From NCBI GenBank assembly GCA_017512465.1, contig JAFWGH010000025.1:1-52662 (forward strand): a DNA stretch of 52,662 bases, read 5' to 3'. The first letter of the stretch is position 1. Every line of letters starts with the position of its first letter. Made by a program: the position numbers and the translations under genes. This DNA is from Clostridia bacterium (GTDB lineage: Bacteria > Bacillota > Clostridia > Oscillospirales > Acutalibacteraceae). Below are positions 1 through 52,662 of the stretch, in pieces. The notes under the pieces are model-generated. The model did not search any database, was not told where the DNA came from, and saw only the letters and a list, made by a program, of their open reading frames with translations.

Positions 1-3000
1 TTCAGCTTTTCGGGAATTGTGATGCTGATTGTCTTGGCATCTTCATCCCATTGCGCGCTAAAGAGATTCGTCGCTTCCGCAGGAAGGGCACTGCCTTCAT
101 AATAGGGTTTATAATCCTCTGTCACATCCACGGGTTTCGTGTTCTTTTCAATCTTAAGAACAACATCCTCTTTAAGTGCATCCTTTACTTTTGTATTATC
201 CGGATCATTCTTCAAATCTTCAAGGGATTTATAGTAGTTACGGAAGAAATATTCTTCATCTACCGTGAATTTTGCGGTGGCATCGCCGGCGTAATAATGC
301 TTTTTATCAACAGTCCGCACACTATCCACATACTCGATTTGGGTGAATACCGGGTTTTTGGTATCCACAATCACGCCTCTAAAATCATCCTCTTGTGTAG
401 AAGAGCGACCGGAGTTATCTGTTGCGGAATAGGTGATTTGCCCCTCAAAGTCCGCTACGGTTTTCGGAACAGAAATCTCGTAATAATAGGAGCCGTCTGT
501 ATCCGGTGTAAGGCTCTCTACGGGCACGGTAACTGCCTCATCCTCACCGATTTGGTAAGTGATGGAAGCGATGTTGGAATGCTCATCCTGTGCTCTGAGC
601 GTAACCTCTGCCGGTGCGTCATAGAAGCCGAAGGTAATGATTTCCAGCACTCTGTATGCCAGTGCAGTGGAGTATTCCAGATTAAAAGTGGTCGGATTGA
701 CTTGGTCAATCTTTACCTCTTCTCTTTCAAGGACAGCCGAAATATAACCGGTTGCCTCTTCTTTAACGGCAAAGCTCGGCTTAGTGATACCGTTTTGCTC
801 ATATGTCAGCTTATCGCTGTTGTTAAAGGCATTCGGGTCAGTATTCTCATAGCAAAGAGTATAACCCTCTTTTGCTTGAATAGTAAGCGGCAGTTGATAC
901 CACTCGCCTTCCCCTTCATCCTCATCGGCATTTATATATTGATATGTAGAGTTATCATAGACAGGATAGGTAATACTCAAATCACCTTTTTGAATCGTGA
1001 TTTCATAGTTTTTGGTAACCTCGTTTTCGCCCTCAAAAATCTGGCAGGAAGCATCGAGCAAATCTTCATAATTGCCGACTTCCTTATTTTCACCAAAGAA
1101 GCTCACTTTTTCCGTGTGAGCAGGGTCTTCTACCAAACCGGAAATGGTGTAGCGGTCCTGATCTGTTTCATAATCATAGCCCTGTGCCGGGTGATTCTTT
1201 GCGGTATAGGTAGCATCTACATTCTTAACGCTTAAGGTTGCCGGGCGCTTTTCAATTGTCAGTTTTGCCTGCTGATAGGTAATATTATAATCATCAGTGA
1301 CATCTACATTTTCATCGCCTCTGAGAATAACTGCGTCCTTAACATTAACAAAGTGCTCACCCGCTTCGGTAGCTTCACCATCCGGCTGAATGGAAGTGAG
1401 TCTATCATCCTCGCAAAGAGATACAGTTGCATTTTCTGCAATAGTTGTATACGGCTTTGCGTTGTACGTAACGGTTCTCGCAGCGGTTTCAATGGTAACG
1501 TCTTTCCGGCTGATAACAGAGGTAACCTCGACTCTTCTGGCATCGCCGGAGGCATAGTTTTTATCTAAAACAACTATTACAGGATATGTTCCCGCGTGCA
1601 CAAACTGCGGGCAGCTGTCATAGCTTTCACCATTATATTCATAATGGTCTACCGGGTCCTTGCCGCCGTCAATCGTGGTGCTCACCTGAACCGCAGCATG
1701 CGGTTTGCTGTCATAATCCTCATTATAAGTATCAAATTTGACACTGCCGACATTTGCCGGATTCACAGCAGCACCTACGCATGTTTTAAATACATTATAA
1801 TTATTGTTTCTTGTAACCTTAACATATACATTAGTATTGTCATCCACCTCTTTAATGGTGGGCATTTGGTCAGTATATGTCTCATCATCGGTGGAGTACT
1901 CAGTGGTATCACCCGCAACGGTTCCCGTCACCGTAACGGCATCATGTGCCTTCGCATCATAATTCACAGTTGTTCCCGTTACGTTGATACCGGTAATATC
2001 AATCGGGTTTACCGTCAGCTTAGCGGAAAACTCCACGCTCTTATAGTTAACCTCATCCTCGGGTGTAAAAACAGCCGTGTATTCTGTAGACTGGCTGTCA
2101 TCCACCTCAGGTGCTATGGAAGTATCCTTCCACTCCGCTGTGCCGGGTACAGTTTTTTCACCGGCATGTCCGCTTACGCTTGTAAAGCTGCTGTCTTCCA
2201 AGGTTTGCTGATAGGAAATGGGTTCTACTGTATAATCCCCATCACCAATTACGGGAGTACCCTTTTCAACCGTAATATCATAAGAAATCTCTTCGGAAGA
2301 ATAATGATAATCGGTTTCAATTCTTGCCGTGATGGTTGCACTACCGACCTTGTGCGCGGTAATAACGCCGCTTGCATCCACGCTTACGGTTTCACTATCC
2401 GAAGAAGTATAGGTGACCTCACCGGTAGTATTGTTTTGGCTTGATGCTTGATTGCTCAGTGTTTCACCAACACCGATAGCACTCGGAGTCGCATCCGCAA
2501 ATGCGAAGGAATCATCATGTGTTGTTTGAACTCTGCCTTCGCCGTTGCAGAAATCACATGTCACTTCCTCTTTGCCGGTGCCGGCGCAATTCGTACAGGG
2601 GATCTTGGTTTTGCCGGTGCCGGAGCAGGTTTGACAGGTTTCGTCATGTGTTTTTTGACCGGAACCTTCGCATGCCGTGCACTGTGTTTCGATAGTTTTG
2701 TTTCCCAAGCAAGTCGGGCATGGGGAGCCATCTTTCTCACCGGTGCCGCCGCAATCGGTACAGTCTATCGTTACATTGCCGCTACCGGAGCACACATCGC
2801 AAGCTTCGGAAACCGTTTTGGTTCCTTTACCCTCACAATCAGAGCAGCTGGTATCAACCTCTTTGTTGCCATGACACACGGAGCAGTCTTGCTCTACGGT
2901 TTTATTACCGTGACATTCCGGGCAGGTTTCATACTCATTTTCCACATAACCGGTACCGTTGCAATTGCTGCATTCGATTTTGCCGCTACCGTTACAAACG

Positions 3001-3437
3001 GTGCAGTCAATCTCTACGTTGCCGTTGCCGGAGCAGGTTTGACAGGTTTCGTCATGTGTTTTTTGACCGGAACCTTCGCATGCCGTGCACTGTGTTTCGA
3101 TAACTTTGTTTCCCAAGCAAGTCGGGCATGGGGAGCCATCTTTCTCACCGGTGCCGCCGCAATCGGTACAGTCTATCGTTACATTGCCGCTGCCGGTACA
3201 CACATCGCAGGTTTCGGAAACCGTTTTGGTTCCTTTGCCCTCACAATCAGAGCAGGTGGCCTGCACCTTTCCGTTTTCACAATCGTGACAAGCTACAAAG
3301 CCGCTACCCAAGCAAATCGGGCACTGCTCTGTGACTGTCTGAGCCGACAATACCATGGAAAGCGGAAATGATGAGAGAAGCATCATTACCACCAGCACGA
3401 TTGCCAGCACTTTTTTGCTGATTTTTACCTTTTCCAT
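1..3437 (-). CDS. Large Sec-exported cell-surface/adhesin-like protein. The 5' end is complete and the C-terminus lies beyond the window. It has a signal peptide, 20 DnaJ-type CxxCxGxG zinc-knuckle motifs, a Big_2-like domain and MBG/YDG-type repeats.
   Basis: The gene is absent from the ORF track because its stop lies outside the window. Hand translation of the minus strand starts at the ATG at 3437, with GGAGGA 7 nt upstream. It gives MEKVKISKKVLAIVLVVMMLLSSFPLSMVLSAQ, then CPICLGSG, CSDCEGKG, CDVCTGSG, CTDCGGTG, CPTCLGNK, CTACEGSG and so on. A Big_2-like stretch follows (TYTSSDSETVSVDASGVITAHKVGSATITA), then repeats of the type TYNAKPYT...NYxITYQxGxLTI. I read the frame as open down to position 3 (...SAQWDEDAKTISITIPEKL). 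The three long + strand ORFs here are codon-aligned antisense shadows with junk-like composition. Confidence 0.8.
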   Translation of the reverse strand, partial: MEKVKISKKVLAIVLVVMMLLSSFPLSMVLSAQTVTEQCPICLGSGFVACHDCENGKVQATCSDCEGKGTKTVSETCDVCTGSGNVTIDCTDCGGTGEKDGSPCPTCLGNKVIETQCTACEGSGQKTHDETCQTCSGNGNVEIDCTVCNGSGKIECSNCNGTGYVENEYETCPECHGNKTVEQDCSVCHGNKEVDTSCSDCEGKGTKTVSEACDVCSGSGNVTIDCTDCGGTGEKDGSPCPTCLGNKTIETQCTACEGSGQKTHDETCQTCSGTGKTKIPCTNCAGTGKEEVTCDFCNGEGRVQTTHDDSFAFADATPSAIGVGETLSNQASSQNNTTGEVTYTSSDSETVSVDASGVITAHKVGSATITARIETDYHYSSEEISYDITVEKGTPVIGDGDYTVEPISYQQTLEDSSFTSVSGHAGEKTVPGTAEWKDTSIAPEVDDSQSTEYTAVFTPEDEVNYKSVEFSAKLTVNPIDITGINVTGTTVNYDAKAHDAVTVTGTVAGDTTEYSTDDETYTDQMPTIKEVDDNTNVYVKVTRNNNYNVFKTCVGAAVNPANVGSVKFDTYNEDYDSKPHAAVQVSTTIDGGKDPVDHYEYNGESYDSCPQFVHAGTYPVIVVLDKNYASGDARRVEVTSVISRKDVTIETAARTVTYNAKPYTTIAENATVSLCEDDRLTSIQPDGEATEAGEHFVNVKDAVILRGDENVDVTDDYNITYQQAKLTIEKRPATLSVKNVDATYTAKNHPAQGYDYETDQDRYTISGLVEDPAHTEKVSFFGENKEVGNYEDLLDASCQIFEGENEVTKNYEITIQKGDLSITYPVYDNSTYQYINADEDEGEGEWYQLPLTIQAKEGYTLCYENTDPNAFNNSDKLTYEQNGITKPSFAVKEEATGYISAVLEREEVKIDQVNPTTFNLEYSTALAYRVLEIITFGFYDAPAEVTLRAQDEHSNIASITYQIGEDEAVTVPVESLTPDTDGSYYYEISVPKTVADFEGQITYSATDNSGRSSTQEDDFRGVIVDTKNPVFTQIEYVDSVRTVDKKHYYAGDATAKFTVDEEYFFRNYYKSLEDLKNDPDNTKVKDALKEDVVLKIEKNTKPVDVTEDYKPYYEGSALPAEATNLFSAQWDEDAKTISITIPEKL
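2619..3259. repeat. Intragenic direct duplication: two copies of about 233 bp at 2619-2851 and 3027-3259, offset 408 bp, with few mismatches.
   Basis: Direct comparison of the two stretches. It is also visible as near-identical shadow ORFs offset by exactly 408 nt (2677-2874 vs 3085-3288, and the tails of 2501-2695 vs 2720-3103). 408 is a multiple of 3, so this is an in-frame duplication of a block of CxxCxGxG knuckles. Confidence 0.85.
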
Positions 3438-3440
3438 CCT

Positions 3441-3869
3441 TTATTCCTCCACATTTGAAGTAATATATTTATAATTTTTTCCATTTAATACACAATGCAT
3501 TTCCAATGAAAAAAAGAATAAAGCAATACTGATAAAGCCAATGAATAACTGACTTTTTAAAACTATAAACACGATAGAGGCAATACAACTGACTATCATC
3601 AGGCAATCAAACACAATTGCCGCTTTATTGCTGAAAAAACCGATAAGTCCGATTTTGCCTTCATCGAATCCTGCAGCCTTTCGCTGCTTTGAGAGTAGCA
3701 CACATAGGATAATGCCCGCTATCAAGCCGAGCCAAAATATTATCCCGATGATAATACTACCCGCTCTGCCGCCGCGCGTAATATCATTTGTTAAACCCGC
3801 AAATGCCAGTGCGAGCGCGGATGCTCCAAAGCATCCGATTTGTGCAATAAACAAACGCTTTTGCTTCAT
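3441..3869 (-). CDS. Small polytopic membrane protein (about 4 TM), function unknown.
   Basis: 142-aa ORF with four hydrophobic segments. Its stop lies 3 nt before the start of the surface-protein gene, so the two are probably co-transcribed. Confidence 0.6.
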   Translation of the reverse strand: MKQKRLFIAQIGCFGASALALAFAGLTNDITRGGRAGSIIIGIIFWLGLIAGIILCVLLSKQRKAAGFDEGKIGLIGFFSNKAAIVFDCLMIVSCIASIVFIVLKSQLFIGFISIALFFFSLEMHCVLNGKNYKYITSNVEE

Positions 3870-3880
3870 TGCGCACCTCC

Positions 3881-4456
3881 CTATAATATTACGTCTGAAT
3901 GGATTACCATTTCATTTTTGACCAGTTCAAAGGTGCCCACATGCGCTTCTTTCGCATACTCAACTTTTCTTGCTACATCTACTGCCGTATTTTTAGGAGC
4001 AGTGTCTTGCTGCGAGAGCAGCTGTGTACCATCATTTTCACCCATAGCCGGTGAGAGTACCTCGGTGCCCTCCCCTGCAGGTTCAATACCGATGGGAGCG
4101 GTCTCTGCCACAGCCGGAGCCGGTGCCGCCTGCACTTGTTGCACCGGCGGTTTCGACATTGAGTTGGGATTGAGATGCTTTGCTTCAGTGGACTTAGGCG
4201 CCGGTGTGAAGCCGAATTTGATGGAAGGGGTAACCTTCTGTTTCGCTTCCTGCTCACCCTGCTGCTTACGCATCTCACTGATGCCCTGCTGCTTTTTACG
4301 CCCGGTTAAATATGCATACACACTTTTGATATCAAACAGGAAAAAGAGTGCAATCCCTAAAACCAGGAAAATTGCCGCCAACGAATAACCGACAATGGAT
4401 ATAATTTTATATGCAGCGGTAGGGTCGGTTGCGGCTGCTAAAGTAATCAAATTCAT
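3881..4456 (-). CDS. Single-pass membrane protein with a low-complexity Q/A/P-rich region, function unknown.
   Basis: 191-aa ORF with an N-terminal TM (IISIVGYSLAAIFLVLGIALFFLF), then a charged, Pro/Ala-rich linker and a short conserved-looking C-terminus. AGGAG lies upstream. It starts 15 nt downstream of the kinase gene. Confidence 0.6.
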   Translation of the reverse strand: MNLITLAAATDPTAAYKIISIVGYSLAAIFLVLGIALFFLFDIKSVYAYLTGRKKQQGISEMRKQQGEQEAKQKVTPSIKFGFTPAPKSTEAKHLNPNSMSKPPVQQVQAAPAPAVAETAPIGIEPAGEGTEVLSPAMGENDGTQLLSQQDTAPKNTAVDVARKVEYAKEAHVGTFELVKNEMVIHSDVIL

Positions 4457-4471
4457 CTCTTTCTCCTTTCA

Positions 4472-6232
4472 TTAAGATTTTTCGCTTGCGGTTAAGTTTT
4501 CACGAATGGAATCGTTTTTAGCAATCAGCTCATTTTTCAGCTCCAGACGCGCTCCGTCAAGCTGTGTGAAGTTATTTAACTGCTCATAAACCTGATTCCA
4601 TTTGTTCAAAGCCTGTTCTTTGTTGCCGTTAGCGCCGGCAAACTTGTTCACTAAATCGCTATCCGTTAAGAAGTCTGAAAACACTTCAAAGACCTTCAGC
4701 TTCACGCCATCGTCTATTCCCTGATCGATAACGCTGTCAACCGCAGCTTCTAAATCTTGATATAAGGTGACGAAGTTGACTGAATCGCTATACACATCAG
4801 TGCCTTTGTTCGCATTGAATATTTCATTGTAGCCATCAATCATGCTCACCAGCTTTTGTGCGAGATCGTAATCAATTTCACTGTCGGATTTACCCTGATT
4901 ACTGCTGTTCAGGTCTTCTTGTTCAATTCCGTTATAAGCTCTAACCAACCAGGTTTTCGCAGTGTTAGACTGTAATAACGTGTTGCCATCGAAAAATTGC
5001 AACAGCTTGATGCCGATCTTGTAATTCATCACTACATATGCATTCGTATCTCTTTGAATGATATTGACAAATTTACTCTCATTGGATTCATCCGCTGTTC
5101 CCAAATAAGATTGGAAGCGATTTAATTCATCCGAGGTGATCTCTCTGTCTTTATCATTATCCACAAATGCCTGCAAATAATCGGCAAAGTAATTTGCCAG
5201 GTTTTGCGGATCATCATTCATATAGCCTTGAGAAAATGCCGCTTCATAGTCTACAATCGCATCCGCGCCGGTTTCCTCCGATGCTTTTTGAATGTACTTT
5301 TCATATAAAGATTTTGAGTTGGCATTTCCTAAAATCGTTCCGGTGAGACCTATGAGCAAAGATACAACCATCGCAATGGCGCACCCCAAAAAGACATTAA
5401 ATCTTTTCTTTTGCTGCACCCAATAGGTGCGGGTGTTTTCCTCCATGTTTTCCAGCGCATATTTCAGCTCTGCGCAGGATTGATAGCGGTCATTCGGGTC
5501 CTTTTGAATACATTTGAGAATAATCGCCTCCAACCCCGGTGAGAGTTGCGGGTCCCACTGCCTGATGGGATACATCTCATAAGGCGGTTCTGCCGGACTG
5601 TGCCCTGTTACAAGGTGATAAAGCGTTGCACCCAAGCAATAAATATCGGTTCGCGCATCGGTTTCGCCCTGACCGCCGAATTGCTCCGGCGCAGCATAGC
5701 CGATAGTACCCAAACAAGTGGTATCTTGAATATTGGTGCCTTTATATTCTCTGGCAGTACCGAAGTCAATCAGACAAACGCTGCCGTCCGGCTTGAGCAT
5801 CACATTGGAGGGCTTCATATCGCGGTAGATGATGGCGGGCTGCCTTGTATGCAAATAATCCAGCACATCACACAGCTGCTTTGCCCACTCCACAACCAAT
5901 TCCTCCGGTTGTGCGCCGCTCTCCTCAAGGCGTTTATTTAACGGCTTACCCTCTATGTAGTCCATGACAATGAGGAAGGAATCCTCTGTCTCGATAATAT
6001 CGACAATATCCGGCAAGTTGGGGTGGCTGAGTTTTTTGAGCATATCGGTCTCTGCGACCAGACTTTGCTTAACGACCTCAAAGTCCTTCACTCCATCGCG
6101 GCGCACCTCTTTAATCGCCCATTGCTTCATTGCTTTTCTGTTAATCGCAAGATACATAACGCTCATGCCGCCTTGACCGACTTTGGAGAGTATTTCGTAT
6201 TTGCCGTCAATCAGTGTTCCGTTTGCTAACAT
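4472..6232 (-). CDS. Membrane Hanks-type Ser/Thr protein kinase: cytoplasmic kinase domain, one TM, and an extracytoplasmic helical domain of about 280 aa. No PASTA repeats.
   Basis: Motifs seen: GQGGMSVMY (Gly loop), AIKEV (Lys), YRDMKPSN (catalytic loop), DFG, GTIGYAAPE, DIYCLG. The TM is FLGCAIAMVVSLLIGLTGTIL at about residue 290. Confidence 0.9.
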   Translation of the reverse strand: MLANGTLIDGKYEILSKVGQGGMSVMYLAINRKAMKQWAIKEVRRDGVKDFEVVKQSLVAETDMLKKLSHPNLPDIVDIIETEDSFLIVMDYIEGKPLNKRLEESGAQPEELVVEWAKQLCDVLDYLHTRQPAIIYRDMKPSNVMLKPDGSVCLIDFGTAREYKGTNIQDTTCLGTIGYAAPEQFGGQGETDARTDIYCLGATLYHLVTGHSPAEPPYEMYPIRQWDPQLSPGLEAIILKCIQKDPNDRYQSCAELKYALENMEENTRTYWVQQKKRFNVFLGCAIAMVVSLLIGLTGTILGNANSKSLYEKYIQKASEETGADAIVDYEAAFSQGYMNDDPQNLANYFADYLQAFVDNDKDREITSDELNRFQSYLGTADESNESKFVNIIQRDTNAYVVMNYKIGIKLLQFFDGNTLLQSNTAKTWLVRAYNGIEQEDLNSSNQGKSDSEIDYDLAQKLVSMIDGYNEIFNANKGTDVYSDSVNFVTLYQDLEAAVDSVIDQGIDDGVKLKVFEVFSDFLTDSDLVNKFAGANGNKEQALNKWNQVYEQLNNFTQLDGARLELKNELIAKNDSIRENLTASEKS

Positions 6233-6247
6233 ACTCCATCACCCCCC

Positions 6248-7018
6248 TTAAATCAGTTTTACCGTTAACACAGTAATGTTATCATTTTCCTTGCGCTGTT
6301 TGTTTAGCTCCACAATCGACTCTTCTACCTGCGCGATATCCTCTTCGCTTTGTAAATTAGCAGGAGAAAACGCCTTTTCCATCTCTTCAAAGGTGATTTC
6401 GTGACGGAAGCCGTCCGAACAGAGCATGAATACATCATCCTTATTGGCATTGCCCATAAAGAAATCCGGCTCAATAAACTGAGAAGCGCCCACACATTGC
6501 AGCAAAACACTTCTGCGCGGGTCTGTTTTTGCCTGCTCCACAGTCATATTGCCTCTTTTGATTTCTCTGTTCACAAAGGTTTGGTCCTCTGTAATCTGTG
6601 TAAGGCCGACAGCATTACACATATACGCCCTCGAATCGCCGACATTCATAATATAATAATTGCCTGCGTTAATGAGCAGTGTCACTACAGTGGTTCCCAT
6701 ATTGCTGCCCAAGGTTTTGGCATGGCTCATAATTTTGACATTTTGTTCAAAAATCAACTCGCTCCATTTTCTTTCCAGGATGTTGGAATCAAACCCGTTA
6801 TACATCATGGAAGGGAATTCTCTTTGGAACCAATCTTGAAAAGCGCGAATGAGCGTAGCGCTGGCGAGTTCACCATTGGAAAGGCCGCCCATACCATCGC
6901 ACAGCACGCAAAACATGACATTGTCATAATCGGTTTTGGCCTCCATCAACAGCGCTGCATCCTGATTGACCTTTTTTTTGATGCCAATATCTGTATAAAT
7001 ATGAGAAATATAATTCAT
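6248..7018 (-). CDS. PP2C-family Ser/Thr phosphatase.
   Basis: 256 aa with NQDA, VLCDGMGG, GTTVV, VGDSR and LCSDG motifs typical of PPM/PP2C. It ends 15 nt upstream of the kinase gene. Confidence 0.9.
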   Translation of the reverse strand: MNYISHIYTDIGIKKKVNQDAALLMEAKTDYDNVMFCVLCDGMGGLSNGELASATLIRAFQDWFQREFPSMMYNGFDSNILERKWSELIFEQNVKIMSHAKTLGSNMGTTVVTLLINAGNYYIMNVGDSRAYMCNAVGLTQITEDQTFVNREIKRGNMTVEQAKTDPRRSVLLQCVGASQFIEPDFFMGNANKDDVFMLCSDGFRHEITFEEMEKAFSPANLQSEEDIAQVEESIVELNKQRKENDNITVLTVKLI

Positions 7019-7201
7019 CTGTTTTCCTCTTAATCTCTAAATATTTAATATTATAAAAATAACGAAGCAAGTTAACAGGTAATTTTTGCCGCGCACAAGC
7101 AGCGAAACAAAAATTGCCCGTTAACACATATTTATTCCATCAGGAAAATCCGCTTTTAATCGCCGGTTTGCCCTCATTTTTTAAATAAACCCGCAATGCG
7201 C

Positions 7202-7223
7202 AGGCACAGAATTATCTGTGCCT
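7202..7223 (-). terminator. Hairpin downstream of the protease-FHA gene; possible weak terminator.
   Basis: aggcacaga-atta-tctgtgcct, a 9-bp stem just after the stop at 7239. The T-tract is not immediately adjacent, so this is only a tentative terminator. Confidence 0.4.
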
Positions 7224-7238
7224 ACGCTCAAGTATTAT

Positions 7239-8837
7239 TTAGATTTTAAACTCAAATCTTTCATCTGCAAGTTTAATCTTTGCACCGTTGGAAATTTGTG
7301 TTTCCACATTGGCAGGAATCATGGAATCATTGACATAAGTATGGTTGGTCGTTGAATTATCCACGATAAAGAACTGACCGTTTTTCGATACAATAGAAGC
7401 ATGGAAACGAGAGATTGCCGGGTTGCCGGTCACGCAGTAATCCACGCGGCTTGCATCCTTACCAAGCTTGAAATAGGGTTTGGTAATATTAATCTTCTCG
7501 TTATTGGAAAGTCTGAGCAAGTATGCAGTGGAACCTGCACCGCTCAAAACAGTTGTTGCATTCGGGTCGGAAGCATTAGCGCTGAGCACGGTTGTACCCT
7601 CACTGCCCGCAGGCGGTGTATTCGGAACAGAGGGAATCGCCCTTGACTGCGCTTGTGCAGCTGCACCTGCGGGAGCCTTCGCACTCTCACCGGCACCGGC
7701 ATTCTTTTTCTTGTTGAGAAGAATAATTACAACAACTACTATTGCAATAAGAGCAACAGCGCCGGCAATGATGCCGATAAGCGCACCTGTACTTAAACCG
7801 TTTGAAGCAGTTTCAGTGTCATTAGTCGTAGGTTGTGTAGTGGGAGCGGCTGTTGTGGATTCGCCGTCTTTCTTCTCAGATGTGGATGTGCCTGCCTTGG
7901 TGTACTGGATATTTAACATATCAAGTACTTCCATTACCTGGCTGATGGCACAGGAATTCGCAGCACCTTCAGCGCCGCTGCCGCCGCTGCAGATAGCAAC
8001 TGCATTACCGTTTTCATCCACAATCGGACCACCGGAATTACCGGCTTGAACACTGTAACCGGAGTGCATCAACCAGTCACCCTTTACTTGATATGTGGAG
8101 TAGAAGAATCCATCCTCACTGTTGTAAACAATACCTTGATTGGCCAAATAATTGATATTATTTGAATTGAGCAGGTTGTTTTGAACCATTAAGTAAGTAA
8201 ACAAATACATCGGAGCATATCTGGTGATTTCGCCATTGTATTGCGGCTTTGTAGCAGTAGCCTGTTCAAAAGAAACATCATCCGCCGTGTACAGTTTTTT
8301 ACTCTCTTTTTTGGCCGGGAAACCGACGCTGTATAAAGTATCTGCCGATTCAACAGTCTTACTGTCTCTGAGTTTTACCGGCTTTTTAGAGCCAATCGGT
8401 TGTGAAAGCTTTAATACGGCAAAGTCAGCATCATCACTATATGCTGTACCCAAAAGGGTTGCCGGAATTTCCACGTCGCCTCTAACGGAAACGGTGTAAG
8501 TCATGCGCTTATAGATTTCTTTTTCACTTACACGACCGAAGAAGTAGTGAACTGTAGGAATATCACTCGGGTTAATTCTAATACAGTGTGCCGCTGTCAA
8601 AACAGTGTCATCATTGATTAAAAAACACGTGCCTGAAGCCGACATCTCATAATCGCCCAAATCCAAGTGTGTATTAATCTTTAATACACCATTGGCGACA
8701 TCCTGTACCTCCTGTGACGCTGCAACAGCTGGCACTGCAATGGTGAAGACCATGCAGATGAGTGCAATCAACGCCGTAACGCATTGAATCACTCGATGAG
8801 TTTTGAATCTTTTCATCTTCTTTTCTCCTTTTTTCAA
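7239..8837 (-). CDS. Bitopic protein: signal peptide/TM, extracytoplasmic trypsin-like (S1) serine protease, TM, cytoplasmic FHA domain.
   Basis: Protease triad context: TAAHC (His), DADFAVLKL (Asp), GNSGGP (Ser). A T/S-rich linker follows, then the TM GALIGIIAGAVALIAIVVVVIILL and an A/G/P-rich linker. The C-terminal FHA has LGKD...SRFHA...TTNHTYVN. Its start overlaps the upstream stop (ATGA). Confidence 0.85.
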   Translation of the reverse strand: MKKGEKKMKRFKTHRVIQCVTALIALICMVFTIAVPAVAASQEVQDVANGVLKINTHLDLGDYEMSASGTCFLINDDTVLTAAHCIRINPSDIPTVHYFFGRVSEKEIYKRMTYTVSVRGDVEIPATLLGTAYSDDADFAVLKLSQPIGSKKPVKLRDSKTVESADTLYSVGFPAKKESKKLYTADDVSFEQATATKPQYNGEITRYAPMYLFTYLMVQNNLLNSNNINYLANQGIVYNSEDGFFYSTYQVKGDWLMHSGYSVQAGNSGGPIVDENGNAVAICSGGSGAEGAANSCAISQVMEVLDMLNIQYTKAGTSTSEKKDGESTTAAPTTQPTTNDTETASNGLSTGALIGIIAGAVALIAIVVVVIILLNKKKNAGAGESAKAPAGAAAQAQSRAIPSVPNTPPAGSEGTTVLSANASDPNATTVLSGAGSTAYLLRLSNNEKINITKPYFKLGKDASRVDYCVTGNPAISRFHASIVSKNGQFFIVDNSTTNHTYVNDSMIPANVETQISNGAKIKLADERFEFKI

Positions 8838-10054
8838 TTTAAATGAAATACGAATACTTCATTTGCTAATATTATTTCATCCCCGTCAAAAACTTGTACC
8901 GAGGAGTTTGCCTGAATCATATCGCCATTGACATAAGTATGATTTGTCGAGTTTTTATCAATTACAAAATAATCATTTCCGATTACGGTGATTTCCGCAT
9001 GACAACGGCTGACTGCATTGTTGTCGGCAATAGTATAATCGGTGCTGTCATAACTCTTGCCGATAAGAAAACTGCGCTTGGTAATATAAATCTTTTCGTT
9101 GGTGGCTTTGCGCACTAAATTCGGTGTGTTGAAGTTATTCATGCCGCCGCCTAAAACAGAGGTCTCTCCATAGTTAGTAAAACCCAATAAAGTGGTTTCA
9201 CCAAAATCGGATTCCGGATCCGGCAAAACAGTTTCATCTGCAGGCGATACCATTGTATCTTCCGTATCTTCTGCCTGCTCCTGCTCTGCCTGCTCTGCCG
9301 CAGGTTCTGCCAAAGTTTCCTCTTGCACAGAAGCTTCCGCCGTCTCTTCCGGGTGCTCTGATGCGGGTTTATCGATTGCCTCTTGTTCGGGCAATGCATC
9401 TTTCGCACATAATTGCACCCCGCAAAGCGAACAGTAATTGGCATCCATGCTGTATTCCTGCCCGCAGGAAGGGCAAACCTTCACTTGAGCGCTATCTTCT
9501 TCTTCTGAAATGTCTTCTGTCGGCTGCTCCTGACTCGGTTCATCGGTGTATGCATCTATCACAGCCTCAATAGGTGCAGCGCTTTGCGCACTCTCGCAAG
9601 CATCTAACAGTTCTTGCTTTAAAGTGTCATCAAACTGCGCCGCCGTTTCGCTCATGCCGAGAATAAACTCTTTTAAAAGCTCCGGCGCTTGCTGTGAGAG
9701 CGCAACGGGCGGTTGAATAAATAAAAATTGCTCTCCATCATAAAAAACGGTTTCAAAGCTTGCCAAAGACGACTGCAAAAAGTCTTCTTCAAAAACAAAC
9801 TTTAAAAACGCGCTGAAAGCGGCAAGCGCCTGCTCGGTGCCTGCTTGAGCCAGCTCATTGGAAAGCAGATTATATTGTTCTGAAAAATATGTAATTGAAA
9901 GCTCTTCGGGAGTTCTTTTCGCTTCAAAGCCAAAAGCCTGAGAGTCGGTAAAATCCGCCAATGCATCCCAACGCGACAAAACCAGGTGATCTTGATCCTC
10001 CCCGGTTAATACAAGTGTGATGGAATTGGTAGTTTTATCGGCGCTAAAATGCAC
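8834..10054 (-). CDS. Cytoplasmic protein with an unrecognised N-terminal domain of about 170 aa, a zinc ribbon, an acidic linker and a C-terminal FHA domain.
   Basis: Zinc ribbon CPSCGQEYSMDANYCSLCG, E/A/Q-rich linker, and FHA motifs IGKS...SRCHAEI...STNHTYVNG. It uses a GTG start 7 nt after GGAGGG. No TM segment was seen. Confidence 0.8.
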   Translation of the reverse strand: MHFSADKTTNSITLVLTGEDQDHLVLSRWDALADFTDSQAFGFEAKRTPEELSITYFSEQYNLLSNELAQAGTEQALAAFSAFLKFVFEEDFLQSSLASFETVFYDGEQFLFIQPPVALSQQAPELLKEFILGMSETAAQFDDTLKQELLDACESAQSAAPIEAVIDAYTDEPSQEQPTEDISEEEDSAQVKVCPSCGQEYSMDANYCSLCGVQLCAKDALPEQEAIDKPASEHPEETAEASVQEETLAEPAAEQAEQEQAEDTEDTMVSPADETVLPDPESDFGETTLLGFTNYGETSVLGGGMNNFNTPNLVRKATNEKIYITKRSFLIGKSYDSTDYTIADNNAVSRCHAEITVIGNDYFVIDKNSTNHTYVNGDMIQANSSVQVFDGDEIILANEVFVFHLN

Positions 10055-10293
10055 AAGCGCTCCCTCCTGTTCCCCGAAAATCGCATACTAAACCAAAAAA
10101 AATATACGACCTCATTACACAAAAATAATTATATAGTATTTTGTCGGAAAATGCAATAAAAATTTATAAGTTTTCCTTATTTTATCATTTCAAATGCTCT
10201 TTTCGCCGAAAAAATGCAATAAACAGCGCATTTTAACCCTTTTTGAACACTTAACAGGTGCATCCTGCCGACTGCTCTGCTTAAAAAATTATT

Positions 10294-10683
10294 TTAATTA
10301 TTTACAAATATAAAATTCAAATTTGCCAACGTAATCCTATCCTGATGGTGCAGCAAAATTTTTACATGCGGCTGTGCCTGATTACCGTTGACAAAAGATT
10401 TATTGGTAGAGTTGTTATCAACAAAAAACACATTTGCATTTTCCATGATCAATTGCGCATGATTTCTGCCCACATAGAGATTATCACCGATAACATAATC
10501 ATTGGATTCCCGACTTTTTCCCAAGCGGAAAACCGTTTTATTGATTGGAATATGCTCATTGGTATCTGCCCTTATGAGCGCACAGCCTCTGCCGGCAGAC
10601 GGCTGCGGACTTACCGAGCGCTCAACCTGCCGACTCTTTTGATGCTGTAGTGCTATAAAAGGGTCATAATAAATATTTGACAT
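10294..10683 (-). CDS. Small stand-alone FHA-domain protein.
   Basis: 129 aa with LGKS...GRNHAQL...STNKSFVNG. It starts 6 nt after the stop of the last T7SS helper gene, so it is the terminal gene of the T7SS/toxin operon. Confidence 0.85.
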   Translation of the reverse strand: MSNIYYDPFIALQHQKSRQVERSVSPQPSAGRGCALIRADTNEHIPINKTVFRLGKSRESNDYVIGDNLYVGRNHAQLIMENANVFFVDNNSTNKSFVNGNQAQPHVKILLHHQDRITLANLNFIFVNN

Positions 10684-10689
10684 TACTGA

Positions 10690-11007
10690 CTACCATATCC
10701 ACGGCAAACGATTTGCAGCATTGACTGCTTCAATCTGCGCCTGTTTGTATTTTTCGCCTGCACTTTTCAAGAATTTTGCATAACTTTCTATTGACTTGCG
10801 CATTGCTTCATAGGTGGAATCCCCGCCGCTGACAGTTGTCCATTTCGCACTGAACTCATAGGCATCCTCGCCCCGCCATTGGTGCATCATGGTGGAAACG
10901 GCAGTATCTGCATTACGCATATTCTTTTTCATTTTCTCGGTATAATCTAAAAGCGCATTTGCCGTTGTTTCAAACTTGCTGTGATCAACCTTAATATTGT
11001 ATCCCAT
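10690..11007 (-). CDS. WXG100-like small helical protein; candidate toxin helper/chaperone.
   Basis: MGYNIKVDHSKFETTANAL... with a WRGED (W-x-G) motif at mid-length. The track start at 11016 is a GTG that abuts the AAGGAG. The ATG at 11007 is better spaced, so that start was chosen. Confidence 0.75.
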   Translation of the reverse strand: MGYNIKVDHSKFETTANALLDYTEKMKKNMRNADTAVSTMMHQWRGEDAYEFSAKWTTVSGGDSTYEAMRKSIESYAKFLKSAGEKYKQAQIEAVNAANRLPWIW

Positions 11008-11019
11008 TTGCCGCACTCC

Positions 11020-11358
11020 TTATTTAAATAACTCACTCAATTTTTTGTTTTCCGACTCTGTTGTTTCATAGCCGATATCAACAGCTTCCGCCAAAAACTT
11101 TATGTATTGCTCCATTACCATGCTTCTCTGCCCCTCGGGGCCGACATAGGTTTGTTTCATTTTATTAAACTTATCAATCGCTTTGTTTGCCGCACTGCTG
11201 CTCCATGTAGCCTTTAGGGAATTCATAGAGGATTGTGCGCTGTTAAAATCCGTATCAAAACGCCGATTAATGGTAGAAAGTGTTCTAACCGCTACTTCAA
11301 CCGCGCCTGTATTGATACTCACTTCGTTTTTTCCGCCGCGTCTTTTTGTACCGCTCAT
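11020..11358 (-). CDS. ESAT-6/Lap-like small helical protein (no strict WXG); candidate toxin helper.
   Basis: 112 aa, predicted helical hairpin, with EVSINTGAVEVAVRTL near the N-terminus. Its C-terminal LSELFK resembles the LADAFK tail of the WXG100 protein at 16429-16734. Confidence 0.6.
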   Translation of the reverse strand: MSGTKRRGGKNEVSINTGAVEVAVRTLSTINRRFDTDFNSAQSSMNSLKATWSSSAANKAIDKFNKMKQTYVGPEGQRSMVMEQYIKFLAEAVDIGYETTESENKKLSELFK

Positions 11359-11372
11359 ATTGCAAACCCTCC

Positions 11373-11621
11373 TTACTTATTAAGTGCCGCTTTTGCATCT
11401 ATAGATGCCTGCACCATTCTGTCAATATGGGAAGGGCTTACAGAACACAGTGTACCATAGGCTGAATAATACTTTTGGATAACCGTGTGAATATAATCGG
11501 CACACTTATCGTTACCGACATTTTTGAAATCCTTCCTAAGCCCGTCTTCAATCGATTCAAGCTCTCGAATAATGCTTAACAACTCTCTTTGATAATCGCT
11601 TAATTGTGAACCTCTACCCAT
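11373..11621 (-). CDS. Small alpha-helical protein; candidate toxin helper.
   Basis: 82-aa ORF beginning 2 nt after the toxin stop. Its composition suggests a helical protein. No family was recognised. Confidence 0.55.
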   Translation of the reverse strand: MGRGSQLSDYQRELLSIIRELESIEDGLRKDFKNVGNDKCADYIHTVIQKYYSAYGTLCSVSPSHIDRMVQASIDAKAALNK

Positions 11622-11623
11622 AA

Positions 11624-13165
11624 TTAATTCAAATCTCCTTTTATTGATTCTTCTGCTTTATCAAATTCTCCGGCAATCTTCACCATTGCAAATGCGCAAC
11701 GCTCAAGATTATAAGAATAATCCAGCAATCTGCCCGCCCTGAGCAACGCCGCAAGGCGCGGAATGGCATCCCATTCAATATCTAAATGCCAATACATTTC
11801 ATTCATTTGCCAATCCAACTCCTTGGCGCGCTTGCAGGCATTGCTGAGCCGTTGGGCATACTCAACCATTTTGTTTGTATTAATTACGATTTGCGGATTC
11901 GCATTGGCATATTTGTAGCCTTCATTAAATGTTCGATTCCACCAATCGGCAACCCCTTGCCAAAAATCGTTGAATGCTTGCACAAATTCCGCAATTCTGT
12001 CCTTTGCCCAATTATAAATTTTTTCAACGACTTCTGCAATAAAGGTGACGACTGCAACCACGATGTCGCGGACAATTTCAAAAATGGCAACGGCAATTAA
12101 TGCGCCAATCGCTATCACGGCTACCACCAGTAAAACATAGGCGGTAACGGCAATTACCTTGACAATACCGAAAATCCCGACAGTGACTACGAGTGCACCG
12201 ATGATAAACTTACCTGCCGTTGTCAGCTTCCCATCTTCAAACATTTTTTCTTTCATCCACATAGCGCCTGTCCACAAAGTGGAAACACAGCCTACAACAA
12301 AGTCTCCTATCGGACCGGGTAAGTGGTCGAACCCTTCGGATACAACACTTGTGATATGTGAAAGGGGATCCTGCTCGCCTTCAATCAAATTGCCGTTTTC
12401 ATCATAAATCAAATGTTCGGTGCTGTGCCGCATAATAGGATAATTCCAATCGTCGTTTTCCTCTACTTGCACATATTTATAATCCACACCGGGCAAATCA
12501 TTCAACATCGTACCGACAAAACTCCATCGTGCATGCCGCATCACATCGCACATCTGCTGAATTTCATCATAGTGCGCTCGAATAAACTCATCCGAAAAAC
12601 CGGGTCCGTCAAGACTAAGGCAGTCCGTAATATTATCATCCAAGCCGTATTTTCCGGAAACAATGGTCGCATATTCCGCCAAATTACCGCCGAGCGAATG
12701 TCCGGTCATCGCTAAACTGTCATACCCGTCTAACAGGGAGCGGTTATTTGCAAGAAACTTTTCCACCTCTGCCTGCTGTGTCGTGCAAATGGAATTAAGC
12801 AATCTTAAATCACCGTTAATCCAGTCATTCTGCACATTGCTCAATGAATCCATGCCTTCACTGCCGCGAAATGCGACAGCCGCATTTCCCGGTGAAGTTT
12901 CAATCACACAGGCGGCAAAACCGGTATCGTTATTTGTGTCATATGCCGCAGAGATTTTCCAAGAGTTCATCTGCTCCGGTGTCAAGCAGTCCAGCGACTG
13001 CAGCTGCGACGCACTGACACCCGCCTTCTGTGCTGCTTCCTTTACTTCGGCAATAGTGAAAACCTTCTTTCCCGGGTTCTCCTTGAGTAATGCGTCATAA
13101 CCTTCTTTTAATTGCGCATAAGCTATTTGTGAAAACAAGCGCATTTCTTCATCGCTATAACCCAA
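11624..13165 (-). CDS. Candidate T7SS lipase toxin 2 with reverse architecture: N-terminal DUF2974/class-3-lipase-like alpha/beta hydrolase, hydrophobic segments, C-terminal WXG/LXG-like helical domain.
   Basis: AVAFRGSEG...MTGHSLGGNLA is a nucleophile elbow (GxSxG). A hydrophobic block of about 70 aa follows (GKFIIGALVVTVGIFGIVKVIAVTAYVLLVVAVIAIGALIAVAIF). The C-terminus GYKYANANPQIVINTNKMVEYAQRLSNACKRAKELDWQMNEMYWHLDIEWDAIPRLAALL is shared with the toxin at 13991-15619. Confidence 0.75.
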   Translation of the reverse strand: MGYSDEEMRLFSQIAYAQLKEGYDALLKENPGKKVFTIAEVKEAAQKAGVSASQLQSLDCLTPEQMNSWKISAAYDTNNDTGFAACVIETSPGNAAVAFRGSEGMDSLSNVQNDWINGDLRLLNSICTTQQAEVEKFLANNRSLLDGYDSLAMTGHSLGGNLAEYATIVSGKYGLDDNITDCLSLDGPGFSDEFIRAHYDEIQQMCDVMRHARWSFVGTMLNDLPGVDYKYVQVEENDDWNYPIMRHSTEHLIYDENGNLIEGEQDPLSHITSVVSEGFDHLPGPIGDFVVGCVSTLWTGAMWMKEKMFEDGKLTTAGKFIIGALVVTVGIFGIVKVIAVTAYVLLVVAVIAIGALIAVAIFEIVRDIVVAVVTFIAEVVEKIYNWAKDRIAEFVQAFNDFWQGVADWWNRTFNEGYKYANANPQIVINTNKMVEYAQRLSNACKRAKELDWQMNEMYWHLDIEWDAIPRLAALLRAGRLLDYSYNLERCAFAMVKIAGEFDKAEESIKGDLN

Positions 13166-13168
13166 TGA

Positions 13169-13972
13169 CTATTCCCCCTTCCCATGCAGTAGTTCCGCCA
13201 AACTTGCGGGTTCCGGATAAATTGTTTGTTCTTTAACGGAAAAAACCACGGTATTGATAAAATACTCATGAAACCGATTATCACTGAATTCCAGCGCATT
13301 ATCTATACCGGAAATACATTCCTCAAAGCGTTCTTTTTCAATGATATACAGCTCTACGGCGACTCCTGCCTGCAGCTCTCGGCTGAAATTAAGCAAACTA
13401 TCAAGAATGCTGTTTAAAGACGCCTGATCGGCTGTATCCGCACACATAAACAAGTCCAAAAGCACCGTTGAGACATGATACTTTTCAAAAAAATCTTTTG
13501 CGCAAAGCGCATCATCTCTTTCGGCACTGCAATCATCACACAACACTTTCGCCTTGCAATACAGGTGAAGTTCCGGTGCAAAATACTGCTCAAGCAACTG
13601 AGCTTCTATCTCGCGCATGCAGCGATTTCTGATGTAGTTGTCTTCAAGCGCCAAGGTGTCACTGTCTGCCACTACACGAAAAGTAACACCGGCTTCATCT
13701 TTGTAATAAACGGTCGCTGTTTTATAATTAAATCTGCCTCCGATAGCGCAAGCCGTAAAGCTTTTTTTATACTTTTCTTCCAGCTTCGGTGTGATAAGAT
13801 TGAGAACATATTCATTAAGATTATACTGCTGTGCGTATTCCTTCATATGTTCCGCATCAATGGCGTATTTTTGCAACTCTTCCGCAAGGGCGGAATCTAA
13901 GCTTATCTGCGCTTCGGGCGCAGTTTCCGCACCGACCGCTTCGGTTGCTTTGTTTTTTTCGGTTTCGCTCAT
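13169..13972 (-). CDS. Acidic leaderless protein; candidate immunity/chaperone protein and probable paralog of the lipoprotein at 15621-16322.
   Basis: 267 aa with no signal peptide. Motif-level similarity to the lipoprotein: LEEKYKKSF..GG...EDNYIRN versus INEKYDDDF..GG...YDNYADV. It lies directly upstream of toxin 2. Confidence 0.5.
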   Translation of the reverse strand: MSETEKNKATEAVGAETAPEAQISLDSALAEELQKYAIDAEHMKEYAQQYNLNEYVLNLITPKLEEKYKKSFTACAIGGRFNYKTATVYYKDEAGVTFRVVADSDTLALEDNYIRNRCMREIEAQLLEQYFAPELHLYCKAKVLCDDCSAERDDALCAKDFFEKYHVSTVLLDLFMCADTADQASLNSILDSLLNFSRELQAGVAVELYIIEKERFEECISGIDNALEFSDNRFHEYFINTVVFSVKEQTIYPEPASLAELLHGKGE

Positions 13973-13990
13973 AGTAACTCCTCTCCGGAT

Positions 13991-15619
13991 TTATAGCGCA
14001 GCAATAATATCCTTCTCAACTTTCTCGAAATCACTTGCGGTTTTCTTTAAATAATTAGAGCTTTTATCCAATCGGGTGGCATAATCGAGCCCTATACCGA
14101 CTTTTAACAGCATTGCCAGTTTCGGAATCGCATCCCACTCTATAAGCAAATGCCAATAATAGCTGTTCATCTCCGAATCCAATGTTTTTGCCCTTCTTGA
14201 AGCAGTATCCAACCGCTGTGCATAATCGCGCATTTTTGCGGTATGAATTTGAATATACGGGTTGGCATTTGCGTATTTATAACCGGGAGAGTTGGTGTAA
14301 AACCACTCTTTTATTGAGCTGATGAAATCTGAGCACTTCTTAAAGATGTCTCCTACCCATTGGGCAACATTTTGGCAAATATCCTTCAACTTGTTCAAAA
14401 CCACCTTGGCAAAACCGATGACTTGCTGAACAATGTGCGCGACTTCCGCAACAAAAGCAAAGATGGAAAGAACAGCACAAATACCCGTCGCAAGTCCTGC
14501 AGCCACAAATGCAGTTGCTATCGCACCGCCGATTCCGTAGTTTTCATACATATATTTAATTGCAAATTCACTAATGGATGCAACCACAACAGGTATGCCA
14601 ATCATATTAAATACGGCATAATCGAAAATATTGGCATCCGCACCGTCAAGTGACCCTCCGGTAAGCATATCAACAAAGGACATAAGCGCGGCTGCGCAGG
14701 AAGCTTGAACAGACTCCGGCAATAATGAAAGATTGTGATACAGTTGAGCGGAAAGCTGACTTAACGGGCCTTCGGTTCCATGGGTGATGTTTCCGTTTTC
14801 ATCTAACACCCAGTCAATGCCACTCGGCGTTAACATACCCAACATGTCATGAACATAGGAAAAATGAAACCCGCCGTCATCAACATAATGTAAATTCACA
14901 TAATACATATTTTCTTCGGGAACCAATCCTCCGCCGATAATGTCGTGAACCGGGTCATTATCTCCGTTGATGGAATAAATAAGATGACGCAACTTTTCAT
15001 AATTCGGATTATCCTTAAACCTTTCCATGGCATCCGGCGAAAAGCCCTGCCCGTCAAAAGAATAACAACCGTCAATTTCATTTTGATGCTTTGAAGTCAT
15101 CATCACATATTGAGCCTCGTTACCGCCTTTCGAATGACCTGTGACATACAAATCACCTTCACAGCCGTATTGATCTACAACATGATCAAAATAATCTCGT
15201 GCGGCCTCTTGCATATCTGTTGAAACATCTGTAAAGCCCTGGGCATTGTCACCCCATCTTCCATCGCCGGTGCCGCGGTATGCAACATAGACATCACCGG
15301 AATCGCTTTTGAAAGCGCAGGCTTGAATCGGATCATCCGTACAGCTGTCGCCGGAATAGTTGAAGAAATCTTTTCCTCCGTCTGTATGGTCATAATGGCT
15401 TTGGCTGATAAGCCTCATATTCCCCAGGTCATCACTGTTGTCACAAGCCTCTTTTAAAACCCTGAATTCCTCTTTGTCGGCAACAGATTTATAGTTCGGG
15501 CTTTTCTCAATATAATCAAGAATATCCTTCAATTTCATATTGTTGAAGCGTTTATCTTGAACATCTAAATAGGTGAACAAATCAAGATATACGGAACGAT
15601 TCGCAATTTTACTATCCAT
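13991..15619 (-). CDS. Candidate T7SS lipase toxin 1 with reverse architecture: N-terminal DUF2974/lipase-like hydrolase, hydrophobic hairpin, C-terminal WXG/LXG-like domain.
   Basis: VAYRGTGDGRWGDN...VTGHSKGGNEAQY (GxSxG). Hydrophobic segments are IGIPVVVASISEFAI and GIGGAIATAFVAAGLATGICAVLSIFAFVA. The C-terminus is GYKYANANPYIQIHTAKMRDYAQRLDTASRRAKTLDSEMNSYYWHLLIEWDAIPKLAMLL. Confidence 0.75.
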   Translation of the reverse strand: MDSKIANRSVYLDLFTYLDVQDKRFNNMKLKDILDYIEKSPNYKSVADKEEFRVLKEACDNSDDLGNMRLISQSHYDHTDGGKDFFNYSGDSCTDDPIQACAFKSDSGDVYVAYRGTGDGRWGDNAQGFTDVSTDMQEAARDYFDHVVDQYGCEGDLYVTGHSKGGNEAQYVMMTSKHQNEIDGCYSFDGQGFSPDAMERFKDNPNYEKLRHLIYSINGDNDPVHDIIGGGLVPEENMYYVNLHYVDDGGFHFSYVHDMLGMLTPSGIDWVLDENGNITHGTEGPLSQLSAQLYHNLSLLPESVQASCAAALMSFVDMLTGGSLDGADANIFDYAVFNMIGIPVVVASISEFAIKYMYENYGIGGAIATAFVAAGLATGICAVLSIFAFVAEVAHIVQQVIGFAKVVLNKLKDICQNVAQWVGDIFKKCSDFISSIKEWFYTNSPGYKYANANPYIQIHTAKMRDYAQRLDTASRRAKTLDSEMNSYYWHLLIEWDAIPKLAMLLKVGIGLDYATRLDKSSNYLKKTASDFEKVEKDIIAAL

Positions 15620-15620
15620 G

Positions 15621-16322
15621 CTACTTCTCCCAAGAAATACTCTCTATTTTTTGTGCATTGCGCATACGAATGCTTAATTGATTGGTATATTCGTGATTAA
15701 CAACAATCTTATTGGCTATGGAATAATCTGTTTCTAAGTCATCCGTGTAATTATCCAAAAAATAGATATTAACCATATCACAATACATGTGATTGACAAG
15801 TTTTTGTGTGAAAGCATCTTCAATTTCTTGAGCAGACAACTGCTTAGTGTTGTCAACATAAGCAATGATTGTAATACCTCTGTTTAACAAGTAATCCTCA
15901 AACGGCTTATCGGCATCAAAATTACTTGCACTGCCGCCGCTGATTAAATCTTTATACGGCTCATAATGGAAACGCGTATTTTTAAATATTTCAGATAAAG
16001 TGTCATTGATAGATTGATCTGCTTGTTTGCAATATTTCACATCAGCATAATTATCATAATACGCTTCTTCTTTTTTATCATAAATCAATGTCACCGGTAT
16101 TTCCGGATATTTTTTGCTCTTACATAGAATACTGATTTGTCTGTTGTCGCCCCAAGCTTTTCCGCCAAACTCTTCTAAATATTCGAAATCATCATCATAT
16201 TTTTCATTGATATAACTCTCCATCTTTTTTATGGAGTCTTTTCTATTCATACAGCCGCTTCCTCCCAGAACAAACAAAATTATCAGGAAAAATGGAATTA
16301 TTGTTTTTATAATCTTCATCAT
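15621..16322 (-). CDS. Probable lipoprotein; candidate extracytoplasmic immunity protein for the adjacent lipase toxin.
   Basis: MMKIIKTIIPFFLIILFVLGGSGC is a signal peptide with a Cys in lipobox-like context. It ends 1 nt before the toxin 1 start. The position mirrors the lipoprotein immunity genes next to S. aureus tslA. Confidence 0.6.
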   Translation of the reverse strand: MMKIIKTIIPFFLIILFVLGGSGCMNRKDSIKKMESYINEKYDDDFEYLEEFGGKAWGDNRQISILCKSKKYPEIPVTLIYDKKEEAYYDNYADVKYCKQADQSINDTLSEIFKNTRFHYEPYKDLISGGSASNFDADKPFEDYLLNRGITIIAYVDNTKQLSAQEIEDAFTQKLVNHMYCDMVNIYFLDNYTDDLETDYSIANKIVVNHEYTNQLSIRMRNAQKIESISWEK

Positions 16323-16368
16323 AAATCCTTATATTAAACAAGACAACGCTTGTAATTCTCAAATTAAA

Positions 16369-16408
16369 GCAATAGCTTAGGCAGGATTGCTCCTGCCTTT
16401 TCTATTGC
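16369..16408 (-). terminator. Long hairpin after the WXG100 pair; possible partial terminator/attenuator.
   Basis: gcaatag...ggcagga-gcaa-tcctgcc...ctattgc, located 20 nt after the esx stop and followed on the minus strand by TTTAATTT. Such a structure would enrich esx transcripts relative to downstream genes. Confidence 0.5.
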
Positions 16409-16428
16409 TGCCTTTCAAATAATGCGTA

Positions 16429-16734
16429 TTATTTGAAAGCATCGGCTAAGCTGACATTTTGAGTTTCTGTTGCCTCGTAATCCGCAGCAACATTTTGTCT
16501 CAAAAATACAACATAAGCCTTAATAATATCATAATAGTTTTGGAAATAGTTTGAAGCAAAGCTGTCGAAAGCACTAATCGTTGCTGTCGCTGCTTCACCC
16601 TGCCAAGTAGAATTAAGGCTCTTTATCTTATTTTGACTTTCCAATAAAGTTTCATTAAGCTTATTGTTAATGGATTCAATATTATCCGCAATTGACAAAA
16701 CTCTATCGGTACTAATTTTAATGGTTCCGGCCAT
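16429..16734 (-). CDS. WXG100 family protein (EsxB-like partner).
   Basis: 101 aa with IKISTDRVLSIADNI at the N-terminus and a central WQGEA motif. Confidence 0.85.
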   Translation of the reverse strand: MAGTIKISTDRVLSIADNIESINNKLNETLLESQNKIKSLNSTWQGEAATATISAFDSFASNYFQNYYDIIKAYVVFLRQNVAADYEATETQNVSLADAFK

Positions 16735-16757
16735 AACTTTTCTCCTTTCTAATAGAA

Positions 16758-17060
16758 TTAGTTAGCCAAACTCTTTGCAGCAGAGGTAATGGCATCTTGT
16801 CTCTGCTCATAGTTGGTTGCCTGTGTTTTCAAAGCTTCAGAACCGGTCATCAGCTTTCTCGCCATCAGATCCAACTCCTCGGTAAAACCTGTAATCTGAG
16901 CCACAAAAGCCTGATTATCTTCGCCCTGCCAAGCATCACCCATGGTGCTTGCATCCTGCATAAGCTGCTTTGCATAGTTGGAATAAGTCTGAGACAATTC
17001 CTCCAGCTGTCCGGCAACATTCTTCATTTGAGCAGGATCTGCCTGAATGGTTTTTCCCAT
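16758..17060 (-). CDS. esxA: WXG100 family protein (EsxA-like).
   Basis: 100 aa with IQADPAQMKNVAGQL at the N-terminus and a central WQGED motif. Confidence 0.85.
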   Translation of the reverse strand: MGKTIQADPAQMKNVAGQLEELSQTYSNYAKQLMQDASTMGDAWQGEDNQAFVAQITGFTEELDLMARKLMTGSEALKTQATNYEQRQDAITSAAKSLAN

Positions 17061-17084
17061 AATGTTCTCCTTTCTGAAAATAAT

Positions 17085-17336
17085 TTATATCAATATCAGT
17101 TTTGAACCGTTATGAATACCCAATTCATAAACCGATAGATTGATATTAAAAATGTCTCCTGTTTTGGCATCGCACAAAACAGATTCTGCGTTTGCTTTAA
17201 ACTTTCCGCCCGAGAGCTCCGTAAAAGTACCGCTCACAAGCTGAACAATCTCACTCATTTTGCTGGTCTGCGGAATAAAAACATCAAAAGACGTATTTGC
17301 TACCGGTACAAAAATTTCTACCAAAACTTTATCCAT
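17085..17336 (-). CDS. esaB: YukD/EsaB ubiquitin-like T7SS protein.
   Basis: 83 aa, MDKVLVEIFVP...GIHNGSKLILI, with beta-grasp-like length and pattern. It lies immediately downstream of essC. Confidence 0.75.
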   Translation of the reverse strand: MDKVLVEIFVPVANTSFDVFIPQTSKMSEIVQLVSGTFTELSGGKFKANAESVLCDAKTGDIFNINLSVYELGIHNGSKLILI

Positions 17337-17338
17337 TT

Positions 17339-20300
17339 CTACTCCTCCTCACCTGTATATGTTCCCAACAGTTTCACTTTTTTCGCTTTTGCATTTTCAA
17401 TCGCAAAGCCGAATGGTGCACTAATATCCTGGTGCATCTCCGTAGTGGTCTTGGAAATCTTGATATAATACTGATCCGCTACACCGCTGCCGACCCATAT
17501 TCCGTCGTTTTGGTTGGAATTGGTTTTATACCATTTTTCATAAGTGAAGGTCGAAACATTCTTGGAAGCATCGGCAATAATGATTGTCATTCCCATACCG
17601 TAGGAAAGCTTTTCAAGAACTAATTTCAGCTTTTCTCTTTGCTCTTCATCGAGCTTTTGGTGCAAATCAGCCAATGCGCAGATGACTATAACTTCCTTTT
17701 CATAAACGGGCATTTCCGTTTCTTCCGCCTCGGCATCTTTTATGGCATTATTTCTGGCGAGCACCTTTTCAAACAGGCTTTCCACCTCTTGCGCACACTT
17801 CTTTTTGGTGGTGATGTGGTTTATGTGTGAGGGCAATGTCAACAAAGCTGCCGAATCAATACACATCAGCGGGAACTCCGATTTATCTTGAATCACTTGT
17901 GTCAGGCAGCCGACAAAATCAGCATATTCCGTATCATCACTTTGCACAAAGGATATGAGTGATTTGTCAAAGTTGAAATAGTTTACTTCTAATGATGCGG
18001 TTTCCACACCAATCGGTATCTCTAAGCTGCGCCTTTTAACATAACTGCCAATGTATTCCAAATCCACTCTGTCGGGAAGAACGGGAATACTGCGCACTCT
18101 CAAATAGGAATACTTTTCTCTTGCCTCATCGCAATAAGCTCTAATATCCGCAAACAGGTTGGTACTTTCAATTGCATGCGCTGTTTGGAATTCATAAATC
18201 GCATCCGATTTATACAGACCTCTGCCTTTATACTTTGCGGGCAGCAAGCCGTTGGTTTTACCTAAAATGGAGGCATAATCCGTTTCGTCCGTGACCTGTA
18301 AAACAAAAATCTGGTTAATGTTTTGCATCATTCTGAAACGAATTGCATTTGTGCCGGTTGCTGTTAAGACAAAGTAAATGCCGTACTTGACACCTTCACG
18401 AGTCAAGTTGAGCATATCGCCTTCCAGCTCCTCATAAATTTCAGAGAATGCCGCATAATTGTTTATAACTACGACAATGGAGGAAATTTTTCTTGGCGCC
18501 GATTGGTTGTAAGAAACAATATCGCCGCCGTAATCGGCAAACAATTTTTTTCTTGTTTGGATTTGACCGGAAAGCAATTTAATCAGGTTAATCACTTTTT
18601 CCTGCTCATGTGCCAAAACCACATCACCGACATGCGGCGCATTTTTAAATGCCATTAATGTTTCCGAAGCAAAATCCATGATATACAGATTGACTTCATT
18701 TGGCGAGTATGAGCGCATTAATGAATACATTAATGTTGTCACAAAAGTAGTCTTGCCGCTGCCGGGCATACCGATAACAGCGGTATTACCCTCTGCGGTA
18801 AGCGGCAGTGTTAATGCACCTTGGCGCTGGTTCATCGGGTCATCAAATTCACCGATTATCGGATTAATGCCTTGCGCTGATAAAACGCTGCCGTATTTTT
18901 GCACAAGCGCATCCACATAAATCATTTTGGGAATCGGCTCAAGCCACAAGGGTCTTACCTTAATATGCTCCTGCTCGGCAATTTCCGCCAAATAATCGGT
19001 GATGGCATCGATTTGCTTCTTCGGCTTTGCAATGGATTTCTTTCTTTCAATTCTTGCGCTCTTCATCACTCTGCCGACACTGTCAATTACTTCAATGCTG
19101 TCATCCACCTGCACCTCCGGTTTGTCCGAGGGATAATAGGGCGCACCTGCCCAAGCGGACTGCCCCATCTTGAACATTTCATTATAACCGATTTGCAGAT
19201 AGAATCTGCCGGTATCCTGCAGCTCCGCCGCCTCCGGTCGCTTGAGCATGTCCATACTGTCGCTGCGGTCCTGCACCTTCAGGCAGACTTTAAACTTGGC
19301 ATTAGACCAAATCTGGTCATCTACCACACCGCCGGGCTTTTGCGTAGCAAGTATGAGATGGACACCTAAGCTGCGCCCGATACGCGCCGCGGAAACGAGT
19401 TGTGTCATAAACTCCGGCTGCTGTGTTTTTAATTCCGCAAACTCATCCGAAATAATAAACAAATGCTGCAGCGGCTCATCCACGGTACCTTCACGATACA
19501 TTTTTTGGTACTTATAAATATCAATATTACTGATACCGCTGCGCTTGCTTGCCTTGGCAAAAATCGCCTGTCTTCTTCTCAACTCACTTTGAATGGAAAT
19601 GAGCGAGCGATTAATCGCCGTACCATCCAAGTTTGTGATAATACCGGCTGTATGCGGCAGGTTTTCAAACGCCTTTGCCATACCGCCGCCTTTATAGTCA
19701 ATCAAAACAAAGGCAACTTCCTCGGGATGATAGTTAATCGCTAATGACAAAATATATGTCATAATAAACTCGGATTTACCGGAGCCTGTCATACCCGCCA
19801 CTAAGCCGTGAGGGCCATGATACTTTTCATGCAAATCCAATTTAAAGGAGTCGCCGATGACATCCACGCCGATTTGCGCTTCCAAGGTTTTGGTAGGGTC
19901 ATTATCATGCCATCTGCTTAACACATTTAAGTGCTCGATTTTACCCACACCGTACATTTCCAAAAATGTCAGCATCTTGGGCAGAGTGTGCATGCCTTCG
20001 CCTAAATCCAGCTGAATATTTGCCAGCTTAACACTCAGCGGTTCCAAATCCGCGTTAACTAAAATATCCGAAGTAAAATCGGTGGTTTGACCGGAAATAT
20101 CGTCAAGATTATAAATCCTTCCCAGGTTATTCACCAACTCAACCACATTGCTGCATTCTTTCGGGAGATGTCTTATCTCATCATAAAATGCCACAACGGA
20201 AAAATGGAGATTTTCCTTCGATTCGTAGATTCTGTTTAAAATGTCCGCCCTCAGCGACAGATTCTTATCAAATGCTAAAATAATATAGTATGGGTCTGTG

Positions 20301-21871
20301 CTTTCCAAATCATCGGCACTGAGCGCTTTTCTCGCCTCAAATTCATTGACTAAATATGCGGAAACATCTTTAATATCATCCTGATTCTTGGCTAAAAAGC
20401 GAAACTTTTTATCATTACTCCAAATATGAGGCAGCCATTTTACATAGGCGAGCTGCGCTTCATCTTTCGGATCATAAATAAAAACAAATTTTACTTCATC
20501 ATAGCTGTACAGCGTAGCAAGCTGTAAAATAATACCATTAGCAAAGCTCAAAATGTTGTTGTGCTGACCGAGGACACCAACGATATTGTTTTCAAACAAA
20601 GAAAGGGTAATCGGCACATTTTCAACCATATGCGGCGCTTCACAAAATGCAAGCAGGTTTTCCTCTAATTCATCCCTCTCGATTTCAAAGCGCCTTTCCG
20701 GGTACTGCACTTCCGCATCCAGCGGCATATCACCCATACCGACCTTTACTTTCAAAAAGTCATTTTGCCCGAAAGAGCGGTCCCAAAGCTTTCTGCTGAC
20801 ACTGACAATTCTTTTTTCACATTCCTGCAAATTCACAATATTCTCAAAATAAATTTGCCTTTGACTGTCGGTTTCATCCATAAAGGACTGATAAATTGTC
20901 GCAAGATATTCCTGATATTTTACCTGCCGCAGGGCCTCTTTTTGAATCCTTCTCTTCTTTTCATATCTTTTGGTCAAAATCGGCCACATAACCGTACCCA
21001 AAAGCATACAGCCGGAAGTAACAATGGAAATCGGGTTCCCGTGAATAACACCATAAATAGCAGTCGCCATGGATGCCATACCCATTGTCATAGACGGTCC
21101 TATTGCCATCATCAACGGCATTTCATCACCGGTTTGGCTGCGCGGCGGTGCATCGATTTTGAAAATGCGCGTTTCAATGTCTCTTTTAAATCGCGGTGAA
21201 CGATAAAATCTTTCATCCACTGCTTCATCAAAATCAAACTCTTCCGTTTCCTCAATCTTTTGCGGAACATAATCTGCCAAATCGCCGCTTTTTATCGTAA
21301 CGGTTTGATCGGGATTATTGATGGCAAACATTCTTTTGCCGATTACAATAATCAAACCCATCATAAAAATAACATCGCCGATGTTTAAATTTGCATAGCT
21401 TACTCTCTCACCGTTGACAAAAGTACCGTTGGAACTGTTTTTATCTTCCACGCTCCAACACCCGTTTCTAAAAGACAGCTGTGCATGTGTTCTGGAAAAA
21501 AGCTCATTATTAACGAAAATTTGATTCTCGGCACCTCTGCCGATATTCAGCACAACATCTCTTAAAACAAGGTGCTTTTTGAATTCGACACGGTCATCGG
21601 TTGACGGCTCGGCAAAAATCAAATGGGTCTCATTGGTTTTTTTGCTGATAACATTGTGAATGCTCATCTCGGTCAGCACGCACTGCTCTACCGGATTGTT
21701 TGCCTGATCGACAACTTTAATCTTTTTATTTGACTTTAATGCCCACTTTCCCTCAAAGCCTTCAATGTCAACACTCAGCTTTTCGGAAACAGGAATGCTG
21801 AACTTACCTTCTTTTTTTTGCGGTAAAGTAATGGAAGTAACCTTTTGTTGATTCAATAATGAAACGATCAT
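17339..21871 (-). CDS. essC: EssC/YukB FtsK-SpoIIIE family T7SS ATPase: N-terminal tandem FHA, 2 TM, three ATPase domains.
   Basis: FHA motifs IGRG...SRTHAQL...SSNGTFVNG. Walker A is GMTGSGKSE in D1 and GMPGSGKTT in D2. No recognisable Walker A is present in D3. The track start at 21892 is a TTG that overlaps the AGGAG, so the ATG at 21871 (MIVSLLNQQKV) was preferred. Confidence 0.9.
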   Translation of the reverse strand: MIVSLLNQQKVTSITLPQKKEGKFSIPVSEKLSVDIEGFEGKWALKSNKKIKVVDQANNPVEQCVLTEMSIHNVISKKTNETHLIFAEPSTDDRVEFKKHLVLRDVVLNIGRGAENQIFVNNELFSRTHAQLSFRNGCWSVEDKNSSNGTFVNGERVSYANLNIGDVIFMMGLIIVIGKRMFAINNPDQTVTIKSGDLADYVPQKIEETEEFDFDEAVDERFYRSPRFKRDIETRIFKIDAPPRSQTGDEMPLMMAIGPSMTMGMASMATAIYGVIHGNPISIVTSGCMLLGTVMWPILTKRYEKKRRIQKEALRQVKYQEYLATIYQSFMDETDSQRQIYFENIVNLQECEKRIVSVSRKLWDRSFGQNDFLKVKVGMGDMPLDAEVQYPERRFEIERDELEENLLAFCEAPHMVENVPITLSLFENNIVGVLGQHNNILSFANGIILQLATLYSYDEVKFVFIYDPKDEAQLAYVKWLPHIWSNDKKFRFLAKNQDDIKDVSAYLVNEFEARKALSADDLESTDPYYIILAFDKNLSLRADILNRIYESKENLHFSVVAFYDEIRHLPKECSNVVELVNNLGRIYNLDDISGQTTDFTSDILVNADLEPLSVKLANIQLDLGEGMHTLPKMLTFLEMYGVGKIEHLNVLSRWHDNDPTKTLEAQIGVDVIGDSFKLDLHEKYHGPHGLVAGMTGSGKSEFIMTYILSLAINYHPEEVAFVLIDYKGGGMAKAFENLPHTAGIITNLDGTAINRSLISIQSELRRRQAIFAKASKRSGISNIDIYKYQKMYREGTVDEPLQHLFIISDEFAELKTQQPEFMTQLVSAARIGRSLGVHLILATQKPGGVVDDQIWSNAKFKVCLKVQDRSDSMDMLKRPEAAELQDTGRFYLQIGYNEMFKMGQSAWAGAPYYPSDKPEVQVDDSIEVIDSVGRVMKSARIERKKSIAKPKKQIDAITDYLAEIAEQEHIKVRPLWLEPIPKMIYVDALVQKYGSVLSAQGINPIIGEFDDPMNQRQGALTLPLTAEGNTAVIGMPGSGKTTFVTTLMYSLMRSYSPNEVNLYIMDFASETLMAFKNAPHVGDVVLAHEQEKVINLIKLLSGQIQTRKKLFADYGGDIVSYNQSAPRKISSIVVVINNYAAFSEIYEELEGDMLNLTREGVKYGIYFVLTATGTNAIRFRMMQNINQIFVLQVTDETDYASILGKTNGLLPAKYKGRGLYKSDAIYEFQTAHAIESTNLFADIRAYCDEAREKYSYLRVRSIPVLPDRVDLEYIGSYVKRRSLEIPIGVETASLEVNYFNFDKSLISFVQSDDTEYADFVGCLTQVIQDKSEFPLMCIDSAALLTLPSHINHITTKKKCAQEVESLFEKVLARNNAIKDAEAEETEMPVYEKEVIVICALADLHQKLDEEQREKLKLVLEKLSYGMGMTIIIADASKNVSTFTYEKWYKTNSNQNDGIWVGSGVADQYYIKISKTTTEMHQDISAPFGFAIENAKAKKVKLLGTYTGEEE

Positions 21872-22019
21872 TTCAAGCAAAACTCCTATCAATCATTTGC
21901 GCCTTATTTTACTGCCTTACAGGCAAAAATAAGAAAGATGAACAACGTTTTTTCCCGATAATTATTGATAAAAACACATAAATCGAGCAAAAAAGCCAAA
22001 AAATAAAATCATTAGGCTA

Positions 22020-22049
22020 ATTATACCATTTTTCACTTTTTACAGTCAA
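22020..22049 (-). promoter_or_regulatory. Candidate sigma-A promoter of the essC operon.
   Basis: On the minus strand it reads TTGACT-18 nt-TATAAT with an extended -10 (TGgTATAAT), about 140 nt upstream of essC. Confidence 0.55.
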
Positions 22050-22293
22050 TAATGACTAATTAACAAATCTTGAAAGAATATTTATAAAGAATTACGAAAA
22101 AAAAATAGTTATGTGATTTTTACTCAACAAGCGGTAATTCCCCGCCCCCGGTAAAGCGGCAGTTTCACAGGTATAATACAGCGCGCCTTCGGCTTGCAAG
22201 CACTTTCGGCTTGCGCATAAGCGCACGAAATAAATGCTATTTATGAAAACGGAAGGCGAAAAATCAGGAAAAGAAATTTTCTGAAATTTATGG

Positions 22294-22322
22294 TTGCATT
22301 TTTGATGGAAGTATACTATAAT
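22294..22322 (+). promoter_or_regulatory. Near-consensus promoter driving the tRNA-Pro transcript.
   Basis: TTGCAT (22294-22299), a 17-nt spacer, then TATAAT (22317-22322). Confidence 0.65.
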
Positions 22323-22403
22323 AGTAAAGCAATTTAGCACGCATGCAGTGATAATGATACTATCGGGTGCGGGTGTCCCGCCCTCAACTTTTGCGTAAGC
22401 AAA

Positions 22404-22487
22404 AATATCACTCGCCGTAGGCGAATATCACTGTGCGAAGCACAATATCACTTGTGCAACGCACAAATATCACTGTGAGCGTGAGCG
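22404..22487 (+). repeat. Array of 4 x AATATCACT, each followed by a different 11-13 nt mini-hairpin.
   Basis: The words sit at 22404, 22424, 22444 and 22466. The spacers are cgccgtaggcg, gtgcgaagcac, tgtgcaacgcaca and gtgagcgtgagcg; the first three are perfect 4-5 bp stems with 3-nt loops. Confidence 0.85.
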
Positions 22488-22684
22488 AACATTTCGGGGT
22501 GTAGCGCAGGTGGGCGAGGAGCCGACCGCTCCCTGCGGGAGAAGCAGGGAGGCGACCGAGGGGAGAAAACACAGAGAATTGCGAAGCGCTCCAAGCGAGC
22601 AAGGCGACAATGTTTTCGACGGAAGCGCAGCGGAAACTCTACCCTGCTGTTGCAAGTAGGCTAATAATTAATAATTTAATATTT

Positions 22685-22760
<76 letters not shown>

Positions 22761-22763
22761 AAT

Positions 22764-22788
22764 AAAGCAGGTTTTTAACCTGCTTTAT
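22764..22788 (+). terminator. Rho-independent terminator after tRNA-Pro.
   Basis: aaagcagg-ttttta-acctgcttt followed by ATTTTT. Confidence 0.8.
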
Positions 22789-22945
22789 TTTTATGCAAAT
22801 CGCTCTAAATGGGCTTAAAAAGGCACTAAACGCAATACGCAATTTTTTGAATGGCTTACTTGGGTTGCCATTAGTTGACTTGAGTTTGCCTGAACGTCAA
22901 CCGCTTGCCAACCATTTTGCAACCGTTTCTTGTGCTATGTTTATA

Positions 22946-24409
22946 TTACTCAATAGTTATTATCTGTGTTGCAACTGCATCCTGAAATGCTTTATCGTGT
23001 TCAACTAAAAGCATTGTCGTCTGATAACTTATGATGAGTTTTTCTATCTGTCGCCTTGAATATATATCGATATAGTTCAGCGGTTCATCCCAGATATACA
23101 GGTGTGCTTTGTCGCAAAGGCTTGCGGCGATGTACACTTTTTTCTTTTGCCCTGCAGAATATTCCTGCATATTCTTTTCATACTGGGTTTGATTAAAACC
23201 GAGTTTTTGCAGAATTGCCTTGAATAATACGCTGTCAATATTCCTTTGGGAAGCAAACTCATCAAGTGTTCCGGAAAGCGACGAAGTATCTTGCGGTATG
23301 ACGGACACAATTAAGTTGGAGCCTTTGATTACCGTTCCGTTATATGAAATGCTTTCATCATACAATAATTTCAACAGGCTGCTTTTTCCGCTTCCGTTTT
23401 TTCCGTTAAGAAAAATTCTGTCTCCGCTGTTTACAGTAAAAGAGACGGGCGTATTAATTGCTTTTCCGTCATAGATAACCGATACTTTAATAAACTCTGC
23501 CAACTTACTGGAATGATAAGATAGAGGATATATTTTCAGTTGCTCATCATACTCAACATTTTTCAGTAGTTTGGATTTTTCTTCAAGCGCCTTGTTCTGA
23601 CGGTTTTGCAGATTCTTTGATTTCTGCATCATCTTTGCTGACATATGACCGATATAGCCTTTATCAAATCCGCCAACTTTTGTCTTCTCAACTTTGTCAG
23701 ACCAGTCTGCCGTTCTTCTTGCAGCCTGTTTTAACCGTTTGATGTCTTTTCGCAATCTTTCATTTTGCTCTATTTCGAGACTCTGCTGGTTTTCAAAGTT
23801 ATAAAGCCAAGTTGAGAAATCGCACTTTTTAACTTCAATGTCAGACTTGTTAATAGAAAGAATATGGTCAACACAGTTATCAAGAAATGCTCTGTCGTGC
23901 GATACAAGAATAAATCCTTTTTTCTTATTCAGATATTTTGCAACCATCTCTCTTGCTTCAACATCAAGATGATTCGTCGGTTCATCAATCAGTAGGAAAT
24001 TGTTTTGTCCGAGAAACAGTGTAGCCAACAGCACCTTTGTCTGCTCTCCGTTTGACAATGAACAAAACGGGCGGTACAAGCCTTCTGTGTTAACATCAAG
24101 ATAAGATACTTCTCTGATGATTTCCCATTCTTCTGCAGTCGGACAAACTTCTGTAAGCACATCAAGCGTCATGCTTGTTTTATCCTTTACCTCGTAAGGA
24201 AAATAATCAAACTTTACAGAACTGATGATTTTCCCGCTGTATTCAAATTCACCGAGCAGCAGCCGTAATAAAGTCGTTTTGCCTCTGCCGTTCCTTCCTA
24301 CAAATCCGAGCTTCCAGTCGCTGTCAATCTGAACATTGGCATTTTCAAAAACATTGTCAAAGCTACCCGGATATGCAAATGTAAGGTTTTCGATTTTTAT
24401 TAATGACAT
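22946..24409 (-). CDS. Lsa-family ARE ABC-F ribosomal protection protein (predicted lincosamide/streptogramin A/pleuromutilin resistance).
   Basis: 487 aa with two ABC domains and no TM. The strings DWKLGFVGRNGRGKTTLLRLL, LLIDEPTNHLD...GFILVSHDRAFLD..VDHIL and YIWDEPLNYID...LLVEHD closely match my recollection of Lsa(A). Confidence 0.85.
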   Translation of the reverse strand: MSLIKIENLTFAYPGSFDNVFENANVQIDSDWKLGFVGRNGRGKTTLLRLLLGEFEYSGKIISSVKFDYFPYEVKDKTSMTLDVLTEVCPTAEEWEIIREVSYLDVNTEGLYRPFCSLSNGEQTKVLLATLFLGQNNFLLIDEPTNHLDVEAREMVAKYLNKKKGFILVSHDRAFLDNCVDHILSINKSDIEVKKCDFSTWLYNFENQQSLEIEQNERLRKDIKRLKQAARRTADWSDKVEKTKVGGFDKGYIGHMSAKMMQKSKNLQNRQNKALEEKSKLLKNVEYDEQLKIYPLSYHSSKLAEFIKVSVIYDGKAINTPVSFTVNSGDRIFLNGKNGSGKSSLLKLLYDESISYNGTVIKGSNLIVSVIPQDTSSLSGTLDEFASQRNIDSVLFKAILQKLGFNQTQYEKNMQEYSAGQKKKVYIAASLCDKAHLYIWDEPLNYIDIYSRRQIEKLIISYQTTMLLVEHDKAFQDAVATQIITIE

Positions 24410-24420
24410 ATCATTTGCCT

Positions 24421-24625
24421 CCTAATACAAAATTAAGCTGCAAGGAGAGTATCCCTGCAGCTCAATAGCATAATGAGATACCATATCATACAATAAGGCA
24501 TAATACGGCAAATGATACGAGTGTTAAGATAATCTGCTTGCAAGTGCAGGTAGGCGCAATTACCCCTTGTCCTGCTTAGTTAAATTTTAATTGCAAGTAT
24601 TGATCATCCTGACACCTCTTTCGTT
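24421..24625 (-). promoter_or_regulatory. Leader of the ABC-F gene: 6-codon leader ORF plus a terminator hairpin (ribosome-dependent attenuator).
   Basis: On the minus strand, AAGAGG is followed 7 nt later by ATG ATC AAT ACT TGC AAT TAA (24607-24587, MINTCN). The hairpin GCTGCAGGGA-tactc-TCCTTGCAGC (24461-24437) is followed by TTAATTTTGTATT, then AGGAGG and the ABC-F ATG. Confidence 0.7.
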
Positions 24626-24678
24626 TAATCTATTGCTATTCTAACATAAGGCGGTAAACATTTCAACCATTTTTTCTT

Positions 24679-24900
24679 TTATACTCTTCGTTCCCTGCAC
24701 CAGTCAACGAAGGCGGATTTCATTACCTTGAAGTTTTTGCCGACCTTGATAGTCGGGAAGTCCTCACGATAAAATAATTCCCTTGCTGCCTGAACGGAGC
24801 AACCGATGATTTTTGCAACATCCATCGGCGTGAGAAATACGAGTTCATCTTCCTTTTCGTTTGCGATTTCGTCTTTAATTATTTCTTCCATAAAAATCAC
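24679..24900 (-). CDS. Excisionase-family (MerR-like) HTH DNA-binding protein.
   Basis: LTPMDVAKIIGCSVQAARELFYREDFPTIKVGKNFKVMKSAFVDW is a typical Xis/HTH_17 pattern. The true start may be the internal MEEIIKD. Confidence 0.75.
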   Translation of the reverse strand: MIFMEEIIKDEIANEKEDELVFLTPMDVAKIIGCSVQAARELFYREDFPTIKVGKNFKVMKSAFVDWCRERRV

Positions 24901-24966
24901 TCCTTTTACTAAAAACCCCTTTTTTTAGTTCTGTGTAAAGATTTTGGATATGGGGTTATATAAAAT

Positions 24967-26490
24967 TTACATAGTCATTGTGAAGCCTTCATCTTCATCC
25001 TCATCATCGTAATATTCGTCAGCATAATTTTGCTTTTGTAACTCCGCTTCCTGACGGAGCCGTTCCTGTTGCTCACGCTTTGCTCTTGCAGATTCATATG
25101 CGGCATTTATAGCGGCTGCGCCGAGGTCAACGATAGCAGCAACGTTGTCTGCTGCACGCTCGGATTCGCTCTCGTCTTTTTCTTTCTTGGTGTCCTGAGT
25201 AACGCCATCCTTCTGTCCGAGTGCGCGCTTCTTGCGCAGCAGTTTTTCTCTTTCCTTTTCATCAAGCTGAGAGTGTAAATTATCAAGCCTTTTACTGCAG
25301 GCGGTGTTAATGAAGAAGCCAACCATATAGGCAACGTCATTTATGATTGCCTTGTTTGTATTATCTGTCGCTGTTTGATTCTCGCCCTGACTCATATCCA
25401 TTTGCAGAACGTAATTGATAATTTTGTTTTTCAGTACCTTGAATTCGTTATTGTCTTCAAGTGGTATGTCAGGGTTCTTACTGCTGTCATAGTATACCGA
25501 CAGTTTCTCACGGTTCAGCCTGTTCCATTCGGAATATAACTTGCTGATTTCCGGTATTTGCGCAAGCGCTTTCAATATTTCATCAACGCTTTTCTTTATG
25601 TCCTTCGGCAGATAACCGTATTGCTTTTTTCCCGAACATTGTTGTAATTGTTCCGCTAATTTCAGGAATTGCTGAAGCAGATTATCGTCAATGTTAACTC
25701 TGCCGACATCGTAAAGCATTTCATCAAACTTGTCTTTCAGTTCTTCACGGATATCTGTTTGCAGTTTGAATAATTTGTATTGCTCGTTACGGAATATATC
25801 GTTAGCGAAAGCGCTTTTCAGTTTCCTGTAACCCTTCTCGGTAATGTAGCCGTTGCCTTTGGTTGAGTAAACCATAAGATGTATATGCGGATGATGCGCT
25901 GTGTTATGGAACGCCGCATACCATTTCAGTTCACTGACTGGAATTTTATGCGCCTCTGCAATTTCATTTATGTTTCGCCTGACGCAATTTTTCCAAGCCT
26001 CTGCGTTATCGTAACCTAGCCTTGACGCATCTTCTCTGCGTAAACTGATTATGTCAGAGAAAACAATTCCGTTTACGGCGGCGACTTCTTCTGCAGCTTT
26101 TTCCAAATCAATGTCTTCATCCGTGTCGGAAAACAGTCCGTGCGAGCCGAGCTTTTCAACGCCCGGACGTTCCGCAACGTAATGCACAAGCGTTTTCAAA
26201 TCAGCGACTGTATCAGCGTTTCTTTCTATGATTGCAGAGAGCAGTTCCGACGCATTTGCCTTCGTCATATTCTTTACGTAAGAATCAAACTCGGGATACA
26301 TACAGATATCGGGGTAGTGACGGAACGCTCTGTAAATTAATGCGTCCTGCTGTTTCGTACTCGGCTTATGCTCGGCGTTGGTATCTAATTTTTCAACGCC
26401 TTCACGCGTTGCCATATACTTTAACAGTTTGCCTGTACCTGCAACTTTTTTGCCTTTGTAATATTGAGTTCTGACAACAATCTTAGCCAT
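24967..26490 (-). CDS. Relaxase / mobilization nuclease (MobL/MOBQ-like).
   Basis: 507 aa. N-terminal KYMATREGVE, and the histidine triad context HNTAHHPHIHLMVYS. The C-terminal region is charged and coiled-coil-like. Confidence 0.75.
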   Translation of the reverse strand: MAKIVVRTQYYKGKKVAGTGKLLKYMATREGVEKLDTNAEHKPSTKQQDALIYRAFRHYPDICMYPEFDSYVKNMTKANASELLSAIIERNADTVADLKTLVHYVAERPGVEKLGSHGLFSDTDEDIDLEKAAEEVAAVNGIVFSDIISLRREDASRLGYDNAEAWKNCVRRNINEIAEAHKIPVSELKWYAAFHNTAHHPHIHLMVYSTKGNGYITEKGYRKLKSAFANDIFRNEQYKLFKLQTDIREELKDKFDEMLYDVGRVNIDDNLLQQFLKLAEQLQQCSGKKQYGYLPKDIKKSVDEILKALAQIPEISKLYSEWNRLNREKLSVYYDSSKNPDIPLEDNNEFKVLKNKIINYVLQMDMSQGENQTATDNTNKAIINDVAYMVGFFINTACSKRLDNLHSQLDEKEREKLLRKKRALGQKDGVTQDTKKEKDESESERAADNVAAIVDLGAAAINAAYESARAKREQQERLRQEAELQKQNYADEYYDDEDEDEGFTMTM

Positions 26491-26881
26491 AATTCAAATC
26501 ATTTCTTGCATTTTCAAGCGTAAGGATTCCGTTATTTTCGGCTACTAATTTTGAAATATATCCGCGCAGGTCTTCAAGAAATTCATCGCTCAGATTATAT
26601 TCACCGCCGATAATTCTTGTTGTCATTCCTGTTTCAACGGCAAGCTTGAACAGTATATCGCTGATGCTTTTCTCTACGCCTCCGATGACATTTTTTATAC
26701 TGCGATTAATAACGGGCGAGAGATAATCCAAACTTTCGTTCTGAAAAAGATAACCGATATAGAAATCAATGGCGGTGCGAACGAAGTCACTTTCCGAAGT
26801 GCAGTTCGAAAGTTTCATTGCGACTTCTATTTTTCTTGCCTGCTCAGGCTCCTGATAATATACATGCCTTTCCTTATTCAT
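26483..26881 (-). CDS. Hypothetical protein, possibly a relaxosome accessory protein.
   Basis: 132-aa ORF overlapping the relaxase start by 8 nt. No confident family assignment. Confidence 0.45.
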   Translation of the reverse strand: MNKERHVYYQEPEQARKIEVAMKLSNCTSESDFVRTAIDFYIGYLFQNESLDYLSPVINRSIKNVIGGVEKSISDILFKLAVETGMTTRIIGGEYNLSDEFLEDLRGYISKLVAENNGILTLENARNDLNYG

Positions 26882-27086
26882 TCAAAAACTCCTCAAAAAA
26901 ACTGACGCCACTTGTGACATACCTTTTAAATGCCGAAACACCTTGAAAAACAGCGAGCTCTGCACGCTGATGTATGTCGTGCGGTGACGCCGCACTTAAT
27001 CCTGTTTCCAATAATTTCTTCAATTTATTGGTTTCAGTCCAATTTTCCATCCAAATATTTCGTTCCGCGTTTATCGTTATGTTCAA
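26874..27086 (-). CDS. Hypothetical small protein.
   Basis: 70-aa ORF that overlaps both neighbours. Coding status is uncertain. Confidence 0.3.
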   Translation of the reverse strand: MNITINAERNIWMENWTETNKLKKLLETGLSAASPHDIHQRAELAVFQGVSAFKRYVTSGVSFFEEFLNE

Positions 27087-27459
27087 GTATTCCGTTTATA
27101 TCCGCCACAATATTGTAAATGATTTTCTTTTTCGTATGCCATTTATTGAGGTTGCAGATTGAATAAATACTGGTGATTTGTATATTGTCTTTGTATCTCG
27201 GTTCGATTTCAATCATCCCGTTTTCGACTAATTCTTTCAGAGCTTTATCGACAGTAGATACGCTTATCCCGCCGCAATTATCTCCGATAGTTTTTCGGGA
27301 GGGATGACACTCGCCCATGTTGTCACTGATGAAAGCAAGGTAACACAAAACGTAAAATGCTTTGGGAGATAGGTCATAATACTTTATGACATCGTTAGGG
27401 ATAAAGAAATAATTTCCGGCTTTCAAAAATGTTTTTTGTTCCTGAAAAGTCATCTGCAA
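27034..27459 (-). CDS. RepA_N-like / winged-HTH replication-initiator-like protein.
   Basis: YFFIPNDVIKYYDLSPKAFYVLCYLAFISDNMGECHPSRKTIGDNCGGISVSTVDKALKELVENGMIEIE fits the RepA_N pattern (F.iP..l...LS..ak.ly..L...g.c.pS...i....g.S..Tv.kal.eL...glI). Confidence 0.6.
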   Translation of the reverse strand: MQMTFQEQKTFLKAGNYFFIPNDVIKYYDLSPKAFYVLCYLAFISDNMGECHPSRKTIGDNCGGISVSTVDKALKELVENGMIEIEPRYKDNIQITSIYSICNLNKWHTKKKIIYNIVADINGILEHNDKRGTKYLDGKLD

Positions 27460-27657
27460 ACCTCCTTCCGAAAACTAAAAATCATAAGGGCGGAACTTGT
27501 TCCAGCCTAATGATAACATTGCATATTTTCAGTTTCAATAGTTTTCGATTTACCGTACAGATTTTTGGACAGAAAAGAAAAACTGCAGTCGCCGAACACG
27601 ATTTTTCTTGACTGCGATTTTTAAATAATATACAATTTTTATATTGTTTGAAAAGGA

Positions 27658-27683
27658 TAACCGCCCTGCTTGCGCAGAGCGGG
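27658..27683 (-). terminator. Terminator-like hairpin after the ABC transporter operon.
   Basis: ccgccctgc-ttgc-gcagagcgg just downstream of the stop at 27691, followed on the minus strand by TTATCCTTTTC. Confidence 0.5.
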
Positions 27684-27690
27684 TTTTAAT

Positions 27691-28626
27691 TTATAATCTC
27701 AGTTCATCTTCTTTGCGCTGCTTGCGGGAGGAGATGGAGAGAGGGATGGCGCAGCCGATGCCGCCGCCGAAGACCGTACCGCCGAGGAGAAACGCCCACC
27801 ACTGTGGATTCTTTTTTTCGTCCTTTTCTTCTTCATCGGTTTTGGTTTCTACCTTCTTTTCAATAACGGTTGCGACGTCAACGGTCTTTGTGTATTCTTC
27901 TCCGAACTCGTCCTCGTAGGATATTGTTATCGTTCCTTTTGTTTCGCCGAGGGTGTTCGTTGCGCGCAGGTTGGCGCTGCCTGCGCCGCTTTCGCCTGCC
28001 TCAATCTCGCCGACGAACGTCGTGCCGCCGCTTTCCAGATTCGGTATATCAAAATCAATTTTGAGGTTGCGGATTTTGCACTTGCCCGTATTCATAAAGC
28101 TCATATCGAGCGTGACGGTATCGCCTTCAACCACCTTTGCCGGAAGCTGCACACCACTGAAATCTAGTCCCGTTTTCTGCTTCACATTCAAGCGAAGGAC
28201 GTCGGAGCCACTGTAAGCGGTATAATATTTATCTTCGTACTCACTTGAAACAGTAACGGCGTGCTCGCCGATTTGCGCCGTTTTTGCGGCAGTCAGCTTG
28301 ACAGTCCACGTGTAAGTTGAGCCTACATAGATTCTTTCAACATACTGCGTGCCAGTTCCGACAGGCTTGATGTCACCGCTTTCCTCGGTGATAGAAAGTT
28401 TGATGTTGCGAAGCGCTTTCGTGCTGCTGTAGTTTTTCAGAGTTACTTTCAGTTCGCTCTCTTTACCGGGCTTCAGACTTTCTGTGTCCAACGAATAGTC
28501 CGTCACCATCAACCTCGGCTGAGAAGCGTCAATATTTTCTTCCTTCGGCTCATCCTCTGCAAAGGCGGTCAACCCAAACGCAAAACAGAAGATAAGAGCA
28601 AGCATAATTGTTATTAGTTTTTTCAT
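27691..28626 (-). CDS. Exported protein with two CARDB/COG1361-like beta domains and a C-terminal TM anchor.
   Basis: Signal peptide MKKLITIMLALIFCFAFGLTAFA. Two similar beta-rich halves follow, then an E/K linker and the TM WWAFLLGGTVFGGGIGCAIPL. It is translationally adjacent to the permease gene. Confidence 0.6.
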   Translation of the reverse strand: MKKLITIMLALIFCFAFGLTAFAEDEPKEENIDASQPRLMVTDYSLDTESLKPGKESELKVTLKNYSSTKALRNIKLSITEESGDIKPVGTGTQYVERIYVGSTYTWTVKLTAAKTAQIGEHAVTVSSEYEDKYYTAYSGSDVLRLNVKQKTGLDFSGVQLPAKVVEGDTVTLDMSFMNTGKCKIRNLKIDFDIPNLESGGTTFVGEIEAGESGAGSANLRATNTLGETKGTITISYEDEFGEEYTKTVDVATVIEKKVETKTDEEEKDEKKNPQWWAFLLGGTVFGGGIGCAIPLSISSRKQRKEDELRL

Positions 28627-28627
28627 A

Positions 28628-31408
28628 TCAAAGCTCCCTTATGTTCTCTACAATGCTGTTTTTCATTTCCTTGCGGATTTTTGACCAAAGACTAAATGAG
28701 CATATTGCAAACAATAAAACAACTAAAATTACTGTAGGCAACGGATTGAAAATGAACTCAAAACTCGGCGTCCAATCCTGAACGTGCATATTTGAAAAGT
28801 GTTGTTTGCAGTATAAACCAATAAAGGCTAACACAAAACCTACGAAGCCTATTCCTGTTCCCCAACCGAACATAGAAAGCAGTTGTTTAATATAGCAGCT
28901 TACAAGTTCTTTTTCGGAGGCGCCTACTGCACGCAGCGTCCCAAGCTGTCGTTTATTATCACGAATTCCTGAAGAAAGGGCATTATTAATAATGCTTCCG
29001 CAAATCGTAAATAACAAGATGATAACGGCGTACATAACAATCATCAACTTGTTCATCGTTTCACGCTGTTCTTTATTGAATTCGTAGTTTGAAGAATAAT
29101 GTGAGTGTGGAACGGTTTGAGCGCCGACTCTAATTGTTCCCATTACTTCACTGTTTATTTCTTCCGTACATTTTCCGTCAAGCCAAAAATAGATACCTTT
29201 ATATTTCTGACCTTCAATGAAATGATTTAATCCAGTGTTTGTTGTAAGGAAACCGAAACTGCTTCCGAAGAAATTGAAATAGCCGTGAGTACTGCTATCG
29301 ATTTCATCAATGATGGCACCTATCTTAACTTTGTAATTCTTTTTAGATATATCTACGTTACTGAATTCGAACTCACTTTTTTCATAGTCATAATCATTGT
29401 TTGACTTATCAGCAGTCAAAATGCTTAATTCAATTTCATCCCCTGCATGATAAGGACACTCTACGGATGCAATTATTTTTGCATTATTTTTCTTTGCATA
29501 TTCTTCTGTTGCGACATTGGTAAATGTTTGAATGCCACCTCCTCGTCTTCCGTAGTTTTCTGTGAACTCGGCAAGAACTAAATTCTTCGGTGCAATCAGG
29601 ATGATTTCCTGACCTGCGTTGAGCTTGTCAACATTAATTTCACCGTCATAAGCGCTTTGCATTTTTACATATTCACTGTCAAGACTTGAAAGACGCATAC
29701 GGCAATAATCACCAATACCTACCTTTTTTTGAAGTCCGAGATGTTCTTCACTTATCTTTGAAAACAATAAATCCTGATAGTTATCCGCTGTAACAGTTTT
29801 TTCATACGTATCGTTACTGTATATTTCGTCTGCTGTGCAGGAGGCAAAATTAATATAATCATTATATCCGTCTTTTAAATTCCAAATAGCATTTGCCCAT
29901 TTCTGTCCGCAGGATTTTGCAATATGTTGATTGCCGTCTACGGACTGTCTGACACTTTCGGAAAAGCCTACGTTTTCATTTTTATAGTTTATACCGTAAT
30001 ACAGAGTTTCCTGAGTAAGCACCATTTCATAGTCAGAGTCCAGCTTATGTTCCTCGTTTTTTGAGTAGGTGATATGGGAAACCATAAAGCAAGAACCGAT
30101 AATAGAAATGACTAAAAATACGCTTACAACAATTTGCCTTGTTTTGCTGAATACAAGGCTTCGTTTAGCAATAAGCGAAGGAACAATATAATCCTTTTTA
30201 GACTTAATATGCTTTGACTTCATTTTCCTTCCGCTGTCAATATTGCGTATCGCTTGCATAGGCGTTACTCTTGACGCACTTTTCAGAGGAATATAGGAAG
30301 CGATTATGATAGCCAAAACACTAAACAATGCACAAATCAATAACGCCCCAACATTCTGATTCGCAACATAATCATCGCCCATTAGTTTCAGAATTGACCT
30401 TACTGCAAAATAAGAAATCAACAATGAAACGGGAACACATACTAAACTGATAATAAAGGCCTCTCGCCCAAATATTTTTATGATTTGGCGCTTTGTTGCT
30501 CCAACCGCGCGGAGCATACCTATCTGCTTCTTACGTTGCGAAAGGTTTGAACTAAACGAGTTAATAACGGCAAGACAAGAAGCAAGAGCAAGTACAAAAG
30601 CAATAATACCGTAAAATGCAACGGAAAGCATTTGATCCCAGCCAATGCTGTAATCCATTAAGTTTCTCTGACCGATATTTATAAGCTCACCGTAATCTAT
30701 TTTTCTTGAGGAGTAGAATTCGTCAAGGGCGGAATTGTTTTTCAGAAATCCATATCGGCACAAATTCTCCTTCCCGCCGACTGCAGTTTGAGTGCCTGGG
30801 CATACAAACGCCGAGGGAATAGTTTTACTGTATTCCATTTCGTTGATATTGGCAACTTTGTTACGCAATATACCCGTAAGCGTATATGTTTTTTTATTTA
30901 TATCTGCCGCAGGTGCATCGCCCATCATTTCGGCATAATTAAGCGTTATTTTGTCACCGACTTTTGCATTGATACCAAGACGGACAAGCGTAGTGCTTTC
31001 AAAGGCTATCTCGCCTTCTTTTGTGGGATAAGAGCCTTCAAGCAATACGGGGTTAGCAAGCTCCATTCCCTTATCGTCAAGCCATGCAATATATGCACCG
31101 TTATTTTCATTTTCTCCGCTTCCGTAGGCATAACCTACAATGTGTGCTGTTCCGTATTCTTTACTGATAGCGCCGGAAGATATTAGATCGTTTAGCTTAT
31201 CATCTTCCATGTTCATCATTATTAAGTCCGCTTTGCCGTAATCAAGGTCTTTTATATTCATAAAGGTCGAATAGGCACTAAAAGCGAAATAAATGATACT
31301 TGACGAAAACACCATGGCAAGAATGATGCCGATAATCATTATGGTATATTGCTTGCGGCGGTGCTTGAGGTTGCCGATTGCAAGGCGGTTTACTGTGAGG
31401 TTTTTCAT
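28628..31408 (-). CDS. FtsX-family ABC transporter permease (926 aa, two FtsX modules with large extracytoplasmic loops).
   Basis: Two copies of the pattern K.IG.LRA.GA....I (QIGMLRAVGATKRQI and QLGTLRAVGASEKEL), each followed by 3 TM segments. The N-terminus MKNLTVNRLAIGNLKHRRKQY is typical of this family. Confidence 0.85.
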   Translation of the reverse strand: MKNLTVNRLAIGNLKHRRKQYTIMIIGIILAMVFSSSIIYFAFSAYSTFMNIKDLDYGKADLIMMNMEDDKLNDLISSGAISKEYGTAHIVGYAYGSGENENNGAYIAWLDDKGMELANPVLLEGSYPTKEGEIAFESTTLVRLGINAKVGDKITLNYAEMMGDAPAADINKKTYTLTGILRNKVANINEMEYSKTIPSAFVCPGTQTAVGGKENLCRYGFLKNNSALDEFYSSRKIDYGELINIGQRNLMDYSIGWDQMLSVAFYGIIAFVLALASCLAVINSFSSNLSQRKKQIGMLRAVGATKRQIIKIFGREAFIISLVCVPVSLLISYFAVRSILKLMGDDYVANQNVGALLICALFSVLAIIIASYIPLKSASRVTPMQAIRNIDSGRKMKSKHIKSKKDYIVPSLIAKRSLVFSKTRQIVVSVFLVISIIGSCFMVSHITYSKNEEHKLDSDYEMVLTQETLYYGINYKNENVGFSESVRQSVDGNQHIAKSCGQKWANAIWNLKDGYNDYINFASCTADEIYSNDTYEKTVTADNYQDLLFSKISEEHLGLQKKVGIGDYCRMRLSSLDSEYVKMQSAYDGEINVDKLNAGQEIILIAPKNLVLAEFTENYGRRGGGIQTFTNVATEEYAKKNNAKIIASVECPYHAGDEIELSILTADKSNNDYDYEKSEFEFSNVDISKKNYKVKIGAIIDEIDSSTHGYFNFFGSSFGFLTTNTGLNHFIEGQKYKGIYFWLDGKCTEEINSEVMGTIRVGAQTVPHSHYSSNYEFNKEQRETMNKLMIVMYAVIILLFTICGSIINNALSSGIRDNKRQLGTLRAVGASEKELVSCYIKQLLSMFGWGTGIGFVGFVLAFIGLYCKQHFSNMHVQDWTPSFEFIFNPLPTVILVVLLFAICSFSLWSKIRKEMKNSIVENIREL

Positions 31409-32094
31409 TACTCGCTCACCGCCTTCGTATCTCTGACTATTCTTCCGTCCTCAAGCGTGAGCACTCTGTCCGCCTGCTCTGCTACGTGCAAATCGTGGGT
31501 AACGAGAATCAGCGTAACGCCGAGTTCACGGGCCGCATATTTGAGGAGAGAGAGCACCTCGCGTCCGCTTTTGCCGTCAAGGTTACCTGTCGGCTCATCT
31601 GCAAAGAGGATTGACGGCTTGTTGGCAAGCGCCCTTGCAATCGCAATTCTCTGTTGCTGACCGCCCGAAAGCGCGGAGGGCAGATGCTCCAGCCTGTCCT
31701 CAATGCCGAGGATTTTTATAATCTTATTCAGATATTCCTCGTCGGGCTTTTTCTTATCCAGCATAATCGGGAGCAGGATATTTTCATATCCAGTCAGCTC
31801 GTTAACAAGGTTGTAAGCCTGAAAAACAAAGCCGAAGCGCCTGCGTCTTAAAATGGATAACTGATTGTCATTGTAATCCGAGAGTTTCTTTTCGCCGTAG
31901 GTGACGAAGCCGCTTGTCGGATTTTCAAGGGAGGACAGCACATGCAAAAAGGTGGATTTACCGGAACCGGACGGACCCGTAATCGCACAAAACTCTCCCT
32001 GTGTGAAGGCAATCGTTACATCGTCAACGGCTTTCACAATATTCTCGCCGCTGATATATTCCTTTGTTAAATTCGTACATTCGATAATATTCAT
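31408..32094 (-). CDS. ABC transporter ATP-binding protein (MacB/LolD-like).
   Basis: Walker A GPSGSGKST, signature LSGGQQQR and Walker B ILFADEPTGNLD. Its stop overlaps the permease start. Confidence 0.9.
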   Translation of the reverse strand: MNIIECTNLTKEYISGENIVKAVDDVTIAFTQGEFCAITGPSGSGKSTFLHVLSSLENPTSGFVTYGEKKLSDYNDNQLSILRRRRFGFVFQAYNLVNELTGYENILLPIMLDKKKPDEEYLNKIIKILGIEDRLEHLPSALSGGQQQRIAIARALANKPSILFADEPTGNLDGKSGREVLSLLKYAARELGVTLILVTHDLHVAEQADRVLTLEDGRIVRDTKAVSE

Positions 32095-32155
32095 AATACA
32101 GACTTCCTTTCTATGCCTTCATCATACCGTGTCAACCTTACAATAAGGTGTATTT

Positions 32156-32174
32156 AATCTTAAGATTTCGTAAG
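32156..32174. promoter_or_regulatory. Candidate response-regulator operator upstream of the ABC operon.
   Basis: AATCTTAAGATTTCGTAAG contains the perfect palindrome AATCTTAAGATT. It lies 62 nt upstream of the ATPase ATG. An identical 19-mer in inverted orientation lies at 33811-33829. Confidence 0.6.
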
Positions 32175-32199
32175 AAAAGACGGCTTTTGCCGTCTTTTC
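32175..32199 (-). terminator. Terminator after the histidine kinase gene.
   Basis: aaaagacggc-tttt-gccgtctttt, a perfect 10-bp stem with a T-run, overlapping the HK stop. Confidence 0.7.
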
Positions 32200-33091
32200 A
32201 TATTGCTATTGCTCCGTCAATGTGCGGGAAGCACATAATTACGTTCAGTCCTTCGCCCGTATTCTCGGCGGTGATTGTACCGTGATGCTTTTCAACGATT
32301 GCCTTTGTGATGGCAAGACCGATGCCTGCGCTGTTCGGGTTAGTGTTTTCCGTTCTGTGAAAACGCTGAAACAGCTTTGGCAGTTCTTCTTCTGCAACAC
32401 CACCACCGTTATCCTTAATGCTGACGGTGGTTGATTGCTCGCTGCTTTCAATCGTTATTTCAATTTTGCCGTCGTCGGCGGTATGCTCGCTTGCATTTTT
32501 AATCACGTTGCCGAGCGCCTCACTCATCCACGCTTTGTCCAAACGGAAACGGCTGCTGCCCGTAACGGTATACTCTTTGTTCGGGAACAGCGGTTTGAAT
32601 TCGCTGGTCACCTCATCGGCTACCTCTTTTATATCGCAGAATGCGAAGTCCATCACGTAGGAATCGCTCTTGATTTTCTCAAGGCGAAGGAGCTTGTAGA
32701 TAAGGTTTTCCATCTTATCTATGAGCTGAAGCTCCTTTTCCGTGTGCTCGTTAGGGCTCTCGCTATGCTCCATTTCAACGTAAAGGCGCATTGCCGCAAG
32801 CGGTGTTTTGAGCTGGTGAGAGATGTCGGATATGAATTCCGAATTCTTTTTGCTTTCCCTCGCCGTGTTGCTCTTTTCAAGACGAAGGCGGTTTTCCAAA
32901 TCCGCCACAGCATTGTGCAGGTGAGAAAAATGGTTGTCCGCCGTGCTGTATTCCGTGAGTTTTTCGCTTTCAATGGCGGTGGATAATTTATCAATATCCT
33001 TATGAATTTTGCGGTTGTTGATAAACAGAATCATGCTGATTATCAGCAGCACCGCGCATACAATTATCATTATCAGAAGAGGTATATTCAT
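32198..33091 (-). CDS. Sensor histidine kinase with a single N-terminal TM and no extracytoplasmic sensor domain.
   Basis: H-box SDISHQLKTPL, N-box VIKNASEHT and G-boxes KDNGGG and GIGLAI. It overlaps the RR gene by 4 nt. Confidence 0.9.
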   Translation of the reverse strand: MNIPLLIMIIVCAVLLIISMILFINNRKIHKDIDKLSTAIESEKLTEYSTADNHFSHLHNAVADLENRLRLEKSNTARESKKNSEFISDISHQLKTPLAAMRLYVEMEHSESPNEHTEKELQLIDKMENLIYKLLRLEKIKSDSYVMDFAFCDIKEVADEVTSEFKPLFPNKEYTVTGSSRFRLDKAWMSEALGNVIKNASEHTADDGKIEITIESSEQSTTVSIKDNGGGVAEEELPKLFQRFHRTENTNPNSAGIGLAITKAIVEKHHGTITAENTGEGLNVIMCFPHIDGAIAI

Positions 33092-33750
33092 GCCTTATCC
33101 TCCCATCTGTAACCGACGCCGCGCACGGTTTTGATATGCTCTGCGCCTATTTTTTCACGCAGTCGGCTGATATGCACGGACAGGGTGTTATCGTCGATGA
33201 AATTGCCAGCGTCGTCCCAGATATTCTGCAACAGAATATTTCTTGTGACGATAATCCCGTTATTGCGGATAAGGGTGGATAGAATTTGAAACTCTGTGGG
33301 CGTTACAAAAACAACCTCACCGTCCTTCTTGACCATCATTGTGTTAACATCTATGGCAAGTCCACCAGCGTTATACACGCTGTTCGTGTTTCTGCGAAGG
33401 AGCGCACGCACACGGGAGAGGAGTTCCAAAAGCTTGAACGGCTTTGTTACATAATCGTCTGCACCTGCGTCAAGTCCGCGCACTACCTGTATTTCATCAT
33501 CACAGGCAGTCAGAAACAGAATCGGAATGTTGTTACCGCCGGTGCGCACCTCGGCGCAGAAAGAAAAGCCGTCACCGTCGGGAAGCATCACATCAAGGAT
33601 AAGCAGGTTATACGCTTTTGCAGCAAGCGCCGCCCTTGCATCTGCGATACAAGGTGCAGCATCAACGGCGTAGCCTTCCTTTTCCAGCATCTCTTTTAAT
33701 CCGTCACGGAGGAACGCATCATCCTCTGTGAGTAATATATTTGAACTCAT
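33088..33750 (-). CDS. OmpR-family response regulator.
   Basis: Receiver domain (LLTEDD...LLILDVMLPDGDG...KP) followed by a winged-helix C-terminus (TPTEFQILSTL...VHISRLREKI...VRGVGYRW). Confidence 0.9.
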   Translation of the reverse strand: MSSNILLTEDDAFLRDGLKEMLEKEGYAVDAAPCIADARAALAAKAYNLLILDVMLPDGDGFSFCAEVRTGGNNIPILFLTACDDEIQVVRGLDAGADDYVTKPFKLLELLSRVRALLRRNTNSVYNAGGLAIDVNTMMVKKDGEVVFVTPTEFQILSTLIRNNGIIVTRNILLQNIWDDAGNFIDDNTLSVHISRLREKIGAEHIKTVRGVGYRWEDKA

Positions 33751-33810
33751 TTTATCACCATGTCTATTTTAACATATTAAAAGTGCGGTATCAAGGAAAG
33801 CGACCCTAAC

Positions 33811-33829
33811 CTTACGAAATCTTAAGATT
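33811..33829. promoter_or_regulatory. Candidate response-regulator operator upstream of the RR-HK operon.
   Basis: CTTACGAAATCTTAAGATT is the exact reverse complement of 32156-32174. It lies 61 nt upstream of the RR ATG. Confidence 0.6.
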
Positions 33830-34267
33830 CTCGTTTTCAATTACTATTTGTATTATTATGCGCTCTTGTAAAAACAGCATAGATGGTATCTTCTTCGGAA
33901 AGACAAGTATGTCTTGTCCGTCTCTACTTTTTAGATAGCGGGAGAGCTGCATTTGTATATTCACAGAATAATTATACGAATTGTATTAAACCGTTATCAT
34001 CCGTTCAGTTTTTTTCGGATGGGGTAACGGTCGTTTTGAAGATTTCTATCGTCTACAAACGGGAATTGCAAAAAGCCGAGTCCCGAAACCCTTGAAAACA
34101 CTCACTTTTAAAATTGTAAAAATCGGAAAAAACGCCCAAAAACGCTTCATTGACTTTTTGCGGATATTTTCCTTAATAATGAACAACTCCGTCTAAATCG
34201 CCTTACAGTTCTGAAAACGGGCTTTTAATAGTCCTGTGTAAAGATTTTGAGACGGTTGCCTGAAAAA

Positions 34268-34297
34268 GCAACGCCCTCGGCAAACCGAGGGCGTTAA
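34268..34297 (-). terminator. Terminator after the 126-aa gene.
   Basis: aacgccctcgg-caaa-ccgagggcgtt, an 11-bp stem followed on the minus strand by GCTTTTTC. Confidence 0.7.
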
Positions 34298-34345
34298 TTA
34301 TCCTTGTATTTCAATTATTGTTTTCATCACCGGGGAGTATCACTC

Positions 34346-34726
34346 CTAGTTGTATTTGAAGTTGCCTGTCCACTTGCCGCAGGGGCACGACCACGCTTCA
34401 TATCCGCAAGGACATTTTTCTGTGTATTCTTCCCAGGTGATTTCTCCGCTTTCTTCTTTGTCTGCCCAGTATTTCATTACCTTGTCCACGTGTTTTCTAA
34501 GTGCCTTTTTGGATTTAAACCATTTGCCCATATTGCCTTTCGGCATATAGTGCTTGTGCTTGTGTTTTTTCTTCTTTTTCTTTTTATTCTTGTGGGAAGA
34601 AGTTTTCGCTTTTGCGCTTGCGGAAACTGTTGTCGGCGTTTTTGCTGATACGGTTAACAGTTCCGTATTTACACCCGCCGTTAGCATTACTATTATCGCC
34701 ATAATAATTGATATGTACTTTTTCAT
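34346..34726 (-). CDS. Small secreted protein with a Lys/His-rich tract and a C-terminal CPCG...CPCG motif.
   Basis: Signal peptide MKKYISIIMAIIVMLTAGVNT, then SSHKNKKKKKKKHKHKH and CPCGYEAWSCPCGKWTGNF. No family was recognised. Confidence 0.6.
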   Translation of the reverse strand: MKKYISIIMAIIVMLTAGVNTELLTVSAKTPTTVSASAKAKTSSHKNKKKKKKKHKHKHYMPKGNMGKWFKSKKALRKHVDKVMKYWADKEESGEITWEEYTEKCPCGYEAWSCPCGKWTGNFKYN

Positions 34727-34729
34727 AAG

Positions 34730-34972
34730 TTACCTCCTGCTTTCATTCAACCCGCTTGCGAAGGTATCGATGCTTATCTCCGTATGCAGTTTATCCCAAC
34801 CTTCAGCGTACCGCCTGAACAGTTTTCTGTGTTCACGGTCAAGCTGCGAAACAATTTCTGTTTCAAGCGCTTTCAGCTCTTTGCATAATGACACCTTCTC
34901 ATCAAGGTTGCTGAATTTGTATTCTTTCTGATACTTCGGGTTTAATATGTTTTCTATTATTGTATCCGGCAT
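34730..34972 (-). CDS. Hypothetical small cytoplasmic protein.
   Basis: The track ORF starts at a TTG at 34993. The ATG at 34972 (MPDTIIENIL), preceded by AAGGA, is more plausible. Function unknown. Confidence 0.45.
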   Translation of the reverse strand: MPDTIIENILNPKYQKEYKFSNLDEKVSLCKELKALETEIVSQLDREHRKLFRRYAEGWDKLHTEISIDTFASGLNESRR

Positions 34973-35203
34973 ATCACCACATCCTTGCAACAAACACTAA
35001 TATCACAGAAGGAGTCCAAAGTCCAGATAAACTTTTTTGAAGACTTTTATATTGTTTGTATACTGTTTTTTATACATGGGGTGGCACAATTTTTTCCGTT
35101 GTCCACCGTTTTTGTACTCTTTTTTGGACAGTAAAAATAAACTTTTGTAAAAGACTTGTAATTGACATTTTTATGAGTTACTATGCAAGCGGAGGTGAAT
35201 ACT

Positions 35204-36376
35204 ATGGCAAAAGCAAAGAAGCCGAAAAACCATTACGGTCAGGGCAGTGTATTCTATCTTGACAGCAAGAAGAAGTGGATGGGACAACTCGACCTCGGCA
35301 AAGATGAAAACGGTAAGCGTATCCGCAAAACCGTCCTCGGCGATTCGCCCGAAGAGGTTGAGGAGAAAATGCAGAAGCTGCGTTATGATATATACTCCGG
35401 TAAATTCGTTGACGCAACTACTGTTACCTTTGAGCAACTGATGATGCAGATGCTGAATGAGAAACGGGCTATGAACGAGATTCAGGACCAGACCTATTTC
35501 CGTCATCTTGATACGCTTAAGCATTGCCGCGCCATCAGCGACATTCCGATACAGAAAGTTGACAGCACTATGCTCAAAGAGCTTATGCTGTCAAAGGTCG
35601 ACTATTCACAGTCATACATCCGCAAAATTCATATGATGCTCAACCAGGGATTCGCGGAAGCCGTTAGGCGTAAAATCATTGTTGAGAATCCGATGCTTGA
35701 CGTCCGCCGCCCGAAGTCATCCAAGAAGCCGAAAAAGATTCGTGCTATGACTATGGAGGAGCAAAAGGCGTTTATGGAGGTAATAAAAACAGAACGGGTG
35801 CTTTACGCTGACCAGATGCTGATATCAATGTTCACCGGAATGCGTATGGGAGAGATAAATGCTCTGTCGGTTAAGGATATAAACACGAATTTCAATTTTA
35901 TTAATATTGATAAGACCATCGCAAAGGGGGAGCATAACGAGCCACTCCTGAATAGTTCGCCTAAAACAGAAAAGGGCAACAGGCAGGTTCCGATAAATTC
36001 TATGGTAAAGCCAATAATTGACAGGGTGCTGAAAAACTACATTCCTACGAAGGACGGTATGCTGTTTCATTCATCTGCGGGTAAGCTGATACCTACAACT
36101 TTAGTCAATGCAGAATTCAAGCGTATTCTTAAGGTAAATAATATTAAGGACGAATCTGTGCGCGGCGACTTGACGCTGCACAGCCTACGGCACACATACG
36201 CTACCCGTTGCATTGAGTCGGGTATGCCGCCGAAGGTGCTGCAAAACTTATTAGGACATACGGATATTAAGGTTACGCTTGATACCTACTCGGATGTCTT
36301 TGATAACTTCCAAAATGAGAACGTTGCGAAGGTTGACGAGTACTTAAGTAGTGCGGGTTTAGCGTTAAATGCGTAA
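35204..36376 (+). CDS. int: Tyrosine recombinase / integrase (Tn916-Int-like, with an N-terminal arm-binding domain).
   Basis: GGAGG lies 7 nt before the ATG at 35204 (MAKAKKPKNHYGQGSVFYLDSKKKWMGQLDLGKDENGKRIRKTV). Catalytic region: MRMGEINAL, HSLRHTYATRC, LLGHTDIKVTLDTYS. Confidence 0.9.
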   Translation: MAKAKKPKNHYGQGSVFYLDSKKKWMGQLDLGKDENGKRIRKTVLGDSPEEVEEKMQKLRYDIYSGKFVDATTVTFEQLMMQMLNEKRAMNEIQDQTYFRHLDTLKHCRAISDIPIQKVDSTMLKELMLSKVDYSQSYIRKIHMMLNQGFAEAVRRKIIVENPMLDVRRPKSSKKPKKIRAMTMEEQKAFMEVIKTERVLYADQMLISMFTGMRMGEINALSVKDINTNFNFINIDKTIAKGEHNEPLLNSSPKTEKGNRQVPINSMVKPIIDRVLKNYIPTKDGMLFHSSAGKLIPTTLVNAEFKRILKVNNIKDESVRGDLTLHSLRHTYATRCIESGMPPKVLQNLLGHTDIKVTLDTYSDVFDNFQNENVAKVDEYLSSAGLALNA

Positions 36377-36471
36377 AAATGGCTGAACGTCAACCACTTG
36401 CCAACCAACAACCGCACAAACCGCCTAAACACGCGATAATAAGGTTTATTAGACCGTACACTCCGACCAGA

Positions 36472-36500
36472 AAAATCCGTTCCTTTTGGAACGGATTTTT
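36472..36500 (+). terminator. Rho-independent terminator just outside the IME right end.
   Basis: aaaatccgttcc-tttt-ggaacggatttt, a perfect stem followed by TTTTT. Confidence 0.65.
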
Positions 36501-37186
36501 CAATTAAATCCACCCTTTCAGGTGGATGAAATCCTCGCCATGCTCGGATGAAATCACTGCGTGATGAAATCCGCAAAAGCGGATGGTGGATTTGATTTCA
36601 TCGAAAACTTGTTTTCGATTTCATCGTGCTTGCCCGATTTCATCTTTTGCACCGCAAAAGATTTCATTATATAATTGTAATTTGAAAAATCGCTTTTATC
36701 AACATTTTTAAAAACCTCTTGGAACGGATTTTTCAATTAAATCCACCCTTTCGGGTGGATGAAATCCTCGCCATGCTCGGATGAAATCACTGCGTGATGT
36801 AATCCGCAAAAGCGGATGGTGGATTTGATTTCATCGAAAACTTGTTTTCGATTTCATCGGGCTTGCCCGATTTCATCTTTTGCACCGCAAAAGATTTCAT
36901 TATATAATTGCAATTTGAAAAATCGCTTTTATCAACATTTTTAAAAACCTCTTGTAACGGATTTTTCAATTAAATCCACCCTTTCAGGTGGATGAAATCC
37001 TCACCATGCTCGGATGAAATCACTGCGTGATGAAATCCGCAAAAGCGGATGGTGGATTTGATTTCATCGAAAACTTGTTTTCGATTTCATCGGGCTTGCC
37101 CGATTTCATCTTTTGCACCGCAAAAGATTTCATTGTATAATTGCAATTTGAAAAATCGCTTTTATCAACATTTTTAAAAACCTCTT
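36488..37186. repeat. Three tandem copies of a 233-bp unit.
   Basis: Units start at 36488, 36721 and 36954 and are near identical, with a handful of substitutions. Each unit contains 3 forward GATGAAAT words and 4 reverse ATTTCATC/ATTTCATT words, interleaved with short hairpins. Confidence 0.95.
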
Positions 37187-37213
37187 GACTTGTACGCATT
37201 AAAGGCGTATAAA
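37185..37213 (+). promoter_or_regulatory. Candidate promoter of the HicB-like gene.
   Basis: TTGACT-17 nt-TATAAA, directly abutting the last tandem repeat unit. Confidence 0.55.
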
Positions 37214-37295
37214 TATAAGTAGGCAGTCCGGCGTTCAGTGCATTTTTTCAGGGTTCGCAAAAGCTTGCCAATACGCATAAAACGGAGGTGCGCAT

Positions 37296-37688
37296 ATGAA
37301 AAACGCATATCCCATTCTCTTAACGCCTGATGAAGGCGGCTATAGTGTCTATATCCCCGATTTTGATATCAACACACAAGCAGGCTCCCTCGCAGAAGCG
37401 ATGGAAATGGCACGGGATGCCATAGGCATGGTCGGCATTGCACTCGAAGATGATAAAAAGCCGCTACCCGCACCGAGTCCGCTTGGCGCGCTCAGCAAAA
37501 AGAGCCGCGAAACGCTATCCCTTGTTGATGTGGATTTTGCGGATTATCGCCGCAAAAGCGATTTGAGAGTTGTTAAAAAGAATTGCACACTGCCGAGTTG
37601 GCTGTGTTATGAAGCGGAAAAGGCACATATTAATTTTTCCGGCGTGCTGCAAGCAGCGCTCAAAAAAGAGCTGCATATAGATGAGTAA
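37296..37688 (+). CDS. hicB: HicB-family antitoxin-like protein with a C-terminal ribbon-helix-helix; no adjacent HicA.
   Basis: MKNAYPILLTPDEGGYSVYIPDFDINTQAGSLAEAMEMARDAIG is a typical HicB N-terminal fold signature. The C-terminal KKNCTLPSWLCYEAEKAHINFSGVLQAALKKEL looks RHH-like. GGAGG lies upstream. Confidence 0.75.
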   Translation: MKNAYPILLTPDEGGYSVYIPDFDINTQAGSLAEAMEMARDAIGMVGIALEDDKKPLPAPSPLGALSKKSRETLSLVDVDFADYRRKSDLRVVKKNCTLPSWLCYEAEKAHINFSGVLQAALKKELHIDE

Positions 37689-38168
37689 TCATCCCTCTTT
37701 TCCCTCACTTTCCTTTTGATACTTTAGCTCATAGTTTTCCACAAAGGCATTATATTTCTCAATATTGTAACTCGGCGCGCTTTTACAGTGCGCTTTCTTT
37801 TTATCATTATATATATCAGTTTTAATATCAGTTTTATTATTGTGTAAAGATTCTTGACAGGTTTGTGTAAAGCCTTTTGACAGGTTGCTGTAAAGATTCT
37901 TTACACTACCTGTAAAGTTTCTTGACAGATAAATATTTGTTTTACCGCTTCCGCGCCTTTCCTCAATCAAACCCTTTTTTACTAAAGAATTGATACATTT
38001 ATTGGCAGTTACTCTCGATACACCAACACGCTGCGCTATGTAATCTTGCGCACCGCAAAAGCCACCCATCACGCGAAAGCTGTAAATCAATGCATAAATA
38101 ATAAGCTCATTTCCCGACAAATGCAAATCCTTGACCATAAAATCATAAACGGTGAAGAATGTATCCAT
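37689..38168 (-). CDS. RepA_N-like / winged-HTH replication-initiator-like protein (short, possibly truncated).
   Basis: FFTVYDFMVKDLHLSGNELIIYALIYSF...GFCGAQDYIAQRVGVSRVTANKCINSLVKKGLIEERR shows the same pattern as the IME protein at 27034-27459. Confidence 0.6.
   Translation of the reverse strand: MDTFFTVYDFMVKDLHLSGNELIIYALIYSFRVMGGFCGAQDYIAQRVGVSRVTANKCINSLVKKGLIEERRGSGKTNIYLSRNFTGSVKNLYSNLSKGFTQTCQESLHNNKTDIKTDIYNDKKKAHCKSAPSYNIEKYNAFVENYELKYQKESEGKEG
37841..37928. repeat. Four direct 22-bp iteron-like repeats inside the RepA_N-like ORF.
   Basis: The copies are tgtgtaaagattcttgacagg, tttgtgtaaagccttttgacagg, ttgctgtaaagattctttacac and tacctgtaaagtttcttgacag. The 22-nt period is not a multiple of 3. 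Confidence 0.8.
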
Positions 38169-38493
38169 AAATCCTGCCCCCTTGTTACTTTTTAGAGTGC
38201 ATTCATTTTAAGCAAAGCGGGATTTACTTCCAATTAGACTATTTTCGGCGGTCGGCAGTCGCAAAGCGAAGTATGGGGACGGTTCTAATACCTCGTTTTT
38301 AAAGTAAAGTATGGGGACGGTTAGCGTGAAAGATCTTTCACGCAGTGAATAGAGAATAGTGAAGAGTGAATAGTGGCGGGCGGGACACCCGCACCCGTTC
38401 CGCTTCGCTCTATTTTTTAACTTTCATTCATTGTGTGTGAATATTAATTCATGCGGTGTTATAAAGTATGGTTACGCTTAAGACCAAGAAAAA

Positions 38494-38522
38494 AAGCGAG
38501 GAATTTCTTCCTCACTTTTTTT
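38494..38522 (-). terminator. Rho-independent terminator after ftsZ.
   Basis: On the minus strand: gtgaggaa-gaaa-ttcctcgc followed by TTTTTTT. Confidence 0.8.
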
Positions 38523-38535
38523 ATTTGATTATTGC

Positions 38536-39669
38536 TTATTTAGAACCCCAAAGGTCCATCATGTCCAAAAACTCACCGCCGCCGTTTTTGGAACCGCTGC
38601 TTTCCTTTTTAACGGGCTTGGCAAAAATGTCATCATCATCGCCGAAACCGAAGCCGCTATCCTTCTTTGCTTCGCTGCGCGGTTTTGAGGGTGCTTTGTA
38701 CTCCCCGTTTTCATCAAAACCGAAGCCGGTAGCCACAACCGTGATGATAATTTCATCCTCTAAGCTGTCATCGAAGCAGGCACCCCAGATAATGTTTGCA
38801 TCCGGATGTGCTGCATTGGCAATCATTTGAGAAGCATTATCGACTTCATCCAAACCGATGTCGGGAGAAGCGGTAATGTTGATAATCACGCCGGTGGCGC
38901 CATCAATCGTGGTTTCAAGCAGCGGGCTGGTAACAGCTGCCTTTGCGGCTGCCTCTGCCTTATCCTTGCCCTTGGCTCTGCCCACACCCATGTGTGCATA
39001 GCCGGCACCGCGCATAACAGCGGTAACATCGGCAAAGTCGAGGTTGACAAGACCGGGTACTTTAATCAAATCGGAAATGGACTGAACGCCTTGGCGCAGT
39101 ACATCATCCGCAATATTAAAAGCATTAAGAAGGGTAATCTTTTCCTCGGTTACTTCCTTCAAGCGGTCATTGGGAATGACCATAATGCAGTCTACGCTCT
39201 TTTTGAGCTCTTCGATACCGGCAAGAGCCTGTTCCATTCTTCTCTTGCCCTCGAAGCCGAAAGGCTTTGTGACAATGGCAACTGTCAAAATGCCTAAATC
39301 CTTCGCAATTTGTGCCACAATCGGTGCTGCACCGGTGCCTGTGCCGCCGCCCATACCGGCAGTGATAAAGAGCATGTCCGTGCCTTGTAAAGCTTCCTCG
39401 ATATCGGTTCTGCTCTCCTCAGCTGCTCTTTGACCGATTTCGGGCTTTGCGCCTGCGCCGTTTCCTCTCGAAATCTTATCACCGATTTGCAGTTTATATG
39501 TAGCCTGAGAATTGGCAAGAGCGGTGCGGTCGGTATTAATCGCAATAAACTCTACGCCCAAAAGGTTACTTTTAATCATTCTGTTAACAGCATTTCCGCC
39601 GCCGCCACCGACACCGATAACTCTTATCTGCTCGCCGGCAACAACATCGTTGTCAAGTTCAAAAGCCAT
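38536..39669 (-). CDS. ftsZ: Cell division GTPase FtsZ.
   Basis: [29 protein letters not shown] (tubulin signature) and a C-terminal disordered tail. Confidence 0.97.
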
Positions 39670-39831
39670 TTTTTCTCCTCCAATATATAAAATATCTATA
39701 CATATTTTGCGTTAGACATAGTTACTTATGATAAAAATATACCATATTTGTCATTTTTAATCAATAGATTTGCAAAAATAAAGGTTACAATTAGGTTACG
39801 AATTGAGCTTACTGTTAGAACCTGCTTGCTC

Positions 39832-40923
39832 TCAATCGCTTTTTTTCGTATCTGCTGCTTGTGCAGTATCTTTAGTGCCGGGATTAAAGTAAGCCTGCTT
39901 GGTTTCATCCGCCTGCTTCACATTGACCGTTCCCTTCGCATTCTTATTATCGGCAAGCGCATCGTCAATCGATTTTGCCGCAAGCTTGCACTTGTAATCG
40001 AGCTCATTTGTCTGCCCGATTTGCACGGTGATGGCATCGGCATACACCACGCTGATATCCACGATGCTTGTCATGTCAATGAGGGTAACATTTTCCAAGC
40101 CGTTTTCCGAAAATACGCGCTTAATCTGCTTAACAAGCTCGCCCTTTTCCTCCTGCTCAAACTCCGCTTTCTCGCCCATTTCCGCAGGCATAATCGCAGC
40201 ACCTTCCACAATCGCCGCGCCGGCAGGAGGCTTGTCCGCACGCTCTAACAGCTTTAAATCCGCATCGGTCAATATGTAATAGGCGGTACCTTCCTCATCC
40301 GTGTTTTCAAAAGCGAATTGTGCGCTTGTTTCCTCCACGGAAATGATGAGGGTATCCGGCAGCTGATGCTTGATTGTAACCGCGCGAATATACGGCAAAG
40401 CGGTATCAAACTTTCTTTGCACACCCTTTGCAGTCGGTGCAAACAGGTTGTCTCCGAGCTCAATGCCGGAGGCCTCTATGACCTGTGCTGCGGTGTACTG
40501 CTCGGAACCGACCACCTGAATCTCGCCGATTTTAAAGAATACAAAAATACTTAATACCACCGCAAGCACCACAAATGCAGCGGCGACTGCTGCGCGCACA
40601 AGTACATTGTTGCGCCCTCTCTGCTTCGCTTTTTGAATACGCTGCTGCTCCTTTTCATCGTAAGATGCATAGCTTTGCGCACGCTGCTTGGAAGCAGGAG
40701 CGGATTTATATTTTCTGTTTTTTTTCGGTTTTTGCTCGCTGATGCCTGCCGTCTGCTTTTCTTCCCGATAACGCTGTTCGAGCTCACTCGGCGGCTTTTT
40801 TTGGGGTTCCTGCCGCCGCACCTTGTAGACCTCGCTATCGGTCGGGCGCGGGTAAGAAGCATAGCTGTTACCCTTTTTGCCGGCGGGACGGGAGCGCCAA
40901 CGCTTCACTTTTTTATTTGCCAT
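39832..40923 (-). CDS. ftsQ: FtsQ/DivIB-type cell division protein with a long basic N-terminal tail.
   Basis: The cytoplasmic tail is K/R-rich, the TM is VLVRAAVAAAFVVLAVVLSIFVFF, and a POTRA-like stretch follows (IGEIQVVGSEQYTAAQVIEASGIELGDNLF). Its position between murG and ftsZ fits the call. Confidence 0.8.
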   Translation of the reverse strand: MANKKVKRWRSRPAGKKGNSYASYPRPTDSEVYKVRRQEPQKKPPSELEQRYREEKQTAGISEQKPKKNRKYKSAPASKQRAQSYASYDEKEQQRIQKAKQRGRNNVLVRAAVAAAFVVLAVVLSIFVFFKIGEIQVVGSEQYTAAQVIEASGIELGDNLFAPTAKGVQRKFDTALPYIRAVTIKHQLPDTLIISVEETSAQFAFENTDEEGTAYYILTDADLKLLERADKPPAGAAIVEGAAIMPAEMGEKAEFEQEEKGELVKQIKRVFSENGLENVTLIDMTSIVDISVVYADAITVQIGQTNELDYKCKLAAKSIDDALADNKNAKGTVNVKQADETKQAYFNPGTKDTAQAADTKKSD

Positions 40924-40926
40924 TTC

Positions 40927-42042
40927 TTACTTCACCAGGGAAAGAATAATTTCCGCAATTTTCTTATTGGCATCTAAAATTGCCATTTTCTTCGCATTCT
41001 CGCCGAGTGCAAGAAGCTTTTGCTTATCGCTCATAAGCGCATCGACCTTTTCGGTGAGCGCCTCGGGGGTTAAATCCTTTTGCTCAATGATTTCCGCCGC
41101 GCCGCGATTGACAAGCGCCATGGCGTTATGATACTGGTGGTTTTCCGCTACGTAGGGGCTCGGAATCAAAATAGATGCCTTCCCTGCTGCTTGAATTTCA
41201 CTTAAAGAGGATGCACCGGCTCTGCCGATAACCAAATCGGCTGCGGCAAGGCACCTGTCCATATCATCAATATAATCGCGCACGACAATGTGTGTTTCTT
41301 TTTGCAAATCCACGCCGTCCTCTTTGAGCTTATCGTAGATATATGCGCCGTATTGTCCCACGGCGTGAATGTGCTGATAGGGTGCCTGCTCATGGTGCGC
41401 TACGATTAAGCCCTCTACGGCATCATTGACCGCATCGGCACCGAGGCTGCCGCCGGTTGAGAGTATCATCGGTCTGTCATCAAGCCCGAGCTCCTCGCGC
41501 GATTTTTTGCGGTCTGCGCGCAATATTTCACCTCTTACCGGCAAGCCGGTAATCTCGCACCTGCCTTTAATTTCCATATTCTTTTTGGCATCTTCATTGG
41601 TGAGCATAACGGCATCGCACTGCTTTGCAAGTGTTTTGTTGGTAATGCCGGGATAGGCGTTTTGCTCGTGAATGGCGGTGGGAATGCCCATTTTTGCCGC
41701 CATGCGAATCACCGGACCGCTCACATAGCCGCCGAAGCCGACCGCCACATCGGGTGCAAAATCCTTTAATATCTTTTTCGCTTCACCGGAGGAGCGCAGG
41801 GTTAAATACACGGTTCTGATATTGTGCTTAATACCTGCAAGGCTCATGCTCCGCTTAAAGCCGGTAATTTCTATCGTTTTAAAATCAAAGCCTGCGGCGG
41901 GAACAAGCCTTGCTTCCATTTTTTCGGCAGTGCCGACAAAGAGAATTTCGGCATCCGGATGCTGTTCTCTAATGTATCCTGCTGCGGCAAGCGCCGGATT
42001 GATATGGCCTGCCGTGCCGCCGGTTGCAAATAATATTTTCAT
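40927..42042 (-). CDS. murG: UDP-N-acetylglucosamine--N-acetylmuramyl-(pentapeptide) pyrophosphoryl-undecaprenol GlcNAc transferase.
   Basis: MKILFATGGTAGHINPALA and the GT28 pattern, plus the dcw context. Confidence 0.93.
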   Translation of the reverse strand: MKILFATGGTAGHINPALAAAGYIREQHPDAEILFVGTAEKMEARLVPAAGFDFKTIEITGFKRSMSLAGIKHNIRTVYLTLRSSGEAKKILKDFAPDVAVGFGGYVSGPVIRMAAKMGIPTAIHEQNAYPGITNKTLAKQCDAVMLTNEDAKKNMEIKGRCEITGLPVRGEILRADRKKSREELGLDDRPMILSTGGSLGADAVNDAVEGLIVAHHEQAPYQHIHAVGQYGAYIYDKLKEDGVDLQKETHIVVRDYIDDMDRCLAAADLVIGRAGASSLSEIQAAGKASILIPSPYVAENHQYHNAMALVNRGAAEIIEQKDLTPEALTEKVDALMSDKQKLLALGENAKKMAILDANKKIAEIILSLVK

Positions 42043-42533
42043 CTCTATCCTCCCAGTGCAGCGCTATGCGCTGCAGTGATGTTTGCCTGTCGGCAAATGA
42101 TGTCGCTTCGCTAATGATGTCGCTAACGCTAATGATGTTTGCACTGCGTGCAAGTTGATACAGGTCTACCCCTCTATCACTTCGTGACATCTCCCTTGGA
42201 GCGGGCGCCAGACCCTCTGTCACGCTATGCGCGACGTCTCCCTAACAGGGAGCGCCTCATCAAGGGGAGATTCTAAAAGGTTAAATTGAACATAGAACCG
42301 ACTACAATGGTTTTGTTCGCTTCGCTCACCTGACTAAATAGGTTGGGTTTGCGGAGCAAACAAAACAATCAGAGTATATTGGATGTTCAAATAGGGCATT
42401 TATGCCCCAACCGCTTCTCGGCTCCCCTTGATGAGGGGAGCTGCCGAGTTTACGAGGCTGAGGGGTAGAAATTAATGCGAAACGCAGTTTCGCCACTGAA
42501 AACTGAACACTGAACACTGAAAACCGATACAGG
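42043..42533. repeat. 491-bp structured, repeat-rich intergenic insert between ftsW and murG.
   Basis: It includes a palindrome tgcagcgc-tat-gcgctgca and a word array 42075-42161 (AGTGATGTT/AATGATGTC x4, each followed by a mini-hairpin). It also has the inverted pair cctcatcaaggggag / ctccccttgatgagg, the stem gcgaaac-gca-gtttcgc and a CTGAACA tandem. The ORFs in the track here look spurious. Confidence 0.8.
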
Positions 42534-43766
42534 CTAAATCTTCTCCAGCCTTGCCGTTCTCGAAACGGAAAGCACCACGCCCATTTCCAACAGCAGCATG
42601 AGCAGTGAGGTGCCGCCATAGGAGAAAAACGGTAGCGATATGCCGGTATTGGGAATGGTATCCGTTACCACGGCGACATTGAGTATCACCTGTATGCCGA
42701 CTTGGAAAACAATGCCCATGGTGAGCAGGGATGCGTAGGTATTCTTGGCGCTTTTTGCTATCATCACGCCCCTGCCGATAAGCAGGCAGAAGGTGAGCAG
42801 AATCAGCGCTGCACCGATAAAGCCTAATTCCTCGCACACAATCGCAAAAATAAAGTCATTTTGCGGCTCGGAAACATACAGATATTTCTGCATGGATTGA
42901 CCGAGTCCGGAGCCGAGCAAGCCGCCCGAACCGATAGCATAGAGCGAGTTATTGGTCTGCCAGCGCGCACCCAGCGGGTCATAGTCCTTATCGAGCCATG
43001 ATTTTACACGCACAAAAGCGTGTTCATTGATTTCCGGATGGCGGTAAATAATAAATATCAACAGCGCCAGCACCGCAATGCCCACAAAGGCGATTGCCGG
43101 AGCCGCCCACTTATGCTTATTCCAAATGCCGCCGGCGTAAAGCATGCACAAGCCGATGGCAAAAATGAGTATCGTACCCGACAAGTGCTTTTCGAGCATG
43201 AGCATGATAACAAAAATCATAATTACGCTGCCCAAAAGCAGGATGAATTTAAACTTATTCATCCTATCCGGATGCAAAGCGATGAAGTGCGCGAGCACCG
43301 CAATAATGGTAAACTTTGCAATCTCGGAGGGTTGAATGGTGAACATGCCTAAGTTAATCCAGCGATACACACCGTCTACCGGCGGTAACAGCCTAACAAC
43401 AATGAGCAGCACCATGGTTAAAGCAAACAGCGGGATGGTCAGTTTGCGGATAATCTTATAATCGAGCGCCGATACCAAAAACATGCCCGCAACCCCTGCT
43501 ACGGCAAAAATTAACTGCCGCTTGATGTAGTAGAGGCTGTCGTGATTGGCGGTATTATACAGCGCCGAAACAAAGGATGCCGAAAACATCATAATCAATC
43601 CGACCGTGAGCAAGGCGATGACCAAGATAAAAAACGGCATGTCAATTCTCCCCTTTTGGGCATAGGGGAACAAATCCGTGAACTTGCGTATGATGCGCCG
43701 CCGCTTTTTGCGCTTAGCTTTTTTCGGCTGCGGTAATGCAGTTTGATTGTCTAAAACATTCTCCAA
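42534..43766 (-). CDS. ftsW: SEDS-family lipid II flippase/polymerase (FtsW/SpoVE).
   Basis: 410 aa with about 10 TM and typical FtsW/RodA motifs (PSEIAKF, GGTSLL). The dcw context supports the call. Confidence 0.9.
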   Translation of the reverse strand: MENVLDNQTALPQPKKAKRKKRRRIIRKFTDLFPYAQKGRIDMPFFILVIALLTVGLIMMFSASFVSALYNTANHDSLYYIKRQLIFAVAGVAGMFLVSALDYKIIRKLTIPLFALTMVLLIVVRLLPPVDGVYRWINLGMFTIQPSEIAKFTIIAVLAHFIALHPDRMNKFKFILLLGSVIMIFVIMLMLEKHLSGTILIFAIGLCMLYAGGIWNKHKWAAPAIAFVGIAVLALLIFIIYRHPEINEHAFVRVKSWLDKDYDPLGARWQTNNSLYAIGSGGLLGSGLGQSMQKYLYVSEPQNDFIFAIVCEELGFIGAALILLTFCLLIGRGVMIAKSAKNTYASLLTMGIVFQVGIQVILNVAVVTDTIPNTGISLPFFSYGGTSLLMLLLEMGVVLSVSRTARLEKI

Positions 43767-43781
43767 AATCTATCACCTGAA

Positions 43782-44882
43782 TTATAATCTCGAAAAAATA
43801 CCGAAATAAACGATTGCCACACCGATGGCGGAAGCGATGAGTGTTACGAGTGAAAACACACTCACAATTTTCGTTTCCTTCCAGCCGCTCAACTCAAAGT
43901 GGTGGTGAATCGGTGTCATTTTAAAGATTCTTCTGCCGACAATATTGCCGTTTTCGTCTTTATCCTTGTAAATTTTCTTGGTTAATTTATAGTAGCCGAC
44001 CTGCAGCATTACAGAGCCGGTTTCACACACATAGACAATACCCATAATTAAAATAATATAGGGTACATGCAGCGCAAACGCCATGGCAATGACCGCACCG
44101 CCCAAAAACAGCGAGCCGGTATCGCCCATAAAGACCTTGGCAGGATAGTGATTCCAGATTAAGTAACCCGCACATGCGCCTGCAATCGCCGCCGCAAAAA
44201 TAGAAACACCCATAAACTTATGCATAATGGAAATGACCAAAAAGCCGATGGATACCACCGTGGTCACCGAGCCGCAAAGCCCGTCAATACCATCGGTGAG
44301 GTTTACGGCATTCGCAAAGCCGTAAATGAGGAAAATACCGCCGAGCCAGAACACAAGACCGCCTGCCACGCTGCCGCCGAGCTCCACGGTCATATTCTTG
44401 GCAAAGGGAAGATAAAACCAGGTATTGCCGCTCAAATACAAAGCGAGCAGGTAGCCGAAGCCGATCACGACAAGACCGAGTGTTTTTTGCTTGGGAGTTA
44501 AACCTTCATTTTTCTTTTTGACCACGGAAATATAATCATCCGCAAAGCCGACACAGCCTTGACCGAGTGCCAAAAAGATGCCGGCATAAACAAGCACTTT
44601 GGTTTTCGGGTCAAACAAACCCACCGCGCCGTCACTGATATCACCCTTTGTGAGGGTAAAAATGAGCACTGTTATTATTATGGACACAATCGAAGCAATA
44701 ATAAACATAATGCCGCCCATGGTCGGGGTGCCCTGCTTCTTTTTATGCCAGGAAGGGCCGATATCCAAAATGGTTTGACCGTATTTAAGCTTATGCAGCC
44801 ACGGAATCAACCACTTACCCGATACAGCCGAAATAACAAATGCCAGTACAAGTGCTATCGCTATTGCTAACCAATTACTCAT
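43782..44882 (-). CDS. mraY: Phospho-N-acetylmuramoyl-pentapeptide transferase.
   Basis: GTPTMGG, NAVNLTDGIDGL, GDTGSL and HHHFE motifs. Confidence 0.95.
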   Translation of the reverse strand: MSNWLAIAIALVLAFVISAVSGKWLIPWLHKLKYGQTILDIGPSWHKKKQGTPTMGGIMFIIASIVSIIITVLIFTLTKGDISDGAVGLFDPKTKVLVYAGIFLALGQGCVGFADDYISVVKKKNEGLTPKQKTLGLVVIGFGYLLALYLSGNTWFYLPFAKNMTVELGGSVAGGLVFWLGGIFLIYGFANAVNLTDGIDGLCGSVTTVVSIGFLVISIMHKFMGVSIFAAAIAGACAGYLIWNHYPAKVFMGDTGSLFLGGAVIAMAFALHVPYIILIMGIVYVCETGSVMLQVGYYKLTKKIYKDKDENGNIVGRRIFKMTPIHHHFELSGWKETKIVSVFSLVTLIASAIGVAIVYFGIFSRL

Positions 44883-46242
44883 TTTTTATACCCTTCCTCT
44901 CATAAAGTGATTGAATGACCTGTTCAAGATGCATGCCGTGACTTCCTTTAAAAAGCACTGCACTGTTATCCTCTATTTCTTCCAAAAGCGCCTGTTCGAG
45001 CGCCTGTTTTGTTTCAAAATGTTTTACCGCTTGCATGCCCTGCACCTTAGCCGCTTCACAATAATAGCGCGCGTTTTCACCATACGCGAGCAGTACATCC
45101 GCACCGCTTTCGGCGCAGTACACACCGACCTTTTCATGCATTTCTTTTGCATAATCGCCGAGCTCGAGCATATCCGCGAGCACTGCAATGCGCTTGTCGG
45201 CTTTTATGCACGCGAGTGTGCCGAGTGCCGCTTTCATGGAATCGGGAGATGCGTTGTAGCAGTCCTCAATCACCCGAAACGCGCCGCAGTCCACAACCTT
45301 TTGGCGCATGCCCGCCGGTACATAGCGCGCGAGCTGTGCCGCAAGCGCCGAAGCTTCTATGCCGTTTAGTGTTCCCACCGCAAAGGCGCACAGTGCATTT
45401 AAAACATTGTGTTCACCCACTGTCGGAATGGTGAGCGGCTGTTTGCCGCCTGAATAGCACACGGTAAAGCTTGTTGCGCCGCCTTTTATGAGAATGTTTT
45501 CGGCTTTAAAATCCGCCTTTTCGTTTTGAATGCCGAAATAGTAAACTTTTCTGCCCTCGATTTTCACGGAGCCGAGCAAATCATTATCGGCATTTAAAAT
45601 AAGCGGTGCATCCGCATCCATGCCCTCGAGCAGTTCCAGCTTTGCTTTGAGTATCCCCTCGCGCGAGCCTAAATTTTCAATATGCGAAACGCCGATATTG
45701 GTAATTACGCCCATGGTCGGTCTACTTCTTAACGCGAGCTGACAAATTTCGCCGAAATGGTTCATGCCCATTTCTATAACCGCTGCTTCATAGCTTTTAT
45801 CGAGCCCCAAAAGTGTTTTCGGCATGCCGATATCGTTATTGAAATTGCCCTCGGTTTTGAGGGTTTTATATTTTGCGCTCAAAGCGAGTGCAATAAATTC
45901 CTTCGTTGTGGTTTTGCCCACGCTGCCGGTAATGCCGACAAGCGGAATATGAAAGAGTGAGCGGTAATATCCCGCGATATCGAGATACGCCTGCCTTGTA
46001 TCGCGCACATACAGCACAGGCACCGTACATGCCACCGGTTTGTGGCACACCAGCGCTGCGGCGCCTGCTTGCTGTGCTTGTAAGGCGAAATCATGCGCAT
46101 CAAAGCGCTCGCCTGCAATAGCAATAAATAAGCAACCCTTTGTGATTAAGCGCGTATCGGTGCAAATATGCTCTATAGGCATATCTTCTGTGCATTCCGC
46201 ACCAACCGCTTTCGCAATATCCTTTAAGCTGAGTTTTTCCAC
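44875..46242 (-). CDS. murF: UDP-MurNAc-tripeptide--D-alanyl-D-alanine ligase.
   Basis: TDTRLITKGCLFIAIAGERFDAHDF, the GITGSVGKTTTK P-loop and Mur ligase C-terminal patterns. Confidence 0.92.
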   Translation of the reverse strand: MEKLSLKDIAKAVGAECTEDMPIEHICTDTRLITKGCLFIAIAGERFDAHDFALQAQQAGAAALVCHKPVACTVPVLYVRDTRQAYLDIAGYYRSLFHIPLVGITGSVGKTTTKEFIALALSAKYKTLKTEGNFNNDIGMPKTLLGLDKSYEAAVIEMGMNHFGEICQLALRSRPTMGVITNIGVSHIENLGSREGILKAKLELLEGMDADAPLILNADNDLLGSVKIEGRKVYYFGIQNEKADFKAENILIKGGATSFTVCYSGGKQPLTIPTVGEHNVLNALCAFAVGTLNGIEASALAAQLARYVPAGMRQKVVDCGAFRVIEDCYNASPDSMKAALGTLACIKADKRIAVLADMLELGDYAKEMHEKVGVYCAESGADVLLAYGENARYYCEAAKVQGMQAVKHFETKQALEQALLEEIEDNSAVLFKGSHGMHLEQVIQSLYERKGIKNE

Positions 46243-47696
46243 TATATTTCTCCTGCCAGTATCCCTTTAACGATTTCACGCTCATCATAGTGCCGCTTTT
46301 CCCTGCCGATAATTTGGTAGGTTTCGTGCCCCTTACCGGCAAGCACGATAATATCATCGGCTTTTGCTTCACCCAAGGCGAAGCGAATCGCTTCGGTGCG
46401 CTCTACAATAATCTTTTGCGCCACGCTGCTGCCCTGTAAGCCGACAGCGGCATCATCCACAATCTTCACCGGGTCCTCGGTGCGCGGATTGTCGGAGGTG
46501 AGCACCACAAAATCGGCAAGCGATGCCGCAGCAGCCGCCATCTTCGGGCGCTTGCCGGCATCTCTGTCGCCGCCGCAGCCAAAGACAATGATAACCCTGC
46601 CCTTGGCAAACTCTTTAACAGAACTCAAAATATTGATAATACCATCCGGTGAGTGTGCATAGTCGATAATCACGGTGTAATCCGTATCGGTCGGCACAAC
46701 CTCAATTCTGCCCTTTACCCCTTTGAGCGAGGAAAAAGCGCTCACGGTTTTTCTGAAATCCAAGCCTTCGCTGATTGCCGCCGAAGCCGCACACAGTGTG
46801 TTATACACCGTGAAGGAGCCCGGCACGGGGCATTTGAGCCTTGCAATCATATCATCGCCCAATAATTCATATGTGACGCCTCTTGCGCTCAACACGATGT
46901 TTTTCGCCACAAAATCGGCATCGTTATTCTCTGCGGAGTAGGTGTACACCTTGCACGAAAGCCCCTGCGCCATATAGGCGGCATGCGGGTCATCCGCATT
47001 AATAATCGCGGTATCACAGTTCTGCAAAAGCAGCTTCTTCGCCGCGGCATAGTTTTCCATCGTGCCGTGATAATCAAGATGGTCTTGAGTTAAATTCGTA
47101 AAGATAGCGGTGCTGAAATGCAAGCCCTCTACCCTGCCCTGCGCGAGCGCCTGGCTGGAGACCTCCATCACACAATAACGGCAGCCCGCTTCAACCATCT
47201 TTGCAAATAATGCCTGTAATTCATATGCGGGCGGGGTGGTGTACTTCGCTTCAAAGCACTCCTCGCCAATCATATTTTGCATGGTACCGATTAAACCCAT
47301 TTTAATTTCAAAGAGTTCAAACAGGCTCTTGATAAAATAGGTGGTTGAGGTCTTGCCGTTTGTGCCGGTCAAGCCGATTAATTTGAGCTTGCGGGCAGGA
47401 TTGCCGAAGAAGTTGGCGCACATGAGTGCATACGCCGTGCGCGTATTCTCCACAATGATTTCCTGCTCCAAGCCGACCGAGTGCGTGCAAACAACGGCAA
47501 CCGCACCGCGCTGTATCATATCGGCAGCGGCATCATGCCCATCAAAATGCGCACCCTTGATGCATACAAATACACTGCCCTTGCTTACTTTTCCCGTATC
47601 ATCGGTTACATCGGTTATCTGCGTATCAAATCCGCCCGATACCACGCTGACACCCTCTAATAATTCAGATAATTTCATTTGCTCCCTCCGAATCAC
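46242..47696 (-). CDS. murE: UDP-MurNAc-L-Ala-D-Glu--2,6-diaminopimelate ligase.
   Basis: GLTGTNGKTSTT P-loop and the DNPR motif (TSDNPRTEDP) that is associated with meso-DAP specificity. Confidence 0.92.
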   Translation of the reverse strand: MIRREQMKLSELLEGVSVVSGGFDTQITDVTDDTGKVSKGSVFVCIKGAHFDGHDAAADMIQRGAVAVVCTHSVGLEQEIIVENTRTAYALMCANFFGNPARKLKLIGLTGTNGKTSTTYFIKSLFELFEIKMGLIGTMQNMIGEECFEAKYTTPPAYELQALFAKMVEAGCRYCVMEVSSQALAQGRVEGLHFSTAIFTNLTQDHLDYHGTMENYAAAKKLLLQNCDTAIINADDPHAAYMAQGLSCKVYTYSAENNDADFVAKNIVLSARGVTYELLGDDMIARLKCPVPGSFTVYNTLCAASAAISEGLDFRKTVSAFSSLKGVKGRIEVVPTDTDYTVIIDYAHSPDGIINILSSVKEFAKGRVIIVFGCGGDRDAGKRPKMAAAAASLADFVVLTSDNPRTEDPVKIVDDAAVGLQGSSVAQKIIVERTEAIRFALGEAKADDIIVLAGKGHETYQIIGREKRHYDEREIVKGILAGEI

Positions 47697-47712
47697 TTTC
47701 GGCGCTATGCCG

Positions 47713-49974
47713 CTAATCCTCTACAACCGTATCGCTTACACCGCTTGAAGCGATGAAGAATACCGTGATGACCGAACCCTTTTCCACCTCACTGTCTTTA
47801 TCGACAGACTGTCGGTAGGCGGTAACATTACCGCTCTCAAGATTGTTGCCGCTAAAGCGGATATTGAGTCCGTTTTCCGCCGCTAACTGATTGGCTTCGC
47901 TTACGCTCAAGCCCTTGAAGTCCGGCACCTTGACGGTTTCGGCTTTGTAGTTTTCCTCCGTATAGAGAACCACTGTGCCGCCTGTCGGAATATTTCTATC
48001 CGCTGCCGGGGATTGCCCGACCACGGTTTTGCCCTTGCCGACCACGATATACTCGAGTCCCAGCTCTTCCAGCTGCGCCTGCGCTTTACTCAGCTCAACG
48101 CCGTTCAGGGACGGTGTTGCTTTTTCAAGCTTGTTCATTTCCTCTTCCGTGTACTGCGGCTGCACATTGTAATACTTCATGGCTTCCTCAATTACTGCCG
48201 CTACGGAAGGCGCGGCATTAGTGCCGCCGCCGATGTTGCCGCCCTCGGGTTCATCAACCGCAATGAGCACCGCTACCTTAGGGTCATTTGCCGGCGCAAA
48301 CGCCACAAAGCTCGTGACATACTTTTTGCCGGTATCATCACCGAGCGTGCCGAGCTTCTCGGAAGTACCGGTCTTGCCCGCCACGCGGTAGCCGGCAACA
48401 TACGCATTTTTACCGGTACCGTATTTGACAACCTCCTCGAGCATTAAGCTCAGTGTTTTGGAGGTGGCTTCCGAAATCACCTGCCGCTTAACGTTCGGCT
48501 GTGTGGTGGAGGTGACATTGCCTTGTGCATCGAGTACCTCTTTAACCACATACGGCTGCATCAGCTTGCCGCCGTTTGCTGCGGCACACACCGCTGTAAT
48601 CATTTGAATGGGGCTGACCTGGAAGGATTGACCGAAGGATTCACTTGCCAATTCCACCTTGCCCATTTCATCCTCGGTGTGGTAGGTCACGCCTGCCGCC
48701 GGGGTTGCCTCACCGGGCAAATCCACATCGGTTTTTTCGGTAAAGCCGAATGCTTCAAAATATTTATAAAAACTATGTACGCCTAACTTTTGACCGACCG
48801 TGATAAACCACGGGTTACAGGAGTTTTGCAAGCCCTCGGAGAAGGTCTCCGTGCCGTGACCGGTTCTGAGCTGGCAGTGATAAACTCTGTCCTCTACCTC
48901 GATGGAACCGGAATCATAGTAGGTATCATCGGGTTTGACTACGCCCTCCTCGAGCGCTGCCGCCGCCGTAACCACCTTGAATACGGAGCCGGGTTCATAT
49001 GTATCGGAAATGGTGCGGTTACGCCACTGAGCTATCAACGCATCGGATTCCGCCTGGGCGCGCTCCTTTTCATCGGTGATTTTCTTGATTTCTTTTTTAG
49101 CGTCTTTATCCTTGATTGTCCACGGGTCATCGGAATTATAGTCCGGCTTGTTGGACATCGCAAGAATCGCGCCGGTGTTTACATCCATAACCACACCGTA
49201 GGTATATTTTGCATTGGCATTGACTTTTGCCTGCTCTAAATTCTTTTCGAGAGAATATTGCAGCACATCATCAATCGTTAATACCAGGCTCGAACCGTCG
49301 GTCGAATCAATCACGCTTTCATAGTTGTTGGGCATGGAGCCGGCTTGCGCATTTTTGGCAGTGACAATTCTGCCCGCCGTACCGGTCAGCGTATCGTCAT
49401 AATACGATTCGATACCTTCAATGCCCTGACCGTCCGACCCGACAAAGCCCAACACGGTTGAAGCGAAAGAGGAAGAGGAATAATAGCGCTTTGTCGAGGT
49501 TTCCACACCCACGCAGGAGGTGTACTCTTTATCGGTGGTGAAGGCAAGCACCTCTTGCTTGGTTTCATACTCCACATCATCCTTGACAACCTCATAGCGG
49601 CTTTCCTTCTCGCACATTTCGAGAACATCCTCTTTTTTCAAATCCAAAATCTGCGAAAGGTTTTCCGCCACCTCATCCGCAATATTCTTGCTGCGGCTCT
49701 CGGATTCGCTTTTGATGCTCATGGGGTCTACAAAGATTTTCCAAACCGTGGCGCTTTGCACCAGCACATTCATATTGCTGTCGTAAATGGTGCCGCGCTG
49801 TGCTTCTACCACCGTATCGGAGAGTTGGTTTTGTAACGCCTTCTCTTTGTAATAACTGCCCTTTACAAGCTGTACCCACATCAGTTTTACACCGAGGATG
49901 GCAAAGCCGAGAAAAATGACAATCATCAACACGCGAATGCGCTGCAGGTTGACTTTTTTGATTGCTTTTTGCAA
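47713..49974 (-). CDS. Class B penicillin-binding protein (FtsI/SpoVD-like) with two C-terminal PASTA domains.
   Basis: SxxK (SVFK), SxN (SCN), KTG (KTGTSEK) and two PASTA-like repeats at the C-terminus. The track start at 49989 is a TTG inside the GGAGGG. The TTG at 49974, 6 nt after the SD, is more likely. Confidence 0.9.
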   Translation of the reverse strand: MQKAIKKVNLQRIRVLMIVIFLGFAILGVKLMWVQLVKGSYYKEKALQNQLSDTVVEAQRGTIYDSNMNVLVQSATVWKIFVDPMSIKSESESRSKNIADEVAENLSQILDLKKEDVLEMCEKESRYEVVKDDVEYETKQEVLAFTTDKEYTSCVGVETSTKRYYSSSSFASTVLGFVGSDGQGIEGIESYYDDTLTGTAGRIVTAKNAQAGSMPNNYESVIDSTDGSSLVLTIDDVLQYSLEKNLEQAKVNANAKYTYGVVMDVNTGAILAMSNKPDYNSDDPWTIKDKDAKKEIKKITDEKERAQAESDALIAQWRNRTISDTYEPGSVFKVVTAAAALEEGVVKPDDTYYDSGSIEVEDRVYHCQLRTGHGTETFSEGLQNSCNPWFITVGQKLGVHSFYKYFEAFGFTEKTDVDLPGEATPAAGVTYHTEDEMGKVELASESFGQSFQVSPIQMITAVCAAANGGKLMQPYVVKEVLDAQGNVTSTTQPNVKRQVISEATSKTLSLMLEEVVKYGTGKNAYVAGYRVAGKTGTSEKLGTLGDDTGKKYVTSFVAFAPANDPKVAVLIAVDEPEGGNIGGGTNAAPSVAAVIEEAMKYYNVQPQYTEEEMNKLEKATPSLNGVELSKAQAQLEELGLEYIVVGKGKTVVGQSPAADRNIPTGGTVVLYTEENYKAETVKVPDFKGLSVSEANQLAAENGLNIRFSGNNLESGNVTAYRQSVDKDSEVEKGSVITVFFIASSGVSDTVVED

Positions 49975-50091
49975 ACCGATTCCCTCCAAATAAATACTTA
50001 AAATCTCTAATAATTATAATATATAAAATAAAAAGTCTAACGAGAGTCTTAAAAAGGCTCTCGTAATTATATTATGGAATTGAGATGAAAA

Positions 50092-50550
50092 TTACTCATC
50101 AACACGCACTCCGTCGGTCATGTTGTCCGCGGAGTCCACTTCTACATATCGGATTTGGCTTGCATCACGCTTCACCATGTGCAAGTCCTTTACCGCCTTT
50201 TGTTCTACTGTGTCAAGGCTCATGATTTCATACAAGCGGTTATTGAGTGCCACATTTTCGCTTTGCGCCACTTTGATATCGGCATTGTAGCGGTCGAGTG
50301 TTCTTGTTTTTTCCGTTAAGCTCACCTGCAGATAAATGCGGCTGCCGAGCAGCGTAAAGAGAATGACTGCCACTGCCATTACGCGCAAAAACTTATTTCT
50401 GTAACGCAGCTTTTCTTCTTTTTGCTGCTTAAAGCTTTTTTTGGGCGCGCGCACGATACGCGGCTCAAATACCTTTTGCTCCGGCTGCGGCTCTAAGGCT
50501 CTTTTGGGCGCAAAGGTTTCAAAATCATATGCACTGTTGCTGTATGCCAT
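50092..50550 (-). CDS. ftsL: FtsL-like septation protein.
   Basis: 152 aa, single TM (FLRVMAVAVILFTLLGSRIYL) followed by a coiled-coil-like segment. It sits between rsmH and the PBP gene. Confidence 0.75.
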   Translation of the reverse strand: MAYSNSAYDFETFAPKRALEPQPEQKVFEPRIVRAPKKSFKQQKEEKLRYRNKFLRVMAVAVILFTLLGSRIYLQVSLTEKTRTLDRYNADIKVAQSENVALNNRLYEIMSLDTVEQKAVKDLHMVKRDASQIRYVEVDSADNMTDGVRVDE

Positions 50551-50577
50551 TCTATCGTTCCTCTCACACGCGCGGTG

Positions 50578-51519
50578 TTATTCCGCGCACTTTATTGCCG
50601 AACGCAATCTCGCCGAGCGAGACCGGTTGTTATTTTCGATTTCTGCGGGCGACGGGGAAAGTACTTTACACACCTTTACCCGCGGTTTTTTGCCGCACAC
50701 GCACACCGGAAAGTCCTTCGGGCAGGTACAGCCCTGCGCCCACTCTCGAAACTTGTTTTTGACCAATCTGTCCTCGAGAGAATGGAAGGTAATGACCGAT
50801 ATCACGCCGCCCTCATTCATGCATGGAAGCGCATCATCAAGCGCTTTTTCGAGCACCTCTAATTCGCGGTTAACCTCGATGCGGATGGCTTGAAAAGTTC
50901 TTCTCGCCGGATGCGCACCGCGCTTTGCCGCCGCAGGCATAGAGGCCTTAATAATCTCTACCAACTCACCGGTTGTTTCAATAGGTGCGCTCTGTCTTGC
51001 GCGCACAATGCCGGCAGCGATTGAGCGGGCGAATTTTTCCTCACCGTAGCGAAAAATCACAGCCGAAAGCTCTTGTTCGCTATAGGTGTTTACCACATCG
51101 CGCGCACTCATGCCCTCCCCGGACATGCGCATATCCAGCGGTGCATCCGCATGGTATGAAAATCCGCGCTGTGCGGTATCGAGCTGATAGGAGCTTACGC
51201 CGATATCCAACAGCAAGCCGTCGAGCCGGGTAACGCCCCACTCCGATAAGCCCGATATAATGGTTTTAATATTAGAAAAGTTATTATGTATTATTTTTAT
51301 ATTAGGCACCCCTACAAAGCGCTGCGCGAGCACTTCCAATGCCGCCGGGTCCTGGTCTACACAAATCAGCTTACCCGCGCTGCCGAGGTGTTCGAGTATC
51401 GCTGCACAGTGACCGCCGCCGCCTGCCGTGCCGTCCATATACACGCCGCCCGGTTGAATATGCAGAGAATCTATGCTCTCTTGCAAAAGCACCGATGTGT
51501 GATTAAAGCTCATTGTCAT
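50578..51519 (-). CDS. rsmH: 16S rRNA (cytosine1402-N4)-methyltransferase.
   Basis: HTSVLLQESI, DGTAGGGGH, DLGVSS-like (DIGVSSYQLD) and SLEDR motifs. The start probably lies at an internal Met (MTMSFNH) rather than the track start at 51546. Confidence 0.93.
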   Translation of the reverse strand: MTMSFNHTSVLLQESIDSLHIQPGGVYMDGTAGGGGHCAAILEHLGSAGKLICVDQDPAALEVLAQRFVGVPNIKIIHNNFSNIKTIISGLSEWGVTRLDGLLLDIGVSSYQLDTAQRGFSYHADAPLDMRMSGEGMSARDVVNTYSEQELSAVIFRYGEEKFARSIAAGIVRARQSAPIETTGELVEIIKASMPAAAKRGAHPARRTFQAIRIEVNRELEVLEKALDDALPCMNEGGVISVITFHSLEDRLVKNKFREWAQGCTCPKDFPVCVCGKKPRVKVCKVLSPSPAEIENNNRSRSARLRSAIKCAE

Positions 51520-51976
51520 CCGCACCCTCTGAAGGCGCATCTCCAAACTTCATGTACGACATCAAAATATCGCTCTCTTCATCGGTCAGCTGAACCGCCT
51601 TATCGAACTCGGCTTGCGACCATACTTCAATATAGGAGCCTAAGCCTGCGAGCACAATCTCTTCACCGATTTCCAAGCCGATGGCTCTGCGCAACGGCGG
51701 GGGAAGCACCACCCTGCCCTGCTTGTCTGTTTTTGCGCTAAAGGAAAATGCATTAAAGCGCCTTGCGATTTTTGCCGAAGAGTTGAGCGGTAAATCGGAA
51801 ATTTGGCGGCTGATAATATCAAAGCTTTTATTTTCCATGATATACAAGCACTTGCCGAAGCCCAGGGAAATTTTAAACTCTTCGCCGAGCCCCTCACGAT
51901 AAAAAGGAGGAATGACAATACGGCACTTGTTGTCAAGCTTGGTTTCCGCCTGTGCGGTAAACGAATTATATGCCAT
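51503..51976 (-). CDS. mraZ: Transcriptional regulator MraZ.
   Basis: Two SpoVT/AbrB-like halves (LDNKCRIVIPPFYRE and TDKQGRVVLPPPLRR). It is the first gene of the dcw cluster. Confidence 0.88.
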   Translation of the reverse strand: MAYNSFTAQAETKLDNKCRIVIPPFYREGLGEEFKISLGFGKCLYIMENKSFDIISRQISDLPLNSSAKIARRFNAFSFSAKTDKQGRVVLPPPLRRAIGLEIGEEIVLAGLGSYIEVWSQAEFDKAVQLTDEESDILMSYMKFGDAPSEGADDNEL

Positions 51977-52074
51977 ATGCTCACTCCTTTCTTTTTTGTG
52001 AATTTTAGCTCGTTTTTAGGGATAATATGTGCCAAAATGTACTTTTATGGCACACTCTACCACCAAGTACTCTT

Positions 52075-52103
52075 ATTATATTATATTTATGCAATAAATG
52101 CAA
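52075..52103 (-). promoter_or_regulatory. Near-consensus promoter of the dcw cluster (Pmra).
   Basis: On the minus strand: TTGCAT-17 nt-TATAAT, about 100 nt upstream of mraZ. Confidence 0.65.
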
Positions 52104-52143
52104 GCGATTTTTCAAAAAAATTGAAAGGATTTTAAACAAAAAA

Positions 52144-52172
52144 AGAGAACCACAATATCTTGTGATTCTCTC
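52144..52172 (-). terminator. Rho-independent terminator ending the upstream (higher-coordinate) minus-strand transcription unit.
   Basis: On the minus strand: gagagaatcacaa-gata-ttgtggttctc followed by TTTTTTTG. Confidence 0.7.
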
Positions 52173-52662
52173 ATTAGTTATACTATATATGCGTTTTGTT
52201 GTCCGGCAAAAACCGCTTCTGTCGGCTTGCAGGATATACGGCTTTCCCGCGCGGTTTTGAATTTTGAATTATGAATGTTGAATTTTGAATTAAGGTGGTG
52301 CCGCTTGCGGCACATTATAATTGCAATGTTGATTTTTAAATCTTAGATGCTAAATGCTAAATTAAAAGATCTTTCGTCGCTTTGCTCCTCAAGATGACAC
52401 AAACCTGTCACCTCGAGCGCAGTCGAGAGGTCTTTACAATGCAACGCATAGGGCAAAAAGGCTTAAACCCTAACAGGTTTTGGTTGCCTCTTTTTCCCTA
52501 ATACTGCGTTAAAACGCTTCTCAATGCGACAGCATTCCTTCATCGTTTTGCCTTGTTTTAGTGCAAAATAGGCTAACCAAAACTGCGAAGCACCTCTCGC
52601 GAAGATATTTTTGAGATAATTTCTTCGATATTGAAGCCGCTTGGCTAACGCCAAGCAATGAA

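Follow-up and report, generated by a model that had tools for sequence, protein, structure and literature searches.

The locus described here, carried by an uncultured member of the Clostridia, encodes, with a probability near 0.8, a secretion system of type VIIe (T7SSe). Garrett, Higginson and Palmer defined this type and published its architecture in 2024 (Microlife; PMC11217815). It is a fresh instance of that published layout, with a few unreported details. These are an EssB/YukC-like fold predicted for the N-domain of a 406-amino acid FHA protein, paired [G/E]-T-[T/E/Q/S]-[V/L]-L threonine motifs in three proteins of the locus, and two extras conserved in clostridial loci, namely a small protein consisting of FHA only and a membrane-bound S1 protease-FHA protein; none of these was found in the searchable literature. 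The gene array itself is real, and is as first described apart from small errors. The preliminary description had labeled the locus "T7SSb-type" and knew of no comparable phosphorylation switch for T7SSb. The label does not hold, as the EssC-family ATPase groups with TseC and not with TsbC, and the novelty was forestalled by the 2024 paper, which also proposed control by phosphorylation and drew the analogy with type VI secretion. The view that this is a variant distinct from T7SSb survives, with EssA, EssB and EsaA all escaping detection at the sequence level in the window.

The window is the whole stretch of DNA that was analyzed (52,662 nucleotides). It is a contig from a metagenome-assembled genome, of which it represents no more than 52.7 kb, and the profile scans were confined to it. 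The genes of the locus, in the order of their transcription, are:

17339..21892, minus strand: TseC, the EssC-family ATPase, with an FHA region, two transmembrane (TM) segments and FtsK-type NTPase domains
17085..17336, minus strand: TseB, YukD/EsaB-like with a ubiquitin fold (Pfam YukD, E 5.6e-5, under the gathering score)
16758..17060, minus strand: TseA1, core WXG100 protein (Pfam WXG100, E 2e-11)
16429..16734, minus strand: TseA2, second core WXG100 protein, not identical to the first (Pfam WXG100, E 6e-8)
15621..16322, minus strand: lipoprotein, with a hydrophobic N-terminus ending in Cys
13991..15619, minus strand: lipase toxin 1, a "reverse" T7 substrate (Pfam Mbeg1-like)
13169..13972, minus strand: 267-amino acid protein preceding lipase 2, no signal peptide
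11624..13165, minus strand: lipase toxin 2, reverse arrangement (Pfam Mbeg1-like, Lipase_3)
10690..11621, minus strand: three helper genes (82, 112 and 108 amino acids; weak Pfam and NCBIfam WXG100 matches)
10294..10683, minus strand: FHA-only protein, 129 amino acids, at the end of the cargo cassette (Pfam FHA, E 4e-13)
8834..10054, minus strand: 406-amino acid TseJ-like protein, zinc ribbon plus FHA (Pfam FHA, Zn_Ribbon_1)
7239..8837, minus strand: membrane S1 protease-FHA protein, 532 amino acids (Pfam Trypsin_2, FHA)
6248..7018, minus strand: TseF, PPM/PP2C phosphatase (Pfam PP2C_2; DGMGG, GDSR, SDG and DNIT motifs)
4472..6232, minus strand: TseD, single-pass membrane Hanks kinase (Pfam Pkinase, E 1e-50)
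3881..4456, minus strand: TseH-like protein, with a TM helix at the N-terminus and, in the cytoplasm, a disordered tail bearing GTEVL and GTQLL
3441..3869, minus strand: small protein of 142 amino acids with four hydrophobic segments, absent from the published T7SSe component list
1..3434, minus strand: TseI-like giant surface protein, of which only the N-terminal 1144 amino acids are present; the gene continues past the left end of the window

Every gene of the locus lies on the minus strand, as first described, and the spacings first given as 6 nt, about 240 bp and 220 bp measure 6, 239 and 220 nt. The two larger gaps, with a terminator-like hairpin at 7205-7189, probably split the signaling module into separate transcription units. 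Upstream of essC lie a tRNA-Pro gene and a mobilizable island, much as had been said. Other details need correction. The overlap at 8834/8837, read earlier as a coupling ATGA, is actually TTGA; the likelier start of the protease-FHA gene is the ATG at 8816, preceded by GGAG, which gives a protein of 525 amino acids (matching the database call) and a 17-nt spacer to its neighbor. The supposed pair of N-terminal FHA domains in EssC is a single domain by Pfam. The giant surface protein is indeed present, but its gene starts at about 3434 and leaves the window at the left, and so lies outside the interval 3441-21892 first assigned to the locus. Last, essC itself more likely starts seven codons further on, at the ATG near 21871, since the alignments to homologues begin at query residue 6-8.

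The identity of the system rests first on EssC. Pfam places FHA at residues 116-175, followed by two FtsK/SpoIIIE stretches (FtsK_SpoIIIE), with Walker A motifs at residues 700 (GMTGSGKS) and 1041 (GMPGSGKT). Its best named homologues, at 53-55% identity and 99-100% coverage, are WP_068673722, WP_090761811, WP_066419978, WP_254759293, WP_213117477 and WP_284036500, all of which stand on the TseC list of PMC11217815. Over the N-terminal ~490 residues, the protein is 47% identical to a TseC representative (460 bits), against 32% for TsdC, 26% for TsjC, 25% for TsfC and 24% (73 bits) for S. aureus EssC. By sequence, then, the ATPase belongs to the TseC clade. Its FHA domain keeps the phosphothreonine-binding residues GR, SxxH (here SRTH) and NG, which are conserved only in those subtypes that encode a kinase (PMC11217815 Table S1). 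The other core genes agree with their counterparts in the related loci that were compared (denoted L): TseA1 is 49-79% identical to its positional counterparts in L001-L004, TseA2 is 57-82% identical to those of related loci, and TseB is 64% identical to the 83-amino acid protein that occupies its place in Neobacillus sp. 114. The gene order is, in fact, that of the Neobacillus sp. 114 locus, the T7SSe example of PMC11217815, where identities are 47% for PP2C, 60% for the kinase (over 328 amino acids) and 64% for YukD.

The published T7SSe components are TseA1, A2, B, C, D, F, H, I, J and K. Shared with that set are a TseC-clade EssC with a phosphothreonine-competent FHA domain, two core WXG100 proteins, a YukD-like gene, a membrane Hanks kinase, a PPM phosphatase, a zinc-ribbon FHA protein, a one-TM protein with a disordered tail, a giant Sec-exported Ig-like protein, and reverse lipase cargo with Lap-like WXG100 helpers. 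The window differs in lacking a gene of the zinc-ribbon/one-TM TseK type, in a TseJ-like N-domain too divergent for Pfam DUF6382, in adding the membrane S1 protease-FHA, 129-amino acid FHA-only and four-hydrophobic-segment proteins, and in its host, an uncultured clostridial genome assembled from a metagenome.

The cargo cassette consists of two reverse lipase toxins, their partner proteins and WXG100-like helpers. Toxin 1 has an N-terminal Mbeg1-like lipase, hydrophobic segments (residues 331-400) and a C-terminal helical domain, the last 160 residues of which are 32% identical to the lipase-like gene of the Neobacillus sp. 114 cluster, where a reverse lipase has been reported (PMC11217815). 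The lipoprotein encoded 5' of it, with homologues 5' of a lipase gene in L001, L003 and L004, is probably its immunity or partner protein. Toxin 2 is 56% identical to the lipase of L002. The 267-amino acid protein has no Pfam match; its homologues lie directly before a lipase gene in L002 and L004, and it is probably the cognate immunity or partner protein of lipase 2. The helper trio keeps its order in L001-L004, and its last two members (112 and 108 amino acids) are WXG100-like targeting partners of the Lap type.

Co-conserved with EssC, and encoded beside it, is a signaling module in which the PP2C phosphatase and the membrane Hanks kinase are joined by the TseJ-like FHA protein, the TseH-like tail-anchor protein and the giant surface protein. 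The preliminary description had rested the linkage on adjacency and the shared FHA theme; the comparison of neighborhoods it called for now shows true co-conservation with essC. Among nine EssC loci fetched from Bacilli and Clostridia (three of which, L008-L010, are nearly identical to one another), PP2C is found in 9/9, the kinase in 8/9 and an FHA protein in at least 8/9, with the module in either of two arrangements, following the cargo genes or preceding essC; L012 has no intact kinase. For TseF, identity to the protein encoded at the matching position is 45-79% in most related loci and 27% in L004. TseD has its AIK, YRDMKPSN, DFG and APE motifs intact, a TM segment at residues 276-294, and a C-terminal, extracytoplasmic domain that matches no Pfam family. 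The TseH-like protein has no Pfam match, shares 43% identity over its N-terminal 53 residues with a Neobacillus protein of 305 amino acids encoded 3' of the kinase, and has homologues in L002, L003 and L005-L007; inspection alone gives L008 a positional counterpart of like layout. For the 142-amino acid protein, the sole homologue found is a 145-amino acid protein at the matching position in L006. The giant protein has a signal peptide, seven stretches of CxxCxGxG repeats (DnaJ_CXXCXGXG) and Ig-like Big_2 by Pfam; it lies where L001-L003 and L005-L011 encode proteins of 1140-2131 residues, with no BLAST similarity to these counterparts.

Could this module lie outside the machine? The FHA, PP2C, kinase, small-TM and giant genes might form a self-contained cassette for sensing threats to the envelope, with transcriptional or other output, tied to the T7SS by genome and regulation, in the manner of Esr1 of Schaalia. 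The Esr pathway of Schaalia odontolytica (bioRxiv 2026, PMC13622651) is integrated with Esx genes and likewise combines a Ser/Thr kinase and a phosphatase with a giant surface protein and an FHA output that often has a zinc finger; its zinc-finger FHA outputs are proposed to be transcriptional, and Esr1 signaling has been shown to be so. Esr has been described for Actinomycetales only, and its MoxR, vWA and transglutaminase proteins and beta-propeller sensor head were not found here. The zinc ribbons on FHA proteins here recall this, the high divergence of the giant protein among loci is sensor-like, and the 239- and 220-nt gaps and the hairpin set the module apart. Further, the cassettes of L006 (Faecalicatena) and of L007 (Frisingicoccus) lie amid metabolic or replication genes, more than 10 kb from any essC. 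Even there, however, a T7-type reverse lipase adjoins it, as does a WXG-like gene in L007. Elsewhere PP2C and kinase stay with EssC across two classes despite rearrangement, EssC retains its phosphothreonine-binding residues only where a kinase is encoded, and the TseJ-like N-domain is predicted to resemble EssB, a structural component of T7SSb. A cassette outside the machine is, on balance, unlikely.

The FHA-only protein has orthologues in the same position in L002, L003 and L008-L010, all with an invariant N-terminal N-x-x-Y-D-P-F motif (NIYYDPF in the window). Its phosphothreonine-contact residues are degenerate (GK and G-R-N-H, the Ser of SxxH being gone), and the accessory FHA domains have GK in place of GR; some of these, to judge from such residues, may not bind phosphothreonine. 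The protease-FHA protein has a signal peptide, an extracellular trypsin-like domain with its H/D/S triad intact, a TM segment, cytoplasmic GTTVL and ATTVL, and FHA, an architecture common to more than 150 homologues; its gene always adjoins the PP2C-kinase-TM-giant genes in L005-L007. Both proteins are conserved extras of clostridial loci. The MycP mycosin of T7SSa is also a membrane-anchored extracytoplasmic serine protease within a T7SS locus, but there is no homology between it and the window protein: MycP is subtilisin-like (S8) and lacks FHA, while the window protein is trypsin-like (S1) and has its FHA domain in the cytoplasm.

Paired [G/E]-T-[T/E/Q/S]-[V/L]-L motifs occur in exactly three proteins of the locus (3/160 six-frame ORFs of the window), and are conserved in homologues. 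The carriers are the TseJ-like, protease-FHA and TseH-like proteins, with the motifs in disordered cytoplasmic segments. They are kept in 120/120 protease-FHA homologues, at a mean of 2.0 copies versus 0.05 in shuffled sequences. In related loci, clusters of at least two copies are confined to TseJ-like, TseK-like, TseH-like and protease-FHA proteins (L004 has no clusters), and the Neobacillus TseH-type protein has nine such motifs. They resemble the "ETTS" phospho-acceptor motif of GarA, which lies in an unstructured extension beside its FHA domain and is phosphorylated by a Hanks kinase. The GarA/OdhI switch of Actinobacteria differs, of course, in that GarA regulates TCA-cycle enzymes through a single N-terminal motif; homology is claimed for the FHA domain alone. 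In Schaalia, stimulus-dependent phosphothreonine has been demonstrated in the disordered region of an FHA protein (PMC13622651). The paired threonines here are candidate sites for the kinase and for FHA binding.

The N-domain of the 406-amino acid protein has no Pfam match to DUF6382, and aligns with DUF6382 N-domains in hhalign (probability 84.5%, E 7e-6). Its AF2 model (pLDDT 88) has YukC/EssB entries as its top Foldseek matches in the PDB (6z0f, 9qks_C and 4ano; TM 0.54-0.59, probability 1.0), and such a fold is predicted with high confidence. A sequence profile of related DUF6382 N-domains, not of this family's own, found no EssB in the PDB. The earlier statement that the locus lacks EssA, EsaA and any YukC/EssB pseudokinase therefore stands at the sequence level, with no Pfam match among all the locus genes and 20 large ORFs elsewhere in the window, but fails for EssB at the level of the predicted fold.

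Another reading is that the kinase, or the TseJ-like protein with its pseudokinase fold, is a purely structural stand-in for EssB, in constitutive contact with EssC, with no gating by phosphorylation and with kinase and PP2C acting on unrelated substrates. TseD does have the topology of EssB (cytoplasmic kinase fold, one TM segment, extracytoplasmic domain), as noted for TscD (PMC11217815); the contact between EssB and the EssC FHA region in T7SSb is independent of phosphorylation; and accessory FHA domains carry the non-canonical GK and G-R-N-H. Set against these are fully conserved catalytic motifs in both kinase and PP2C, conserved paired threonines exactly where FHA ligands would be expected, and a GR/SxxH/NG signature kept in this EssC and lost from those of T7SSb. 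A constitutive stand-in is correspondingly improbable.

Like the T7SSb of S. aureus and B. subtilis (EsxA, EsaA, EsaB, EssA, EssB, EssC), the window has YukD/EsaB-like and WXG100 proteins, an EssC-family ATPase whose N-terminus bears an FHA region, the same cargo logic (LXG-type or reverse lipase with Lap helpers) and, by prediction, the EssB/YukC pseudokinase fold. Unlike T7SSb, it puts that fold on a soluble FHA fusion and not on a membrane protein, has no sequence-detectable EssA, EssB or EsaA, and encodes a kinase and a phosphatase with intact catalytic motifs. That it is an ordinary T7SSb with essA, essB and esaA elsewhere in a genome of which only this contig is at hand is scarcely credible, even though EssC passes the NCBIfam T7_EssCb_Firm model (TIGR03928; 1103 bits, cutoff 778), since EssC is far closer to TseC than to S. 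aureus EssC in the same region, its FHA motifs are absent from 100 T7SSb EssC proteins, T7SSb genes normally cluster with essC, and the called genes within 10 kb of nine related EssC have no YukC, EssA or EsaA Pfam record (L004 being without a gene table).

A kinase, a phosphothreonine-competent EssC FHA domain and a giant surface protein are found as well in T7SSd of Actinomycetota and T7SSj of Clostridium, the latter having a phosphatase and an FHA protein in addition (PMC11217815). The window EssC is, however, closer to TseC than to TsdC or TsjC; T7SSd lacks the YukD-like, PP2C and TseJ components, and T7SSj has one core WXG100 and a TPR-bearing kinase. The threonine phosphorylation pathway of type VI secretion (PpkA/PppA/Fha1 of P. 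aeruginosa; TssL phosphorylation and Fha in Agrobacterium) likewise has a membrane Hanks kinase, PP2C and FHA protein within a secretion locus, and there a phosphothreonine on a membrane component recruits the FHA protein to activate secretion. The machine is unrelated, and this is an analogy only, already made in PMC11217815.

In Schaalia, experiment supports control of Esx by a related kinase/phosphatase/FHA pathway (PMC13622651). For T7SSe systems we infer that phosphorylation occurs, which proteins it targets and how it affects secretion, and in the present locus the circuit may gate or scaffold the translocon. Here, a cue at the envelope or surface, possibly received through the giant protein, would trigger TseD, which would phosphorylate the paired [G/E]-T-x-[V/L]-L threonines that the TseJ-like, protease-FHA and TseH-like proteins carry in disordered segments on the cytoplasmic side. 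The phosphothreonines would then be bound by FHA domains, the main candidate being the canonical GR/SxxH/NG domain of EssC, with the FHA domains of the accessory proteins themselves as further candidates. Binding would assemble or open the translocon, and PP2C would reverse this. The pseudokinase-fold N-domain of the TseJ-like protein would probably replace the scaffolding that the EssB pseudokinase domain provides towards EssC in T7SSb; a constitutive contact of the EssB-EssC type would thereby become a regulated one.

The secretion subtypes T7SSc to T7SSj were defined by Garrett et al. (2024; PMC11217815). Their T7SSe subtype combines two WXG100 proteins (TseA1 and TseA2) and a YukD-like TseB with TseC, which carries a phosphothreonine-competent FHA domain (PMC11217815). 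To these are added a membrane kinase (TseD), a PPM phosphatase (TseF), two single-TM proteins (TseH and TseK), a giant Sec-exported protein with Ig-like domains (TseI), and TseJ, which joins a DUF6382 domain to an FHA domain (PMC11217815). The same paper draws an analogy with the T6SS and notes, at T7SSe loci, reverse lipases accompanied by Lap-like helpers (PMC11217815).

Accession matches, a subtype comparison and synteny all assign the locus in the window to T7SSe. A T7SS variant with a kinase, a PP2C phosphatase and FHA proteins, and without EssA, EssB and EsaA, was what the preliminary description proposed. This was correct as an observation, but the variant, with the hypothesis attached to it, had already been published in 2024.

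The assignment begins with the EssC-family ATPase. Its best named homologues are six published TseC accessions (WP_068673722, WP_090761811, WP_066419978, WP_254759293, WP_213117477 and WP_284036500), with 53-55% identity at 99-100% coverage. When it was compared with ten subtype representatives over about 490 aligned residues, taken from a machine-read PDF of Figure S2 of the 2024 paper, TseC ranked at the top (47%, 460 bits) and TsdC second (32%, 231 bits). TsiC (26%), TsjC (26%, 150 bits) and TsfC (25%) were lower, and in the same comparison S. aureus EssC reached 24% and 73 bits. By this similarity ranking, the window ATPase falls in the TseC clade. The Clostridium-specific T7SSj was considered and rejected, given 26% identity to TsjC versus 47% to TseC, and given two core WXG100 genes. 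T7SSj has a single core WXG100 protein and a kinase bearing TPR repeats, whereas the window kinase has no TPR match in Pfam.

Pfam finds one FHA domain in EssC (aa 116-175), where a pair had been described earlier, together with two FtsK/SpoIIIE stretches; Walker A motifs lie at residues 700 and 1041. The phosphothreonine-binding motifs of this FHA domain are kept as IGRG, SRTH and SSNGT (aa 116-160), corresponding to GR, SxxH and NG. In TseC these three are conserved at 98%, 99% and 90%, respectively, while GR and SxxH occur in 0% of 100 sequences of TsbC, the EssC of T7SSb (PMC11217815). Here, then, the window EssC differs from that of T7SSb, whose FHA domain is without the binding residues. 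Across subtypes, the canonical residues are found in the EssC FHA domain only where the subtype encodes a kinase (Table S1 of PMC11217815).

The window is one complete contig, 52,662 bp long, of a MAG from uncultured Clostridia. Eighteen consecutive minus-strand genes fill the interval 3441-21892. A nineteenth, encoding the giant surface protein, starts just downstream at about 3434, and so lies outside the interval in which it had been placed. Their order, with Pfam annotations, is as follows.

Genes of the locus, in order of transcription
17339-21892, minus strand: EssC-family ATPase, followed by a YukD-like protein, two WXG100 proteins and a lipoprotein
13991-15619, minus strand: Mbeg1-like lipase
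11624-13165, minus strand: second Mbeg1-like lipase, followed by an 82-aa protein and two WXG100-like helpers
10294-10683, minus strand: 129-aa FHA-only protein
8834-10054, minus strand: 406-aa protein with zinc ribbon and FHA domain
7239-8837, minus strand: 532-aa protein, a protease with an FHA domain (protease-FHA)
6248-7018, minus strand: PP2C phosphatase
4472-6232, minus strand: Hanks kinase
3881-4456, minus strand: small membrane protein of 191 aa, TseH-like
3441-3869, minus strand: small membrane protein of 142 aa

The two WXG100 matches and the one YukD match adjoin EssC, the YukD match falling below the gathering score. For these three, identity with the Neobacillus counterparts, which occur in the same order, is 49-64%. 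As judged by sequence, TseA1, TseA2 and a YukD-like TseB are present next to tseC. In both lipase toxins, the lipase domain is separated from the C-terminal helical targeting domain by a region with about three TM-like, strongly hydrophobic segments (aa 331-400 in the product of 13991-15619, aa 314-370 in that of 11624-13165).

The intergenic gaps of 6, 239 and 220 nt agree with those reported earlier. The "ATGA overlap" does not: the sequence at 8834/8837 is TTGA, and the protease-FHA gene more likely starts at 8816, with an ATG that follows a GGAG. The FHA/kinase module probably occupies separate transcription units. A terminator-like hairpin lies at 7205-7189; promoter and terminator scans lend weak support to separate units, because their counts barely exceed the shuffled expectation.

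Upstream of essC lie a tRNA-Pro gene, then a 13.5-kb mobilisable island, then the dcw cell-division cluster. The island (22887-36407) is probably an integrative mobilisable element. It stands between 28-nt direct repeats (22887-22914 and 36380-36407) that are 93% identical, has a tyrosine integrase at its far end, and carries an ABC-F ATPase, a MobL relaxase, HTH proteins and a BceAB-like ABC transporter with a histidine kinase and a response regulator. Immediately beyond the integrase end of the island, a 233-240-nt unit is repeated in tandem, in three copies that are 98% identical (36482-37187). Two 26-nt sequences, 22488-22513 and 22678-22703, are 96% identical; one spans the 5' end of tRNA-Pro, and the other is a copy of it 190 nt upstream of the tRNA gene. 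This copy could be an att remnant, a second tRNA or a degenerate one; ARAGORN finds a single tRNA gene. Beyond the island, the dcw cluster is complete (37689-51546: mraW, a PASTA-containing PBP, murE, murF, mraY, ftsW, murG, ftsQ, ftsZ). The ancestral arrangement would have placed the T7SSe locus close to it.

The kinase and phosphatase are both apparently competent catalysts. The kinase (Pfam Pkinase, E 1e-50) has a single TM segment at aa 276-294 and intact catalytic motifs AIK, YRDMKPSN, DFG and APE. In the phosphatase (Pfam PP2C_2), the motifs DGMGG, GDSR, SDG and DNIT are all intact. A membrane Ser/Thr kinase and a PPM phosphatase, as TseD and TseF are, can thus be recognised here from their sequences.

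Neobacillus sp. 114, whose locus serves as a T7SSe example (PMC11217815), has the same gene order as the window. It runs TseC, an 83-aa protein, two WXG proteins, a lipoprotein-like protein, a lipase, an 88-aa protein, two further WXG proteins, TseJ, PP2C, kinase, a 305-aa TM protein and a 1907-aa giant protein. Identities are 64% for YukD, 47% for PP2C and 60% for the kinase.

The wider neighbourhood survey covers 12 related loci (L001-L012; L001 is Neobacillus), retrieved by exact-protein match and not a systematic sample; it rests on these because a contig scan with EssC gave one locus, that of Lachnospiraceae bacterium V9D3004 (L004). Nine have EssC: L001; L002-L004, clostridial relatives with EssC identities of 60-69%; L008-L010, from a common gut lineage and nearly identical to each other; L011; and L012. 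The preliminary description had asked whether the signalling genes travel with essC, and they do: PP2C is found at 9/9 of these loci, the Hanks kinase at 8/9 and an FHA protein at at least 8/9. The exception for the kinase is L012, a Clostridia MAG. There, the TseJ-like and PP2C genes are present, a 59-aa ORF (21585-21764) occupies the place of the kinase, and opposite-strand genes follow; loss or rearrangement of the section with the kinase, TseH and TseI may account for this.

The position of the module is not constant. At most clostridial loci, an FHA or zinc-ribbon protein, PP2C, kinase, small TM protein and giant stand immediately upstream of essC; the window, Neobacillus and L012 have the signalling module downstream of the cargo cassette. 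Because the linkage survives this rearrangement, a functional tie of the module to essC can be argued. For the same reason, the reading that the kinase module is merely adjacent was rejected as the main one. It was kept as a rival owing to two loci, L006 (7841-18996, Faecalicatena) and L007 (7374-20851, Frisingicoccus). Here a lipoprotein, reverse lipase, protease-FHA, PP2C, kinase, small TM protein and giant form a block that stands among unrelated housekeeping genes, and no essC was seen within 10 kb of it.

These two loci, together with the precedent of Esr1, would suit an autonomous sensing cassette whose output is transcriptional or otherwise separate from secretion. Such a cassette seems rather unlikely, given the co-conservation of the module with essC, the phosphothreonine-binding residues of the EssC FHA domain, and the EssB-like fold in the TseJ-like protein.

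That protein, of 406 aa, has an FHA domain by Pfam. No Pfam match to DUF6382 was found in it even at E<=5, nor in about 30 full-length homologues, and it is therefore termed TseJ-like rather than TseJ outright. Profile comparison by hhalign nevertheless aligns the N-domain of its family with DUF6382 N-domains over 139 columns (84.5% probability, E 7e-6). Neobacillus TseJ and the 406-aa protein also share a layout of N-domain, zinc ribbon, threonine motifs and FHA domain.

An AlphaFold2 model of residues 1-185 (window 9500-10054, minus strand) has a pLDDT of 88 and a pTM of 0.81. Its best structural matches in the PDB are to the YukC/EssB pseudokinase: 6z0f (E 1e-5, TM 0.59), 9qks chain C, which belongs to the T7b core unit of B. 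subtilis, and 4ano (TM 0.59/0.54). Another high-ranking match is the N-domain of TraF, from a Gram-positive T4SS; true kinases are lower, with TM about 0.35. A model of a canonical DUF6382 domain (P0310, pLDDT 90) matches kinases, YukC and the Rv3910 pseudokinase. Both N-domains, that of the 406-aa protein and the canonical one, are thus modelled as small pseudokinase folds.

The link to EssB is one of fold only, since a profile of DUF6382 N-domains retrieves no EssB/YukC from PDB sequences. T7SSb encodes EssB/YukC, EssA and EsaA/YueB with essC, and among all locus genes and 20 large ORFs elsewhere in the window no Pfam match to any of these was found. The earlier statement that EssB is missing thus holds for sequence but, if the model is right, fails for fold, because the modelled N-domain matches YukC/EssB best. 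In contrast to T7SSb, the EssB-like fold in the window would sit on a soluble FHA protein. This fold is absent from the 2024 description of TseJ, and DUF6382 appeared in no other paper of the literature searched. The Hanks kinase could still possibly be the replacement for EssB, although the TseJ-like N-domain is the better structural match to it. That either the kinase or the pseudokinase has a purely structural, non-regulatory role is very improbable, and an ordinary T7SSb with its missing genes elsewhere in the genome is extremely improbable.

A candidate phosphosite is the motif [G/E/A/D/N/S]-T-[T/E/Q/S]-[V/L/I]-L, occurring as two copies 11-13 residues apart in exactly 3/19 locus proteins.

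Paired threonine motifs in the window
9149-9199, minus strand: GETTLL and GETSVL, 406-aa protein
7542-7598, minus strand: GTTVL and ATTVL, protease-FHA protein
4013-4069, minus strand: GTEVL and GTQLL, 191-aa TM protein

Among the 160 six-frame ORFs of 80 aa or more in the whole window, the pair occurs in just 3. The motif is carried by 120 of 120 protease-FHA homologues, close to the FHA domain on its N-terminal side; the mean is 2.0 copies, and 0.05 in shuffled sequences. At the related loci, clusters of at least two copies are confined to TseJ-like, TseK-like, TseH-like and protease-FHA proteins. The 305-aa TseH-like protein of Neobacillus (L001 22615-23532) has nine copies, L003 has six at an 11-residue period (3098-3607), and a zinc-ribbon-TM protein of L002 (114-1337) has four; no cluster was found in L004. 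The window's T-x-[V/L]-L motifs resemble the ETTS phospho-acceptor site of GarA, a site found next to an FHA domain, in an unstructured extension. The motif also places leucine at +3 after the threonine, a common preference of FHA domains. The 2024 description of T7SSe does not include these motifs (PMC11217815).

The 191-aa protein has a hydrophobic stretch (aa 13-50), then basic residues and a low-complexity tail, and is homologous to the post-kinase protein of Neobacillus and of five clostridial loci. It appears by sequence to be a single-TM protein with an unstructured cytoplasmic region, as TseH is. The extreme C-terminus of TseH-like proteins is common to the window (3881-3930), L001-L003, L005, L006 and L008, and reads approximately F-x-[ILVM]-[IV]-[KRQ]-x-x-x-[IVLF]-[HIS]-[ST]-[DEN]-[EDV]-[VIT]-[IL] before the stop codon; in the window it is FELVKNEMVIHSDVIL.

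TseK, a single-TM protein that BLAST describes as a zinc-ribbon protein, is found at all T7SSe loci (PMC11217815). No ORF with a zinc ribbon and one TM segment was seen in the window, whose end falls inside the giant gene, and none was located within the 10 kb viewed of the reference Neobacillus locus. For both reasons, TseK may lie past the contig end. L002 has a TseK-type gene, and L008-L010 probably have one.

A giant protein, TseI carries a Sec signal peptide and Ig-like domains, and it ends in a TM helix (PMC11217815). The window's giant, whose gene exits the left window end, has a signal-peptide-like N-terminus, a Big_2 domain and the position of TseI. Against the giants at the TseI position of related loci it gave no significant BLAST similarity, and its tentative assignment as TseI is therefore by position and architecture. 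Directly after the signal peptide come seven DnaJ-type CxxCxGxG stretches (about 2530-3320, minus strand), unusual in an exported giant because this domain is normally cytoplasmic. No comparable N-terminus was seen in the giants of related loci.

Two further FHA proteins accompany these parts; in the accessory FHA domains GK replaces GR. Protease-FHA combines a signal peptide and an intact H/D/S triad with a TM segment, which is followed by the cytoplasmic threonine motifs and FHA domain. Its family comprises more than 150 proteins of gut Clostridia, and its gene lies directly upstream of PP2C, kinase, small TM protein and giant in 3/3 contexts (L005-L007). It is an analogue of MycP of T7SSa, with no homology between the two, and is absent from the 2024 description (PMC11217815). 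The FHA-only gene ends the cargo cassette in the window, L002, L003 and L008-L010. An N-terminal N-x-x-Y-D-P-F is invariant among aligned orthologues (NIYYDPF in the window, 10660-10683, minus strand). The phosphothreonine-contact residues are degenerate in the window (GK, G-R-N-H): the serine of SxxH is glycine there and in L002, where the lysine of GK is also missing.

The mechanism proposed for these parts is grounded in the family memberships, co-conservation, intact catalytic motifs, EssC FHA residues, threonine motifs and pseudokinase fold. Here, the kinase would phosphorylate the threonine motifs, possibly cued through the divergent giant surface protein. The FHA domains would read the phosphorylated motifs, and the EssC translocon would be assembled or opened; PP2C would reset the system. 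The N-domain of the TseJ-like protein would replace the EssB pseudokinase domain as the partner of EssC. Precedents are the threonine-phosphorylation pathway of the T6SS (cited in PMC11217815) and the Esr pathway of Schaalia, where phosphothreonine on an FHA protein, and through it Esx-dependent defence, is under the control of a surface protein, a kinase and a phosphatase (bioRxiv 2026, PMC13622651). Esr has in common with the window only this logic of kinase, phosphatase, FHA protein and giant protein. Esr also includes a MoxR AAA+ ATPase, a vWA protein, a transglutaminase and a beta-propeller surface sensor; the locus and 20 other window ORFs gave no Pfam match to MoxR, vWA or transglutaminase.

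A bolder reading, tentative at a probability of about 0.35, is that EssB was not lost in T7SSe, but was made into a soluble, phospho-regulated TseJ adaptor, part of a multivalent phosphothreonine/FHA network for translocon assembly. The TseJ family would then be an EssB-type pseudokinase joined to a zinc ribbon, GarA-like paired threonine acceptors and an FHA domain. Repeats of T-x-[V/L]-L, up to nine, would decorate the tails of TseH- and TseK-type proteins and the MycP-analogous protease-FHA. The kinase would write this network and PP2C would erase it, so that the EssC translocon is assembled when needed.

T7SSe and its relatives are known through comparative genomics alone, and at stake are the role of the kinase and how such a system works without EssA, EssB and EsaA. 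The locus adds a T7SSe example from a clostridial lineage that is uncultured and of gut type. It has lineage-specific extras, among them two further FHA proteins, one a membrane protease. It also sharpens the published hypothesis, in that particular threonines become candidate phosphosites and the modelled EssB-like N-domain of the TseJ-like protein becomes a likely candidate partner for EssC. No report of the EssB-like fold, of the threonine motifs or of the protease-FHA component was found in the literature searched. If the sharpened hypothesis is confirmed, it would explain how the constitutive EssB-EssC contact of T7SSb is replaced by a switchable one, and would provide handles for studying toxin-mediated competition among gut Clostridia.

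Follow-up and report, generated by a model that had tools for sequence, protein, structure and literature searches.

A Membrane-Spanning HtrA-Like Protease With a TseJ-Type FHA Tail, Predicted From a T7SSe-Type Type VII Secretion Gene Cluster of Clostridia

Results

The Protease-FHA Gene and Its Neighborhood

The window analyzed here is a stretch of 52,662 nucleotides from a Clostridia bacterium, on whose minus strand lies a gene for a predicted membrane protein that joins a serine protease domain to an FHA domain (protease-FHA gene). The features of the surrounding cluster are as follows:

1..3434 (-), giant secreted protein at the TseI position, at least 1144 aa, cut by the window edge
3441..3869 (-), small membrane protein at the TseK position, 142 aa
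3881..4456 (-), TseH-like single-TM protein, 191 aa, cytoplasmic tail with GEGTEVLS and NDGTQLLS
4472..6232 (-), TseD, Ser/Thr kinase anchored in the membrane by one TM helix, C-terminal domain extracellular
6248..7018 (-), TseF, PP2C/PPM phosphatase (Pfam PP2C_2)
7177..7223 (-), conserved stem-loop(s) with a T-run, directly after the protease-FHA stop codon
7239..8816 (-), protease-TM-FHA gene, 525 aa from ATG 8816
8834..10054 (-), FHA protein with a Zn-ribbon at the TseJ position, 406 aa (Pfam; comparison with TseJ)
10294..10683 (-), additional FHA-only protein, 129 aa (Pfam; 140-aa counterpart in locus L019)
10690..16322 (-), candidate substrate region with two Mbeg1-like lipase proteins, an 82-aa ORF and a second WXG100-like pair
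16429-16734 (-), TseA2, WXG100 protein above the Pfam cut-off
16758-17060 (-), TseA1, WXG100 protein above the Pfam cut-off
17085-17336 (-), TseB/YukD-like protein
17339..21892 (-), TseC/EssC ATPase, canonical FHA domain at the N-terminus (motifs GR / SRTH / NG)
22020..22049 (-), best promoter-like site upstream of essC, TTGACT-18-TATAAT with TG, 11/12 matches, a match to the consensus only

The neighbors indicated in an earlier note on this DNA were thus found again: an FHA and Zn-ribbon protein upstream, a PP2C phosphatase and a Ser/Thr kinase downstream, and WXG100, YukD and EssC proteins further upstream. In the open-reading-frame list the gene appears as an ORF at 7239..8837 (-), of 532 aa counted from the first TTG (8837), and this version is the one used for residue numbering throughout; the true start, however, is almost certainly ATG 8816 (M8), giving 525 aa, and not TTG 8837. 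The sequence AAAGGAGAA, which includes the Shine-Dalgarno motif GGAG, lies 7-8 nt 5′ of this ATG, and the database copy of the protein (P0001) also has 525 aa. As the TGA of the upstream gene is at 8836-8834, the start at ATG 8816 leaves 18 nt between the two genes without any overlap, and the translational coupling that had been proposed with the upstream FHA gene gives way to this simple spacing.

Between the protease-FHA gene and the PP2C gene there is a gap of 220 nt that contains a terminator-like hairpin, and compensatory changes occur in 5 of its 12 pairs when six loci are compared. The element is covered by no Rfam family and, judging by its sequence, is probably an intrinsic terminator. 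Two bovine metatranscriptome contigs are identical to the gene, both of them short, and they may represent DNA carry-over.

Architecture of the Predicted Protein

Within the gene, the following elements can be distinguished, from the N-terminus to the C-terminus:

8718..8816 (-), Sec-type signal peptide, aa 8-40, MKRFKTHRVIQCVTALIALICMVFTIAVPAVA followed by AS, with a cleavage site predicted from the AxA motif
7917..8714 (-), extracytoplasmic serine protease domain of the HtrA/DegS-like (S1C) type, lacking PDZ, aa 42-307
8586-8588, 8424-8426 and 8034-8036 (-), codons of the catalytic triad H84, D138 and S268
7791..7916 (-), Thr/Ser-rich disordered extracellular stalk, approximately aa 308-349
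7716..7790 (-), single TM helix, aa 350-374, with NKKKN next to it in the cytoplasm
7542..7601 (-), two TxxL threonine motifs, EGTTVLS (aa 413-419) and NATTVLS (aa 426-432), candidate kinase sites and FHA ligands
7242..7532 (-), TseJ-type FHA domain, aa 436-532, motifs GK / SRFH / TNH

Both domains and both hydrophobic segments that the earlier note had read from the letters are borne out. Pfam gives matches above the cut-offs for Trypsin_2 (aa 69-282, E 3.7e-18, 67.1 bits against a cut-off of 27.6), Trypsin (E 4.6e-14) and FHA (aa 457-523, E 2.6e-12, 47.4 bits against 20.7). The hydrophobic segments lie at aa 22-40, ending in AVA/AS, and at aa 356-374, and the motifs that had been quoted are all present, namely TAAHC (H84), DADFAVL (D138), GNSGGP (S268), SRFHA (476-480) and TNHTYVN (497-503).

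The protease is, by profile and by modeled fold, an HtrA/DegS-type S1C enzyme without a PDZ domain. A single-sequence search of the PDB gave no matches; in the profile search of the PDB, the best match of the protease was HTRA1 (6e-21), and Mtb HtrA was also matched (3e-18). The AlphaFold2 model of the protease fold is confident (pLDDT about 80-95), and its Foldseek matches are Mtb HtrA (2e-11), Deg1, MarP, DegS-deltaPDZ and HtrA1, with a TM-score on the target of up to 0.81 (HtrA1). Pfam detects neither a PDZ domain nor a Peptidase_S8 domain: after the protease come stalk, TM helix and FHA domain, and the fold is chymotrypsin/HtrA-like. The residues H84, D138 and S268 are invariant in an alignment of 18 sequences that descends to 30% identity, and GNSGGP is kept in 203 of the retrieved relatives; the invariance of the triad and of this oxyanion-hole motif at such distances points to selection for catalytic activity. 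In close relatives of the window protein, the second barrel has an insertion of about 55 aa.

As regards topology, an N-terminal hydrophobic segment is found in 173 of 176 family members and at least two K/R residues follow the TM segment in 172 of them, with K376-K378 conserved in the 18-sequence alignment. The model contains a helix at 350-374 flanked by disordered linkers at 318-349, where pLDDT falls below 50, and 375-435, and in relatives an additional FIVAR-like helical insert occupies the stalk position. The cleavable signal peptide, the positive-inside KKK, the extracellular FIVAR-type inserts of relatives and the disordered cytoplasmic linker all support a type-I membrane protein, and the predicted arrangement of protease outside and FHA domain inside, which the earlier note had proposed for checking by topology prediction, fits every sequence feature.

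The cytoplasmic linker is marked by its threonines. In the 18-sequence alignment T415 and L418 do not vary, and conservation of T428, T429 and L431 reaches at least 90%; at least one T[TS][VLI]L motif is present in the linker of 174 of 176 members, at a density of 2.64 per 100 aa against 0.05 in the extracellular part (approximately 50-fold enrichment). The FHA domain that follows (pLDDT 90-96) has S476, R477, H479 and N498 invariant in the same alignment, and with respect to the consensus GR/SxxH/NG it reads GK (K460), SRFH (S476, H479) and TNH (N498), the canonical Arg being Lys in most family members and the Gly of the NG motif being His or Lys. With Lys for Arg and His for Gly, binding of phosphothreonine by the predicted domain is no more than plausible. 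The segment of aa 414-532 is 43% identical (7e-29) to aa 300-420 of TseJ from the T7SSe reference, over 121 aa and with both TTVL motifs aligned, and thus by sequence the C-terminal FHA tail is a close paralogue of this T7SSe component. TxxL motifs also occur twice in TseJ, and TseH carries them in its cytoplasmic tail as 2-10 tandem copies, a number of repeats found in each of the 13 TseH-position proteins examined.

The Cluster as a T7SSe

The genes of the window match those of the Neobacillus rhizophilus reference locus in the same order, with identities of 53% over the full length for TseC, 64% for TseB, 49% for TseA1, 57% for TseA2, 47% for TseF, 60% for TseD (kinase domain), 30% for TseH and 32% for TseJ. 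By this gene-for-gene correspondence the cluster is a T7SSe, as defined by Garrett, Higginson & Palmer 2024 (PMC11217815), and not the T7SSb that had been assumed; the main extra element with respect to Neobacillus is the protease-FHA gene, which lies between tseJ and tseF. The connection with type VII secretion put forward in the earlier note is therefore real at the level of the gene cluster, through this match and through the synteny of relatives, and its remark that T7SSb has no known protease component also stands, given that none is described for T7SSb-j in the defining paper (PMC11217815).

TseC/EssC matches FtsK_SpoIIIE and FHA in Pfam, and TIGR03928 with 1102.8 bits against a cut-off of 778.4; TseB reaches a Pfam YukD score of 24.3 bits, under the cut-off of 27; and TseD has a Pkinase match of 1.4e-50 (Pfam) with the K, RD, DFG and APE motifs intact. 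The TseH-like protein (2.7e-12 against the reference TseH) shares with it the TxxL repeats and a C-terminal IH(S/T)xE/D. The 406-aa protein resembles TseJ in the C-terminal half (32-41% identity) and has no DUF6382 match in Pfam at E<=0.01. The protein at the TseK position has three hydrophobic segments as opposed to the one TM of TseK. Each of the Mbeg1-like lipases is preceded by a small ORF (233 and 267 aa) with no Pfam match. The giant protein at the TseI position, whose C-terminal end, where a TM helix would be expected, lies beyond the window edge, has a signal peptide, unusual DnaJ-type CxxCxGxG repeats and a Big_2 Ig-like domain, and the plus-strand ORFs at 51-3371 are shadows of its gene. 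Altogether, four FHA domains are encoded in the cluster.

Family and Synteny of the Relatives

The family comprises 206 clusters at 50% identity (E<=1e-30) from ruminant and human gut Clostridia, including the cultured Faecalicatena faecalis (AGMB00832, WP_246597428.1). Over approximately 90 loci, the protease-FHA gene almost always lies directly before tseF-tseD-tseH-(tseK)-tseI: the series PP2C-kinase-TseH-(TseK)-TseI follows it directly in 10 of 12 distinct loci obtained by exact protein look-ups, and, among 80 metagenome loci whose downstream DNA is long enough, in essentially all. A scan of species genomes with a narrower family alignment gave five loci. In one lineage (P0041, loci L008 and L017) the gene stands by itself, with neither phosphatase nor kinase. 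Locus L099, where residues 1-68 of PP2C are joined directly to EssC at about residue 725, has the look of a deletion or a chimeric assembly and was left out as evidence.

The invariant partners of the gene are the phosphatase and the kinase, and not essC, which lies at a distance of up to 10 kb in only two lineages, those of the window and of locus L014; in both, the protease-FHA gene forms one continuous stretch with essC and the WXG100 genes, and the two protease-FHA proteins are only 29% identical. In most relatives essC is not seen within 10 kb, the downstream flank of many being taken up by the giant tseI. In L019, essC comes directly after tseI, just past the reach of the 10-kb flank; in L012 and L016, the end of tseI is reached within the locus, and none of the genes beyond it resembles essC. 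Several loci without a visible essC have T7-type lipase cassettes directly upstream of the gene. At the level of the flanking genes, the co-occurrence with essC that the earlier note had suggested looking at has two sides: the phosphatase, kinase and tse genes adjoin almost always, and essC lies within 10 kb in two lineages only.

No protease-FHA gene lies between tseJ and tseF in two T7SSe loci, L019 (from a Eubacterium MAG) and L020 (from Neobacillus), so that in some organisms the T7SSe does without this protein, and the gene is an accessory or lineage-specific component. In a large subgroup from the human gut (group B), a separate tseJ is not found nearby, and therefore the protease-FHA protein appears to occupy the TseJ slot. 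A LytTR two-component system lies near the gene in some loci, without a link to the protease.

Discussion

A Proposed Role in the Secretion Machine

The reading that we favor, with a probability of around 0.6, is that the gene encodes an accessory, lineage-specific subunit of the T7SSe, in which a TseJ-type adaptor has been combined with an external protease, docked to the machine through FHA contacts and processing TseI or the substrates. The kinase TseD and the phosphatase TseF would set the phosphorylation state of the TxxL threonines. FHA domains usually prefer Leu or Ile at pT+3, a preference that TxxL would fit as a ligand. Contacts between FHA domains and phosphothreonines would then dock the protein at the cytoplasmic face of the machine, either through attachment of its own FHA domain to pTxxL of TseH or TseJ, or through capture of the phosphorylated linker of the protease-FHA protein by the canonical FHA domain of TseC/EssC. 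In this manner the protease would be held at the outer face, where it would probably cleave or mature the giant envelope-spanning TseI or exported substrates (WXG100 partners, lipase toxins), or would clear jammed substrates. Any role of TseI in secretion has only been inferred in the literature, and cleavage of the WXG100 proteins or the toxins by the protease is purely hypothetical. Such a role would be analogous to that of the mycosin in T7SSa, without homology between the two.

A more ambitious version of these ideas, which we hold only tentatively, is that the protein would be a phospho-switchable, membrane-spanning coupler: the state set by TseD and TseF would recruit or release the protease, the protein would be a core subunit in the human-gut subgroup that lacks TseJ, and together with the TxxL arrays of TseH it would constitute a multivalent assembly code of FHA domains and phosphothreonines. 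Phospho-regulation of the T7SSe was merely suggested in the defining paper (PMC11217815).

Alternative Explanations

An alternative explanation for the synteny described above is that the protease belongs to a module of kinase, phosphatase, TseH and giant adhesin unrelated to type VII secretion, as a kinase-regulated enzyme of envelope quality control or of the cell surface, the neighborhood of essC being incidental. The HtrA-like fold, in a family of proteases that are classically quality-control enzymes, would agree with this, as would the constancy of PP2C, kinase, TseH and giant Ig-like protein as partners in place of essC, and the L012 and L016 loci, where nothing like essC follows tseI. 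However, these partners are exactly the T7SSe-specific core genes that are present at all T7SSe loci (PMC11217815), the FHA tail is itself a paralogue of TseJ, and essC and WXG100 genes are contiguous in two lineages whose proteins have diverged to 29% identity; furthermore, the essC of L019 lies directly after tseI, just outside the flank, and several loci where essC is not visible have the T7-type lipase cassettes right upstream. We therefore consider this explanation unlikely. Of similarly low probability is a trans-membrane signaling device, that is, a DegS-like sensor or site-1-type protease which, for example, would trim the extracellular domain of TseD or TseI upon cues from the envelope or the target cell, with the FHA domain relaying or receiving the kinase signal and thereby switching secretion on or off, in place of a processing of exported substrates. 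Among the closest folds of the protease are DegS-deltaPDZ and MarP, two regulatory proteases tethered to the membrane, the gene adjoins a receptor-type kinase with a large extracellular domain, and conservation of the triad goes along with that of the FHA ligand-binding residues; but no anti-sigma-like or RseA-like partner was seen nearby, and the LytTR system close to some loci is not linked to the protease. This device overlaps the accessory-subunit reading in all the steps shown, and the data do not separate it from maturation of the substrates or of TseI.

The protein could also be purely structural, with the protease fold as an extracellular cap or stabilizer of the membrane complex and catalysis dispensable. 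HtrA-type domains commonly trimerise, and the occupation of the TseJ slot in group B suggests a scaffold role. There is, moreover, the analogy with MycP, whose presence rather than activity has been argued to stabilise ESX complexes (PMC11217815). Against this stands the invariance of the triad and of GNSGGP at down to 30% identity, the latter motif being retained by 203 of the relatives retrieved, which makes the structural explanation quite improbable. Finally, an anti-phage defense component combining kinase and protease, to which the matches of the PADLOC models RT-Protease_XI, LmuA (protease domain), PD-T4-6 and mad6 (kinase) could point, is scarcely credible and was rejected, since these are generic matches that span only the trypsin and kinase domains; PADLOC gives none for the FHA, TseH or TseJ proteins, and the cluster corresponds to a T7SSe gene for gene.

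Significance

In the Bacillota, type VII secretion drives interbacterial killing and gut colonisation, and a dedicated protease, a hallmark of the actinobacterial system (MycP), has been missing from their systems. It was not until 2024 that the variants T7SSc-j were recognised, and we know of no experimental work behind them. If the accessory-subunit reading is true, the family would fill this protease gap by convergent means, as the first dedicated protease of a Bacillota type VII system; in the journals that it covered, our literature search found no paper on a protease-FHA component of any T7SS. The phospho-regulation suggested for the T7SSe would also become directly testable, with a kinase, a phosphatase, four FHA domains and TxxL acceptor motifs on three membrane-proximal proteins, and the experiments would be feasible in a family that is common in human and ruminant gut Clostridia, including a cultured species.

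Comparison With Known Systems

The closest likeness is with TseJ. Both proteins have two G-x-T-T-(V/L)-L motifs and then an FHA domain with GK / SRxH / TN(H/K), and both genes occupy the same position, immediately upstream of tseF. The N-terminal cytoplasmic DUF6382 of TseJ is replaced here by the signal peptide, protease, stalk and TM helix, and thus the protease-FHA protein would span the membrane, unlike TseJ, which is described as a soluble cytoplasmic protein (PMC11217815).

With MycP, the protein shares a signal peptide, an extracytoplasmic serine protease, a C-terminal TM anchor, the context of a type VII cluster and, possibly, a role at the outer face of the machine. Nevertheless, MycP has an S8 subtilisin fold, as opposed to the S1C chymotrypsin/HtrA fold found here, so that the two are not homologous; it has a short cytoplasmic tail without an FHA domain, and it is universal in ESX, whereas the protease-FHA gene is missing from some T7SSe loci. 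Of the functional analogue of mycosin imagined in the earlier note, what holds is the layout and the T7SS context; given the fold, it would be an analogue at most and not a relative. In fold, GNSGGP motif, extracytoplasmic location and membrane tethering, the protease resembles HtrA/DegP/DegS/DegQ (MEROPS S1C) and MarP (Rv3671c) of M. tuberculosis, from which it differs in the absence of PDZ, in the added cytoplasmic FHA domain, and in its anchor, which is not N-terminal but a C-terminal TM helix combined with a cleavable signal peptide.

At the level of the regulatory circuit, a secretion machine whose genes are accompanied by those of an FHA protein, a PP2C phosphatase and a Hanks-type kinase of the membrane recalls the Thr-phosphorylation pathway of type VI secretion (PpkA, PppA, Fha1/TagH; TssL-Fha in Agrobacterium), in which the binding of FHA to phosphothreonine controls assembly or activation. 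It is, however, another secretion system, and its FHA proteins, which are soluble scaffolds, have no domain that is enzymatic or extracellular. A last parallel is found in GarA/OdhI, with their N-terminal ETTS phospho-motif, which the linker of the protease-FHA protein brings to mind: a threonine motif lies just N-terminal of the FHA domain in one polypeptide and, once phosphorylated, allows binding in cis or in trans. Although these are small soluble metabolic regulators, they suggest by analogy the possibility that the FHA domain of the protease-FHA protein could bind to its own linker.

Architecture of the protein

The earlier note had read a trypsin-like protease joined to an FHA domain at 7239-8837, and a minus-strand ORF was indeed found at 7239..8837, with all the motifs then quoted (residue numbers here follow the 532-aa form from TTG 8837). 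The Trypsin_2/Trypsin domain (aa 69-282, E 3.7e-18 and 4.6e-14) and the FHA domain (aa 457-523, E 2.6e-12) lie far over the curated Pfam cut-offs and, across 18 aligned relatives down to 30% identity, there is no variation in H84, D138 and the whole G266-NSGGP-271 motif of the protease, or in S476, R477, H479 and N498 of the FHA domain. The N-terminal hydrophobic segment ends in AVA/AS, and NKKKN comes right after a second one, aa 356-374. In the AlphaFold2 model, with a mean pLDDT of 72.9, the two-barrel protease is confident, as is the FHA sandwich (pLDDT 90-96); aa 350-374 form a helix, and the linkers, aa 318-349 and 375-435, are disordered. The architecture and topology, with the protease outside, one TM helix and the FHA domain inside, are very probably as read.

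A PDB search with the single sequence gave no match; the family profile placed the HtrA family at the top of the list (HTRA1, 6e-21; Thermotoga maritima HtrA; Mycobacterium tuberculosis HtrA, 3e-18), and Foldseek matched the model to M. tuberculosis HtrA, plant Deg1, MarP/Rv3671c, DegS-deltaPDZ and human HtrA1, with TM-scores of up to 0.81, normalised to the target. Pfam finds no PDZ domain in the protein, and no curated NCBIfam family covers it, the best match being the MarP family at 27.9 bits against a cut-off of 250. Because HtrA leads both profile and fold matches and the PDZ domain is missing, the protease is, by profile and predicted fold, a PDZ-less S1C-type domain and not a MycP-like subtilisin. 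The window protein and its closest relatives differ from the other family members by an insertion of ~55 residues in the second barrel (aa 196-256; window about 8070-8250, minus strand). The model gives it a hairpin and two helices (pLDDT 65-80), and it might act as a lid for substrate selection.

Gene boundaries and transcription

The gene had been described as translationally coupled to the upstream FHA gene, and TTG at 8837 does overlap the stop of that gene. However, ATG at 8816 has AAAGGAGAA just upstream, and the protein has 525 aa in its database entry, so that the two genes are taken to be 18 nt apart, and coupling by overlap falls away. In the window, 220 nt separate the gene from the phosphatase gene, and this gap contains:

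7177-7223, minus strand: stem-loop after the stop codon, with a T-run next; conserved across six loci of group A (the close relatives of the window protein)

Across these six loci, 5 of the 12 pairs of the stem-loop show compensatory changes, and the T-run is followed by an AT-rich gap of 150-280 nt ahead of the phosphatase gene; in group B, the human-gut subgroup of the family, the long gap is absent and merely about 25 nt are left. These features are consistent with an intrinsic terminator that would end an essC-to-protease transcript, the cluster probably being split into two transcripts. Two short contigs from one bovine metatranscriptome match the window exactly, one within the gene (7841-8051) and the other spanning its 3' end and the hairpin (7119-7300), which is weak evidence that the gene is transcribed.

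Identity of the cluster

Type VII systems have been divided into T7SSa-j by Garrett, Higginson and Palmer (PMC11217815), who list for T7SSe a WXG100 pair (TseA1 and TseA2), a YukD-like TseB, an EssC with phosphothreonine-competent FHA domains (TseC), a membrane kinase (TseD), a PPM phosphatase (TseF), a single-TM protein (TseH), a giant Ig-like protein (TseI), a DUF6382 plus FHA protein (TseJ) and also TseK. In the Neobacillus rhizophilus locus L020, TseJ shares 97% identity with the fragment shown in Figure S4 of that paper, the mismatches resembling scanning errors, and L020 is therefore identified as the paper's reference locus. The window cluster matches it gene for gene, in unchanged order, with identities of 53% for TseC, 64% for TseB, 49% for TseA1, 57% for TseA2, 45% and 32% for a second WXG pair, 25-32% for a lipase-like protein, 32% for TseJ, 47% for TseF, 60% for TseD and 30% for TseH. 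Thus, the T7SS neighbourhood proposed earlier stands, its type being revised to T7SSe. In addition to the reference set, the window has the protease-FHA gene, exactly between tseJ and tseF, a second lipase cassette and an FHA-only protein; PMC11217815 names no protease component for any of T7SSb-j.

1-3434, minus strand: giant gene in the TseI position, start 3434, with a signal peptide; cut by the left window edge, at least 1144 aa
10294-10683, minus strand: FHA-only protein of 129 aa, closing the substrate region
L019 (Eubacterium MAG), 20869-21291: counterpart of the FHA-only protein (size range with the window protein, 129-140 aa), likewise at the end of the substrate region
11624-13165 and 13991-15619, minus strand: Mbeg1-like lipase-class proteins among WXG100-like genes
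L012 8563-9816, L016 8551-9807, L022 3998-5242 and L086 277-1527: Mbeg1-like lipase-class proteins of other loci

After its signal peptide, the TseI-position protein carries at least four DnaJ-type CxxCxGxG zinc-finger-like repeats (Pfam, 3.3e-20), Cys-rich repeats that are unusual for a secreted protein, and then a Big_2 Ig-like domain; the gene also accounts for three shadow ORFs on the plus strand (51-1235, 1596-2444 and 2448-3371). The FHA-only protein, absent from the Neobacillus reference locus, brings the FHA-bearing proteins of the window cluster to four. The Mbeg1-like proteins of the window have hydrophobic or helical C-terminal regions, and in several loci where essC is not seen the protease-FHA gene directly follows a related cassette, made up of a ~230-240-aa protein and an Mbeg1-like one; they are candidates for the "reverse" lipase T7 substrates noted for T7SSe (PMC11217815).

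At the upstream end of the cluster there is a tRNA-Pro(ggg) gene (22685-22760, plus strand) and, somewhat beyond it, a MobL-family relaxase (24967-26490, minus strand; Pfam 3.4e-27), so a mobile element may border the cluster. Rfam also places a Gut-1 RNA (RF01706; 74.2 bits, gathering score 50) at 22400-22475 on the minus strand, the strand of essC. It precedes essC by ~500 nt and the best promoter-like site, 22020-22049, by a short distance.

Distribution and neighbourhood

Run exhaustively against 1.84 billion representatives, phmmer gave 206 clusters at E<=1e-30, nearly all of 465-650 aa with the match spanning both domains, and a word-indexed search gave at least 157, every one annotated Trypsin_2 plus FHA. 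The source names of the latter are Eubacterium, Frisingicoccus, Faecalicatena, Ruminococcaceae/Oscillospiraceae, Christensenella and "Clostridia bacterium"; the cultured Faecalicatena faecalis carries a member, and the window sequence itself is present in bovine, goat and sheep gut metagenomes.

Among twelve distinct loci from exact-protein look-ups, ten have, directly after the gene, a PP2C phosphatase, a ~585-aa kinase and a 170-300-aa single-TM protein, and then a giant protein (2000-3300 aa), in some cases with one of 145-165 aa before it. A metagenome scan with the human-gut subgroup alignment gave 80 loci, and all those with enough downstream DNA show the PP2C-kinase-single-TM-giant series; in the lineage P0041 (L008, L017) the gene stands alone. 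TseJ is directly upstream in group A, and a LytTR two-component pair often precedes it; near the group B genes there is no separate TseJ, and the protease-FHA protein appears to occupy its slot.

The genes of essC and WXG100 proteins are contiguous with the protease gene only in the window and in the Ruminococcaceae locus L014, whose protein is 29% identical to that of the window. The order in L019 is tseJ-F-D-H-I-C-B-A, with essC just past tseI, a position that falls outside the 10-kb flank in most loci compared. In L012 and L016, tseI ends within the locus and no essC comes after it. Between tseJ and tseF, L019 and the Neobacillus locus have no protease gene. These neighbourhoods tie the gene very strongly to the T7SSe gene set; for essC itself the link is shown in two lineages, far apart from each other, and the gene is, judging by gene content, dispensable for T7SSe in some organisms; overall, an association of the protein with T7SSe is likely.

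A second Ser/Thr kinase gene occurs in L014 as a tandem pair (13354-16524) and in L016 as a kinase-TPR protein after tseI (20962-21494). In the human-gut contig L099 (1802-4407), the first 68 PP2C residues run into EssC at about residue 725, either through a deletion joining two parts of the T7SSe cluster or through chimeric assembly.

A TseJ-type module and its threonine motifs

Residues 414-532 align with the C-terminus of TseJ at 43% identity (7e-29), with both G-T-T-V-L motifs in register, and the identity to the window's own TseJ-like protein is 41%. The protein is best described as a TseJ-type FHA adaptor that has, in place of the cytoplasmic DUF6382 domain, an external protease with its signal peptide, stalk and TM helix.

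The linker between TM helix and FHA domain holds EGTTVLS and NATTVLS; in the 18-relative alignment T415 and L418 do not vary, and conservation is at least 90% at T428, T429 and L431. The motif T[TS][VLI]L was counted in 176 family members whose TM helix and FHA domain are recognisable: the cytoplasmic linker has it at least once in 174 and twice or more in 155, a density of 2.64 per 100 residues against 0.05 in the extracellular part. FHA domains favour an aliphatic residue at pT+3, which T-x-x-L fits. TseJ has two TTVL-type copies, and in the cytoplasmic tails of TseH-position proteins [DE]-x-T-x-[VL]-L is repeated in tandem 2-10 times (2 in the window, 10 in the Neobacillus reference), as seen in 13/13 proteins compared (window 3881-4456, minus strand; L001, L003, L007, L010-L012, L014-L016, L018-L020), with a conserved C-terminal end, "...IH(T/S)xE(I/V)(L/I)". 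The tail looks like a multivalent phospho-acceptor and FHA-docking array, of which the available text of PMC11217815 makes no mention. The FHA domain of the window EssC has the full canonical GR / SxxH / NG signature, TseJ-type FHA domains, that of the protease protein included, have GK / SRxH / N(H/K), and the catalytic motifs of the TseD kinase are intact.

Proposed mechanism

Domain composition, topology signals, conservation of catalytic residues, TseJ paralogy, T7SSe synteny and motif enrichment are shown; the later steps we infer. TseD would phosphorylate the TxxL threonines in TseH, TseJ and the protease protein, and TseF would remove the phosphate again. The protease protein would be docked to the machine through FHA-phosphothreonine contacts, either with its own FHA domain bound to TseH or TseJ, or with the TseC FHA domain bound to the linker of the protease protein once that is phosphorylated. 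At the outer face, a flexible stalk of ~30 residues would carry the protease, which could then cleave TseI or exported proteins. For the overall reading, a TseJ-type adaptor with an external protease, phospho-docked to the T7SSe machine, we estimate a probability of about 0.6; phospho-dependent docking has even odds, and any particular substrate is doubtful.

The rival readings would be a secretion-independent protease belonging to the kinase/adhesin module, for which the series of kinase and giant protein and the two loci without essC after tseI speak; a DegS-like signalling protease, for which the DegS-deltaPDZ match speaks; a purely structural cap, against which the unvarying catalytic residues speak; and a defence system.

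Comparison with known systems

The protein resembles MycP in its layout and perhaps in its role, and to this extent the analogy with mycosin proposed earlier holds; it does not extend to the fold, as MycP is defined by a subtilisin fold and this protease is HtrA-type. It differs in turn from HtrA proteins, which are defined by the PDZ domain that is missing here. With TseJ it has the C-terminal module in common, whereas the N-terminal domain and the location are different, and the regulatory logic of the cluster resembles the kinase-phosphatase-FHA pathway of type VI secretion. The system of the window is classed as a T7SSe with a membrane-spanning protease-FHA subunit.
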